64,000 bases of DNA from Octopus sinensis (Eukaryota). The notes beneath the pieces are model-generated. The model did no database searches, was not told the origin of the DNA, and saw nothing but the letters and a program-made list of their open reading frames with translations. The stretch's first letter is position 1. Every line of letters begins with the position of its first letter. Shown one piece after another: positions 1 to 64,000 of the stretch. The position numbers were made by a program, and so were the translations under genes. The DNA is taken from NCBI RefSeq assembly GCF_006345805.1, contig NC_043002.1, positions 58,776,001 through 58,840,000 on the forward strand, written 5' to 3'.

Positions 1-438
1 ACGTGCAACCAAACGCATACCCTCCATCAGACACCTACCATATTCTGAGCGCCTTGTTTCCCTGGGCATGGATTCACTGAAGCTCCGGCGTTTGGCGACG
101 GACTTGGTAAACACCCACAAAGTTATCAACCACCTCACCAACAACAACACTGAACACCTTTTTGATCTCCATGTGTCTAACACACGTGGACATGCCTACA
201 AAGTCAGAAAACAATACAGCTCCCATGACTTTCGGAAACATTTTTTCACGCTCAGAGTTGCTGAAGCATGGAATAAACTGCCTGCGTCAGTTGTTGACTG
301 CCATGACACTGCATCTTTTAAGGCCCTCATGCTTTCCGAAATCCGCCGAAACTACACCTGATTATATATACACTTTAGATGAGTTGTAGTGCACCTGAGC
401 ACTGTACACAATTATTATTATTATTATATTATTTTATT
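1..438 (+). mobile_element. 3' end of a CR1-clade LINE (copy 1, runs off the window start)
   Basis: ORF ends ...RGHAYKVRKQYSSHDFRKHFFTLRVAEAWNKLP...* (CR1-type C-terminus), followed by a short 3' UTR and (ATT)n tail. Identical to 3685-4119 except for 3 extra nt. Confidence 0.92.
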
Positions 439-489
439 ATCCTCATACTAACCACTAAGCCACATGCCTTCACTACTACTACTCCTACC

Positions 490-529
<40 letters not shown>

Positions 530-551
530 TACTACTACTACTACTACTACT

Positions 552-840
552 AACAGGTTCTCTGTCAGTTACGACAAGTAATCCAGTTGATCTGATCAAT
601 GGAACAGCCTGCTCATGAAATTAACGTGCGAGTGAGCACTCCACAAACATGCACACCCTCGATGGGAGATTTCAACAGGGCACAGAATACGACAAGGAGG
701 TTGGCCGGTCCTCTGAATTATAAGGTACAACTCATTTTTTGCCAGCTGAGTGGACTGGACACAACACGGCTGCTGGGAATTGAATTCATGACCTTATGAT
801 TGTGAGTCGAATATCCTAACCTCTAAGCCACATGCCTTCA
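552..840 (-). mobile_element. tRNA-derived SINE (family D)
   Basis: Reverse strand begins ggcatgtggcttagaggttagg...gaattcaattccc (A-box and B-box-like). Confidence 0.7.
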
Positions 841-1135
841 TTACTACTACCACCACCACTACTGTTACTACCATCACCATTACTACTACTACCACCACTA
901 TTACCACCACCACCACCACTACTACTACTACTTGTACACCACTGTCATCATCATCCTCATACTAACCACTAAGCCACATGCCTTCATTACTACCACCACC
1001 ACCACCACCATTACTACTACTACCACCACCATTACTACTACTACTATTACTACTACCACCATCATTACCAGCAACACCACTACTACTACTACTGCCACCA
1101 TTACTACTATTACTTTTACACCACTGCCATCATTA
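841..1135. repeat. Degenerate (TAC/CAC)n low-complexity array; related tracts at 473-551 and 4154-4280
   Basis: Trinucleotide periodicity; source of the poly-Thr and poly-Val ORFs. Confidence 0.9.
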
Positions 1136-1139
1136 TCCA

Positions 1140-4119
1140 TTGAAACGTGGAAGAGAGATACCAGCTGGTCTGAGTGCTCTCTACCCACAATAACTAAAAA
1201 GACTACAGCAACTCAGGGAAACTAAGCCAGAACAACCTGCCATCCTCTACACACCATCATAAACTGCGAGCAGGGTACAAATTGTTGTCCTTAAATGCTC
1301 GCAGTTTATGCAACAAAATACATTTGTTCAACGCCTACGTCAGAAGTGTTGACCCTGACTTCATCACTGTCACGGAAACATGGGCGCATTCCTTACTCTG
1401 TGATGGGGTTTTCAACATTACGGGGTACAACCTCTTCCGTAAGGACCGCACTAACCGCCGTGGTGGTGGTGTGATGGTCTACGTTCGTTCAAATTTTTTG
1501 GTAATTCCTTGTGCCGATTTGAACGAATCACAAGAAGAAGTTTTTTCTGTGACGTGCGTATGACCATGTCAACACTCCTGCTTGGCGTTGTTTATCGTCC
1601 CCCAAGTTACCATCGGGACACACAGCTTTGCAATGTCCTCCGAGCTGCTGCCAGGAAAACAGCCACTTATGTGTTTATTGCAGGCGATTTCAATCATCCT
1701 GAGATCGATTGGGAGACCTTCCATTGGCCACAGAGTGCAAACGATTTTGTTGAGCTTGTGCTGGACTCAAACTGGTCACAAGTAGTCACCTCTCCAACAA
1801 GAGGCGACAACACCTTGGACCTGCTCTTCACCACAACTCCTGAAGCGGTTATCAATTGCACTACGGAGGAACCTCTAGGTGACTCTGATCATGCTATGAT
1901 CATCGCCAATCTGGCTCTTGCGGGCAACAAAAACCTGAACCATCTCCAATCTGCTTCCTTCGATTGGAAGAGAGCAGATTGGAACCTGTACCACACTGAA
2001 CTACAGCACCCAAACTGGCGTGAATTCTACAACTCTGGAGATGTGAATACTATACTCCAGAGTATCCTGGACTCAATATGGGCAGCATGTGCAGCATCAG
2101 TGCCACGTAAACAAAAAAAGAAGAACCGCCCCAAAAGGGCAATTTGGGAAACTTCAGCGGTCCGACTTGCCAGGAGGGAACGTCGGACTGCTGAACGGGA
2201 ATACAGGTTGCATAAATCAGACACCAACAGGAAGAAGCGGAATAAATCCTCCAACCATCTCAAGCAAGTGACAAAAAAGCAGTGCTTGAATTTGAACAGT
2301 GCATAGCAGCCAATCCTGACAGCAAGGTTTTCTGGAAATATGTGCACTCAAAGCAGAGACCTCACTCTCCAGTGGGCCCTCTTCGCAACCCTCACACAAA
2401 CCAGATCACTGACGACCCCAAGGAATGCGCAGAACTCATTGCCGAGTGCTATGCAAACATATTCACTGTTGAAAGTCAAAATGTACCATCTTCACCATCA
2501 CTAACAGCAAACTCCATAACAACTATGGAATTTACACCTGCAATGCTGCGACGTCACCTTCAAAATAAGCGCAACTATGCCTCCCCTGGTCTCGATGGAG
2601 TTACATACCTGCTTCTCAAACGTGGCAGGCACTTCCTTTTACACCAGCTTTCTATTTTCTTCCAGTACTGTCTCAACAATGGTGCTACTCCGGAGCAGTG
2701 GAAAACTGCCAGTGTCATTCCTCTGTTCAAAAAGGGCGACCGCACATCACCTGTCAACTATCGCCCAGTCAGTCTCACTAGCTGTATTGCAAAACTGATG
2801 GAATCGTGTGTCAGAGAAACACTCTGGAACTTCTGGAGCTCTCACAGTCTCATCCGACCCTCACAATATGGATTTGTCCCTAACTCCAGCCGCAGTGACC
2901 AGCTTGTCGAGTTCCTTGAGGACATTACTCAGATTACTGACAGTGGCTCATGGGTGGATGTTGTCTACCTTGACTTTGCTAAGGCTTTCAACTCTGTGCC
3001 ACACAAAAGGCTTATGGTGAAACTCTCTGCAATGGGTGTGGGAGATGACCTTTTTAACTGGTTGAAATCCTTCATCCTCAGCCGAAAGGAGGTAGTCACA
3101 GTTCTAGGACAGCACTCTACACCATATGAGATGTCATCGGGTGTACCACAGGGATCTGTCCTTGGTCCCCTCTTGTTTGTGGCATACATTAACGACATAG
3201 ATGCCAATTTAAAGAATGCCACAGTATTGAAATATGCAGACGACATCAAGCTGTACCTTGAAATCAAGAGGACAGATCCTGATGTCTACAACTCTTTCCT
3301 GCAATCAGACCTAGACACAATGCAGCAATGGATCACAGACTGGCAACTGAAACTGGCTGTGGACAAGTGTACCACCATGCATTTTGGGAGAAAAAACCCT
3401 GCGTTCACATACTCCCTCCACAACACTGATATCAAGAAATCCTCTTGCGAGCGTGACCTAGGCATCACTGTCAGCAGTGATTTGCGTTGGTCAAAGCATA
3501 TCTCTAAGATTGTCAGGAAGGCCGAGGGTGTCTTGGCATCACTCAGCAGGTCTTTTGTTAGCCGCTCTCCAGCCATCTATTTAAAACTGTATACAGCTAT
3601 GGTACGACCACACTTGGAATTCGCATCATCAGTTTGGAACCCCTATCTTGCACAGAACATTGACCTCCTGGAATCTGTCCAGAGACGTGCAACCAAACGC
3701 ATACCCTCCATCAGACACCTACCATATTCTGAGCGCCTTGTTTCCCTGGGCATGGATTCACTGAAGCTCCGGCGTTTGGCGACGGACTTGGTAAACACCC
3801 ACAAAGTTAACCACCTCACCAACAACAACACTGAACACCTTTTTGATCTCCATGTGTCTAACACACGTGGACATGCCTACAAAGTCAGAAAACAATACAG
3901 CTCCCATGACTTTCGGAAACATTTTTTCACGCTCAGAGTTGCTGAAGCATGGAATAAACTGCCTGCGTCAGTTGTTGACTGCCATGACACTGCATCTTTT
4001 AAGGCCCTCATGCTTTCCGAAATCCGCCGAAACTACACCTGATTATATATACACTTTAGATGAGTTGTAGTGCACCTGAGCACTGTACACAATTATTATT
4101 ATTATTATATTATTTTATT
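1140..4119 (+). mobile_element. 5'-truncated CR1-clade LINE (copy 2): possible ORF1 tail, ORF2, 3' UTR and (ATT)n
   Basis: APE motifs SLNARSL, TETW, GGGV, VYRPP, GDFN, SPTRGDNTLDL and GDSDH. RT motifs YRPVSLTS, DFAKAF, GVPQGSVLGPLLF, YADD and RDLG. Confidence 0.95.
1198..4042 (+). pseudogene. LINE ORF2 (AP endonuclease + reverse transcriptase) split by two single-base frameshifts
   Basis: ORF pieces 1282-1563, 1509-2306 and 2282-4042 join if one T is added at T6 (1541-1546) and one A at A6 (2273-2278). No internal stops otherwise. Confidence 0.88.
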
Positions 4120-4198
4120 ATCCTCATACTAACCACTAAGCCACATGCCTTCACTACTACTACTCCTACCACCACCACCACTACTACTACTACTACTA

Positions 4199-4238
<40 letters not shown>

Positions 4239-4541
4239 TTACCACCACCACCACTACTACTACCACCATTACTACTACTCCTTGTACCCCACTGTCATTC
4301 TCATCCTCATAGTCCACTTTTCCATGATGTTTACATGGGTCACACAAAATTCATTGAGGCAAATTTTTTTTTTACAGCCGGATGTCCTTGTCACCAATCT
4401 TTATTTGTTTCCAAAGTAATAGCCTCATAGCTGGGTGTATATTCATGCAAGGGTGGATATATATACTCATGTACGATGGTGACATTTGTTTACAACTATC
4501 AGGTGATATCCAGACAAGGGGACACAAACACACACAGATCT

Positions 4542-4582
<41 letters not shown>

Positions 4583-5699
4583 CATACACACATAGATATA
4601 CAATGGGCTTCTTTCAGTTTCCACCTAGCAAATTCATTTGCAAGGCTGCGATTAGCCAAGGGCTACAGCAAAAGACAGTTGCTTAAAGCTCCATGCATGG
4701 GGACAGAACCCAAAACCACAATGCTCGTGTGGCGAGCTTCGTAAGCACACAGCTGTTCCTATGGCTGTATATGTAAATATGAACATAAAACAGTAGAAAG
4801 ACTTGAATGAAGGAATGAATGAATGAATGAAATAAATGAATGAGTGAATGAACGAACAAGTCAGTTTGGCAATGTCATGTTACATAAGCTGCAGGCCCTG
4901 TCAGGTTTATTATAGCAGTTTTACCGCAGAACCTCTGAGTAAATCAATATCATAGCATTTTCTAATTGTCACACTGAACAACTGGTCTTTGTCATTTAAA
5001 ATAACCAATGCTGAAAAAGCAAAGACAAGCTCCACCTAACTGTGTTAGTTGTAGATATGATACTTTTATTGATTTCAGCCACTGGACTGCAGCTATGCTG
5101 CGGTGCCAACTTTAAGGGCTTCACTTAATCATATTGACCCTGTTGCTTATTTCAGCTTAGTGCACATTTTATCAGTGTAAAGAGATTTTAGGATACCATA
5201 TATATTTTTTTACACCAGTAAATATAGACATGCAATCGATTGTTTGTTTTTACAGTTATCTTTTCTTTGATAGCATGGGTTAGATGACTATTACAGAAGC
5301 ATGGTTTTGCAGCCAGGTACCCTTCTTGTTAACTGCTTGATTCAAATGAGAGATTTCTTATTCTATGTCTTAGAAGGTTCAAAACCCATGCACAGCCTAT
5401 TGATAAGGGGAAGTGGCAATAACACCACAGCTCATAACTGCACAATTTTTCAGATTAATGCAAATGTAAACAAACACATGTACACACATACACAGAGGCA
5501 TGTATATATTTACTTACACACACAAATACATATATCTTATTCTCCTCTTCACTCTTCTTTCTACTCTACAGCAAAACACCTATGTCTGTCCCCTCTATAC
5601 TGTAAACCTCTCAACTGGCACAAAATTGCACCCCCTCCATACTATTCCCCATCTCCCAGTTGAGGGGATTTTATCTTGCAAGGCATTTGATGGCCCTGT

Positions 5700-6100
5700 C
5701 AGTGCTGGTACCACATAAAAAGCACTGGTGCTGGTACCACATAAAAAAGCACTGGTGCTGGTACCACATAAAAAGCACTGGTGCTGGTACCACATAAAAA
5801 GCACTGGTGCTGGTACCACATAAAAAAGCACTGGTGCTGGTACCACATAAAAAGCACTGGTGCTGGTACCACATAAAAAGCACTGGTGCTGGTACCACAT
5901 AAAAAGCACTGGTGCTGGTACCACATAAAAAAAGCACTGATGCTGGTACCACATAAAATGCACTGGTGCTGGTACCACACAAAAAAGCACTGGTGCTGGT
6001 ATCACATAAAAAAGCACTGGTACTGGTATCACATAAAAAAGCACTGGTGCTGGTACCACATAAAAGGCACTGGTGCTGGTACCACATAAAAAGCACCGTT
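5700..6100 (+). repeat. Minisatellite, 26-27 bp unit ctggtgctggtaccacataaaaa(a)gca, about 15 copies
   Basis: Contiguous units with no spacers, inside a repeat whose flank recurs at about 18490, 28820, 48530, 50230 and 60160. Confidence 0.92.
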
Positions 6101-6339
6101 GCCATGTAAAAGGCAACTATGCTGGTGCCACGTTTGACGCACCCATGCTAGTGCCACATAAGCTAACTTAAATGAATCTCATCATTTTCCATCTTAATAC
6201 TAATGAAGCGACTCGTTAACCTCAGTTTGTTTTCTATTTTATAAAACACTTCATTGTTAACAGTTTAATCTCCATTTCATATTAATTAACCATCAATCAA
6301 AGTCACCACATGACTAACAAACAATCCTCAAGTTAACTC

Positions 6340-6530
6340 AGTGCAGCTCATTCTAATGAGAAGTGATGTGGTTGGTTGTCCTCAGGATATAACTGGTACT
6401 TATTTCTTTGATATCACAAAGATGAAAAGCAAAGCTGGCCTCCAACAGAACTTGAACTCAGAACATTTAGTTTCACCAGGATACCATTTTCACCAGTCTA
6501 GTGTTGCTACAGCTTCACCAACTCTAACCC
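6340..6530 (-). mobile_element. Degenerate tRNA-SINE with Nin/Deu-like core
   Basis: aactggtacttattt...gatgaaaagcaaagc...ttgaactcagaa block shared with many copies in the window. Confidence 0.6.
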
Positions 6531-7057
6531 GACCTAATCAAATTTAATAATCATTGATCTAAAACAATTTCAGATTTATTGATTATTTTTCTCCCTCCTT
6601 TTTAAGTTCTTTTTCTCTTCTACTTTAAATGAGAATTTTATAATATACGACACTTTGATCTCAGCTAAAAAAAATGCTGAGAAGAGAGCTTTATCATATG
6701 AGAAATATAATTTGTTCTTTCTTTGTTGGTCACAATATAAAGACATAACATTTTCATCAATGTCTATGAGGAAGAGATAGTGGTTATCTACAAACAATAT
6801 ATACTATCGATTGCACATACATAGTGAATGTGTTTTGTTTATATACTAAATTTCCGGTGGGGTACCATTGAAAGAAAGCTCCCCACATGATGCTGAGTGC
6901 CAAATATGCCATCTTGCAGCAAATTTGGAATATGAATGAAACACATACACTAGGTATGTGCAACCAATAATGTTTACATTACAAGAGCTGCTTATAATTC
7001 GTAATTTAACATATATTACCTTTACTCCTGTTATGTTGCATTATGGAGACACATGAA

Positions 7058-7390
7058 GATGCATGGCTCAGTGGTTAAAGCATCGAGCTTATGATCGTGA
7101 GGTTGTGAGTTCGAATCCCGGACCGGGCTGTGTATTGTGTTCTTGAGCAAGACACTTTATTTCCTGTTGCTCCAGTTAACTCAACTGTTGAAATGAGTTG
7201 AGACGTCACAGGTGCCAAGCTGTATCAGCCTTTGCCTTTCCCTTGGATAAAACTGGTGGCATGGAGAGGGGAGGCTGATATGCATGGGTGACTACTGGTC
7301 TTCCATAAACAACCTTGCCCAGACTTATGCCTGGGAGGGTAACTTTCTGGGTGCAATCCCAGGCTCAGTCATGACCGAAGGGGGTCTCAG
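7058..7390 (+). mobile_element. tRNA-derived SINE (family B)
   Basis: tggctcagtggttaaag (A box) and gagttcgaatcccgg (B box). Body homologous to 62885-63203 (+) and 56455-56790 (-). Confidence 0.85.
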
Positions 7391-9096
7391 GAAGCACATG
7401 GATTAGTGATTAGGATGTTGCACTCATTACTGTAAGATTGTGGTTTCAATTCCTAGACCAGGCAACGTGTTGTGCTCTTGAGCAAAATGCTTCATTTCAC
7501 GTTGTTCTAATCCACTCAGTTGGAAAAACTGAGTAATACTCCAATGGACAGGTGTTCCATTCAGGTGGGGAGTATATACACCACAGAATCTGGGAAACTG
7601 GCCTTATGAGCCTATGGTTTGGGAAGGATCTTTGATCCTTTATTTTGATAAGTTGCACTAATTTTTACTTGATCTCAACTGAAAAGACTGGAGGTGCAAG
7701 TTGTACATGGGGCAAAGCTAAAACAATAAAGAGAAAAAATTTTGTATCAAGGTTTAACACTAAATTAGGGGTGTGACTTGTACATGAGAAGATGGGCACA
7801 GGTTGTGTGATTAAGAAGTTCACTTTGCAACCATGTGGTTTCAGGTTCAGTTCCACTGCATGGTACCTTGGGCAAGGTCCTGTACACAAAATATTTTTTC
7901 CCATGAGAGTTCCGGACCCCAGTAATGAACTCATTTACATACAGCCAATCAGAGCTCACCTTGCCTTGTTGTACACAAACAACTATACAGAGGCAGCCAT
8001 GCAGATAATGAAGGATCAGATTCATTCAGCTTTCAGATTATGCCCAGACACAAAACCCAACATAACATTCGTGAATGTGTTAAAAACAACCAATCTATTG
8101 GTAAACTCTACCAAGTAACGCCTGAATTTAGGAGACAAATAATTAGATAGATTTGCATCTATACTTATTATCAGATTTTGTTAGGGCTCCATGTGGTAAA
8201 GATGTGGATGGGAAAAGTGTGGGTAGAGGGTGATGTGCTAGCAACCCTCTGCCCTTACTATTTTACAAAGTAAACAACAACACAAATAATTATACAGAGG
8301 CAGCTATGATTGAAACATGAACAAGAACAACAAGCATTACTAAAAGAGGAAAGAAACATGGTCATTGCTTATCCAAGTGACTTTATCTTATCGCCCATCA
8401 CTTGTTATGCACTCATAAATTAGTTTGATAGTTGAGCTCTGGTTGGCTGTATGCAAATGAGTTCATAACTGGGGTCCAGAACTTTCGTGGGAAAAAAAAT
8501 TTCATGTCTTGTACAATAGTTCCAGGCTGACCAATTGCATGTGAGTGGGATTTGGTGGATGGAAACTGAAAGAAGCCTGTTGTATAGACGTTATGAATGT
8601 ACATATATATGTATGTTCTCTTGTGTTTTTAGTTATTCTTCTAAGAGAGGAGCTGGATTCTAACAACAATACAAAGCGTCATTGTTAGAATGCAGATTAA
8701 AAAACAAATTCACATTCTGAACCTCAGTAAAGTCTTGCATACTTTTACTGTTCTGCTTGCATGCATGTGTGAATTTGTATTTTCCCTGTTTTCACATGTA
8801 TTGCTGGTTGTAAGAAGTGGCCTCATTGTTCAATGGCTTTCTGATGGTGTTATTTGGTTGGGCTTCTTGACATGTTTTACAACATTTGTAAACAAAAGAC
8901 TCATTCAAATGTCGATGCTTGTTGCCATTTCTCCACATAAAACAAAATCTGGACTGTTGATTGATAGACAGGGAGATTATTACCTTGCATGGCAACAGAT
9001 GGGGGTGTTGTCAGGAAGGGCATCTGGCTATAGAAAACTCTGCATCAATGTTCTCTCATTTGCCCCATGCAAGTATGTTAAAACAATACCAGTGAG

Positions 9097-9129
<33 letters not shown>

Positions 9130-9199
9130 TGAGAGAGAGAGAGAGAGCAGAACATTATTCAATTCTTTCCTTTCTTTAGATGCTATGTCCAGAATGTAG

Positions 9200-9660
9200 G
9201 ACATAAGTGATCATTTCCCGCCACAATTCTCTGTTCTTTGTTTTCTGTAACACTTCCACTTCTTCCTGATGTTTAATGCCTCTTTCCTCTTTCTTCCAGC
9301 CATTGACATCTATATCATCCTTCTTCTGCATCTTTCCCTTTCAATCTTTCCAGTCATCACTAAATTCTCCGGGCCCTCTTTTCTCATCCTATAACCTGGA
9401 AATCTCAGTTGCTTGGCTCTTATCTCACAAAAGTAGTTTCCTATTTATTGCAGCTTGAGTTCATCACTTCTTCATTAGATCTTTTGATTGTCCATGTTGT
9501 CTTTAATATTCTCTTTAAGAACCACATTTCACAGCTCTCCAAGCCCCTTCTCATTCTTGATGTTATAGATCATGCCTCACTTCCAAAAATTAACACAAGG
9601 TGGACATAGCACTTCATATATGGATCTTGGTCTTGATACTCAGAGCATGGTTTCTCATGA
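9200..9660 (-). mobile_element. Degenerate RTE-clade LINE 3' remnant
   Basis: Reverse translation gives LIFGSEA*, CEMWFLKRILKTTWT, LVMTGKIE and NRELWREMITYV, typical of the RTE ORF C-terminus, with stops and shifts. Confidence 0.75.
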
Positions 9661-9734
9661 TGTTATGCAATTTTGAGAATGCAGAAGTGATTAAGCAATG
9701 CAAATTCAATTAAACAATTAATAATTATTTCAAA

Positions 9735-9915
9735 TTTTTTCCACAAGGGCAGCTTGGGGGAAGGGATTAAGTCAATTTCATCGACCCCAGTGCATGAAAG
9801 GATGAAAAGCAAAGTTGAGCTTGGCAGAATTTGAATTCAGAATGTAGTGGCAGACAAAATACCGCTAAGCATTTTGACCGGCATGGTAATGATTCTGCCA
9901 GCTCGCTGCCTTAAT
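9735..9915 (-). mobile_element. Nin/Deu-core tRNA-SINE about 28 bp from the exon donor; second copy at 10385-10570
   Basis: Reverse of ggcagcgagctggcagaa...gttctgaattcaaattc...tttcatcc. Both copies are on the minus strand and flank the exon. Confidence 0.8.
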
Positions 9916-9942
9916 TAAACAATTAATAATAGCAATGCTCAC

Positions 9943-10095
9943 CTTGCCAGAGGTCCCAGTGGTAGACTGTAGAGTCTGTTATGATAGCAATGATGTCAGA
10001 GTTCACCCAAGTCCAGAAAATAACTCGTTCCAACATGTCTGTTTTACTGACCAAAACTTTGTTGCCGACATTAAATACTTCAAAACGAAGATTTG
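9943..10095 (-). CDS. Exon (153 nt, phase 1/1) of the clathrin heavy chain-like gene
   Basis: Acceptor ctttctttctttcttcccag, then ca+NLRFEVFNVGNKVLVSKTDMLERVIFWTWVNSDIIAIITDSTVYHWDLWQ+g, then donor GTGAGC. Matches CHC QIFN...VTFWKWI...VTDNAVYHW. The phase fits the preceding exon (g+ca = Ala). Confidence 0.93.
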
Positions 10096-12178
10096 CTGGG
10101 AAGAAAGAAAGAAAGAAAGCATGAAAACTACAAAAAAATTATAAAAAATTATAAAAATGTAATATGACAAAAACAAACTGCTTCCATTATGACTGAATTT
10201 AAAAACATCCTTGACTATAATGGTATACAGCAGTGGTTCTCAACCATTATTGTTTTACCTGTCGAGCCCTTTGATTCCAACTTTCCTCAGGTGCTATTTT
10301 AAACATAGCCATTTCAAATTTCTTAAATCCTGTTATATTTCTATAATTGAATATTCTTTTCTACACTAGGTACAACACCAGAAATTTTTAGGGAGGGGCC
10401 AGTCGATTAGATCAAACCTAGTATGCAACTGATACTTAATTTATCAACCCTGATAGGATGAAATGTAAAGTCGACCTCGGCGGAATTTGAACTCAGAACG
10501 CAAAGACAGACGAAATACAGCTAAGCATTTTACCTGGCGTGCTAATGTTTCTGCCAGCTCGCTGCCTTCCTATAATAAAATATTATTAGGAATTGTATAA
10601 CAGAAAGTTAATAAAATATTTTGTGTATGGGAGAAAATATAACCTATATCTTTTATGTTTTATTTGTTTTAGTCATTTCACTGTGGCCATGCTGGAGCAC
10701 TGCTTCGAAGAATTCTTTGTTGACTGACTTGACCCCACCCAACTATTTATTTTTGCTTGTTTTTGCTTTTTAAGCCTGGTGCTTATTCTATCAGTTACTT
10801 TTGCCAAACTGCTAAGTTACAGGGGCGTAAAAACACCAACACCAGTTGTCAAGCAGTGGGGGGGGGGATAAAGACACAAAAACATGGCCGCAGTAAAAAG
10901 ACAAACAAGTAAAAGAATAAATCTGTGGTTTATTAACGAAATCAAATCAATCTCAATTGGGTGGTTAAAATAAGGCAGGTGATAGCCAGGTAAAATGTAT
11001 TTAAACTAAAAAAACATAGAAATTATTCTGTGTCTACAACAACAGGTCAGACAACAGTCACAGAATAGTGATTTCCGATAATATATAGAATATCATAGAA
11101 ATATCAATTTATGACTCAAAAAAGAAAAAAAAATGTTTAGATTTCTCTACTGTAAAATTCACAGTCTATCACCAGCACCAACACCACCACTACTGCCACC
11201 ATCACCGAAAACAACATGTTTGCAAAAGTACAAGCACCACCATTCCACCACCACCTCTAACACTACCACCACAGTCAACTAATACCGCTATATACCACTG
11301 ACATTTCGTCTACCAATACTACAATCATCACCTTATATTATTACTACCACCACCACTTCTAATACAACTACTATCACCACCACTCACATCAACTTCGAAC
11401 TGATGAAAGAACCTCTTAGTGGTCATTTGGCCTGCTAGAAATAACAGCCAAATTTTCCTCAAATTACACACCCACATTAGGAAAGAGGACACATTGGATA
11501 TGATGTGGTCATGGCTGTAATGCCTTTTGATTATATGGCCGTTTGGTCACAACAGAACAGGGGCTAAACAACAGCAACACTACTAACACCACTAATACAA
11601 CTAACTTTAACATGTACAAGCAGCAGCACCACCACCACCACCACAGCTAACAGAACCACCACTGCTGCTACCAGTTTCAACTGCAACTGCTTCCCAAACT
11701 AGAACAATGACCCCACCAACACCAACTCCAAACAGCAATGCCTCAAACATACAAGAACAACAACGCTAACATCACAACCATCATCACAACAACAAAATAC
11801 TTTAAACTAATAAACGAAAAGTTTGAGATTCTTAATATTTGCTCTCTCTCTCTCTCTCTCACTCATTAATTCCCTTTTTCTGTCTCTCTCGCTTTCTCCA
11901 TCTCTGTATCCTTAACTGCATTAGAGAGATTTACATTATTGATTACAAGTGGAGAGTAATACAATAGAGGAATGTTCTGACCACAAAGAAAAACTATCTG
12001 ATGCAGAACACACGGCTATTTCAGGCAATATTTGTCTTTGATCTCTCTTTCTCTCCCTCTCTCTCTCTCTCTCTTTCTGTGAAGGGCCAACAGGTCTGAT
12101 ATGGAACTGTAGCATTGGCTTGCACTTGTACAACTGCAGGGCAGGTAGAAGATTTCAAAGATTGTATAGGTTCTTGTT

Positions 12179-12217
<39 letters not shown>

Positions 12218-12327
12218 AACATACACCACATAGGTACATATGCAAATACGTGTATGGGTATGTGCATCTGTGTGTATGTATATGTGTGTGTATATGAATT
12301 GGTGTGTGTCCATGTGTGAGTGTGTGC

Positions 12328-12362
<35 letters not shown>

Positions 12363-12393
12363 TATATATGCACACATACTTGTGCTGGTATGA

Positions 12394-12440
<47 letters not shown>

Positions 12441-13295
12441 TTTGTACCGATGAGTGTGTGTGTGTTTGAGAAATAGGGAGAGAAAAAAATAATGTATCAC
12501 TATAGAAGATTATATCTCTCAGAAAGCACATAGCTTTTGTCGGAGCTATGAAAAGTAGACATTGGAACACTGAAGAACATGTCTGTGCACATGTACATGT
12601 GTGTGTGTGTGTGTATTTATAGTGTGCACATAGATAGTTCATTTATTCATTTTTTTTTTGTGACTATATGCGAAGTGTTTGCATTTGCAGGGGTGTGTGG
12701 AATGGGTCTATTTGTAGATGTGCTTCTGTATGAGAATATGTTGCTTGAACAGGGTTTGCGAATGGAAGTGAGACGCTTGAGGTTGCGTGGCTTTTGATGG
12801 TGAAGAGGTTGGCTTAGCAAAGCCTTTAACAGACAAATTCCACTGGGCATTACCTGCTGGTTGTAAAAACACACAAACAGTGGTGAAGCTGTAACACTCC
12901 CTTTAGAGTTATTTCTGAACTCCATCTATACCAAATGGTTGTTGAGCCAAGTCTGTGAATTTGTTGCAATCTTAATACTCCACTTACACCTAAACCATTT
13001 TTGTTACCAGACTTTCGTCGGAATATACTGTCAGCATCTTAATTAATTTCGAAAATAATGAAGAATACAGTAAAATAACTTTGTCATTGTTAAGCTGGTA
13101 TTTGAAATATAAATCAACATAGAATTCTGATGGCAGGTTTTAATTCAGATAATTTTTAAAACAGGAAATCAAAAATCATAGAACCAGAGGCAGTCTCAGA
13201 TAGATTGGTACCAGAAATGTTAAGCATGTGAGTTCAGCTGTAATCAAATAGCTTAGAGAGAGAGAGGATCTACTCCATCACATTTACATGATAGA

Positions 13296-13630
13296 TAGTG
13301 GTTCTCATCCAGGGTCCATATAAGAATTGGAGGTAGGGGTGGGGGCATGCAACAAAAACAGTAAATTAGGGATCCAAAACAGTATTTTAAGGGCCCCTGA
13401 AAAAATTTTGCTTTATGTGTATGTTGGTTTGTGTTGTAAGAAACAGCTATGTTTCTTTCTCCAACATTTTACATAATTCAATCTATACAAGTTAATGTGT
13501 GAAAAACAAAATTGAATTTTGAAAGAAGTATCTATAAAACTAGTTTTTAAACATCAAATGGCCATAGGGTCTACCAGAATAAAATAATTGTCAAAGGGGT
13601 CCATAGATTAAAAATGGCTGAGAACCCCTG
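13296..13630. mobile_element. hAT-type MITE
   Basis: Ends tagtggttctcatcc and tggctgagaacccctg match the CAGTGGTTCTCAACC TIR family seen at 10231, 52022-52042 and 54728. Confidence 0.6.
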
Positions 13631-14509
13631 CCGTAAGTGGTTCCCTGTGATCTTAATGAGTAACATGACCATTTACATTTTGATAAAAAGAATGAATTAA
13701 ACCAATGAATCTCAGACTCCATTGCCTGGCTAGTTGATAGGTCATTTACTCATCTCTTTGAGAAGTTTCTCTGCAACAAAATATTACAGTCAGTACTGTT
13801 GCACATTGTACACATCAGTAATCTTAATCTAAAGCTGTTTCCATGGTGTATATAAATTTACTGCTTTGGTCTATCTTTGGAGCATTCCAAAATCCAAATA
13901 ATCTACAACTTATAGAAATTATATCCCACCAAATAATTTGAACTCAAGACCACTGAACTAGAACACCAATGCTATATCCATTCAGTCATTTTGATTCTAC
14001 TCACCTACAGCCATATATTGGTGAAGAATTAACAAGACAGGATCATTGCTATGGATACAGAATAATGGTTGGGTTACTTCCTGTGGTATTCTTAGATGCT
14101 CTACAGATTTTTTTATTGATAGGTCGTTATTTCCCTTGTTGGAAATTGATTACAATAAATGTTTGTCTTCAGGCATGCATGGAGAAGGAGGCTTTGCTGT
14201 GAGATTCCCTGTGGTACTGCAGAACTTGGATATTGATGTGCAATGCTCATTGTGATATCCCTTCATCTATGGATGATAGTACCTGGATAGCAGTCTAGTG
14301 TTGGTCATTGCCCTTTAATATGAATCCACTCTAACCAGCTAAGAAGGCATTCCACTTCCTTTCTTTTCTTCCTAGGATCACAAATAACATGTGACCAACC
14401 AGCCAGCCACCAATCAACTTAACTCAATAAACCAACCCCCGACATCAAATATTTCTTATTCAGTGACTTATCATTATTAACCTTGAGGATTAAAAACATC
14501 ATTCACTCT

Positions 14510-14680
14510 GCAAGGCAGCAAGCTAGCAGAATCGTTAGCATGCCGGGCGAAATGCTCAGCAGTATTTCATCTGTCTTTACATTCTGAGTTCAAATTCCGT
14601 TGAGTTCGACTTTGCCGTTCATCCTTTTGGGGTCAATAAATTAGGTACCAGTTGCGTACTGGAGTCGATCTAATCGACTT
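14510..14680 (+). mobile_element. Nin/Deu-core tRNA-SINE
   Basis: aaggcagcaagctagcagaa...gagttcaaattcc...ttcatccttttggggtcaataaattaggtaccag. Confidence 0.8.
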
Positions 14681-14774
14681 TTGAAACAAACCTGCCTGAG
14701 ATCACCCTTGATGCTATGATACAAACTTCTTGTTGTAAAGTGATCTAAAGTAAATCCTTCCATCAAAATATTCT

Positions 14775-15155
14775 TTTATTCTTTTACTCGTTTCAGTCAT
14801 TTGACTGGGGTCATGCTGGAGCACTGCCATTTAGTCGAAGAAACTGACCCCTGGACTTATTCTTTGTAAGCCTGGTACTTATTTTATTGGTCTCTTCTGC
14901 AGAACTGCTAAGTTATCGGGACGTAAACACACCAACATTGGTTGTCAAGCAATGGTGAGGGGGGTGGGCAAACACAGACACTAAGACACACGCATAAACA
15001 CAGACATATATATATACAACGGGCTTCTTTTAGTTTCCATCTACCAAATCTGCTCACAAGGTTTTGGCCGACCCAAGGCTATAGCAGACGACACTTGCCC
15101 ATGATGCCACACAATGGGACTGAACCCGGAACCATGTGGTTGGGAAGCAAGCTTC
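14775..15155 (-). mobile_element. tRNA-derived SINE family A (the most abundant SINE here)
   Basis: Homologous to the near-consensus copy at 36470-36880. Confidence 0.85.
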
Positions 15156-15744
15156 GCGTCTGCTAATTTATGTTGTGAACATCAGCTTAATAATGACAGT
15201 TACTAGGACTAAATTTTTCATTATTTTTGAAATTACTTAGTGAAGGAAAAACATTTGGAATTTGGTGGTAGTGGTAGTAGTGGTGGTGGACTATGTGAGA
15301 GAATTTATGCGTTATCTTTCTCTCGGTGATAGACTAGAAGCATTTCTATTGATAAAAATATATCATATATCTTTTAGCTTTTACATGTTTTCAGTGATTG
15401 GACTGTGGCCATGCTAAGGCACTGCTTTGAAAGGTTTAATCAACAAATCATTCCCAATCCTTATTTTTTTGTTTTACGTCTGGTACTCATTCTCTTTTGT
15501 CAGACCACTAGGTTATGGGGATGTAAACAAACCAACATTGTCAAATAGTGGGGGTAGGAACAACACAAACACATACATATATATCTGATACCTCCACACA
15601 GTTTTTTCTGCTACCAAATTTGCAAGGCAACCTGGGACTATAGCAGAAGACATTGACCCAAGGTGCCAAGCAATGGAACTGAAACAGAAACCATAAGATT
15701 GCAAAGCCAGCTTCTAAACTATACAGACATGCCCATGCTGATCC

Positions 15745-16160
15745 TCTTAGTCTTTTACATGCTTCAGTCATTTGATTGTGACCATACTGGAGCACCACCT
15801 TCAAGGGTTTTAGTTGAAGAAATTGATCCCAGGATTTATTCATTGCAAGCTTAGTACTTTTTCTGTCGGTTCCTTTTGCCAAACCAGTAAGCTATGAGGA
15901 CGTAAACACACCAACACTGGTTTTCACGTGATGGTGGGGAGGGGGACAAACACAGACACAAAGACACACATACATATACACACACATTTACACAGATATA
16001 CACACACACAAGCACACACATATGACAGGCTTCTTTCAGTTTCTGTCTACCAAATTCACTTGCAAGGCTTTGGTTAGCCCGAGGCTATAGTAGAAGGCAC
16101 TAACCCAAGATGCCACACAGTGGGACTGAACCCGGAACTATGTGGTTGGGAAGTAAGCTT
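15745..16160 (-). mobile_element. SINE family A
   Basis: Same body with an internal (CA)n spacer; head at about 16160. Confidence 0.8.
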
Positions 16161-16181
16161 CTTACCACACAGCCACATGCC

Positions 16182-16255
<74 letters not shown>

Positions 16256-17339
16256 CGCAAACACTAACTATATTGCCAACAGCAGATCTGTTGGCATGAT
16301 GTTACTCAGTTTTAATTGCAAAATGAGAGCAGCACCGGAAAAAAGTAATAAATAAATAATCAAAAAGAATTATAATTTGTGTGTGCGTGTGTATGTGTGT
16401 GTATGCTTAAAGATATCTGCTTCATCATAGAAAAATCCTGATTGCATGCATTTTTAGATAAACATGTGACACAAATAATTATTTACATTTTCTACATTCA
16501 TTGGTTTTTTTTTTATGTGGCTTTTCTGTGTTTTTTTTCTTCAGAGTTAGCACAATTTACAGTTCAGTCAGTAAAAAAAAATCACATCTCATGAACCTGA
16601 TAACTTTATTGAACTCTCTCTCAGAGAGTAGCACGAAACAGATGTAACCAAATGCAGTCTTTAACATAAACATAAACCCATCCAACTCACTGTCTGTGTG
16701 TGTATGTGAGAAAGAGAGAGAGAGAGAGAGAGTGTGTATGCCTGTGTATGTGTGTGACTGTGTATGTGTGTGTGTATTTGTGTGTGATTATGTGCATGTG
16801 TGCATATGAGTGTTCAAATGTGTGTGAAGGTGTGTGTGTGTATGTGTAGGTGAGTGTTCGAATGTCTGTGTGAGTGTGTGCCTGCATGTGGGTGGTGTAT
16901 GTGTGAGTGTGTATGAAGGTGTGTGTGTGTGTGCGTCTGTGTGTGAACTAAGTGAGCAACATCCTATGATAGGAATGGGTGGGTATATAATTCTGTAAAG
17001 GTGAGTGAGTAAAAAAAAAACACACAGAAAACCACAAAAACAAACCTCACCAGTGCCTGGTATCTCTATCCACGAGACATTTCCGGGACAACTTTAACAA
17101 AAACCAGTAACCCTATTTGAAATGTCTACACTTAGTTACTTTGGTTGTTCTACAAAATGTGACAACATAATTTACTTTAAAGTGATAGCATGTTGTCAAC
17201 TTAATGTTGCAGTCCCATAAAAGGGGAGAATGCTATGGTTATTTAGCCCTAGGAAACGCCATTTATTGTTGAACTTGACACATTTCCTGTGTCGTGTTTT
17301 CAAAGTGGAGACAAGCACCTCCACCCAGCAAAGCCAGCA

Positions 17340-17382
17340 TCCAGAGACTAGTTTCAGAGTCATTGCTCATCATCAGTCTGGA
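17340..17382 (-). ncRNA. Minimal type-I hammerhead ribozyme motif (Penelope-like pLTR type)
   Basis: Minus strand reads TCCAGA-CTGATGA-tgag caatga ctct-GAA-ACTAGT-C-TCTGGA: perfect 6-bp stem I, intact core, palindromic stem III, GUC triplet. The stem II junction is imperfect. Confidence 0.78.
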
Positions 17383-17475
17383 GTAGCATGGCTTGCTAGC
17401 TGTCGATGCCTAACTGCCTTTGAAAATACATGTATTTCGAGTGAAATACATTCACTGATTTTTGAAAATAGAAGT

Positions 17476-17552
17476 AATATATTTCTAAATCTCTGAGATT
17501 TATCGTGCTGCTACTGCATCATAAATCTCTCTGTGAGATTTAGAAATATATT
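17476..17552. repeat. Short nested palindrome / hairpin
   Basis: aatatatttctaaatctc ... gagatttagaaatatatt (18-bp arms) with inner gagatttat/ataaatctc. Confidence 0.8.
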
Positions 17553-19639
17553 ATTTTTATAATTTACTCTGTTTGGATATTTGGCAAAGACTTGTTCTAG
17601 CAGAAAGGAAATGTAGTTTCCCATTCAATCCACTGCAGACCCACCAACCCTAACATTTTTTTTTCTTTTGCAAAAGATGTTGGAGATGTCTGATCAGTCA
17701 ACCCTTCCCTGTTCTATTCTACCCAGTAAATGCTCTTCTCTTTCTCTCTCTCTCTCTTTCTCTCCTCATTTAATATCCATTTTTCTATGGAATTTATTGA
17801 GGCAAATTTTTCTATGGTCAGATTCCTTTCCTGTCATCAACCCTCACCTGCTTCCAGACATGTTTTCATGGATGAGTGGAAACAAAGGATAATGCTTGTC
17901 CATAAGATGCTCTACTCCATCAATTGTCTCCCCCCACCACCAACATTTCATCCCTTAACACTCATCACTTCCTCTGTCACCTGAGAGCAGAAAAGGCACA
18001 TACTACACACCCCTGGCTTTCTCAGTTACCTTTCGTCCCCCCCCAGTTACCATCTCCCCCAACCTGCCTACTGTCTCCACCAATCACCTTCTCTCCTTTC
18101 TCTATCATCAACTCCTCACTTAACTGCTATCACTCTCAATGCTCTCTACTACAACCTCTTCCCTTCAGCCTCTCCTATCTCTCTCAATATTTCTCTCCAT
18201 CATTTGCTACAGTCACCCCATCCTGCCCACTCTATATCGCCACCCTCTATATCGCCCACCTATTCTCACCACCCTCAATGTCCCTTGAGGGCATGTCCTG
18301 GTACATCCCTGTCATCATCTCTCTCACTCTCACTTCCTTTATCTTACACTCCAACTTGCTTTCCTTTGTTTTCTGGGGTATCCAAGTGGCTACTCTTCAG
18401 CGAGGCACCTATACCTGTCCCCTCTATACCTTAAATCTCTCAACTGGCACAAAGCTGCACCACCTCAATGCTACTCCCCCACCTTCTAGTTGAGGGGTTC
18501 TTGTCTTGCAAAGTACTTGATGACCCTGATGATGATGGTGCCACATGAAAAGCACTGGTGTGAGTGCCATGTAAAAAGCATCCAGTGAAGTAGTTGGCAT
18601 TATGAAGGGCACCCAGCCATAGAGACCATGCCAAAACAAACTATGGAACTTGGTGTGGCCCCTGACCATACCAGCTCCTGTCAAACCATCCAACCCATGC
18701 CAGCATAGAAATAAATACAAGGCTTCAAAAAAAGCAAAGTATCTGGGTCGGTTCATTTGACTAAAAATTCTTCTAGGTAGTGCCCCAGCTTGGCCATAGT
18801 CTAATGACTGAAACAAGTAAAATATAAAAGATATTCTGATAGCATTAAACACCAAAACTTCAATTAAACTCTGCTCCCGTTTTCAAAGGCTGACCTACAT
18901 TTATGGTGCCCTGTGTGGGGGAAGAAACAAATGTAACCCTATCATGTGACGCCAGTGAGACCAAAGTGCCACTCTTGGCTAAGTTGGCATATTAGTAATA
19001 ACCTGATGGAATTATCCCTTCAGGAAATGTTTGAAATATCAATAGGAAATGTGGAGAGCAGCAGAGAAAGTGCATTTTAGATGAAAACTAACTGCACTTC
19101 ACATTCATTCGACCAATGTCAAAATGGAGAAATGATTGTCAAATTAAACAATAATGAGGATGACATGATAAAATAACAAATAAACAAACAAAAAAAAAAG
19201 AAATATTTTTCACTGTCATTTCAGCATTAACCCTTTTATTATCATATTTCTGTTGAAATGCACTCACTTTGTTTCAATCAATTTGGAAAATGATAAAGAA
19301 TTTTGTAAAATAACCATAATTATTTAGCTGGTGCTTGGAACAAAGCAACATGAGGTTTTGATTGAAGGTTTTAATTTAGATCACAACCCTTTTGTTACAA
19401 CATTTCTATATTTGTTTGATAAATTTTGAAAACTACTGAAGAATTTAGTAAAATAATTTTGTCATTATTCATCTAGTGCTGATGTTTGGAAATTAAATTA
19501 ACATGAAATTTTAATGGAAGTTTATATCACAGAACATAGGTTGGTACTGAAAGAGCTAACAGATAGTGTTTGGGAGGTTGTCTGGCAGTAAAAGAATTCT
19601 TTAACCATTCCATTTCAATATCTAAAATTTCAGAACTAC

Positions 19640-20055
19640 ACCAATGCCAATGCTGCCTCACTGGCACCCGTGTAAAAAGCACCATTTGAGCATGGCTGAC
19701 GCTAGTGCCACCTGACTGGCACCCATACTAGTGGCACATAAAAAGCACTATTCAAGTGTAGCCGATGCCAGTGCTGTTTGACTGGCTCCCATGCTAGTGG
19801 CATGTAAAAAAGCACCCTTTCAACGTGGCTGATGCCAGTACTGCTTGACTGGCTCCTGTGCTGGTGGCATGTAAAAATCATCCACTACACTCTTAGAGTG
19901 GTTGACGTTAGGAAGGGCATCCAGCTGTAGAAACCATGCCAGATCAGACTGGAGCCTGCAGTCAACCCATGCAGTCAACCCTGCAGTCAACCCAAGCCGT
20001 CCAACCCATGCCAGCATGGAAAGTGGACATTAAACGACGATGATGATGATGATGA
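19640..20055 (+). mobile_element. SINE-like family C, (GAT)n-tailed
   Basis: Repeated gtggcacgtaaaaagcac blocks, gtggttgacgttaggaagggcatccagctgtagaaac core and tail ...cattaaacgacgatgatgat. Confidence 0.8.
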
Positions 20056-22029
20056 TACAAAGCATGCTCACTTAGAACTTAATCTTAATTTCTTTAAAAA
20101 TTAAGAAAACCCTTTTTTTAAAAATTCATACATTGGTGCAAGAGTAGTAGTTTAGTAAGAAGCCTGCTTCCCAACCACATGATCCCAGGTTCAATTCTAC
20201 TACATGACACTTTCAGCAAGTGTCTTCTACGACAGCCCTGAACTGATCAAAGCCTTGTGAGTGGATTTGGCAGATTTAAATAGAAAGAAGCTTACCATGT
20301 GTGTGTGTGTGTGTGTGTGTGTGTCCTTGTCTTGACATTGCATGGTAGTTGTAAATGAGTGTCACTGTCATACAAGCAGTGTCAATTATTTCCAGACATC
20401 AGATTAATGTGACAAAGTATTGTCCAGGCCTTGCCTAACACCGCAAACACACCATCTGAGTCACTAACCTGCCCCACTTCAAACCCTTTCAAAGAAACAA
20501 ATGTTCCAGTACCATTCCCGGCAATACAATACAGTACCAGTGATATGGTAGACACATACATACTTAAACCTCTTAATCCCAAGAGCTGCTACTTGAACCA
20601 CTAAGCTTGCTCTTTGCAATAATTGCTACAAATATCCTGGCTAAGATTAAGCTAACTTCACTCTCCATTGTTAACAAACAACATCAATTAACTACAAGCA
20701 GCTGATTTGAAATGTCAAATATTCTTTTAGATCTCTCTCTCTTCTGTCTCTTGAGTGTTGTTATAACATTCTACTTATGGCTGACTGGCTAACTGTCTCA
20801 TTCAAAGTGAAGATTATGATATACACCTTATGAAAAACACTAATTACTCTTTCTCTCTAACATCACTTGTAATCCTTTGGCAAAGGGCCCTTTTTCTCTC
20901 TTTCTCTCTCTTAAATAAAATGGCATTTTTACCGCAGGGCTTCCGAGTACATGTAATGCAAATGCTAACTGTTTTGCTAAACCCCTAAGGTGCTTTATAT
21001 CCTTCATCCTTAGCTGATTTTATGGTACAATATTAACCCTTTACAATATTAACCAAGGCAGTGAGCTAACAGAATTGTTAGCACATCGGGTGAAATGCTT
21101 ACCGGTATTTCGTCTGTCTTTACAATCTGAGTTCAAATTCTGCCAAGGTTGACTTTGCCTTTCATTCTTTCAAGGTCAATAAATTAAGTACCAGTTGCAT
21201 ACTGGGATAAATCTAATCGACTAGCCCCTTCCCCCAAAACATTTCAGGCCTTGTGCCTAGATTAAAAAAGAATATTAACCCTTTAGTATTTAACTCTTTC
21301 AAGCTGGGTGGTACAAATAAAGTACCACTTATTTGTATCAGTTTAATGAGTGGTGGTACATATTGAAACTTAAAATTCTTTTCACTGCAGGGTTGGTAGC
21401 TCAGAAAACATACCACTTCATCTATCAGTGAATCAGAAGCTACCCTTACATCTGGCAACAATATCTGCAACACAAATGAAATATTTTTTCACTTGAATCC
21501 ATTTTTTGTGCCAAAGGTCAGTCGAGGAAAAAACAAGAGTACAAATTTTTGTTATAAATTTTTGCCCTTCTAGAGTTTTCTTTTTTCTTATTTTTGGCAT
21601 ATCTATCTCACTCCTGAAACACTTAAACCTGCCATGTCCAGCCCAAATATTCCACCTGTTTTATGTTCAAACCAGTCAGATCTGGTCTATCACACCTATC
21701 ATACAAGGTCATTCTAAAAATAAGTATTCACATCATTAAAATTTCAAAGCTATGAGAGAGATAATGTATGATTAATTGGAAACAGCATGATTAAATAAGT
21801 ATTAGATCTGATAGAGTAATTTAAATTCTAAAGGCTTAATGGAAGATACACTTCCTCCTTGACAGGCTGCTTTTGCCAAAACAAATAAGATTTCTCAATT
21901 AATGAGTACCGCTTCACTGCAGTGAATTGAATTGAGGTGATGCACAATAAAAAGCTAATGCCAACACAGCCAATGAAATGCTTGCAATAGATTTGAATTT
22001 GCAGCATATGAGTAAATAGACCAATACTT

Positions 22030-22163
22030 AGTCCACTTTGACCATCTCACTCCTACACTGGTTTCGGTTGATTTACTCTCCATCTTTCATGAGGTGTCCT
22101 AGTAGAATTTTGAACCCAACCTTGGGTTCTCATTTATAAGGTATTTTTTTTTTTTGCTGATGC

Positions 22164-22200
<37 letters not shown>
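22030..22200 (-). mobile_element. Headless copy of hammerhead-tailed SINE (family H)
   Basis: Reverse: gagaacccaaggttgggttcaaaattctactag-gacac-ctcatgaa-agatg...caacc-gaaac. Confidence 0.7.
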
Positions 22201-22207
<7 letters not shown>

Positions 22208-22635
22208 GATCAAGTACCTGATTGTCTTAGTAGACTATCATACTGTCACTAGGAAAAAAAAACACAAAGGATTGTCTTATCTCTTGTTTCCTTGCCCTCA
22301 AGTCATGAAGCCAGCGGGAATCATCATCATCATCATCTAACATCTTTGTTCCATACTGGCATGGGTGGAATGCATTGACAGGATCCGATGGATCCAAAGA
22401 TTGCATCATGCTCCAGTGTCTGTTTTGGCATGGTTTCCATGGCTGGATGCACTTCTTAATGCCAACCACTTTATGGCATGTGCTGGGTCCTTTTATCACA
22501 CCACCAGCACTAATGAGGTCAACGAGCAGCTCATAAGACTATGAAACCCGGGAGCAGGGGAAGGGATCTTTTATGCAAAGAGATGAAGAGTTTAAGTATG
22601 AAAGAAGAGAGGGAGCAAAATGCTAGTAGTTTTTT

Positions 22636-22917
22636 CTGTTCTATATTTTAGAGATGAAGAACTCTGTACATTATTTACATTGGACAGATTTTTGTCCTCA
22701 TCTTGTTTGTTGTTACCACAACGTTTTGGCTGATTTACTTTCCAGCCTTCATCGTATGTCTTGGTAGAATTTTGAACCCAACCCTGGGTTCTCATTCCTA
22801 AGGTAATTTTTTTGTTGTTGATGTTATTATTATTATTATTATTTGTTCAAGGCACTACCTGGAATTGAACTCAGAATCTGGGGGTTAGTAGCCCGTGCTC
22901 TTAACCATTATGCTATA
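22636..22917 (-). mobile_element. Hammerhead-tailed tRNA-SINE (family H), full copy
   Basis: tRNA-like head (atagcataatggttaagagcacggg...gagttcaattccagg), (AAT)n spacer, decayed hammerhead and ...aatatagaacag end. Confidence 0.8.
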
Positions 22918-22920
22918 TAT

Positions 22921-23092
22921 ATAATAATAATAATAACATCGGCAAAAAAAAAAATCTTAGGAATGAGAGCCCAGGGTTAGGTTCAAAATTCTACCAGGAC
23001 ACCTGATGAAGGATGGAGAGTGAACCAGCCAATATATTGTGATAACAACAAACAAAATGAGGACACATATCCGTCCAAGGTAAATAATGTAA
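22921..23092 (+). mobile_element. Headless family H copy, head-to-head with 22636-22917
   Basis: (AAT)n...ttaggaatgagagcccagg...gacacctgatgaaggatgg...ccgtccaaggtaaataatgt. Confidence 0.75.
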
Positions 23093-24818
23093 ATAACATA
23101 GTAGAAGAGAGCAAGAGAACAATTATATGGTTATTCACATTTAGCGGGGGCGGGGGGAGAAAGAGAGGGAGAATGATTGATAGGAGCATTAACTCTAAAA
23201 GCTTCTTGGAAATTAGAAAACATTTCCATTTCTATTAGAATGCAACCACATGGATAAAATATGCTGAGTTGCAAAATCATTAACATGTCCCAATAACTCT
23301 AAATAAATACAGGGATTAAGGAATTTTGGTTTCTTATTTCTTTTCTGCCCAGCCTCATCCCACCTACTCCATGCTGGTTTGTAAGGAACAGCATCCGCAT
23401 TATCACCATCATCATTTATCATCCATTTTCCATGCTGGCGAGGGTTAGACAGTTTGACAGGAGAGAGCTGGCAAACCAGAGAGCTACACCTGGTTCCAAT
23501 TGTCTGTCTTGGCATGAGGGCAAATATCCATCAAAATGTAAATAATGTAAAAAAACTTATAGCCACTTCTAATCTTCAACTCCACCCACGATTTCTTTCC
23601 TCTGAATTTACACAAAAAATTCCTCCTGTTTTACCAATTCCTTGCACACTTCTAAGGCCCTGTTCTCCATACTATTCCACACTGATTCATTATTAATAAA
23701 TTAACAAAAGCAAAAACTGTCATTAATTAATTATTATTCCAGAAAAAAAAAGCCCACAAAAAAAAAATGCATTGACCCTCTTAGGAAAACAGATGACCTT
23801 ATCTTAGCAGGATAAACTGCTATGCTTTTAGACTTAGAAATGTCAAATATACGACTGGCATGGTTCTTTATATATCATTAGCCTTTCCTAGGAGTCAACC
23901 CCCCGAGCCTTTGTCTCACATCTTTTAAGCTAATACAATTTTCACCATGAGTCAAAGTGTCTTGTTTATTCACCCATCACCATGTTGTGTTACTGGCAAA
24001 GTGACATACTTCTCACTGGCTTACTCTACTAAACAGCAAATAGATTCTACTGTTGTAGGAAAGTACAAGCTACCCATGAGTGACAATCTGATCTTTTATA
24101 TTTTATTTGTCTTGATCATTGGACTGCAGCCATGCCGGAGCACTTCTTTGGAGACTTATAGTCAAACAAATCAACTTCAGTACTTGCTTGTTTTAGCTTG
24201 GTACTTATTCTATCAGTCACTTTTTGTCAAACTGCTAAGTTACATTTCAACATCTGACATGTGGCACACTGTACACCTATACAGGCAATGTCAATTTTAC
24301 AGAGGGAGAGAGCCTATGTGCAGCACAACCTTTTGACCGTTATGGACGAAGCATCTGCACAGGTTGTTCAACGAAAATTTGTAGAACTCATCTTTCTTGG
24401 ATTAAGAGCCAACCCCGAATATGATGGATTACAAGACTGTGAACCCATGGGTATGTGGAGGCACACCAATGTCAATATAGTGAATGTGTGGATGAGTATA
24501 AACACACACACACACACATTTGCATGCATGCACATCTGTATACTACATATATAGTATACTCTGTGTGTGTGTGTGATATACATAAAAAATCTGCAGTTCA
24601 AACTGTATTTATTTTTAAATATTTTTGAATGCTTATTCTGCTGAGGTCGACTTTGTCTTTCATCCTTTCGGTGTCGATAAATTAAGTACCAGTTGCATAC
24701 TGGGGGTGATCTACTCAACTGGTCCCCTCCCCCCAAATTTCAGGCTTTGTGCCTAGAGTAGAGAAGAATATTTTTGAATGCTAGATACTTCAGTTTCATG
24801 AGGGAAAGAATAATCTAA

Positions 24819-25347
24819 CCCCTAACCTAGCAAAGATGAGTTAACTCGTCTTCACCGAATTTGTCTTTTTCAGAGTGCAACAAGTAAACTTGTCCAAAGC
24901 ATAGAATTTAAAAAACAGCCACAGATGAGTTTATATGCCAATTTCCGGCATTTCTCATTTTTGTCTGCTTTTTTTTTTTTACAAATTACACACAGATGTC
25001 GAGCACAGGAAAATAAATATATTAAAAAAAAAAAGATTTTTGAGCAGACAGGCTGAAAAAAAAAAAAGAGTAAAATAAATGTGTAATTCCCCATTACTTT
25101 TGATGATAAGGCTGGAAAAGAAAAAAAGCAATAAATGAAAAAATATTTTTAAAATATGGAAAGACGAGTTATCTTGTTTTTGGCGAAAATGGTATCTTCA
25201 AAATAAAATTTCAAATAAAATATTGGAAATAGATAAAAACAAAAGTTATTTCCATAATCAGCATTAAAAATATTATTAAAAAAAAAACAATAAAAAAATT
25301 TGTCTGAAAAGGAAACGTTTTCTCAAAAGAAATTTCCTGGGTAGGGG
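24819..25347. mobile_element. piggyBac-like non-autonomous element
   Basis: Termini cccctaacc and gggtagggg flanked by ctaa/ttaa. Ends 48 bp from the exon donor. Confidence 0.5.
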
Positions 25348-25395
25348 TTAAAAAGAAATATTGTGAGAAAGATAAGGTTTACTTATTTTACCTAC

Positions 25396-25498
25396 CTTTT
25401 AGAGCAATGAGAGGGTGTGATGGGTTCATTATTAAAGAATCTGCAAATGTAGAACCAGCATATATCTTTGTACCTTCTCGGGGATTCAGTACAGTGAC
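25396..25498 (-). CDS. Exon (103 nt, phase 0/1) of the clathrin heavy chain-like gene
   Basis: Acceptor aactttctcttacag, then VTVLNPREGTKIYAGSTFADSLIMNPSHPLIALK+g, then donor GTAGGT. Matches CHC residues 50-84 (VVIIDM...SADSAIMNPASKVIALKA). Confidence 0.93.
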
Positions 25499-25768
25499 CT
25501 GTAAGAGAAAGTTTAAGAAAATGTAAGCATTAAAGCGATAGGAAATATATAAAGACTAGAGTGATACCCTACTTATGATGGGAAGTGTACTTTTGCCACC
25601 ATGGGGTCATATTAGGAAATATGGGATACGTGCAATAATTACAGTTGAAATTTCTCGGTGCTTTATACATATATATATATATATATATACATCTAATATA
25701 GGATAAAATTTTTCGAAAAAAATTCTATCAATGGCCAGCATATCAAAAAATACCTCTAAAGGTTAAAT

Positions 25769-25883
25769 TTATAAACAAGGGCAAAAGAAAAAAATTTTAA
25801 TGTCAAATGTGCCGAAAATAGATTTAAGTCTATTTTCGGCGTATTTGGCATTAGAATTTTTTTTCTTTTGCTCTTGTTTATAA
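25769..25883. repeat. 115-bp imperfect palindrome (hairpin / MITE)
   Basis: ttataaacaagggcaaaag...gccgaaaataga | tctattttcggc...cttttgctcttgtttataa. Confidence 0.88.
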
Positions 25884-25905
25884 GTTGTGTGTATATATAT
25901 ATATT

Positions 25906-26113
25906 AGCCTAAAGCTTATAGCGATCACTGTGCAATTACTAATGAAAATAGTCTAATAATGGGGCATATAAGCCCTCAACAGAAAAAAATAGACTTTCCT
26001 ATCTGTGTGGGACAGCCTAGAAAAGCCTACTTTTTTCTCTCAAGGGCGTATATGCCCCATTATTAGACTATTTTCATTAGTAATTGCACAGTGATCGCTA
26101 TAAGCTTTAGGCT
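25906..26113. repeat. Inverted repeat, 71-bp arms (1 mismatch), 66-bp spacer, flanked by (TA)n
   Basis: Arms 25906-25976 and 26043-26113 compared base by base. Confidence 0.92.
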
Positions 26114-26967
26114 TATATATAAATACCATTTTATATACACATAGGATTGTAAAACCTGGCATCATATAACAAAACCATTTGCACTGAAAGTATATATATA
26201 TATATAAAAATATATATATATATATATATATACATATACACACACACAATGAACTTCTTTCTATTCCTGTCAACCAAATCCACTCACAAATCTTTGGCTG
26301 GGCTGAGGCTATATAGTAGGAGACACTTGCCCAAGATGTCATGTGGTTGGTAAGCAAACTTCTTACCACACAGCCACGCTTGCACCTATGTATACTTTTG
26401 CCAAATTTCTTGGTGCTTATGCAAGTTGGTGAAATGACTACTAATTTTTAAAAGAATAATATTTATTACCCTAAAATGAAATTACATAAAAACAAATTCC
26501 TCATTTGTATAATTCTTACCATAACTTGACGTTTACTCCTTCTATTCCTGTTTCTCTGATTCTCTCTCTCACCCTCTCACACTCTTTGTGTGTGTGTGTG
26601 TGTGTGTGTATCATTTCTATACTCATTGCCTACCACCAAGCCTAGTATCTACATTCATCCTGCACTTCTCATGTTAACTCACTCTGTATCTCTCTTACTC
26701 TCACCCATTTCTCTATGTAGTGTAAAGTACGACTGGAGAAGTCAACCAACAACATTCATTTCAACTATTAAAGATACAAAAAACATACACATACATATTT
26801 CTTTATTGCCCACAGGGGACTAAACATAGAGAGGACAAAGAAGGACAGACAAAGGGATTAAGTCGATTACATTGACCCCAGTGCATAACTGGTACTTATT
26901 TAATCGACCTCGAAAGGATGATAGCCTTGTGATTGGATTTGCTAGACGGAAACTGAAAGAAGCCCGT

Positions 26968-27006
<39 letters not shown>

Positions 27007-27273
27007 GTGTGAGTGTTTGTATGTCTGTGTTTGTCCCCCACACCATCGCTTGACAACTGATGCTGGTGTGTTTATGTTTCTGTAACTTAGTGGTTCAGCA
27101 AAAGAGACTGATAGAATAAGTACTAGGATTACAAAGAGTAGGTCCTGGAGTCGATTTGTTTGACTAAAGGCAGTGCTCCAGTATGACCACAGTCAATTGA
27201 CTAAAACAAAAGAATAATAAAATTGGTCATACTTCTACAATACACAAAATATTTTAACAATTTTCTTTTTATA

Positions 27274-27663
27274 GGTGCAGGCATGGCTGTGTGCTAAGAA
27301 GCTCGCTTACCAACCACATGGTTCCAGGTTCAGTCCCACTGCGTGGCACCTTGGCCAAGTGTCTTCTACTATATAGCCTCAGGCTGATCAAAGCCTTGTG
27401 AGTGGATTTGGTAGGCAGAAACTGAGAGAAGCTTGTCGTATATGTGTGTGTGTGTATGTTTGTGTGTCTGTGTTTGTCTGTCCCGCCATTGCTTAGCAAC
27501 CAATGCTGGTGTGTTTATATCTCCGTAACTTAGCGGTTCGGCAAAAGTGACTGATAGAATAAGTACTAGGCTTACAAAGAATGAGTCCTGGGGTTAATTT
27601 GTTTGACTAAAGATGGTACTCCAGCATGGCCACAGTCAAATGATTGAAAAGAATAAAAGAATA
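27274..27663 (+). mobile_element. SINE family A, full length
   Basis: ggtgcaggcatggctgtgtgctaag (A box), ggttcagtccc (B box) and 3' gaataaaagaat. Confidence 0.88.
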
Positions 27664-27938
27664 CAATTCTTTATAATTTTTAATTATGAAAGTAAAACAG
27701 AAATCAAAGGGGTCCATGGTTTTGAGTGTCAGTGGTCTAAACCCTTCAAGGCAGTGCCCCAGCATGGTTTTAGTCCAGTGATTGAAATGCATAAAAGAGC
27801 AAAGTAAAAAAAAAAATGTCAGTAGTGGAGTAAAAAAATAATGAAATAAAAAAATAAAATAGAAAAATCACTAAGATTACCAATTCAGAGAATTTTTTGA
27901 AAGGAAACTGAAAGCCTTTTGCTGTTCTAACATCTTTG

Positions 27939-27969
<31 letters not shown>

Positions 27970-29034
27970 CACTCATTTTGTGCAGAAGAGATATATAAAA
28001 AAAAAACCATGAAATATTTGCAACATTCCAACTCACTTAGTAATGACTTCTCTCTGCAAGCATTTATCTCTCTGAATAATTTCGAAGAGGTGACTAGCTC
28101 AGGTCAATTTATTTGAGAAAAACTAACAGATTTTCTGACCCAAACACAGCACTAATAAAACCTCTTTCACTGAAGGCGGTGGTGGTGGTGATGGTAGTGG
28201 TGATAATGGCAGTGATGGTGGTAATGGTGGTGTTTGATGTCACCAAGCACCAGAGTTAAGTAATTACTTATTTGGTTCTCACACTTAAATGTCTAGCTTG
28301 TTGACATTGTTGTGTAACAGTTGCATAAATTAACTCATGGTTAAGTATTGTTTGTGTGCTGGAAACGACGGTTTCGGGACAATCAGTCAAAGAAGACAGT
28401 GGCTTGTTGTCCTAGCACTGGTGTAATGCTATATCAATGATCAATAACATTTCATGGCAACTCCATATAGGCATAAAAGATGGACCACAAAGCAGAATCT
28501 ATTACTGATGTAGGTAACATTGCAATAATTAATTGCAAGTGTTTAAACCCGAGACCACCTTTAGTTCTAGGACACAAACTTCTTGTAACATCTCTCTCTT
28601 TCTCTCTCTCTCTGAGTGTTTCTATCTTTCTTTCTCTGTCTGTCTATCTCTGTCTCTCTCTCTCCCTCTAGCTCCCTCTTTTTCCTTGTCCTATTGGTGT
28701 AGCCAAGTATTTCCTCTGCAGTAAGACAGCTCCTCCTGTCCCTCTATTATATTCCAACCTCTCTCACCTGGCACATGGTCACTTCTCACAGCTCCTCCTG
28801 TCCCTCTCATAGCTCAAAGATCCTTTCTTTGCAAGCCACTTGGTAATCCCATGGGTACTGGTGCCACGTAAAAAGTACTTGAAAATTTTGATTTTTTTTA
28901 TTTTGACTAAGTTGTTCAAATATATAAAAGTTGGCAAGATGGAGAAAGCATTACTGAATCTGAAGTTTTTGTTTCCATGTGTAACGATTTTTATCCAACC
29001 AAAATTTATCAAGGAAATATATTCTTTTCTTCTT

Positions 29035-29428
29035 ATTCTTTTTATTTGTTTCAGTCAGTTGACTGCAGTCATGCTGGAGCACCGCCTTTAGTTGAACAAA
29101 TCAACCCAAGGACTTATTCTCTGTAAGCCTATTACTTATTTTATCGGTCTCTTTGCCGAAGCGCTAAGTTATGGGGACGTAAACATACCAGCATCGGTTG
29201 TCAAGCAATGTTGGGGGGACAAACACAGAGACACAAACACGCACGCATATACATATATATACATACGACGGGTTTCTTTCAGTTTCCATCTACCAAATCC
29301 ACTCACAAAGCTTTGGTTGGCCTGAGGCTATAGTAGAAGACATTTGCCCAATGTGCCATGCAGTGGGACTGAACCCGGAACCATGTGGTTGGTATGCAAG
29401 CTACTTACCACACAGCCATGCCTGCACC
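29035..29428 (-). mobile_element. SINE family A, full length
   Basis: Near-consensus reverse copy. Confidence 0.88.
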
Positions 29429-31419
29429 TATAAATAATTCTAATTTTGGCACAGGCCAGTCATTTTCAGCCAGCAAAATAACTGTGGTAAATTTGAACCT
29501 CCTGACCGGGTGGTTTGTAATACAATACTGTAACCTCACTAGTACACCTTATTTTTCAAACAAGATTATTATAGAGAGCCATATCGGATGGAAAGATGGA
29601 TAGAGAAATGAGAAAAGACCAAAAGGGGAAAAAAAATTCTATGAGAGAATGACCTGAAGAATTTGGCCAAACATCAAGAAGGAGGAGGGGAGGAGGAGAA
29701 GAAGAAGAAGAAGAAGAAGAAGAAGAAGAAGAAGAAGATAGGAGAGCAACAGAGTGCAGTAGAAAACCATCACCATACAAGTTCTTTATGAAAAGGAGAT
29801 ACTAGAAAAGTCTTGTGTGTGATCTAAGAACACTTTGAGTAATTACCAAAATATGGATTTTGCTTCATACAGCAGCTAAAATAACTATTCTAGATGTTTG
29901 AATATCAGAAATATCTCATGATCTGCAGAGTAGATGGTGGCAGAGTATATCACAGACAGTAGCACTGCAGATTAGGTTATGACGGTAGTTCTGTGTCCTC
30001 CTGGAGGTTTAACTTGGAAGAAGTAACAAGTGCACTTAAGCTCTTTTAAGCCACATCTTATTATCATTTTAAAAACGAAATGAGGAATTGAATAATGTGA
30101 TTCTAGATAAAATATCTGAGGGTGGCTATGAAGCTTGCTTACCAACCCTGTGGCTGATCTGTAACCCCAGATTGATCAAAGCCTTGTGAGTGGATTTGGT
30201 AGATGTAAACTGAAGGAAGCTTACTCTGTGTGTGAGTGCAACCTTGTCTTGATATCACATGACAGTTGCAAATGAGCATCACCATCATACAAATGTCGTT
30301 GTTCATTTCCACTCATTCTTGGAGAAAATGTGTGGCCCTTAGAAGTAGGTGGGGGATGGTACCAAGAAAGGCTTTTGGCCGTGGGAAATTTCTCATCAAA
30401 TTCTGCCTGACCCACACAAGTAAGGGAAAAAAAAGTGGACATTAAAATGACGATGACGGCTATTGATAGATAAGGCTGGAATAATCTTATCACATTGACC
30501 TGAAGCTGAAAAACAACAAAAAGACTAGTCTTCACCATGCCGACATTCGAAAGACACATTACATGGAAAGACTAAGCATGTGGTGAAGAAGTTCCTATCT
30601 CCCATTGACTCATGAGATAACGCCCCTCCCTGCTGACCACCTTCTGCGGGACAAATCTTTACCGACTGATTCCATGCTACACCTGCAAAAGTAGCTAACT
30701 CAAATTACTTCCAGACAACAAATAAACGGTATTAACTTTATTCGTTCCAGTTAAGATAGTTTATAGAAAGCATTTTAGCTAAACTGAATATTAAAGCATC
30801 AGTTATTGACCAGGTCCTGACCTCTTAACAGCTAAAATTAACTCTTCAGAGTACATAATGCATAACCATAAACTAATCGATATCTGCTTTTGAGTCTATA
30901 GTTCAATGCATCCATGAGATTTACATCATGATGTGAGTCGGTTATTTGGCATTTTTTTCTCTAATGTTTCATGTATGGTAGATATTAACTGTTAATTAGC
31001 ATTTCAATTTGGTTTAATTAAAAATATCATTAAACAAAACAGAAAAAAAAATTCTTCAGTTTTTGAATCAAATAACCAGCAAAATAACAGACAAGAATTA
31101 TTAGCTTTAGAAATATGAGAGACAAAAATTATAAAACATCGCGTTTGTTTTATATTTTATTTCATTTTATTATATTTGTATGTTCATTTATTATTATTAT
31201 TCTTATTAATATTATTATTATATGCAAATGTTGATGCAAAGAGAACTATTAAAAACGAGCTAAAAATGATTATCTATTGATGAGCTATCGGTGATTCCTC
31301 TCTAGAATGGTCTCTGAAGGAAACAATAATTATTTCAGAATTGATTGATTTAGAATGAGGTGGGGTGGGGTGTGGGGGTGGTTGGAATGACTGAATCTAT
31401 TTTGCTTCTCATAGATCAT

Positions 31420-31810
31420 GACAGTTAGTGGGTGGGGAGAGGTGGGGGTAATAGTAATAATGGGTAAAATTAAGGGAGGGAGAACAGGACAAGGATGAGG
31501 AGGGGCAGGATGAGGAAGAACAGGACAAGGAGGAGGAGCAGGATGTGGAGGAATGGTGAGGGAAGGAGGAGTGGAAGGAAGATGATATGGATGAGGAGGA
31601 GAATAAGAGGAGAGGGAAAATAAGAATAGGATTGGGGAGGAGGTTGAGGAAAGGGAAGAGGATGATGTGGAGGAAGAGGAGGTTGAGGAGGAGAATAAGG
31701 GTTGGTGAGGGGGAGGAAGGGGAAGAAAAGCAAAAGAGAAGACAAAGGAAGATAAAGGGAGAAGTGAAGAATGAGCAGAAGAAAGAAAAGAAACAGAAGG
31801 AAGATGAAAA
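31420..31810. repeat. Polypurine (GGA/GAA-rich) low-complexity tract
   Basis: About 390 bp of nearly pure purine; source of spurious ORFs. Confidence 0.85.
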
Positions 31811-31859
31811 TAATAATAATAATAATAATTATTATTATTATTATTATTATTATTTATTT

Positions 31860-32288
31860 CTACTCTAGGCACAAGACCTTGAAAATTTTATGGGGAAGGG
31901 GGTACCCCAGTGCGTAACTGGTACTTATTTTATTGACCCCAAAAGGATGAAAGGCAGAGTAGACCTTGGTGGAATTTGAACTTAGAACATAGCAGCAGAT
32001 GAAAATACTACTAAGCATTTTGTCCAACGTGCTAACAGTTCTGCTAGCTCATCACCCTAATAATAATAATAATAATAATAAAGAAGGGAGGAGGAGAAAA
32101 AGAAGAAAAAGATGAGAAATCAGAAGAAAAAGTAAAAGTAAAGCAAATCAATAAAATATTTCTAGACCATTTTTTTTTGTTATTGTTGTCATAAAGTTAA
32201 TTAATGCTGCAGAATGTGAAAAAATATGAATGTTTATGTTGACCTTTAACCTGAGAAAAACACTGTAAACCATCTAGTAAGGCAGTAC

Positions 32289-32330
<42 letters not shown>

Positions 32331-32775
32331 CCTTTCTATAATAGGCACAAGGCCTGAAATTTTGGGGACAGGGTGGGGGGGCAGTCGATTAGATCAACTC
32401 CAACACTGAACTGGTACTTAATTTATTGACCCCAAAAGGATGAAAGGCAAAGTTGACCTCAGTGGAATTTGAACTCAGAACATACTGACCAGCAAAACAC
32501 CGCTAAGCATTTCGCCCAGTGTGCTAATGTTTCTGCCAGCTTGCTGCTTTAAAAATAATAATAATAATGGTTTCAAATTTTGGCACAAGGCCAGCATGAT
32601 CAAGGAGATTGGACTAGGTTGATTACATCGACCCCAGTGCTCAACTGGTACTTATTTTATCGACCCCAAAAGGATGAAAAGTAAAGTCGAATCCAGCAGA
32701 ATTTGAACTCAGAATGTAAAACTGGAAGAAATGCTGCTGTTTTGTCTGGTGAGGAAATGGTCATGCCAGCTCACT
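31860..32775 (-). mobile_element. Cluster of three Nin/Deu-core SINEs separated by (AAT)n and AT-rich spacers
   Basis: Copies at about 31860-32060, 32330-32550 and 32570-32775. Confidence 0.78.
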
Positions 32776-32794
32776 AATAATAATAAAATAAATA

Positions 32795-33200
32795 TCTTTT
32801 ATCTTTTACTTGTTTCGGTCATTAGACTGCGGCCATGCTGGGGCACCACCTTCAAGAATTTTTAGTTGAACGAATCGACCCCAATACTCACATCTTTTTG
32901 AAGCTTGATACTTTTTCTATCAGGCTTTTTTGTTGAGCAGCTAAGTTACAAGATCATAAACACACAAACAGCGGTTGTCAAGCACTGAGTGGGGACAAAC
33001 ACAAACATACACACACACACACACAGACATACAAATAAAAGGGTTCTTTCAGTTTCTGTCTACCAAATCCACCTGCAAGGCTTTGGTCAGCCTATGGCTA
33101 TAGAAAACACTTGCTCAAGGTGGGACTGAACACAGTGGGACTGAACCCAGAACCATATGGTCAAGAAGCAAGCTTCCTACCACACACCCATGCCTGCATC
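32795..33200 (-). mobile_element. SINE family A
   Basis: Reverse copy with internal (CA)n. Confidence 0.8.
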
Positions 33201-33439
33201 TAAGAATTCTGTTGATGATCATAATGATGTACAGTGATGAAGATGATGTTGATGGTGATGAATAATACGATGAAGATGGAAATTTGATGATGGAGAGATG
33301 AAGTTTCTGATGAGATGATAATATTCCAGGTGATAATTAAGATGATGTTCTTGCTACTGATGATGATGATGATGTGACAATGTTGACGTGTCTGGTGGTG
33401 AAATTACACAATTTCATGCACTATTTCATGTCAGCAAAC

Positions 33440-33995
33440 ATTAACATACATACACATACTCACGTGTATATACACACACATGCATACAAACACACATACA
33501 ATCACATGTGTATATATATGCATGTATACACACACATGCATACACAAACACACTCACATGTACATGTATATACACGCACACTCATATATGTATATATGTA
33601 TATACGTATATATACACACATACTCACATGTACATATACACACACATGCAGACACACATGTATACACAGTCATATACTCACAAGTGTATATACACATGTG
33701 CATACACACAATCACGTGTATATATAGACATGTATACACACATATGGGCATATAAATATATACACATATACACACAGGTAGATAAACACACATGTATACA
33801 CACACACACATGTATATATACAAACATGTATAAACACACATGCATATATAAATGTGTGTACATAAACACAAATGTATATACACATGCACACACTCACGTG
33901 TATATATACACATGTATACACATACTCACATGTATAAACACACATATACATACACGTGTAGATAAACACATATGTACACACACACACACACATAC
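33440..33995. repeat. Degenerate (CA/TA)n microsatellite
   Basis: Dinucleotide periodicity; source of His/Thr/Tyr-rich ORFs. Confidence 0.9.
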
Positions 33996-34196
33996 TTCCC
34001 TACCTCAAATTTCACTCAAAATGCATTAGCTGCCACATTTAAAGAAACAAAAAAAAATTTGGGGACTGAACCGGGATCAAATGTTTGTAAATTGACCTTC
34101 TCAACCACATAGCTAAGTATGTCCTCACAATACAGATATGATTAAAGTTTTCAAATTAAACAGCAGAGTTCTGTGTCAGATCATGACAGTACAGAC

Positions 34197-34330
34197 AGAG
34201 GGAGAGAGGGAGAGAGGAGTGAAGGAAAGACAGAACAAAGAGAGGGAGAGAGGGGTGAAGGAAAGACTGAACAAAGAGAGGGAGAGAGGGGTGAAGGAAA
34301 GACTGAACAAAGAGAGGGGGAGAGAGAGAG
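34197..34330 (+). repeat. 36-bp tandem repeat, about 3.5 copies
   Basis: Unit agagggagagaggggtgaaggaaagactgaacaaag. Confidence 0.88.
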
Positions 34331-34573
34331 ACTAAAACGTGAGAGATACATACAATTCTAACATATCTTGATTAATCATTGAATCATTAGTCATATTTGA
34401 TTAAGCGTCACTCAAGTTTCTCCTTAAACACGAGTAACATATACTCCTTGGTGTAGCTTTAACATATCATCTAGCCACTGCACACACACACACTCATATA
34501 TATAGAGAAAGAAATACACAGACAGATATAACTATATTTATTTAGAAGATAAATATATATATACATACATGCA

Positions 34574-34612
<39 letters not shown>

Positions 34613-34619
34613 ACACATA

Positions 34620-34950
34620 CACACACTCTTTACTGTTTTATTTGTTTCAAGATTTATTCTTTGTAAGCCTAGCACTTATTCTATCAATCACTTTTGCTGA
34701 ACTGCTAAGTTATAGGGATGTAAACACACCACCATCGGTTGTCAAGCGATGGTGGGGGTACAAACACAGACACACACACACACTTATATGATGGGCTCCT
34801 TTCAGTTTCTGTCTATCGAATCTACTCACAAGGCTTTGGTCAGCCTGAGGATATAGTAGAAGACACTTACCCAAAGTGCCACGCAGTAGGACTGAACTCG
34901 GAACCATGTGGTTGGTAAGCAAGCTTCTTACCACACAGCCACTCCAACAC
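34620..34950 (-). mobile_element. SINE family A
   Basis: Reverse copy. Confidence 0.82.
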
Positions 34951-35104
34951 TTATAGACACACAAATATATTTATTACATATCTCTGCCAAGGTCAACTTT
35001 ACCTTTCATCTTCTCAGAGTTGATGAACTAAGTACTGGGGTCAATGTAATTGACAAGCCTCCACCACCACAAAATTTCAGGCTTTGTGCCTTTAATAGAA
35101 AGAA

Positions 35105-36390
35105 TATATATACATGGTTGTATGGTAAGATGCTTGCTTCCCAATCACATGGTTCCTGGTTCAGTCCCACTGCATGGCACCTTGGGCAAGTGTCTTCCAC
35201 TACAGCCTTGGGCTAACCAAAGCATTGTGAGTGGATTTGGTAGACAGAAACAAAGAAACCCATCGTGTGTGTGTGTGTTTGTGTGTATGTTTGTGTGTCT
35301 GTGCATTTGTGTCTGAGTTTGTCCCCCCACCATCGCTTGACAACCAGTGTTGGTGTGTTAATGTTGTTGTTGATTATGTGCTACGTATGTCAGTTGATAC
35401 CATCTCTGGCAAGGGCTTTGAAATAAAACCAAGAAGAAGTTCCAGACACCCAGCTGAGTACTTGACAGACACTGACTTTGCTGACGACATCGCTCTTATC
35501 ACGCTCTTATCAGTGATTCTCTCTCCAATGCCCAGTCTCTTTTACAATCTCTTGAACAAGCCTCAAATTGTGTAGGTCTTTACCTCAATGAGGCCAAAAC
35601 TGAATACATAAACAAGTGCCTGTCCAACAGTGATTGCATCATTCATACTCTCAACAGTGCGCCTTTAAATATGGTTTCTGATTATAAATATCTTGGGTCA
35701 TACATATCATCATCTGGAAAAGACTTTCTAACTAGAAAGGGTATGGCCTGGTCAGCCTGTAATGACATGCATAAGATCTGGTCATCAAATCTAAGTAGAG
35801 ACTTCAAACTTGAAATATTCAAAGCCACAGTCGAACCAATTCTACTATATGGCTCAGAAACCTGGACGTTATCAAAGAAGCTTGAGAGGCAGTTGGATGG
35901 AACCTACACTCGCCTCCTTATGAGAGCTTAAAATCTCTCGTGGAAGCGCCATCCAACCAAAATGCAAATATATGGGAAACTACCACCTGTGTCATCTCTT
36001 GTGAAAGGTAGGAGAGTCCAGTTTGCTGGACATTGTTGCAGAGCTGAAAAAGAAGTAATTTCTACTCTTCTCCTCTGGAAGCCATCTACTCGCAATACCA
36101 GAGGGCGCACACTCTCCTACCCTGATGTAATCTCCAGGGATACAGGCATCCAGCAACAGGACCTCCGTAATGCTATGATGGACCATGAAGTCTGGCGTAA
36201 CATAGTAAATTCCATTGTCTCGACCACGGTCGAACAATGATGATGATAATATCCCCTGTAACTTAGAAGTTTGGCATAAGAGACTGATAGAATAAGTACT
36301 AGGCTTACAAAAAATAAGTCTTGGGCTTGAATTGTTCAACTAAAAGCAGTGCTCCAGCATGGCCAGTCAAATGGCTGAAACAAAAGAATA
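35105..36390 (+). mobile_element. SINE family A split by an RTE insertion (halves about 35105-35361 and 36251-36390)
   Basis: The left half ends ggtgtgttaatg and the right half resumes atcccctgtaacttag; these are adjacent in intact copies. Confidence 0.8.
35375..36250 (+). mobile_element. 5'-truncated RTE-clade LINE (RT C-terminal half and (TGA)n tail)
   Basis: DTDFADDIAL, YKYLGSYI, VEPILLYGSETWTL and ...WRNIVNSIVSTTVEQ*; frameshifted. Confidence 0.9.
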
Positions 36391-36469
36391 CATACACACA
36401 CACACATATATATACACATGCACACACACACATATATATACACACACACATACACACACACACACATAT

Positions 36470-36880
36470 ACTCTTTTTTACTCTTTTACTTGTTTCAGTC
36501 ATTTGACTGCGGCCATGCTGGAGCACCGCCTTTAGTCGAGCAAATCGACTCCAGGACTTATTCTTTGTAAGCCCAGTACTTATTCTATCGGTCTCTTTTG
36601 TCGAACCGCTAAGTGACGGGGACGTAAACACACCAGCATTGGTTGTCAAGCAATGCTAGAGGGACAAACACAGACACACAAACATACACATACATATATA
36701 TACATATACATATATACGACAGGCTTCTTTCAGTTTCCGTCTACCGAATCCACTCACAAGGCATTGGTCGGCCCGGGGCTATAGCAGAAGACACTTGCCC
36801 AAGATGCCACGCAGTGGGACTGAACCCGGAACCATGTGGTTGGTTAGCAAGCTACTTACCACACAGCCACTCCTGCGCCT
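36470..36880 (-). mobile_element. SINE family A, young-looking near-consensus copy
   Basis: CpGs largely retained (gaccgatagaat, ggtcggcccgggg). Confidence 0.9.
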
Positions 36881-36882
36881 GA

Positions 36883-37394
36883 ATGAATATATAAAGTGTC
36901 ACAGATGCCTATACACTGTGACTTATCAACAGACAACATATTTAGCACACACACATATATATACACACACACACACACATATTTACATATATCACACACA
37001 CAGCTGTACTTACAAAAATGAAAGATCATCACAGACAACAAGGACACAAAACTGTGAGCTGTGTGTGTGTGTGTGTGTGCTGTACTAAATAGGAAGGTTT
37101 CCCCCAATTCACATTTGGCTGTCATTACACAAAATATATTCTCTTTCCAGATATGTGCACATTATTTGTTTATATAGGCAGACATTAATATTACAAGCAA
37201 TTTGATTCCATTGGCTAGATCATTAATTTATGCTTTCTTCACATTAAACCCATTCATACAGGCCCCCATGGAGGGAGAACAATGACTTTCTTTTAACACA
37301 ATGAAATATTGTTATTTAGAAGGGGGTGGGGCTAAATATGTTGTCTGTTGATAAGTCACAGTGTATAGGCATCTGTGACACTTTATATATTCAT
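36883..37394. repeat. Perfect 64-bp inverted repeat with 384-bp spacer
   Basis: 36883-36946 is the exact reverse complement of 37331-37394. Confidence 0.95.
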
Positions 37395-40230
37395 ACATTG
37401 TTTTTATACTCTACTTCTTGAAAAATACTTTATTCTGTACTGTAAGCCTTATTCTTACTAATAAACTCACATGTGTGTGTGAGGTCATTCTCGATTGCTA
37501 CTAGTAACGTGTAACCCAGTACTTGTTTCATGGTTGGGTCATCAGTTGTAAAACCGATAGCTTCTTCATGGCTAAGGTGGTTTTTGAACACCACATCAAG
37601 GCAAGCAAGGGAAACTGGATGGAAAACAACTAGCAAAACAAAGAAATGCATTTCCTGTGTCCTAGAGAAATACTTAGAAAAACGAGGCACAGGTGTTGCT
37701 CGGGGCTTTGGGTTCAGTCCCACTGTACTGTGCCATGGGCAAGTGTCTTCTGCTATAGCCCAGGGCTGACCAAAACTTTCTGAATGGATTTGGCCAAAAG
37801 AAACTGAAAGAAGCCCATCGTGTGTGTGTGTGTATGTGTACTTGCATGTGTATGAGAGAGTGAGTTTGTATTTCCTTTGTCTTCCTGTGTCCACCCCCCA
37901 CCTGTCCCCAAATAAGGTAATCTTTTCCCATGACCAGACATGTCTTTTCTTTCCCCTTTCCATGGAAGACTGGAACCAATGGACACTGCTTGTATAATAT
38001 GGATGCTTGTGGTGGACTATCTTGCAATGTCAAGACACAAACATACACACATACACATATGTATACACATGACAGGCTTCTTTCAGTTTCCAAGGACCAA
38101 ATCCATCCAGCGCTATAGTATAAGACACATGCCCAAGGTGTCATGCAGAAGAACTGAACCAGAAGCCTATATCCATGCTTAGGCCTTATTTCTAAATATT
38201 CCTTTAGAACAGAAAATAGATTCCTTTGCCTTGCTAGCTGTTTCTCATCTAATTTTCCATGCTTGCATAACGCTGTGGCTTTTTGTTAAGATCAATTGAT
38301 TTTACAGCTGTATATCCTTTCTGCTATTCAACCATGAAGTAAAGCAGGGAACCTAATCTAAGTCAGTTAAGAAAACCCCAAAGCAAGCAGTTATGTAATG
38401 GTTGTTTTACCAATATAGGCAGGTTATAGAAAAATCTCTCTCTCTCTCTCTGCTCACCTATCCTCTAACTTTGTGTCTATCTGTCTATCTATCTATTTAT
38501 CTATCTACCTATCCGTTTGTCTGTCTGTCTAAACACAAACACACCCAAATATAACTTCATACATTCATAAAGAACAATTTGAGATTTGCCTGTGACAAAA
38601 TACCTTCCTACCACTCCTTCACACACACACACACACAATGTCAGCTCTAATCCTCATTTGAAATTCCTATATAGATCATCTTTTATTTATAACTGGTCTT
38701 ACCTGTAAACGTTCCACATTTACAAGCAAGACCTGTATGTAGGGCAAGTGGTGCAATAAAATGTAAAACCCACAAACTTGAAACGGAATAAGAAGCAGGG
38801 CTGAAAACTACCCTCCCTCTCCCTTTCCAAAATAGATGAGATGCAGAAGAGCATTCAAAGTTGGCTCGAAAAAGTAGAAGGGATTTGAATTTTAAATATA
38901 ACAGGGTATAACTACATTAGAAGGGTGAAAAAATGTTATTAATATTGGGTTGATGTTTCTTTTTCTCTTTTGAACTGTTTACTTATATAACCCAAATGTA
39001 GAGACCTCATTTGGCCCTACATGAGATTTGAAATTGAATCTAGAAATTCTCCCTAGCCACATGCTGTATTGTTCTGTCAAGGAAGAACACAGATCAGATC
39101 TATGTGTTTTCCACTTGACTCCTTAACTTTTTCTATGCCATGAAAAGTTGAAATAGATAATGAGTGACCTACATTAGATTGGCCATTGTTAGAGCAGTAT
39201 ACCCCTTTTTTTTCTAACAGAGTTAGCCGTCAGGGGTCACCAATTGTAATGGGTTATGTATAACCACATTGGATTATGTATAATCGCATCATTGTGTTGG
39301 ACTTCAAGGAATAAGGATAATGGTTGAAGATGATATTGACTCTAAATTTTATTTACCGTAGCTAAATCTTCATACCAAACATCTAATAGTAGATGTCAGT
39401 TCAAACCCCAGTTACAAGCAGTATGACTAATATATACAACAGGCTTCTTTCAGCTTCCATCTACCAAATCCACTCACAAGGACTAAGATTATAGTAGAAA
39501 ATACATGCCTAAGGTGATGTGCGGTGGGATTGAACTCAAGACCACAGAGTTGAGAAGCAAGCTTCTGACCCACACACCCATGCCTGCACTTGTTGTTGTA
39601 ATTGTTCTTTACCATAATGCTGCTCTGTCCAGCTGTTGCATTTTACTAGTGCACTGTTGCTATTATCAAAGTGCATACATGCACACACACATACACACAC
39701 AACTTACTTTTACATTTCACCAAAGAGATTAAGGATAAAACCACTTTTTTTTGCTTCAACAAGCATAACTTTCAAGCTTTATGGCAAAACTGAGTCCTCC
39801 TCCTCCTCCTCATACCATGGCTGTTACGGTTACCTCCCACTGCTATTCGCCTCTTCATATGTCAAACTTGTTGACATTTTTAATAAAAATATTTATCTCT
39901 TGACTGTAGACAATGGAGAAAAATGGCTGTGATTTCACCTAATTAGAGTTGGGCGACAGTGTTTTTAAAACCCACTTTCTCTTCAGAATGTCTTATACAA
40001 TGTTCACAAAAAAAATTCCATTGAAGTTTACAACCAGAGCAGCTAAGGTACAATAATAATAATTATAATAATCTTTTCTTACTATAAGCACAAGGCCTGA
40101 AATTTGTGGGGAATGGGTAATTCAATCATATCAACCCCAGTACTTGACTGGTACTTAATTATCAACCCCGAAAGGATGAGAGGCAAAGTTGACCATGGCA
40201 ATAATAATAATAAAAATAATAATAATAATA

Positions 40231-40266
<36 letters not shown>

Positions 40267-40559
40267 GTAGTAGTAGTAGTAGAAGTAGTAGTAATCCAGT
40301 GCTCAACTGGTACTTAATTTATCCAAACTCAGTACATAAAACTAGAAGAAATGCCATTGAACATTTCGTCTGGCACTGAAATAGTTTTGCCAATTCACCA
40401 CCTAATAAGAATAATAATGATAATAATAGTCTACTGATGAGATTTACTCATTATTTTAATAACAGAGTGTTAAGAGCAACTTTTCCCACCGTGGGCAATA
40501 TCAAGAAATATGGCACAATAAACTTTGCTTGCGAAGACCTATTGAGGCAAGTGAAATCA

Positions 40560-41045
40560 AATCAAATCAAAATTGCTGACATGGCCAATGACAGTACCAC
40601 CTGATTGGCATGCGTGCCAGTGGAACATTAAAAGCACATCAATGTGATCAATGCCAGGGCTACGGATTGGCTCCCATGCTGGTGGCATGTAAAAAGCAAC
40701 ATTCAAGCGTGATTGTTGCCAGTGTCACCTTACTGGCACATGTGCTGGTGGCACATGAAAAACAACTTTCAAGCATGGTCGTTGCCAGGGCTGCCAGACT
40801 GGCTCTCATGCAGGTAGCATGTAAAAAAAACACCTTTTGAGCGTGGTCATTGCCAGAATTGCCTGACTGGCCCTCATGCCAGTCACATGTAAAAGCACCC
40901 AGTACACTCTCGGAGTGGTTGGCATTAAGAAGGGCATCCGGCTGTAGATCAGATTGGAGCCTGGTGCAGCCTTCTGGCTCACCAGTCCTCAGTCAAACGT
41001 CCAACCCATGCCAACATGGAAAGCGGATGTTAAATGATGATGATC
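40560..41045 (+). mobile_element. SINE-like family C, long form
   Basis: Several gtggcatgtaaaaagca subrepeats, core ggttggcattaagaagggcatccggctgta and (GAT)n end. Confidence 0.8.
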
Positions 41046-41450
41046 ACACAACACACACACATATATACAGTAATTATATTTTTAATGAATTTCTTGGTGT
41101 TTATACAAAATGGTGAATTGAAGACAAATTTTCAAAATAAAAATATTTATTACCTTAAAATTAAATTAAAACAAATTTCTCATTTATATATCTGCAATAA
41201 ATGTATGTCATAATTTCTCTAAATTTTATCAATAAATTTGCAGTCTACTCAATCAAAAACCTATCACTGCAAAATTTCATTAAAAATTTGTATATTTTTC
41301 AGAAGTATACAAGACACTCATTCTGCACCTCCTATGTTATCTCCCTCTCTCTATCTCTCTGTCTTTATGACCTAAAGTGCCACTGAGGAATCAACCAACC
41401 AACTAGCAGTTATATTGGTTATTATTAGATAGACATCAGCATCAGTTTCC

Positions 41451-41491
<41 letters not shown>

Positions 41492-41493
<2 letters not shown>

Positions 41494-41841
41494 TAGGAAA
41501 AGAAAGCAAACGATGCTGGATCATAGATATAGCATGCCCAGTTGACAACAAGGTATGCGATAAGGAAGAAAAGTCAATAAATATGACAGGTTAGCTTGGA
41601 AGGTTAAGCAGTTGTGGTCGCTGAAAAAGGAGGTAGTCGGAGCCTTGGGAACAGTAAGCAAAAATCTTGAGAAGCACATGGAACAAATAAGGGCTGGAAT
41701 AAGTGTGGAGTACTTGTAGAAAACAGCACTGCTTGGAACTGCTCGAATACTCCGGAGGGTGTTCGAAAAATAAGGAGTGCTACCTTAGTTCACTGGTAGT
41801 GAACTGTATTACATCTCCAGCATTAGAAGCTGTGCAAAGAC
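41492..41841 (+). mobile_element. 3' fragment of a restriction-like-endonuclease (RLE) non-LTR retrotransposon (R4/Dong- or NeSL-like)
   Basis: CWIIDIACPVDNKV...NKYDRL...VGALG...L*KTALLGTARILRRV* with one frameshift and one stop; flanked by (AAT)n on both sides. Confidence 0.82.
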
Positions 41842-41849
41842 AATAAATA

Positions 41850-42261
41850 ATAATGGCTTCAAATTTTACCACAAGAGCAGCAGCTTTGGGAGAAGAGACT
41901 AGTCGATTACATCGAGCTCGGTGATTCACTAGTACTTAATTTATTGACCCCGAAAGGATGAAAGGCAAAGTCGACCTCGGCAGAATTTTAACTCAGAACA
42001 GTGCGACAGGCAAAATACTGCTAAGTATTTCTTCTGGTGTGCTAACGACTCTGCCAGCTCACCACCTTAATAATGATAATAATAACAATGCTAAATCAAT
42101 GATACTGACTTCAGTGCTCAGGTGGTATTTATTTTATCGATCCTGGGAGAATGAAATGGAAAGTCAACCTCAGTGGAATTTAAACTCAGAACATAAAGAG
42201 CCTGAGGAGCTGCCACTAAGCATTTTGTCCAGTGTGCGAACAATTATGTCAGCTTGCTGCC

Positions 42262-42293
<32 letters not shown>

Positions 42294-42506
42294 CCTTTCT
42301 ACTATAGGCACAAGGCCTGAAATCTGGGGGAGGGGGATAGTCGATTACATCAACCCCAATGTTTCACTGGTACTTAATTTATCGACCCCAAAATGATGAA
42401 AGGCAAAGTCAACCTCAGCGGTATTTGAACTCAGAATGTAGCAATGGGCAAAATACCATGAAGTATTTTGACCAGTGTGCTAATGATTCTGCCAGCTCAC
42501 AGAATA

Positions 42507-42549
<43 letters not shown>

Positions 42550-43340
42550 CCTTTCTACTATAGGCACAAAGCTTGAAACTTTGGGGGTGGGAGCTAGTTG
42601 ATTACATCGACCTCAGTGTGTAACTGGTACTTTCAATTGTTTCTGAAAGAACAAAAGGCAAAGTCAACCTCGGCGGAATTTGAACTCAGAACATAAAGAT
42701 ACACAAAATCTGCCACACCTCCATCTTAATAATAATAATCCTTTCTACTATAGGCACAAGGCCTGAAATTTTGAGGCAGAAGGGTAGTTGATCATATCAA
42801 CCCCAGTACCTGACTGGTACTTAATTTATCGACCCTGAAAGGAAGAAAAGCAAAGTTTGACCTCAGCAGAATTTGAACTCAGAATGTAAAGACAGACGGA
42901 ACGCTGCAAAGCATTTTGCTCAGCATGCTAACGATTCTGCCACCTTCATAATAACAATGCTTTCTATTGGAGGCACAAAGCCTCAAATTAATTTATTGAC
43001 CCCAAAGGGATGAAAGGCAGAGTCAACCTTGGTAGAATTTGAACTCAGATTGTAGCGGCAGACGAAATACCACTAAGCATTTCGCTCCTTCATGCTGATG
43101 ATTCTTATTTCTTTATTGCCCCCAAGGGGCTAAACATAGAGGGGACAAACAAGGACAGACAAAGGGACTCAGTCAATTACATCGACCCCAGTGCATAACT
43201 GGTACTTAATTTATCAACCCCAAAAGGATGAAAGGCAAAGTCAACTTCAGCAGAATTTGAACTCAGAATGTTAAAGACAGACAAAATACTGCTAAGCATT
43301 TCGCCTGGCGTGCTAACGTTTCTGCCAGCTTGCCACCTTC
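41850..43340 (-). mobile_element. Head-to-tail array of about 7 Nin/Deu-core SINEs
   Basis: Recurrent gaccc(c)gaaaggatgaaaggcaaagtcgacctcggcggaatttgaactcagaa units, mostly separated by (AAT)n. Confidence 0.85.
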
Positions 43341-44419
43341 ATAATAATAATGATAACAGTAATAAATAGGAAGATGTAAAGTGCAACAAATGGTAGAGTA
43401 GTGGACTAAATACTGTATCAATATTTATGTTTTTACCCTTTCTATGTTCTGAGTTCAAACCCTGCATTCACAGACTTTACTTTTCATCTCTCTGGAGTTG
43501 ATAAAATAGATGTACTATTTATATTGGAACTGATTCAATATCATCCTACATCTGATGGCCTTCTGCCAAATGTGGAACATCATCATTATTATTATTATTA
43601 TTATTATTGGAAGAATGGCCAGTGTGAAAGGACCAATTCTGAGCATGCACCTGTAGAAAAAAAGGGGGCTCTTGCCCTGTTGTTCAGGCACCTGTGGCTT
43701 TCGTGGATTTTTCTACCTGGACCTCAAAGTGACTCCCCTACAGGGAGTTTAATTTCTTTAATTTTTAACAGTTATTTATATTGTATACATGCGAAAACCC
43801 ATTGTATCATCTTGTTTTTGTTTTTTATCTTGTTGCATGTCAATTAATGTTTTGTATATGACCCCTGTTGGCTAATAAAAAAAATTAATTATTATTAGTA
43901 GTAGTAGTAGTAGTATCCATCATCATCATTGAAAAATGATACTGATATTAAAATAATGAACAAATCTTGTTACTAGATGCTGGCAAAGAGGACTGCAACT
44001 ATTAGCATACTTAAGTAAAAGAGCAACCAGCAGCAACGAAATGTTGTCTACAACACAAACCATTTCAAATAGCTTTATCAGTGGTTCCTAAACGGTGTTC
44101 TCTAGGGAAATACTGGTAACTATACAGCAGGCTTGTCTGACCTGCATTAAGAAAAATGAGGACAGTTTCTATTTATTGTCTAGCTAATAACATAAAAATA
44201 TATCCATTTGGATAATATTAATGATATTGTAAAACCACATTCACTTACATTCATTTAACCATATAATGACGAAATTATCAAAGTGCAAAAGAAAAGTAAA
44301 TATTTGTTGGTCTTTTTTTTTTGTTTATTTAAGAAATGGGGTATGTTGATGTAATAAATTACACTTCCTTTATAAATACACACACACACACACACACACA
44401 TACATACATTTACATAAAT

Positions 44420-45205
44420 AGGTGCAGGCATGGCTGTGTGGTAAGAAGCTTGCTTTCCAACTGCAAGGTTCTGGGTTCAGTCCCACTGCATGGCACCTTG
44501 GGCAAGTGTCTTCTACTATAGCCTTGGTCCAACTGAAGCCTTGTAAGTGGATTTGGTAGACGGAAACTGAAAGAAGCCCACTGTACCTATTGAGTCAAGT
44601 ACATCATCATCAATATCAAAATCAAATCAAATGGAAATTGTATTTGTGACCTCTGTGCCAGTAGCACGTAAAAAGCACCATTTGAATGTGGCCGATACCA
44701 GTGGTGCTTTGACTGGCTTCCGTGCCGGTGGCATGTAAAAAGCACTATCCGATCATGGTCAATGCCAACTCCTCTGGCTCCTGTGCCGGTGGCATCCAAA
44801 AAGCACCCACTACATTCTCGGAGTGGTTGGGTTTAGGAAGGCATCCAGCTGTAGAAACACTGCCAGATCAGATTGGGGCCTGGTGCAGCCTCCTGGCTTC
44901 CCAGACCCCAGTCGAACCGTCCAACCCATGCCAGCATGGAAAACAGACGTTAAACGATGATGATGATGATGATGCCTACTAACATATATATGCTTGTTTG
45001 TCTGTGTTTGTCCCCACCACCATCGCCTGACAACCGATGTTGGTATGTTTGCATGCCTGTAACTTAGCGGTTCAGCAAAAGAAACTGATATAATAAGTAC
45101 TAGGCTTACAAAAAAATAAGTCATGGGGTTGATTTGTTTGACTAAAGGCAGTATTCCAGCATGGCCACAGTCAAATGACTGAAACAAAGTAAAAGAATAA
45201 AAGAA
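44420..45205 (+). mobile_element. SINE family A with a nested family C copy (about 44590-44975)
   Basis: Family A head ends at aagaagccc. Family C runs to (GAT)n. Family A resumes at gtttgtctgtgtttgtcccc. Confidence 0.8.
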
Positions 45206-45431
45206 TACATACATGGCCTTGTTTATCAATATAGCGTACATATTTCCATGCTTGCATGGGTCAAACAGAACCTGTCAAGGCAGATGTTCTGTGATCAGTT
45301 ACCTTTCCTGCTGCTAACCCTTACCTGTTTCTAGGTAAGATAATATTTCCCCCATGGAAGTAACCCATGTGCATTACCCCTCTGCTACTCAACCTCCTCA
45401 CACACACATAAGCAAACATATATATATATAT

Positions 45432-45635
45432 ATCATCATCATCATCATCATCGTTTAACGTCCGTTCTCCATGCTAGCATGGGTTGGACGGTTCGACCGG
45501 GGATCTGGGAAGCCAGAAGGCTGCACCAGGCTCCGGTCTTATCTGACAATGTTTCTACAGCTGGATGCCCTTCCTAACGCCAACCACTCCGTGAGTGTAG
45601 TGGGTGCTTTTTACGTGCCACCTGCACTGGTGCCA
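45432..45635 (-). mobile_element. SINE-like family C
   Basis: (CAT)n-cgtttaacgtccg...ggatgcccttcctaacgccaaccactcc. Confidence 0.85.
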
Positions 45636-45714
45636 AATATATAAACAACAGACTTCTTTTAGTTTCTGTTAGCTAAATCCATTCACAAGGCTTTGGTCAG
45701 CCTGGAGTTATACT

Positions 45715-46095
45715 ACAAGGCCTCCGTGTTGAGTCTGAGGCAATGCGAGGAGATGAATGAAGGCATAACGTTGCCATCACAAGTGATCTCACCAAACACC
45801 ATAATGTTGACTGGATGTTTGATTTTAATCACTCTCAGTACATATACTCACTTTGCACTGTCCTCAGGATTGACACCCAAACACTATGAAATGTTCATAT
45901 TGGAGCTTCTGGCACAAACAGCAAGCAGTACATGCTTCCAAATTTCCATCATAGTGAATTGCGTCAAGGTGCCGTTTTTCTCATAGACAGTGCTCAACTG
46001 ACCCTACTATGCTGTGTAGTCGACAAAATCAAAATCCAAACACCGTGCACGCTCGAAATAAAAAATATAAAATGGCAACAATCTACCCTTCGTAC
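45715..46095 (-). mobile_element. Internally deleted Tc1/mariner transposase remnant
   Basis: Reverse: TQFTMMEIWKHVLLAV...NIS*CLGVN joined to IKIKHPVNIMVFG.ITCDGNVMP (mariner-type catalytic-domain segment). Confidence 0.7.
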
Positions 46096-47012
46096 ACTAT
46101 ATGTATGTATATAGATAGATAACTATATGATACGATATATATGTATGTACATACATACACATTTATGTACATACACACATGCAAACGTGCATACATACAT
46201 ATAAATACATTCAGGATGAGACATATAATTAATTTTAATGTGGTTAATGATTGATTTGAACAGCAGGCATGGGGAGTAGTAACTGGAGTGTAAATCCAAC
46301 ATAAGAAAGGTAGGAGAATTACAGTGGGCAGGGTCTGGGGAGGAAGGATGTGTAAGTAATAGGGGGAGGTGGGGTTTCACTTGCCTCATAAAATTTTTGG
46401 AATTGTAAACACTAAAAACCAGAAATAATCATGACAGCACCAACAGACAAAAACTTAAAGGGTTTTCAGTAAGGCAAGGCAAGATGGCATGGTTAAATTT
46501 CAGTGACATTACGCTTGTAATGAAGGCTATTTAGTAAAACTATCCAAGTAGATTAGCTAGAAAGGAAGAAAAAAAGAAAGAAAGAAGGAAAGAAAAGAAG
46601 GAAGGAAGGAAGGAAGGAAGGAAGGAAGGAAGGAAGGAAGAAAGAAAGAAGGAAAGAAGAAGGAAAGAAAGAAAGGAAGGAAGGAAGGAAAGAAAGAAGG
46701 AATATGAAATAACTGTCATGGTTGTAATTGTTAGAATAAGCATAAATAATTGATGGCGAGGTGCCGAGGTAAGCAGTGAAGAATATTTGGCAATAATTTG
46801 GGAATTTGATACATGCCACAACAGTTCTGAGTTCGTGTGTGTGTGTGTGAATGGTGTAAATCTAGATGTGTGTGATGTGTGTAGTACATATGCACACACA
46901 CACACACTAATAAAGTACTTTTGTTATTCAATAATTTTCTACTCACCAGTTTTAAAATGATGCCTTACACACACATGCATATGTGCATGTGTGTATGTAT
47001 GTATGTTGTTCT

Positions 47013-47053
<41 letters not shown>

Positions 47054-47118
47054 TATATACATACACAGTAATTTGAGAAAAAACTAAGTAGATTGTCAAC
47101 ATAGTGATATAACGAACT

Positions 47119-47161
<43 letters not shown>

Positions 47162-47494
47162 ATCATCATTACCATTTAATGTTCCTTTTCCATGTTGGCA
47201 TAGGTTGTTCAGTTTAGCAGGAGTTGAAAAGCCAGAAGACTACATGAAGCTCCAACATCTGCTTCGACATGGTTTCTACAGTTGTATGTCTTGCCTAACA
47301 CCAGCCATCGTATAGTAAGTATACTGGGTATTAAAAGCCACTGGGCTTATTAAAAATAACTAAAGTAACAGGAGTTGTATTAAGACCAAAGGGTAAAATT
47401 TATCACTACTTAAAAGAAACACTAGTGGCTGATTAGACTGTGATTTTATATATATTGCTAGCAGGACAATTACTATTTCCAGCAGCCAGGTATC

Positions 47495-47539
47495 TACCAT
47501 TGACAAGGCCAAAGAAGGCCGAAATCATGTGATTTGATA
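47495..47539 (+). ncRNA. Decayed type-I hammerhead motif in a probable Penelope-like terminal-repeat fragment
   Basis: tacca-ttgacaa-GGCC aaagaa GGCC-GAA-atcatgtgat-t-tgata. The core differs from CTGACGA by two transitions. Confidence 0.55.
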
Positions 47540-48569
47540 ATCTTAGCAGCAGAGATGACTGTGATTCTCTCTTGCTAGCAATGTCAACAAGAGTGCTCAT
47601 ATGCACCAGCAGACCATATGAGAGGTTCTCTCATGGCAGATATAACACAACATCCAATTTTAAGTGGGGATAAATTTTACTTTTTGGTGTTAATACTGCT
47701 TCTGTCACTTTAATTATATACATGCGTGTGTCTGTGTCTTCGAGTCAGTGTTTGTCTTTCGCTACCACTTGACAATAAGTGTTGGTGTGTTTATGTCCTC
47801 TTAACTTAGCAGTTCAGCAAAAGAGGCTGGTAGAATAAGTACCAGGCTTTAAAAAAAAAGTACTGGAATTGATTGATTCAACTAAAAATTTTTCAAGGCA
47901 GTGCCCCAACATGGCCACAGACTGAAACAAATACAAAATAAAAGAAACAACCAATGTAAATCTGCTCATTATGCCCCAGCATGGCTGCGGCCTTTGGGCT
48001 AAAACATTTTTAAGGATTTAAGGATTTAAACTAAAAGTTTGGGTGAGAAATCTTATCAGTTACCAGATTAATACCATTGTCTGGTTCTTGAGTGTCTTTG
48101 GCAGAATCCATTCTGTTGCAAGAATTCAGACAAGGTTTCCAGTCTAAAGACAACTTGATATAATGATACGGTGCTTGCTACAGCACCTCCTTGTGCCTTA
48201 TAACATGGTTTGTTAAAGAGTAGAGGTTCGTTTATTTATTTGTACATTTTACGTCCATAAAGTGAACCAACAAACAAAGCATTGTTTTACAGATGGATGC
48301 TTTTCCTGTTGCTAACAATTAACTGTTTTTCGAATGAGGGATCATATTTCATATTTCATCAAAGGTGCAAAGCAAGCGGATGATTTCTTGACAGGAAAGA
48401 TGACAACAACACTGCTCCTACTGAGTGGCTTCCATGGAGTGTAAAGGTGAATATAAACACACACACGCACATAGATGTATCACCTGGCTCACAGCCACTT
48501 CCCCCAGACCCACTCCCTCTTTCAGCTGTGGGATCCTTGTCTTGCAAGCTACTTGGTGACCCCACTGGT

Positions 48570-48870
48570 ACCATGTAAAAAGCACCTGTACTGGTAACAA
48601 CATAAAAAGCACCTGTACTGGCACCACGTAAAAAGCACATTACTGGTACCACATAAAAAGCACTTGTTCTGGTACCACATAAAAAGCACCTGTGCTGGTG
48701 CCACGTAAAAAGCACCTGTACTGGTGCCACATAAAAAGCACCTGTATTGGTGCCACATAAAAAAGCACCTGTGCTGGTGCCAAATAAAAAGCACCTGTAC
48801 TGGTACCACATAAAAAGCACCTGTACTGGTACCACATAAAAAGCACCTGTACCGGTGCCATGTAAAAAGC
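48570..48870 (+). repeat. Minisatellite, about 26-bp unit cctgtactggtaccacataaaaagca, about 11 copies, inside a family C-related element
   Basis: Continues into the family C core and (GAT)n tail at about 48900-49075. Confidence 0.9.
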
Positions 48871-49196
48871 AATGGTGCTGGGTAAAAAACACTTGTTGAA
48901 AGCTATGTTGAAAGCATCCAGTACACTCTTTAAAGTGATTGGCACAAGGAAGGGTATCCAGCCATAGAAACTGTGTCAAAGCAGACAAATGGAGCCTGAT
49001 GTAGCTCCAGTTTGTCAGCAGCTGTTGAACCATCAAACTCATGCCAGCATGGAAAGCAGACATTAAATGATGATGATTAATAATATAATCTTAGGCTGGT
49101 AGACTTTATTTTTAATAACATTCAGCTCAATTGACTACACAAAGAACTCTTCTTTCATTTTTACTTTTCTATGGAAACTTTCGACAATAGCTATAT

Positions 49197-49345
49197 ACAG
49201 GGTGTGGTGAATAAATTGTTGTCTAAATTACACAAAAATGAAAATAATACTGACATCTCATTTTAACAGATATATTTACCAAAATTACATTAAAATATTT
49301 TGAAATACTAAGGAGTAAATTTATTCAATAAAAGCGCCAACATGT
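49197..49345 (-). mobile_element. Terminal fragment of a Tc1/mariner element
   Basis: TA-cagggtgtggtgaataaattgttgtctaaatt TIR-like end after a TA target. Confidence 0.55.
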
Positions 49346-49596
49346 GTAAATTGACAATGATTGAAACAGTGGCAGCACAGTCATGAGCGATGAATTGACT
49401 TCTTTAAACCAAGCCATAGAAATATAATTCTTTTGATGCATTATTCTCAATGGATTTAAAAAATAATATAAGACCTATTCTTTTTCCAAAGACAAAACAA
49501 ATATAACAAATCTAACGCCCTTCCTCCCTCCCTCCCTCACACACATACTTTATGGTATAGTTTATGACTTAATTCTGTACAAGAATATATATATAT

Positions 49597-49863
49597 ACAT
49601 TATTTACATTTGACGGATATTTGTCATTATCTTGTTTGTTGTTAGCATAACGTTTCAGTTGATATACCCTCCAGCCTTCATCAGGTGTCTTGGGGAAATT
49701 TTGAACCTGGCTTCTCATTCCTAAGATATTTTTTGATGTTGTTGTTATTATTATTATTATTATTACTATTATTATTATTATTATTATTCAGGTCACTGCC
49801 TGGAATCGAACTCGGAATCTTGGGGTTAATAGCCCATGCTCTTAACCACTATGCCATATGCCC
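49597..49863 (-). mobile_element. Hammerhead-tailed tRNA-SINE (family H) with an inverted terminal piece at 49864-49912
   Basis: Head tggcatagtgg (A box) and gagttcgattcca (B box); hammerhead-like block at 49644-49689. Confidence 0.85.
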
Positions 49864-51552
49864 ATCAAATGTAAATAATGTACATAATTCCTCATCTCTT
49901 AAATATAGAACTGAAGAATATATATATTCAGCCTTGCTGTAAACCAGTTCTGGGAGGATAATGAACTCTGCTATTTTAAATCAATATGTAAGAGGACTTG
50001 ACGAAGTACTGTCAGGTATTTAATCATTTGATCAAACAACTCTGATCACCTCTGCCCTTCCATATACATTCACATCTCCAACACCATCTATTTCTCTTTA
50101 TCTTTCTCCCTATCTTTTTCCCACCTTCCTTGTCCTACTGGGGTAGCTGAGTATCTCCTCTATAATAAGACAGCTTTGTCTGTCTCTCTGTCATACACTA
50201 GCCTCTCACCTGTTCCATTCTTTCTCTCAACCAAGAGGTCTTTGTTTTGCAAGTTACTCAGTGACCCCACCAGTGCTAGTGCTGGTGCCATGTAAAAAGG
50301 GTCTGTGCTGATGCTATATAAAAAAGTACCCAGAACTATCTGTAAAGTCGTTGGCATTTTAGGAAGGGTAACTGGCTGTAGAAACCAAACCAAAACAGAC
50401 AACTGGAGTATGCAGCAGCTCTCCAGCTTGCTAGCTCCAGTCAAAAATGTCCAACCCATGCCAGCATGGAAAAGAGATGTTAAATGAAGATGATGAGGAT
50501 ATAATGAAATAAAACAGAAAACTATTTTCATATGTCACTGTACCATGAAAGAGAAAGATAAAATTGGGATAAAGCCCTATAAATTTCCATGTTGGAGTTA
50601 AGGAAAGAGTGGTGAGGATTTGTTGGCTCAAAAGAATACAGGAGAAGAGTGGTGAGGTGGGTGTAAATAAGGAACAAACTGAGTCTGTTTTAATGTGTTT
50701 AAAGAAGGAACTATGATGAGATTAAGGTTGCAGATAGTGGGCCTCTAAAGGCTGAAGCTTGAGACGAGTGACAATATACTGTATTGTAATGTGTCTAACC
50801 CACAACAACAAAGAATGAACATTAAGACATTGGTGATGATGGTGGTGGTGATGTTGATGATGTTTGTGGCAGTAGGGGTGATAATGATGATGGTTGTGAT
50901 GGTGGTAATAGTGGTGATGATGATGATGGTGGTTGTGATGAAGCTGATGATTGTGGTGGTGGTGGTGACGACAACAATGATGGTGGTGTTCACGACAATG
51001 ATGATGGTGCAGATGATGATAGTGATAATAAAAATAGAAAAACACTAGATAAGACTCAGTCATGCATCCTTGAATCCACATTATATTAACTCTGTTATTC
51101 ATTTATTCACCGTTACTATTATTAACTCTATACTTTGTTTTGTTATTTTATTTAACATTTTTCTCAAAAACTCGCTACATTTTCCACAAACTTTGCTTAA
51201 CTTACTTGGTAAGCCTTCATTCAGAACAGTAACAGGACAGTTACTATTTTGAAGTTTTAACTGACAGAAATAGTTCAAAGCGAAATAAAATCTACAAAAA
51301 AGCAAACTAAAAGTCAGCTCTAAGTACTCACTGTTGTTTGAGATGTAATGATTTGTGCCTGGTTAGAGATTAAGCAGAAACAGAGTAAATAGTAGACTGA
51401 TGGCTCTCAACTAAGGTCCGTAGGACCTTTGGGAGTTCACATAAGATTTTGTGGTTAAAATTTATGTGTGATAAACTGGTTGTACTTCCACAATAGAAAA
51501 AATATTTTAACAACCTTTTTTTATATATTTCCTAATAATAGTTGACTACAAG

Positions 51553-51977
51553 CAGTGGCGGACTGGGTCTAAAAACATTGGTAGCTAGGAGACTAAGGGG
51601 GCCCACCTGCAACTACAAGGGGGCCCGCCCACAACTACTAGGGTGCCCACCTGCTACTACAAAGGAGCCCACCTGCAACTACAAAGGGGGCCCATCCGCA
51701 ACTACAAGGAGGCCCACACACAACTACAAGGGGGTGCTCACCCACAACAACAATGCTATCATTTACTTTTTTTTTGTTAAAAATATTCTTTACAACTGTC
51801 TACAAACACAGCCAGGCTGAAATAACCAATGCATTCTTCCAGGAGTGAATAAAAAAATTCTCAAACTTGAGGGGGTGGGCCCCTTAGATACTAACATGGG
51901 GCCCCACATATGGATTCTTATGATGCAGGAGCCCACTTAGCATTGGGCAAGCTGGCAACCTGGCCAGTCTGCCACTG
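51553..51977. mobile_element. hAT-type MITE carrying a 22-24 bp internal tandem array
   Basis: TIR cagtggcggactgg / ccagtctgccactg; 8-bp TSD actacaag / attacaat (6/8); about 6-7 units of gggcccacctgcaactacaagg. Confidence 0.75.
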
Positions 51978-52261
51978 ATTACAATTACTGAGCAAAATAG
52001 GAATCATAGGGGTCCATAGGTAAAAAATGGTTGAGAACCACTGGTGGAGACTAATAATGATGCATGTATGTGTGCGTGCATGTATATGAATATATGAGAT
52101 GGAGAGAGAGTGTCCCATAACCAGGGGGTCCTTAACCAATGGGTCATGGAACATTTGATCCCAAGTTGCACAGAAAGAATAAATTTGTAAATTTTATTTC
52201 TATTTTATTGATTACTGTAGTCTACAGGATTATTTTTTTTTTTTGCATTATATATATGTAT

Positions 52262-52640
52262 TACATCATTATCATCGTTTAACGCCCGTTTTCCATGCTG
52301 GCATGGGTTGGACAGTTTGACTGGGGACTGGAGAGCCAGTGGCTGCACCAGGCTCCAATCTTGTCTGGCAATGTATCTCCAGTTGGGTGCCCTTCCTAAT
52401 GCCAACCATCCTGAGAGCGTAATGGGAGCTTTTTATGTGCCACCAGCACAGGAGCCAGTCAGGCGACACTGGCATCAGCTACGTTCAGATGGTGCTTTTT
52501 ATGTGCTACCGGCACAGGAGCCAGTCGGGTGGGGGGCTAACATCAACTACATTTAGATGGTGCTTTTTATGTACCACCGGCATGGGGAGCCAGTCAGGCA
52601 GCACTGACAATGACCCACACATGAATGGTGCTTATTGCAT
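52262..52640 (-). mobile_element. SINE-like family C
   Basis: catcattatcatcgtttaacgccc...cccttcctaatgccaacc...gtgcttttt repeats. Confidence 0.8.
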
Positions 52641-53972
52641 GCCACCAGCACGTGAGCATTACATGTGTAATAATTATTATTATGTACACCATTACATTTT
52701 CTTATGTCTGTGATCCCTGGATTCATGAGAAGATTTCTTCTATGAAATCTGTCCAGGGTGCACAAAAGGCTGGGGTCAGTTACCATAACCCATTAGGTTG
52801 TAAGATCACCACTTGAAGACCTTGTCTTCATATAATGTTTATAAAGGGAACACAGCTAGCCAGAGGTTATAACTTGTAGCAGTGATCTGAAACCAAACTA
52901 CAAGCTAACCAGTCATGCATCACAACTGAACTACAATAGTTACCTGGGATCAATATAATCCTCTATTCCCTTTTCCTCTTTCCCCACATTTCCAGCCTTG
53001 TACCTTCATGAGAAAATTATACTGTGCTACTTCTTGGTGCCAGCTTACATTACTGATCTGTGCTACACCAATGTGCATGGACACAATGTAGGGATAGTGA
53101 CAGCTTATGAACCACGACAGATTCAGTCGACTGTCTAACATCCTAGTAATTAAACTACCTATGGCTTACACACACACACACACGTGCTTTCACACAAAGC
53201 GCATGGATGGCCCAGTTTATGGGTTATTGGACAACCAGTCAAAGTTCAATAGGTTGTGTCCTTGTTACTAAAAACTCATTGCCAAGATAGTTCACTCTTA
53301 TGTGAGCCTAAGAATTCATAGAAATGAAGCAATGAGAGAGAGAGAGAGCGGAGAGGAGCAGTGAGAGTGAGAAGAAGAAAAATTAGGATATAATGATAAT
53401 GAGAGGAAGGTGAATTAGTGTTGAGTGTAAGGTAGGGAGGGGGTCATTCGAAGGTCAGTGAATTTGTTATAAGACTCTCAATCATAGTATTCAAATTCAT
53501 GTCTGTACAAATGCATATACATGAATAGATGAAAGGAAAACCTAGGAAGCCAAATGTTCACACACATACACACACACCTGCCACTCCATATACAGCTACA
53601 CACACACACACACACACACATACCAGCAGACATGTGCCTGCACACTCATATTCACTTGTGTGCAAACACTGTACACACACACAACAAACACACCCCTGCA
53701 CAAACACATACACACAAACACTCCCCTGCACAGACACACACACACATACACACACATACAAACACACAGACAAATGTACAAGACTATACATTCTCTTGAC
53801 ACATAGTAGTAAATATAATCTGTCACGACTTTGCAGTATCATTTTCTATAGCCTTGGTCTGACCCATAATGAAATTGAGTAGATGGAAACTGTGTGGAAG
53901 CCTTTCATATGGATTGTACCAGTGATTTAAAGGTCCAACTTTGTCACACACCTTATCATGTCAGTTCTACCA

Positions 53973-54238
53973 GGCATATAGCGTAGTTTTTAAGAGCATG
54001 GGCTACTAATCCCAAGATTCCGAGTTCAATTCCAGGCAGTAACCCAAATAATAATGATAATAACATCAAAAAATACCTTAGGAATGAGAACCCAGGTTCG
54101 AAATTTCCCCAAGACACCTGATGAAGGCTGAAGGGTATATCAGCTGAATCGTTGTGTTAATAACAAACAAGATGAGGACAAATATCCATCAAATGTAAAT
54201 AATGTATGTAATTCCTCATCTTTTAAATATAGAACTGT
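53973..54238 (+). mobile_element. Hammerhead-tailed tRNA-SINE (family H), full copy
   Basis: ggcatatagcgtag...gagttcaattccagg head; gacac-ctgatgaa-ggctg...cagct-gaatc-gtt-gtgtt at 54113-54158. Confidence 0.85.
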
Positions 54239-54444
54239 ACACATTCAAGGTACACATATCTGTGGAATACTCAACAACTTCCAATGCTAATTCAAGGAAC
54301 CTAATAATTCAGTTGATTGAACACTGGAACACTTGTGGTTGGAGATTCTAAGGTTTGAATTTTTATCTATGATATAAATATACACATATACAAATACAGG
54401 AATGACAAAAACATATCTATACACATAAAAGGTGTGTGTATGTA

Positions 54445-54708
54445 TATGCTCAGATGTGTATATGCTCAAATGTGTGTATGCTCAGATGTTATATGCTCAG
54501 ATGTGAATAGGCTCAGATGTGCATATGCTCAGATGTGTATATGCTCAAATTTGCATATGCTCAGATGTGAATATGCTCAAATGTGCATATGCTCAGATGT
54601 GCATATGCTCAAGTATGTAGATGCTCAGATGTGCATATGCTCAGGTGTGCATATGCTCAGATGTGCATATGTTCAGATGTGTATATGCACAGATGTGCAT
54701 ATGCATAC
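54445..54708 (+). repeat. 16-bp tandem repeat atatgctcagatgtgc, about 16 copies
   Basis: Contiguous units with point variants. Confidence 0.9.
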
Positions 54709-54727
54709 AAATTTCCAATGTCTAAAA

Positions 54728-56212
54728 CAGTGGTTCTCAACCATTTTTTATCAATGGACCCTATGATTACTTTTTTATTCCGGTGGAACTCCATCGCCAT
54801 CTGATGTTTAACCCTTAAACATTTAAACCGGCCAAATCTCGTCTAAATATTCTTCCTGTTTTATGTTCAAACTTGACAGATCAGACCTCTCACATCCAGT
54901 GGTGTAGCTAGGGTAAACTGTGCCCGGTGCAAGCTTCAAAAATGACCCCCCACCCACCACCAATTACAAAATCCACAATATTTTATAGTACTTATTTGTT
55001 ACAAGTAATTAATATTTTAAAGCAATATTTTAGCAACAAATACTTTGCCAGAGTTAATTTACCTGCTGGTTTGGTACAGCCTTTAATTCAAAATCTATTT
55101 TTTTAATGTTTACTTTTACGAAACCACCTTATTTTAACCATTTAATGCACCAGCTTCCCCGATTGAAACATTAAAAAACCTAATGTGTGAAATGAGATAT
55201 AATAAAAAATATACAATTGTTTAATGTCTCATCTTTCTTGCTTTTGGTGAGGCACCTTCCCTTCAATCAGTACCTGGGGCACGTGCCCCCCCCCTTTACA
55301 CTACTGCTCACACTTAACCTACAATGTCTAAACATAAACAGTCACATCATTGAACTGAGAAAGCTAAAAGATAATTCATGGCTAATTAAGCCCACAACAT
55401 CAGTTGACGTAAATTTACATGTGCTGTGTACTCGCTTTGAATCAGATGACAAAAATATATGCAGCCCTATCTGCTGCAGTTTTCTGCCTGTTTGTCTACC
55501 AGTTGAAATAAATATTCGCTATCACTCTTGGAATTGATAACAGAGGCTACCATGCAACGAATCTGACAGGTTTGTTAGACTCTTCATGTAAAAATTTCCA
55601 ACTCAGTCTAAGACTTCCTCACCATAATAGCATAAAAGCAGCAGTTTTGGCAGTTACACTACCATTTCCTATCAAATTCATAAACCTTCTGCAAATTCTT
55701 CTGGTCCTTCACGAAATTTAGTCACATCCAGCCATGACAGTTTCGTTGAATTTATGGTCTTCACAGTGATTACAGTTTACATAAATAAACAGTGCATGCT
55801 TTAAAGCATTGACATAAAAATATGCCAAACTGTTGTTGTGTGCTAATTGCTGATCTCAGCTGAGATGATTACCGTTAGTGCAACGTAGTTGCCTGATAAA
55901 AACCGTTGCCATGGGATTAAAAATAGTGTGAATACATAAGTATTACATTTGACAGAACAATAAATTAGTTTTCTAGATACTGCTTTAAAAATTCCCATCT
56001 TGTTCACACATTCACTTGTGTAGGTTGAACAATGTAAAATGTTAGGGAAAAAAACACAGCTATTTCTTGCAATAAATTCATTGACAGCAAAACTTTCTCA
56101 TGGACCCTTGGAATAATACTGTGGACCCAATTTACTATTTTGCTCGTGTGTACCCCAAAAAATTCAATGTGGACCTCCAGGGAGCCAAACAGACATTAGT
56201 TGAGAACAACTA
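54728..56212 (-). mobile_element. Degenerate hAT (Charlie-like) DNA transposon with nested MITEs
   Basis: TIR cagtggttctcaac / gttgagaacaacta; TSD gtctaaaa / gtctaaag; weak transposase trace (..TVKTINS..) on the minus strand. Confidence 0.72.
54897..55306. mobile_element. Nested hAT-type MITE
   Basis: cagtggtgtag...tacactactg termini; TSD ctcacatc / ctcacact. Confidence 0.7.
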
Positions 56213-56454
56213 GTCTAAAGGTAGAAAAACATCTCTCCTCTGATGAAGGCCTCAGGGAGAAATGCAGGAAATTCTTCTAATGGCATAATACAAACTTAAA
56301 AAGTAAAAACCTAACTTGAAACTCTATGGAAGGTTATTGCAGATGTATGTAAAATTAGATAAATTGATGGTTGTCTTAAACATATACTCTTCAGAGATGG
56401 TGAATTACATCAAGTGGAAAATCTTGAAGTGCAAAACTCGTTTTAATAGTATAT

Positions 56455-56790
56455 ATATAAGGGTGGTGAAGGTGACCCCCACCCTTGGTCATGAATGACC
56501 ATGGGATTGAACCTAGAAAGTTACCCTCTGAGGCACAAGTCTGGGCAAGGTTGTTTCTGGAAGACCAGCAGTAACCCATGCATATCAGCCTCCCCTCTCC
56601 ATGCCACTGATGTTATCCAAGGGAAAGGCAAAGGGGGATGATACAGCTTGGCACCAGTGATGTTGCAACTCATTTCTACAGCTGAGTGAACTGGAGCAAT
56701 GTGAAATACATTGTCTTGCTCAAGAACACAACATGCAGCCCGGTCCAGGAAACAAACTCACAACCTCACGATTGTAAGCTTAATGCTCTA
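56455..56790 (-). mobile_element. SINE family B
   Basis: Reverse complement of the 7058 and 62885 body. Confidence 0.8.
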
Positions 56791-57109
56791 ACCACCAAAC
56801 CATGCTCCTTCACTTTATATATATATATATACAATGGGCTTCTATACATTCTCTACCAAATTCACTCATGGGGCATTGGTTGGTATCTTTTCTTTGCTTA
56901 CTTACTTCAGTCATTAGACTGTGGCCAGGTTGGGGCACTACCATAAAAAAATTTAATCAAACAAATCAATCCCCAGCACTTATTTTCTTTTTGAAGCCGG
57001 GTCCTTATTTAATCAGTCTTTTTTGCCACACCACTAAGTTGCAGAGATGTAAACACACCTACACTGTTGTCAAGCAGTGGTGACAGACAAACACAGATAC
57101 ACACAAAAT

Positions 57110-57163
<54 letters not shown>

Positions 57164-57289
57164 TCAAAGAAATTAATTATAGAAGGAACACATCTAGGCA
57201 ATCAATACAAATTCCAAAACATAATTTAAAGTACACAACGAAATAAATCAGGGAACCATCCTAATGAGGGGGGCATTATGTTTTTGTAT

Positions 57290-58550
57290 GATTGGCATCC
57301 GTTAGTCTCAAAAGACTATGGATCTGCGCCTTGGATTGGATTGGATTGGTGTTGCAGCATCTCTTGTGACTGACAAGGCCAATGTGTGAGTGACAGTCAC
57401 AGCTGCAATGGTCGCAAATGTGGTTGGCCGGCTGGTCGTTTGTTGGTGGTTTGGTCTTCCTGTGTCTCCATCCCTCAGGATGGTACTCAGCATCTATCTC
57501 CAGCAGGAATGGTCTTTTGCCATGTTCTCCCAGGTTTTGGTAGTCATACTCATGGCTTCCATGCCACATCTGCACACATACTTGAAACAGAGATGTGGTC
57601 GTCTGCAAGCACATCTGCTGGAAGTTAGCTCCCAATACAGTATATCTCTCAGTAACTTCCCATCAGGCATCCGGTGCATGTGCCCCAGCCAGCGGAGATG
57701 GTGTTGCTGATGTCCACTTGACCCCAAGAATACTCTGAAGGTTGTGCAGATGGAAGGTATTCAGGCAGTGCTCTTGTCTGGCGGAAAGGCACCAGGTCTC
57801 ACCGCTGTGTAGCAAGGTACTGAGAACACATACTTTATAGACTGTGAATTTGGTGGATCTAGTCAGCTTGCCATTTAACCACATTTTTTTAGCTAGTCTG
57901 GCGACGGTCGAAGCTGCTAAACCAATTCTCTTGTTCAGCTCTTGGTCAAGTGTGAGGCCATTTGTAATTGTTGAGCCAAGGTTGAGTGGTTGTCGATGGT
58001 AATGATGGAGGGATTCTGTTGGATGATTGTTAAGCTGAAGGCACAGCACACCCAGTTGGGATTGTCCATCATTGTTTGCAGTTTCAGTTCTGAATGAGCT
58101 ACAAGAGCTGCATCATCGGCAAACAGTATCTCTCATACATAAATCCTGTGGATTTTGGTCTTAACATTGAGCTTGTCAGATTGAATAGTTTACTGTCTGA
58201 GCCTGTGTGGAGGCAAACACCGTCATTTTGCATACCAAATGCATACTTCAGCATAACAGCAAAGTAGATGTTGAACCGGATAGGAGCAAGCACGCATTCC
58301 TGTTTTACCCCAGGTTGAACGTCAAAGGGTTTTGAGGTGTTTCCGTTGAATTGTACTGTGGCCTTCATGTACAAATGGAAAGACTCAAGGATGCGGGGCA
58401 GTTGAGGAGAATACCCAATCTTCCCAACAACTTGGAACAACCCATTCCTATTCACCATGTCGATTGCCTTCATCAAGTCAATTAATGCAATGTAGAGAGG
58501 TTGGTTCTGTTCCCTACATTTCTCTTGTAACTGGTTCCCAAGGTTGTCAA
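57290..58550 (-). mobile_element. RTE-clade LINE RT remnant
   Basis: QEKCREQNQPLYIALIDL, GVKQECVLAP, ILFADDAAL and VLSTLLHSGETW; multiple frameshifts. Confidence 0.9.
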
Positions 58551-59713
58551 GCCAAGGTGTGGGGTGGAGATAAGCTCCCACTACCTAAAAAAATTCCCTT
58601 ATGGCATGCGTCTCAAAGAGCCTCTGACAGCCAAGTCCAACTCCTGGCTTTCTCATGTGGCCTATTATGTGGAACTGTTACTACTGACAGGAGAAGTGGC
58701 AAGGGCGAGTTACTGGCACCCCAAAATCAGTGCTTCGGGTAGATGGGACCCATTAGTCCCAGAAGGCAACCCATCTAAGGCTTGGGGAGAAAACCCTGAG
58801 GAGAAATCCAGAGCTGGAGTCCTGAAGGTAGTTTGAAGTTGTACTCAACCTTATTCTGATACTCCTGTGACACACCGATCCCAAGCTGTACTGGCCTCTG
58901 CCTTTCCCTTGGATGTTTTCGTATATGGAATACTTAAAACGCCATTTATACATTTAATGTACCCCTGAAACGGCCATAGATGATATCCTTTAACCCCGAG
59001 TTTGTATATTTATCTAATGTAATAATATTTATCAAATCTATTTACCTCTGAATTCTTAAATTTTCAACTCTCATCCGATAACTCATATAAACATCAAATA
59101 CTTAACTGATTTGAACGATTCCTTTTGGAATCCTTTACCTTGGATTTTTGTCTCTTTATTTGTCACTACTCCATTCAGTATGTGAACCCAACGTACATGA
59201 TGCATAGGTTTCACATATGACTTTTAAAACATGTAATTCTACTCATTTATTTATATAAATTTATATCTATCTTTATATCATTGTGTGCTTTAAATTATGC
59301 TTTGGAAATTGTATTGATTGCCTGGATGTTCCTTCTATAATTTCTCTTACCCTTTGATTTAGCTCACAATGAGCATTTCTTAATACAGCCCTTATATTGT
59401 GAATTATATTTAAGAACATACTTTATAAGAAAATGTAATTGTATATACATATTCATACACACACCATACAGTTGGCTATGGGAAGCAAACTTCGAAGCAT
59501 ACAGCCAAACAACTTGAACAAGATGCTGGCAGTGGGACTGAACCCAGAACCACTTGGTTGCAAAGTGATCGCCTTAACCACACAGCCATGCCTGCACTAT
59601 TATAAATATAATTTTGTAAAATGAAGCTATTTTCTGCAGCATAGCACATCACTTGCAGTGTCAATGGTTGTCTCAAGCTACACACACACACACATTGTAT
59701 GTATTTCACTTAC

Positions 59714-59824
59714 ATTGGACATTTTTCTGTCTCGGCCATCATGCCGTACTGCAATCCACTGATCAGAAATCATGGTGACACGTGACCAGGTCACTTGGTC
59801 GGCTGGTATTCCAAAGTTTCTAAG
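59714..59824 (-). CDS. Exon (111 nt, phase 0/0) of a divergent clathrin heavy chain-like gene, N-terminal propeller blade 1
   Basis: Minus strand: acceptor ttttctttcttttacag, then LRNFGIPADQVTWSRVTMISDQWIAVRHDGRDRKMSN, then donor GTAAGT. Aligns to clathrin heavy chain residues 15-49 ([28 protein letters not shown]...). Not in the ORF track because it has no ATG start. Confidence 0.92.
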
Positions 59825-60189
59825 CTGTAAAAGAAAGAAAAAAAAACCCAAATAAAATATATTTGAAAAAATGATTAAAAAATAAATAAATAAAATATCT
59901 GAAAGTAATTAAGTACTTAAAGAGATTACTGATGATGTTATATCAGTAAACTAGATAATGTTCAGAATCCATGCAATTACACTGGAGTGATAAAAGTAAC
60001 AAGTTATGAACCAGTGTGATAGCTTCAGTGTTGACACTTAACTGGTCAGAAATAGCAACCAAATCTCCCTCAAATATCAACCTTCCGTCTTAAGAAAACA
60101 CTTTGGATTCCTAAGGTCTTCCACAAAACCTAACCCTAACCCTTCCTCCCTCTCTGTTGAGAGGGTTTTGTCATGCAAGGTACAGGGTG

Positions 60190-60460
60190 ATCCTGTTGGT
60201 GCTGGTGCCACGTAAAAAGCACGAGGGCTGGTGCTACATGAAAAGCACTGATGAATGGGCCACATGAAAAACACTGGTGAATGGGCCACATGGTCACATA
60301 AAGAGCACTGTGGTAGGTGCCATGTAAAAAAGAACTGGTGATGATGCCATGTAAAAAGAATTGGTGATGGTGCCACATAAAAAGCACTGGTGATGAGGCT
60401 ACATGAAAAGCACTGGTGATGGTGCCATGTAAAAAGAAATGGTGATGGTACCACATAAAA
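60190..60460 (+). repeat. Minisatellite, about 26-bp unit ctggtgatggtgccacataaaaagca, about 10 diverged copies
   Basis: Same family C-related flanks as the 5700 and 48570 arrays. Confidence 0.82.
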
Positions 60461-62399
60461 AGTTTCCAATATATTCTGTAAAGTGGTTGGCATTAGCAAG
60501 GGCAATCAACTGTAAAAATTTGATGATGATGATGATGATGGAAAAAAAGACAGGATGATCACAGCTGGAACACCTTCAATCACAGATTACTCATTTATGG
60601 CCAACCTAGCACTAAACAACAGCAACACCCATCAAGTTGGTGAGTTTAACTGATAATAATTTAATAGACTATATGTTCTTTTAATGGATTCAGTTGATGG
60701 ATAGCAGCCATGCTGGAGCACCACCTTAATTTATTTTCTTTGTCGTTTTATGACTTTGAATTTGCAGCATGCTGATCTTCTCTGAGTGTATCCTTGAATG
60801 GTTAGCAGGTCTGGATGTATTGTTAGGAATTTATTTTAAAATGTATCAGTCCTTTTTTTATATTTCTGATTTTTTCAGAAAGGCAGTTGAACAAGTGAGG
60901 ATCTCTAAATATCAGACTGGTACAATAGCGTACTTTTGCTCATGATTTTGAAGATGGTATATGCAGAAGGTGACAATATCTACCAGTTGGTACATTAAAA
61001 TTCTCTCTAATGCTGAAGTTTGGAACATGCCCCTCCAAGGTTTTCCATATTTAATTGATAATATCTCTCTTCAGCATTCAAGAGAATAGAGACACAGAGC
61101 TTTCAGAGTCAAAATTAAATTTAATATAACTCAGCCAAAGTAAAGAAAAAAGAAAAGTGGGGGGGGGGTTAATGTTCATCACCTTTCCTTTTAAATTCTG
61201 CTTTGAATCCTTTGATTTCATTACCATTGTTTTAATGTTTATTTTGCAGGCTGTCATAGGTTAAATAGGTCTGTTGGTATGCTGCTGTGACATATCATTG
61301 ACTGTCTTAATTCATTGTCATCTTTTCTATGAGGTCTAAATTTCAAAACCAATAGACCAACAATCTCCCCAGATTCAGAGCTCTGCTGTCACTAAACCAC
61401 TTTGATTCTCTGTCATAAGGTCTAATGTTTTCACATCAACCATCCAACAATCTCACTACAGATCTTTACTAACACAGAGTATTGTTTTCCTTCCATCATT
61501 TATTCACACCACATTGTTGTCTAGGGTGTATCCAGCCACTGTCACAGCTCACTCATGCACTGCCTCTTTTTATTTTTTTATGCAAGATAAACAGAATAAA
61601 AAAGTAAAAATTAAAAAAATATAAATGCAATCATTGTTAATCTGACTGAAATAAGTCGCTGACAGACCAGACATCAGATGTGAGCATAATAAATGTGAAA
61701 ATAGCTCTTTCCCAGACTACATAAAGTTCCACCCCGACAGGAGTAGATTTTTCACCTTCAAGAACATGTGCTATGAGGAAATAATGCTTTATTTCTATTG
61801 TTATTTTCCTTTTGATCTATTATTGCTGAAATTGTTGTTGTTATTGTTGATGATGTAAAAAAGAAATATATACATAAAGATAACAAGCAAATTACCATTT
61901 CTAAATTTGTTGGTATTATTCCAGTTTCCTTAGCAACCAAACCAAAACTGTTTTTAGAAAGATTTAGGTAAAATATAACTTTGGTTTGTGTAGATATGTG
62001 TGTGTACAGATATGTGTGTGTGTGCACGCGCATGCGTGCATGCATGTGTGTGTTTGTGTGTGTGTGTATTATGCAATGCTATTAGTTCTGCACAACTAGT
62101 CTGACAACACATTAACTCACTGGAAGTTTATCCATAAACATCATGTGCTTTTTATGAATGAGATTGTTGGTATAAGATAAACCTTTATGACTCTCATCTG
62201 TTCAAGTTTTACAGCAGCCAAAACACCTAAACTCATGGCTACAGGATAAAAAAAAGAAAAAAGGAAAAGAAAATCTCTTAAAATAGCTTAGTTTTCCAAA
62301 TCTGCTTATCTTTCCTTGAACTTCATGTCCACCTTATACTCAACAAATTTTAACAGCCAGTTTATATATATATATATATATATATTCCATTTATTCATT

Positions 62400-62840
62400 T
62401 ACGTGTTGCAGTCATTAGACTGTGCTCATGCTGGTGTACCACCTTGAAGACGAATTGACCCCGGGACTTATTTTTTTCAAGTCTGGTACTTATTTTATTT
62501 CCCTCTTTTGCCAAACTGCTAAGTTACGGGACTTAAACACACCAACACTGGTTGTCAAGCGACAATGAGAGACAACCACACACATAGATAGATAAACAGA
62601 CAGACAGACAGACAGACAGACAGATAGATAAATGGATAAATAGATAATTAGATAGACAGACAGTCAGTTAGACAGACAGACGGATGTGATGAGCTTCTTT
62701 CAGTTCCTGTTTACCAAATCCACTCACAAGGTTTTGGCTGGCCTCAGGCTATAGTAGAAAACACTTGCCCAAGGTGCCATGCAGTGATGCTGAGCCCAGA
62801 ACCATGGGGTCAAGAGACAAACTTACCACACAGCCATGCT
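62400..62840 (-). mobile_element. SINE family A with internal (GATA/GACA)n
   Basis: Reverse copy. Confidence 0.8.
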
Positions 62841-62884
62841 TGTGATTATATATATATAATGCATGTATGTATGTATAATGTAGT

Positions 62885-63203
62885 GAAGACGTATGGCTCA
62901 GTGGTTAGAGTGTCGAGCTTACAATCATGAGGTTGTGAATTCAAATCCCAGGCTGCATGTTGTTTTCTTGAGCAAGACACTTTATTTCACGTTGCTCTAG
63001 TTCACTCAGTTGTAGAAATGAGTTGCGAGGTCACAGGTGCCAAGCTGTATCGGCCTTTGCCTTTCCCTTGGATAAAACTGGTGGCATGGAGAGGGGAGGC
63101 TGATATGCATGAGCGACTGCTGGCCTTCCACAAACAAACTTGCCCAAACTTGTACCTGGGAGGTGCAATCCCTAGGTCAGTCATGACTGAAGTGGGGTCT
63201 CAG
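62885..63203 (+). mobile_element. SINE family B
   Basis: gaagacgtatggctcagtggttagag...gaattcaaatccc head; body matches 7058-7390. Confidence 0.85.
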
Positions 63204-63905
63204 TAATGTATAATGTAGTAGGATCAATCAAATGATTGTGGTAAAATACAGCTGGTTTCTCTTTAGCTTGAACGTGACTTATAAAAAATACACCTAACTC
63301 AATGACTGATCCTTAGAATCCATTTATCAATGCATCAAATACCATTCATCCTATATCAAGATTAGACAGACATTTCTGATAAGAAGACAGATGCTATACA
63401 ACTCCATTCAAAAGCAACAAACATTGTTTATAATATGATGGAAGTGATGGATGAGGTATTTTGATGCAACTGATGTCTTGTAGCTGTCTAGTGTACTTTT
63501 TCCTGATACATATGACTGTTTAATTGAAAATAGTTCACCATAATGAAGAATGTATTCTCCATTACGGTGGACTATTTTCAAGTTAACAGTTGTATCTACC
63601 TGATGTAAGTCACACTGACAGATTCAAGACATGCTTCAGAAACTGCTGTGGTACTCAACTACCTCTTCATTCCATTTTATTTACAGATATGTGTGTGTAT
63701 ATATATAACATGCTGGTATTCAATATATCATAGCAGCAAGATTTGACTGAAGAAATCCAGTAGACTGAAATCAAACATTAAAATGTTTGATTTGTTATGA
63801 GATTTTTAGAATAATAATTATCAGATATTTAATTAATTTCTATGTGGTTATTATAGATAATATCTTTTCACTGTTGATGGAATAACTACAAAGCGGTTTG
63901 TCTCT

Positions 63906-63949
<44 letters not shown>

Positions 63950-64000
63950 GAATTTTGATTTAGTGTGCTAAATTGAAATTTTTTTTCCCTGATAGCTTGG

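Follow-up and report, generated by a model that had tools for sequence, protein, structure and literature searches.

The Octopus protein described here is a propeller-only relative of the clathrin heavy chain (CHC), without leg repeats or a trimerisation region. We consider it highly probable that it is a paralog confined to the terminal domain, an ancient duplicate that was inherited vertically and would act as a monomeric motif-binding module, probably with a preference of its own.

Three exons of a long octopod gene

The window, a 64-kb stretch of Octopus sinensis DNA, lies within a gene that spans about 175-178 kb (Octopus sinensis/vulgaris) and carries its exons 2-4. A first-pass annotation had proposed three spliced exons with canonical sites, matching phases and 122 stop-free codons, and this was reproduced exactly. 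All three peptide blocks lie on the minus strand at the coordinates given there, and with their AG/GT sites they join into 122 stop-free codons plus one base, at phases 0, 0, 1 and 1. Positions 9943 and 59824 are exactly the exon 4 donor and the exon 2 acceptor. The features are, in the order of transcription:

59825-64000, minus strand: part of intron 1; exon 1, MAAENKRPPVTISELVQ, lies outside the window
59714-59824, minus strand: exon 2, 111 nt, phase 0 to 0; residues 18-54, LRNFGIPADQVTWSRVTMISDQWIAVRHDGRDRKMSN; splice sites ttttacag/CTTAGA and TCCAAT/gtaagt
25499-59713, minus strand: intron 2, 34,215 nt, repeat-filled
25396-25498, minus strand: exon 3, 103 nt, phase 0 to 1; residues 55-88 plus one base, VTVLNPREGTKIYAGSTFADSLIMNPSHPLIALK; splice sites tcttacag/GTCACT and CTAAAAG/gtaggt
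10096-25395, minus strand: intron 3, 15,300 nt, inside the A89 codon, phase 1
9943-10095, minus strand: exon 4, 153 nt, phase 1 to 1; residues 89-139 plus one base, ANLRFEVFNVGNKVLVSKTDMLERVIFWTWVNSDIIAIITDSTVYHWDLWQ(G); splice sites ttcccag/CAAATC and TGGCAAG/gtgagc
1-9942, minus strand: part of intron 4; the next exon, starting GDSPPENVF..., lies outside the window

Exon 1 and the downstream exons were sought in the window with human CHC and with the full Octopus protein, and none was found. The exon 2 acceptor occupies the position of the canonical CHC intron after residue 14 (phase 0), and intron 3 that of the canonical intron at human residue 83/84. Mobile-element sequence was also seen in the introns: a degraded reverse transcriptase inside intron 2 (57276-58581) and, within the intron 4 part, a LINE whose reading frames on the plus strand encode endonuclease and reverse transcriptase (1282-4042).

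Spliced reads had been suggested as a check on the two junctions. Both are exact in the octopod transcript contig L002 (SRR3401912, 2004 nt), in which the three exons follow head to tail (exon 2 at nt 127-242, exon 3 at nt 241-343, exon 4 at nt 342-500). L002 and a second contig, L001, have upstream in-frame stops, a stop codon after the tail and more than 500 nt of 3' UTR; they derive from cephalopods related to the source species, at 90-95% and about 76% nucleotide identity.

A clathrin terminal domain without legs

Searched against PDB sequences with phmmer, the three-exon peptide matched clathrin heavy chain residues 15-132 (E=6.6e-18). Smith-Waterman alignment of its 122 residues with human CHC17 gave 39 identities in 120 columns (32.5%), in line with the roughly 39 identities (about 32%) counted earlier by hand; the reference was a sequence 100% identical to human CHC17 over residues 1-321. 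At 100% identity, the peptide corresponds to residues 18-139 of XP_029638280.1 / CAI9724356.1, a 478-aa RefSeq model named "clathrin heavy chain-like" (Octopus sinensis / O. vulgaris), and the O. bimaculoides homologue shares 120 of the 122 residues. The 122-aa fragment alone had no match in a Pfam search. A word-indexed protein search with it also returned nothing, though the identical protein is in the collection, which is a gap in the sensitivity of the index and not an absence. In an exhaustive HMMER search, proteins of about 370-400 aa outranked all canonical chains, the best match being a Physella member with 65% identity.

The full Octopus protein is 33-35% identical to human CHC, and the similarity ends at about residue 338-351. 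Canonical chains compared with human CHC gave 72% for a rotifer, 45-58% for fungal, plant and protist sequences and 75-95% for other animal fragments. The protein lacks the very high conservation of true animal orthologs, at 32.5-35% against 72% for the canonical rotifer chain.

The 478-aa product consists of a seven-bladed beta-propeller, the first two linker helices and a low-complexity tail. Pfam found only Clathrin_propel in it (41.8 bits, cut-off 21.3), and the CHCR repeats (PF00637) had no match at E<=0.1; of the linker and CHCR repeats, for which a check had been advised, the product has the first two linker helices and no CHCR repeats. Residues 1-368 align end to end with the family described below; the tail that follows this core, about 70-135 aa long, is specific to cephalopods. 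In Octopus the N/T/S-rich, low-complexity residues 375-478 had no similarity to the CHC C-terminus with its trimerisation and light-chain-binding region. An AlphaFold2 model, also advised, predicted the clathrin terminal-domain propeller with high confidence (pLDDT 92.1, pTM 0.89; 28 strands, two C-terminal helices). The best 39 Foldseek matches were all clathrin terminal domains, 2xzg among them, and the first of these superposed with TM 0.92/0.94 and an rmsd of 1.8 A at 33% identity.

A family of short clathrin relatives in Bilateria

Related proteins, mostly of 365-400 aa, were found in molluscs, brachiopods, nemerteans, annelids, chelicerates, one centipede and one priapulid, and among deuterostomes in echinoderms, hemichordates, lampreys and caecilians. 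In more than 40 species the models end at the same place. Together with the in-frame stops of the two cephalopod transcripts, this supports the earlier suggestion of a stand-alone terminal domain. In a neighbour-joining tree built from 26 short sequences and 32 canonical ones, the short proteins formed one clade in 100/100 bootstraps, apart from the canonical terminal domains of diverse eukaryotes, with the Octopus protein nested among molluscs and the lamprey and caecilian sequences inside the clade. This agrees with the claim of a separate paralog; the tree uses a simple distance correction and cannot date the duplication, and a long-branch effect probably explains why the family falls outside all eukaryotic canonical chains.

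Gene structure points to the same relationships. Octopus, Lingula and lamprey share conserved exon lengths and phases: exons 3 and 4 of Lingula measure 103 nt (0/1) and 153 nt (1/1), equal to the window exons, and the lamprey has a 150-nt exon for Octopus exon 4 and all intron positions in common except one that was lost. Four of the five terminal-domain introns of the canonical rotifer gene coincide with family introns, and the positions common to the family and canonical CHC are human residues 14, 83, 227 and 323. We propose that an intron-bearing clathrin heavy-chain gene was duplicated at the DNA level, giving rise to the family, and that vertical inheritance of the family goes back at least to the bilaterian ancestor.

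The protein could instead be the sole, fast-evolving clathrin heavy chain of Octopus, its model truncated and its leg exons lying further downstream. The window does hold three exons only, the canonical Octopus gene was not among the sequences compared, and the literature on a canonical Octopus or squid heavy chain offered indirect mentions only. We nevertheless regard this explanation as extremely improbable. The 3' UTRs that follow the stop codon in both cephalopod transcripts hold further stops, models of the same length recur in the species counted above, and the clade has full bootstrap support. Lampreys and caecilians have members, and vertebrates also carry canonical CLTC. Dreissena has a short paralog beside a clathrin heavy chain with CHCR repeats, the latter included in its proteome (PMC7148315).

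Strong divergence from the canonical chain could also mark a decaying duplicate or expressed pseudogene without a function of its own, which we judge very improbable. Over the window exons dN/dS is 0.029/0.243 = 0.12 and the reading frame is unbroken across cephalopods; judged from these sequence comparisons, the gene is under purifying selection and is not a pseudogene. Conservation of exon structure between brachiopod and lamprey, the confidently predicted structure and 24 columns that are invariant in 17 divergent members also speak against decay.

Some models are longer than the rest. The Plakobranchus model (595 aa) is a fusion to a reverse-transcriptase fragment, and in those of Owenia (1087 aa) and Sarcoptes (614 aa) Pfam found no further domain. 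The genes next to the family member in Lingula and lamprey (malectin, QRPTase, kinesin, an ankyrin-kinase) offered no clue to function.

The nearest known relative is the terminal domain of the canonical chain (CHC17 / CLTC / Chc, residues 1-363), with which the Octopus protein shares the propeller, the first linker helices, the four intron positions and the arrestin-box residues. In contrast to CHC17 (about 1675 aa), the family is short (about 365-400 aa, 478 in Octopus), has no similarity to the distal, knee and proximal leg (CHCR repeats) or to the trimerisation/light-chain region, evolves much faster, has replaced W-box and clathrin-box contacts and carries an acidic net charge. CHC22 (CLTCL1), about 85% identical to CHC17 and not known outside vertebrates, is likewise a paralog of the canonical chain, with a terminal domain whose adaptor specificity has diverged. 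Whereas CHC22 is full length (about 1640 aa), trimerising and coat-forming, the family comprises a terminal domain only, at about 34% identity, and is found across Bilateria. CLHC1 (clathrin heavy chain linker domain-containing protein 1) is another uncharacterised short protein with partial clathrin heavy chain similarity, for which we found no functional study in the literature. The defining features of CLHC1 are a Clathrin_H_link region and a TSNAXIP1_N domain, and it is not known to have a propeller. Neither domain was found by Pfam in the 478-aa Octopus product at E<=0.1, and the propeller-only Octopus protein is set apart from CLHC1 by this domain content.

Ligand grooves and proposed function

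All four ligand grooves are present in the fold, but they are not equally conserved. The arrestin box is canonical, with W164 and Q192 invariant and L183 and I194 conserved. The W-box pocket and the clathrin-box groove between blades 1 and 2 are changed family-wide (F27W, Q152E, I154V, I170L, Q89E, K98L). At the W box, 4/4 key residues differ from canonical chains, consistently within the family. The family-specific W at human position 27, H at 42, E at 152 and L at 170 correspond to Octopus W30, H45, E158 and L176; exon 2 encodes W30 (human F27, W box) and H45 (human E42), and exon 4 the clathrin-box groove residues R92, E94, F96, K101 and L103. Within the clathrin box I80, F91 and K96 are mostly kept, and Q89, K98, R64 and R188 have given way to other residues, many of them acidic or neutral. 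Lineages also vary there (Q/E/Y/V at position 89; K/R/N/D/Q/E at position 96), and on this sequence variation the groove may not be a functional site everywhere. Using the 13 key terminal-domain ligand residues listed in Table 1 of PMC8805674, we found 5/10 columns that switch between family and canonical chains on these residues (hypergeometric p=1e-5, with thresholds for "switch" columns picked after the data were inspected). The charge of the domain is shifted as well: the median pI is 5.7 in the family versus 6.9 in canonical chains, and the Octopus domain is acidic where the human terminal domain is basic (5.4 versus 8.5).

Without legs or a trimerisation region, the protein should be unable to form triskelia or lattices. 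Most likely it would be a soluble, monomeric "peptide-in-groove" module binding short linear motifs of partner proteins; that is, its predicted function is that of a motif-binding module and not of a coat subunit. As the grooves are remodelled and the domain is more acidic, its motif preference is probably its own and not that of clathrin.

A special case of such a module, with a ligand specificity identical to that of clathrin, would be a natural decoy: a free terminal domain that competes for clathrin-box, W-box and arrestin-box motifs and so damps clathrin recruitment. The shared fold with its four grooves, the canonical arrestin box and the retained clathrin-box residues are compatible with this. 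However, one would expect a decoy that targets acidic clathrin-box motifs to retain the Q89, K98, R64 and R188 contacts that are replaced here, the W box is altered in a family-consistent way, and the acidic domain contrasts with the basic human one. That ligand-contact residues have changed consistently speaks against a simple decoy for the same motifs, and we think this version unlikely. We therefore favour a motif-binding module with a preference of its own.

The first-pass annotation had called the protein little-studied, and our literature search found no paper on such a protein. The family was overlooked, we suggest, because it was not detected in mammals, flies or nematodes (our profile search missed several of its own input sequences and supports no claim of absence from any lineage) and because pipelines label its members "clathrin heavy chain 1/2-like". 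The names "clathrin heavy chain 1", "clathrin heavy chain 2-like" and "clathrin heavy chain" in RefSeq and UniProt are misleading for proteins of 370-480 aa, which could be mistaken for the coat protein in transcriptomes and proteomes of molluscs, ticks, spiders and others.

Tentatively, we extend the motif-binding reading to the family: many bilaterians might carry an ancient, selectively maintained free terminal domain with its own ligand specificity, which would be an undescribed part of adaptor and trafficking networks or regulate them. Dozens of adaptors recruit the clathrin coat by way of its terminal domain, which serves as a hub. That many animals, among them lampreys and caecilians, have a conserved protein consisting of this hub alone, with no means of polymerising, suggests that they put the interaction surface to a second use. 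With its W box and clathrin box rewired and its arrestin box kept, the family also provides a natural experiment on the grooves and residues that set motif specificity.

Exons, transcripts and repeats

The studied gene, a clathrin heavy chain-like paralog, contributes three minus-strand exons to the window.

Exons of the gene in the window
59714-59824, minus strand, exon 2, 111 nt
25396-25498, minus strand, exon 3, 103 nt
9943-10095, minus strand, exon 4, 153 nt

All three have a polypyrimidine tract and AG on one side and GTAAGT, GTAGGT or GTGAGC on the other, and their phases are compatible, resulting in 122 codons without a stop, plus one base. The first-pass annotation, which had described three peptide blocks with canonical splice sites, matching phases and 122 stop-free codons, is correct in all details, far above chance; the exact coordinates place the blocks on the minus strand. 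The introns separating the exons measure 34,215 and 15,300 nt. The gene as a whole extends over about 175-178 kb in the O. sinensis and O. vulgaris assemblies, so that the window covers an internal part of it. Neither exon 1 (MAAENKRPPVTISELVQ) nor the exon beginning GDSPPENVF was found when the window was searched for them. The 122-aa peptide is 100% identical to positions 18-139 of the 478-aa protein model P0181 (XP_029638280.1 in O. sinensis, CAI9724356.1 in O. vulgaris), and 120 of the 122 residues match the O. bimaculoides protein.

The complete coding sequence of a cephalopod homologue, free of introns, is present in each of two Logan contigs (about 2 kb long): L001, from a decapodiform, and L002, from an octopod and 90-95% identical to the window exons. 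Where the gene covers >170 kb of genome, contigs of this kind must be spliced transcripts. The three window exons adjoin in L002 at precisely the predicted junctions, so that splicing across both is borne out in a related octopod. Each contig carries an in-frame stop 5' of the ATG, and its reading frame ends in a stop codon followed by >500 nt of 3' UTR rich in further stops; therefore, the protein truly terminates there. The dN/dS analysis suggested at first pass was obtained for the window's three exons against L002 (Nei-Gojobori, 0.029/0.243 = 0.12), in line with a reading frame under constraint.

The window also contains the following repeats.

Repeats in the window
1282-4042, plus strand, LINE-type retrotransposon within intron 4
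1509-2306, plus strand, LINE endonuclease frame (Exo_endo_phos_2, E=3e-14)
2282-4042, plus strand, LINE reverse-transcriptase frame, 586 aa, apparently intact (RVT_1, E=8e-37)
68-361, plus strand, final ~97 aa of this frame, nearly unchanged
57276-58581, minus strand (as the gene), broken reverse-transcriptase frames in the 34-kb intron (RVT_1, E=4e-7 for 58099-58581)
5702-6096, 48564-48871 and 60295-60462, dispersed element with 15, 12 and 6 copies of the 26-bp minisatellite GTGCTGGTACCACATAAAAAGCACTG
19674-19877, 40652-40894 and 52428-52599, 66-68-bp repeats with a core resembling this minisatellite

The near-identical copy at 68-361 implies that another 3' end of this LINE is located just upstream, and the frames at 57276-58581 look like a degraded retroelement. 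The minisatellite gives rise to long spurious minus-strand ORFs ('FMWYQHQCFLCGTSTSAFYVVP...'), and abundant (TG)n/(CA)n-type microsatellites to 'HTHTHT' pseudo-ORFs. G+C content is about 0.34-0.40 but rises to 0.46 where the LINE lies, at the left end. Neither tRNA genes nor Rfam families at gathering score were detected in the whole window.

Similarity to clathrin and domain content

A phmmer search of all PDB sequences aligned the window peptide with clathrin heavy chain residues 15-132 (E=6.6e-18). Local alignment to P0022, whose residues 1-321 are 100% identical to human CHC17, gave 39 identities in 120 columns, the same count as estimated by hand at first pass. Members of the short, terminal-domain-only family share 33-37% identity with human clathrin heavy chain (CHC), whereas canonical chains reach 45-58% (fungal, plant and protist) or 72% (one rotifer). 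The canonical chains are therefore far more conserved than the flagged gene, as had been claimed, and the short family evolves much faster.

BLASTP similarity of P0181 to human CHC ends at about residue 340-350. Pfam detected only Clathrin_propel in its 478 aa (41.8 bits, cut-off 21.3), with CHCR (PF00637), Clathrin_H_link and TSNAXIP1_N all absent. Together with the terminal stop and 3' UTR of L001 and L002, this upholds the earlier proposal of a stand-alone terminal domain. An AlphaFold2 model of Octopus residues 1-368, built from a 17-sequence short-family alignment, was confident (pLDDT 92.1, pTM 0.89) and showed an all-beta propeller with two helices C-terminal to it. Clathrin terminal domains took all of the first 39 places among the Foldseek matches in the PDB (best match: TM 0.92/0.94, rmsd 1.8 A, 33% identity), with G-beta propellers as distant runners-up (TM 0.55). 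The short family thus corresponds in extent to TD(1-363), the classical crystallographic construct of the clathrin terminal domain, and to nothing beyond.

Cephalopod members carry an additional N/T/S-rich, low-complexity tail, which has no counterpart in members from other phyla. In P0181 it comprises residues ~375-478, encoded outside the window, and P0187 and P0227 have it as well. The tail, whose conserved end is acidic and serine-rich (KVPLLLSPS(S/T)LPTIC(Y/F)EDSDS...SESDS), may serve as a signal for phosphorylation or sorting.

Distribution and origin of the short family

When 1.84 billion cluster representatives were searched exhaustively with HMMER, proteins of about 370-400 aa, and not 1675-aa clathrins, took the top ranks. 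Cluster look-ups and two further searches showed them to be gene models from automatic annotation that carry the names 'clathrin heavy chain-like', '1-like' or '2-like'.

Carriers of the short family
Molluscs: many gastropods, bivalves, one chiton, cephalopods
Other lophotrochozoans: Lingula, two nemerteans, annelids
Chelicerates: horseshoe crabs, spiders, ticks, mites
Other ecdysozoans: centipede Strigamia, Priapulus
Echinoderms and hemichordates: one crinoid, one sea urchin, two hemichordates
Vertebrates: three lampreys, two caecilians

Non-appearance among the matches suggests that insects, nematodes, teleosts and mammals may lack the family. Three database models apparently fuse short-family with unrelated sequence: P0165 (Plakobranchus, 595 aa) has a reverse-transcriptase fragment attached, P0218 (Ixodes, 459 aa) contains a Pfam domain of LSm type and is also listed under the source name 'U6 snRNA-associated Sm-like protein', and P0015 (Owenia, 1087 aa) has 700 additional, domain-free residues. 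These fusions are probably gene-prediction errors.

A neighbor-joining tree (358 trimmed columns) that combined 26 short-family sequences with the terminal domains of 32 canonical chains from diverse eukaryotes recovered the short family as monophyletic in 100/100 bootstraps, in agreement with the separate paralog first proposed. The branching order within it approximates the animal tree, with deuterostomes, ecdysozoans and lophotrochozoans in turn, and Octopus sits among the molluscs. A long-branch effect probably explains why the family is placed outside every canonical chain.

Exons were mapped by exact spliced translation. The Lingula gene has nine exons (45, 156, 103, 153, 119, 168, 117, 174 and 123 nt), the lamprey gene shares every intron position except one, and the window's 103- and 153-nt exons equal Lingula exons 3 and 4 in length and phase. 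The structure of the gene has thus been retained since the bilaterian ancestor. A canonical rotifer gene has five terminal-domain introns, four of which coincide with short-family introns in column and phase (human residues 14, phase 0; 83, phase 1; 227, phase 0; 323, phase 0); two of these four are junctions within the window. We therefore conclude that the family goes back to an intron-bearing heavy-chain gene that was duplicated at the DNA level.

Ligand grooves and proposed function

Muenzner et al. (PMC5182127) and PMC8805674 Table 1 were the sources for the key ligand residues.

Ligand residues in the short family (human CHC numbering)
Arrestin box: nearly canonical; W164 and Q192 invariant (37/37), L183 and I194 conserved, V233 always L
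Clathrin box: I80, F91 and K96 mostly retained; Q89 to E (26/37), K98 to L, R64 to G or W
W box: all four residues changed; F27 to W (30/37), Q152 to E (32/37), I154 to V (29/37), I170 to L (36/37)

Only 10 columns in the domain are conserved within both groups with different residues, and five of them are key ligand residues, a set of 13 in total (hypergeometric p=1e-5, with thresholds chosen post hoc). The domain is also more acidic in the short family (median pI 5.7, versus 6.9 in canonical chains; Octopus 5.4, human 8.5).

Full-text literature searches did not find a paper describing a terminal-domain-only clathrin paralog, consistent with the earlier label 'little-studied'. Judged by titles and abstracts, the publications matched by 'clathrin heavy chain-like' concern unrelated topics or human CLTCL1. 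No functional study of CLHC1 was found either; by its domains, it is presumably a different protein. RefSeq and UniProt already list the short-family gene models, under misleading automatic names.

The gene encodes a folded, conserved and expressed terminal-domain-only paralog, without leg repeats or heavy-chain similarity past about residue 350. Such a protein would be incapable of forming triskelia and most probably functions as a monomer, in the manner of a peptide-in-groove module. The consistent departure of the ligand-contact residues from the canonical ones makes it less likely that the protein is a pure decoy for the ligands of clathrin. For the peptide-in-groove module, the arrestin-box groove would be the best-conserved candidate binding site, and the rewired central pocket implies that the short family may have a motif preference of its own.
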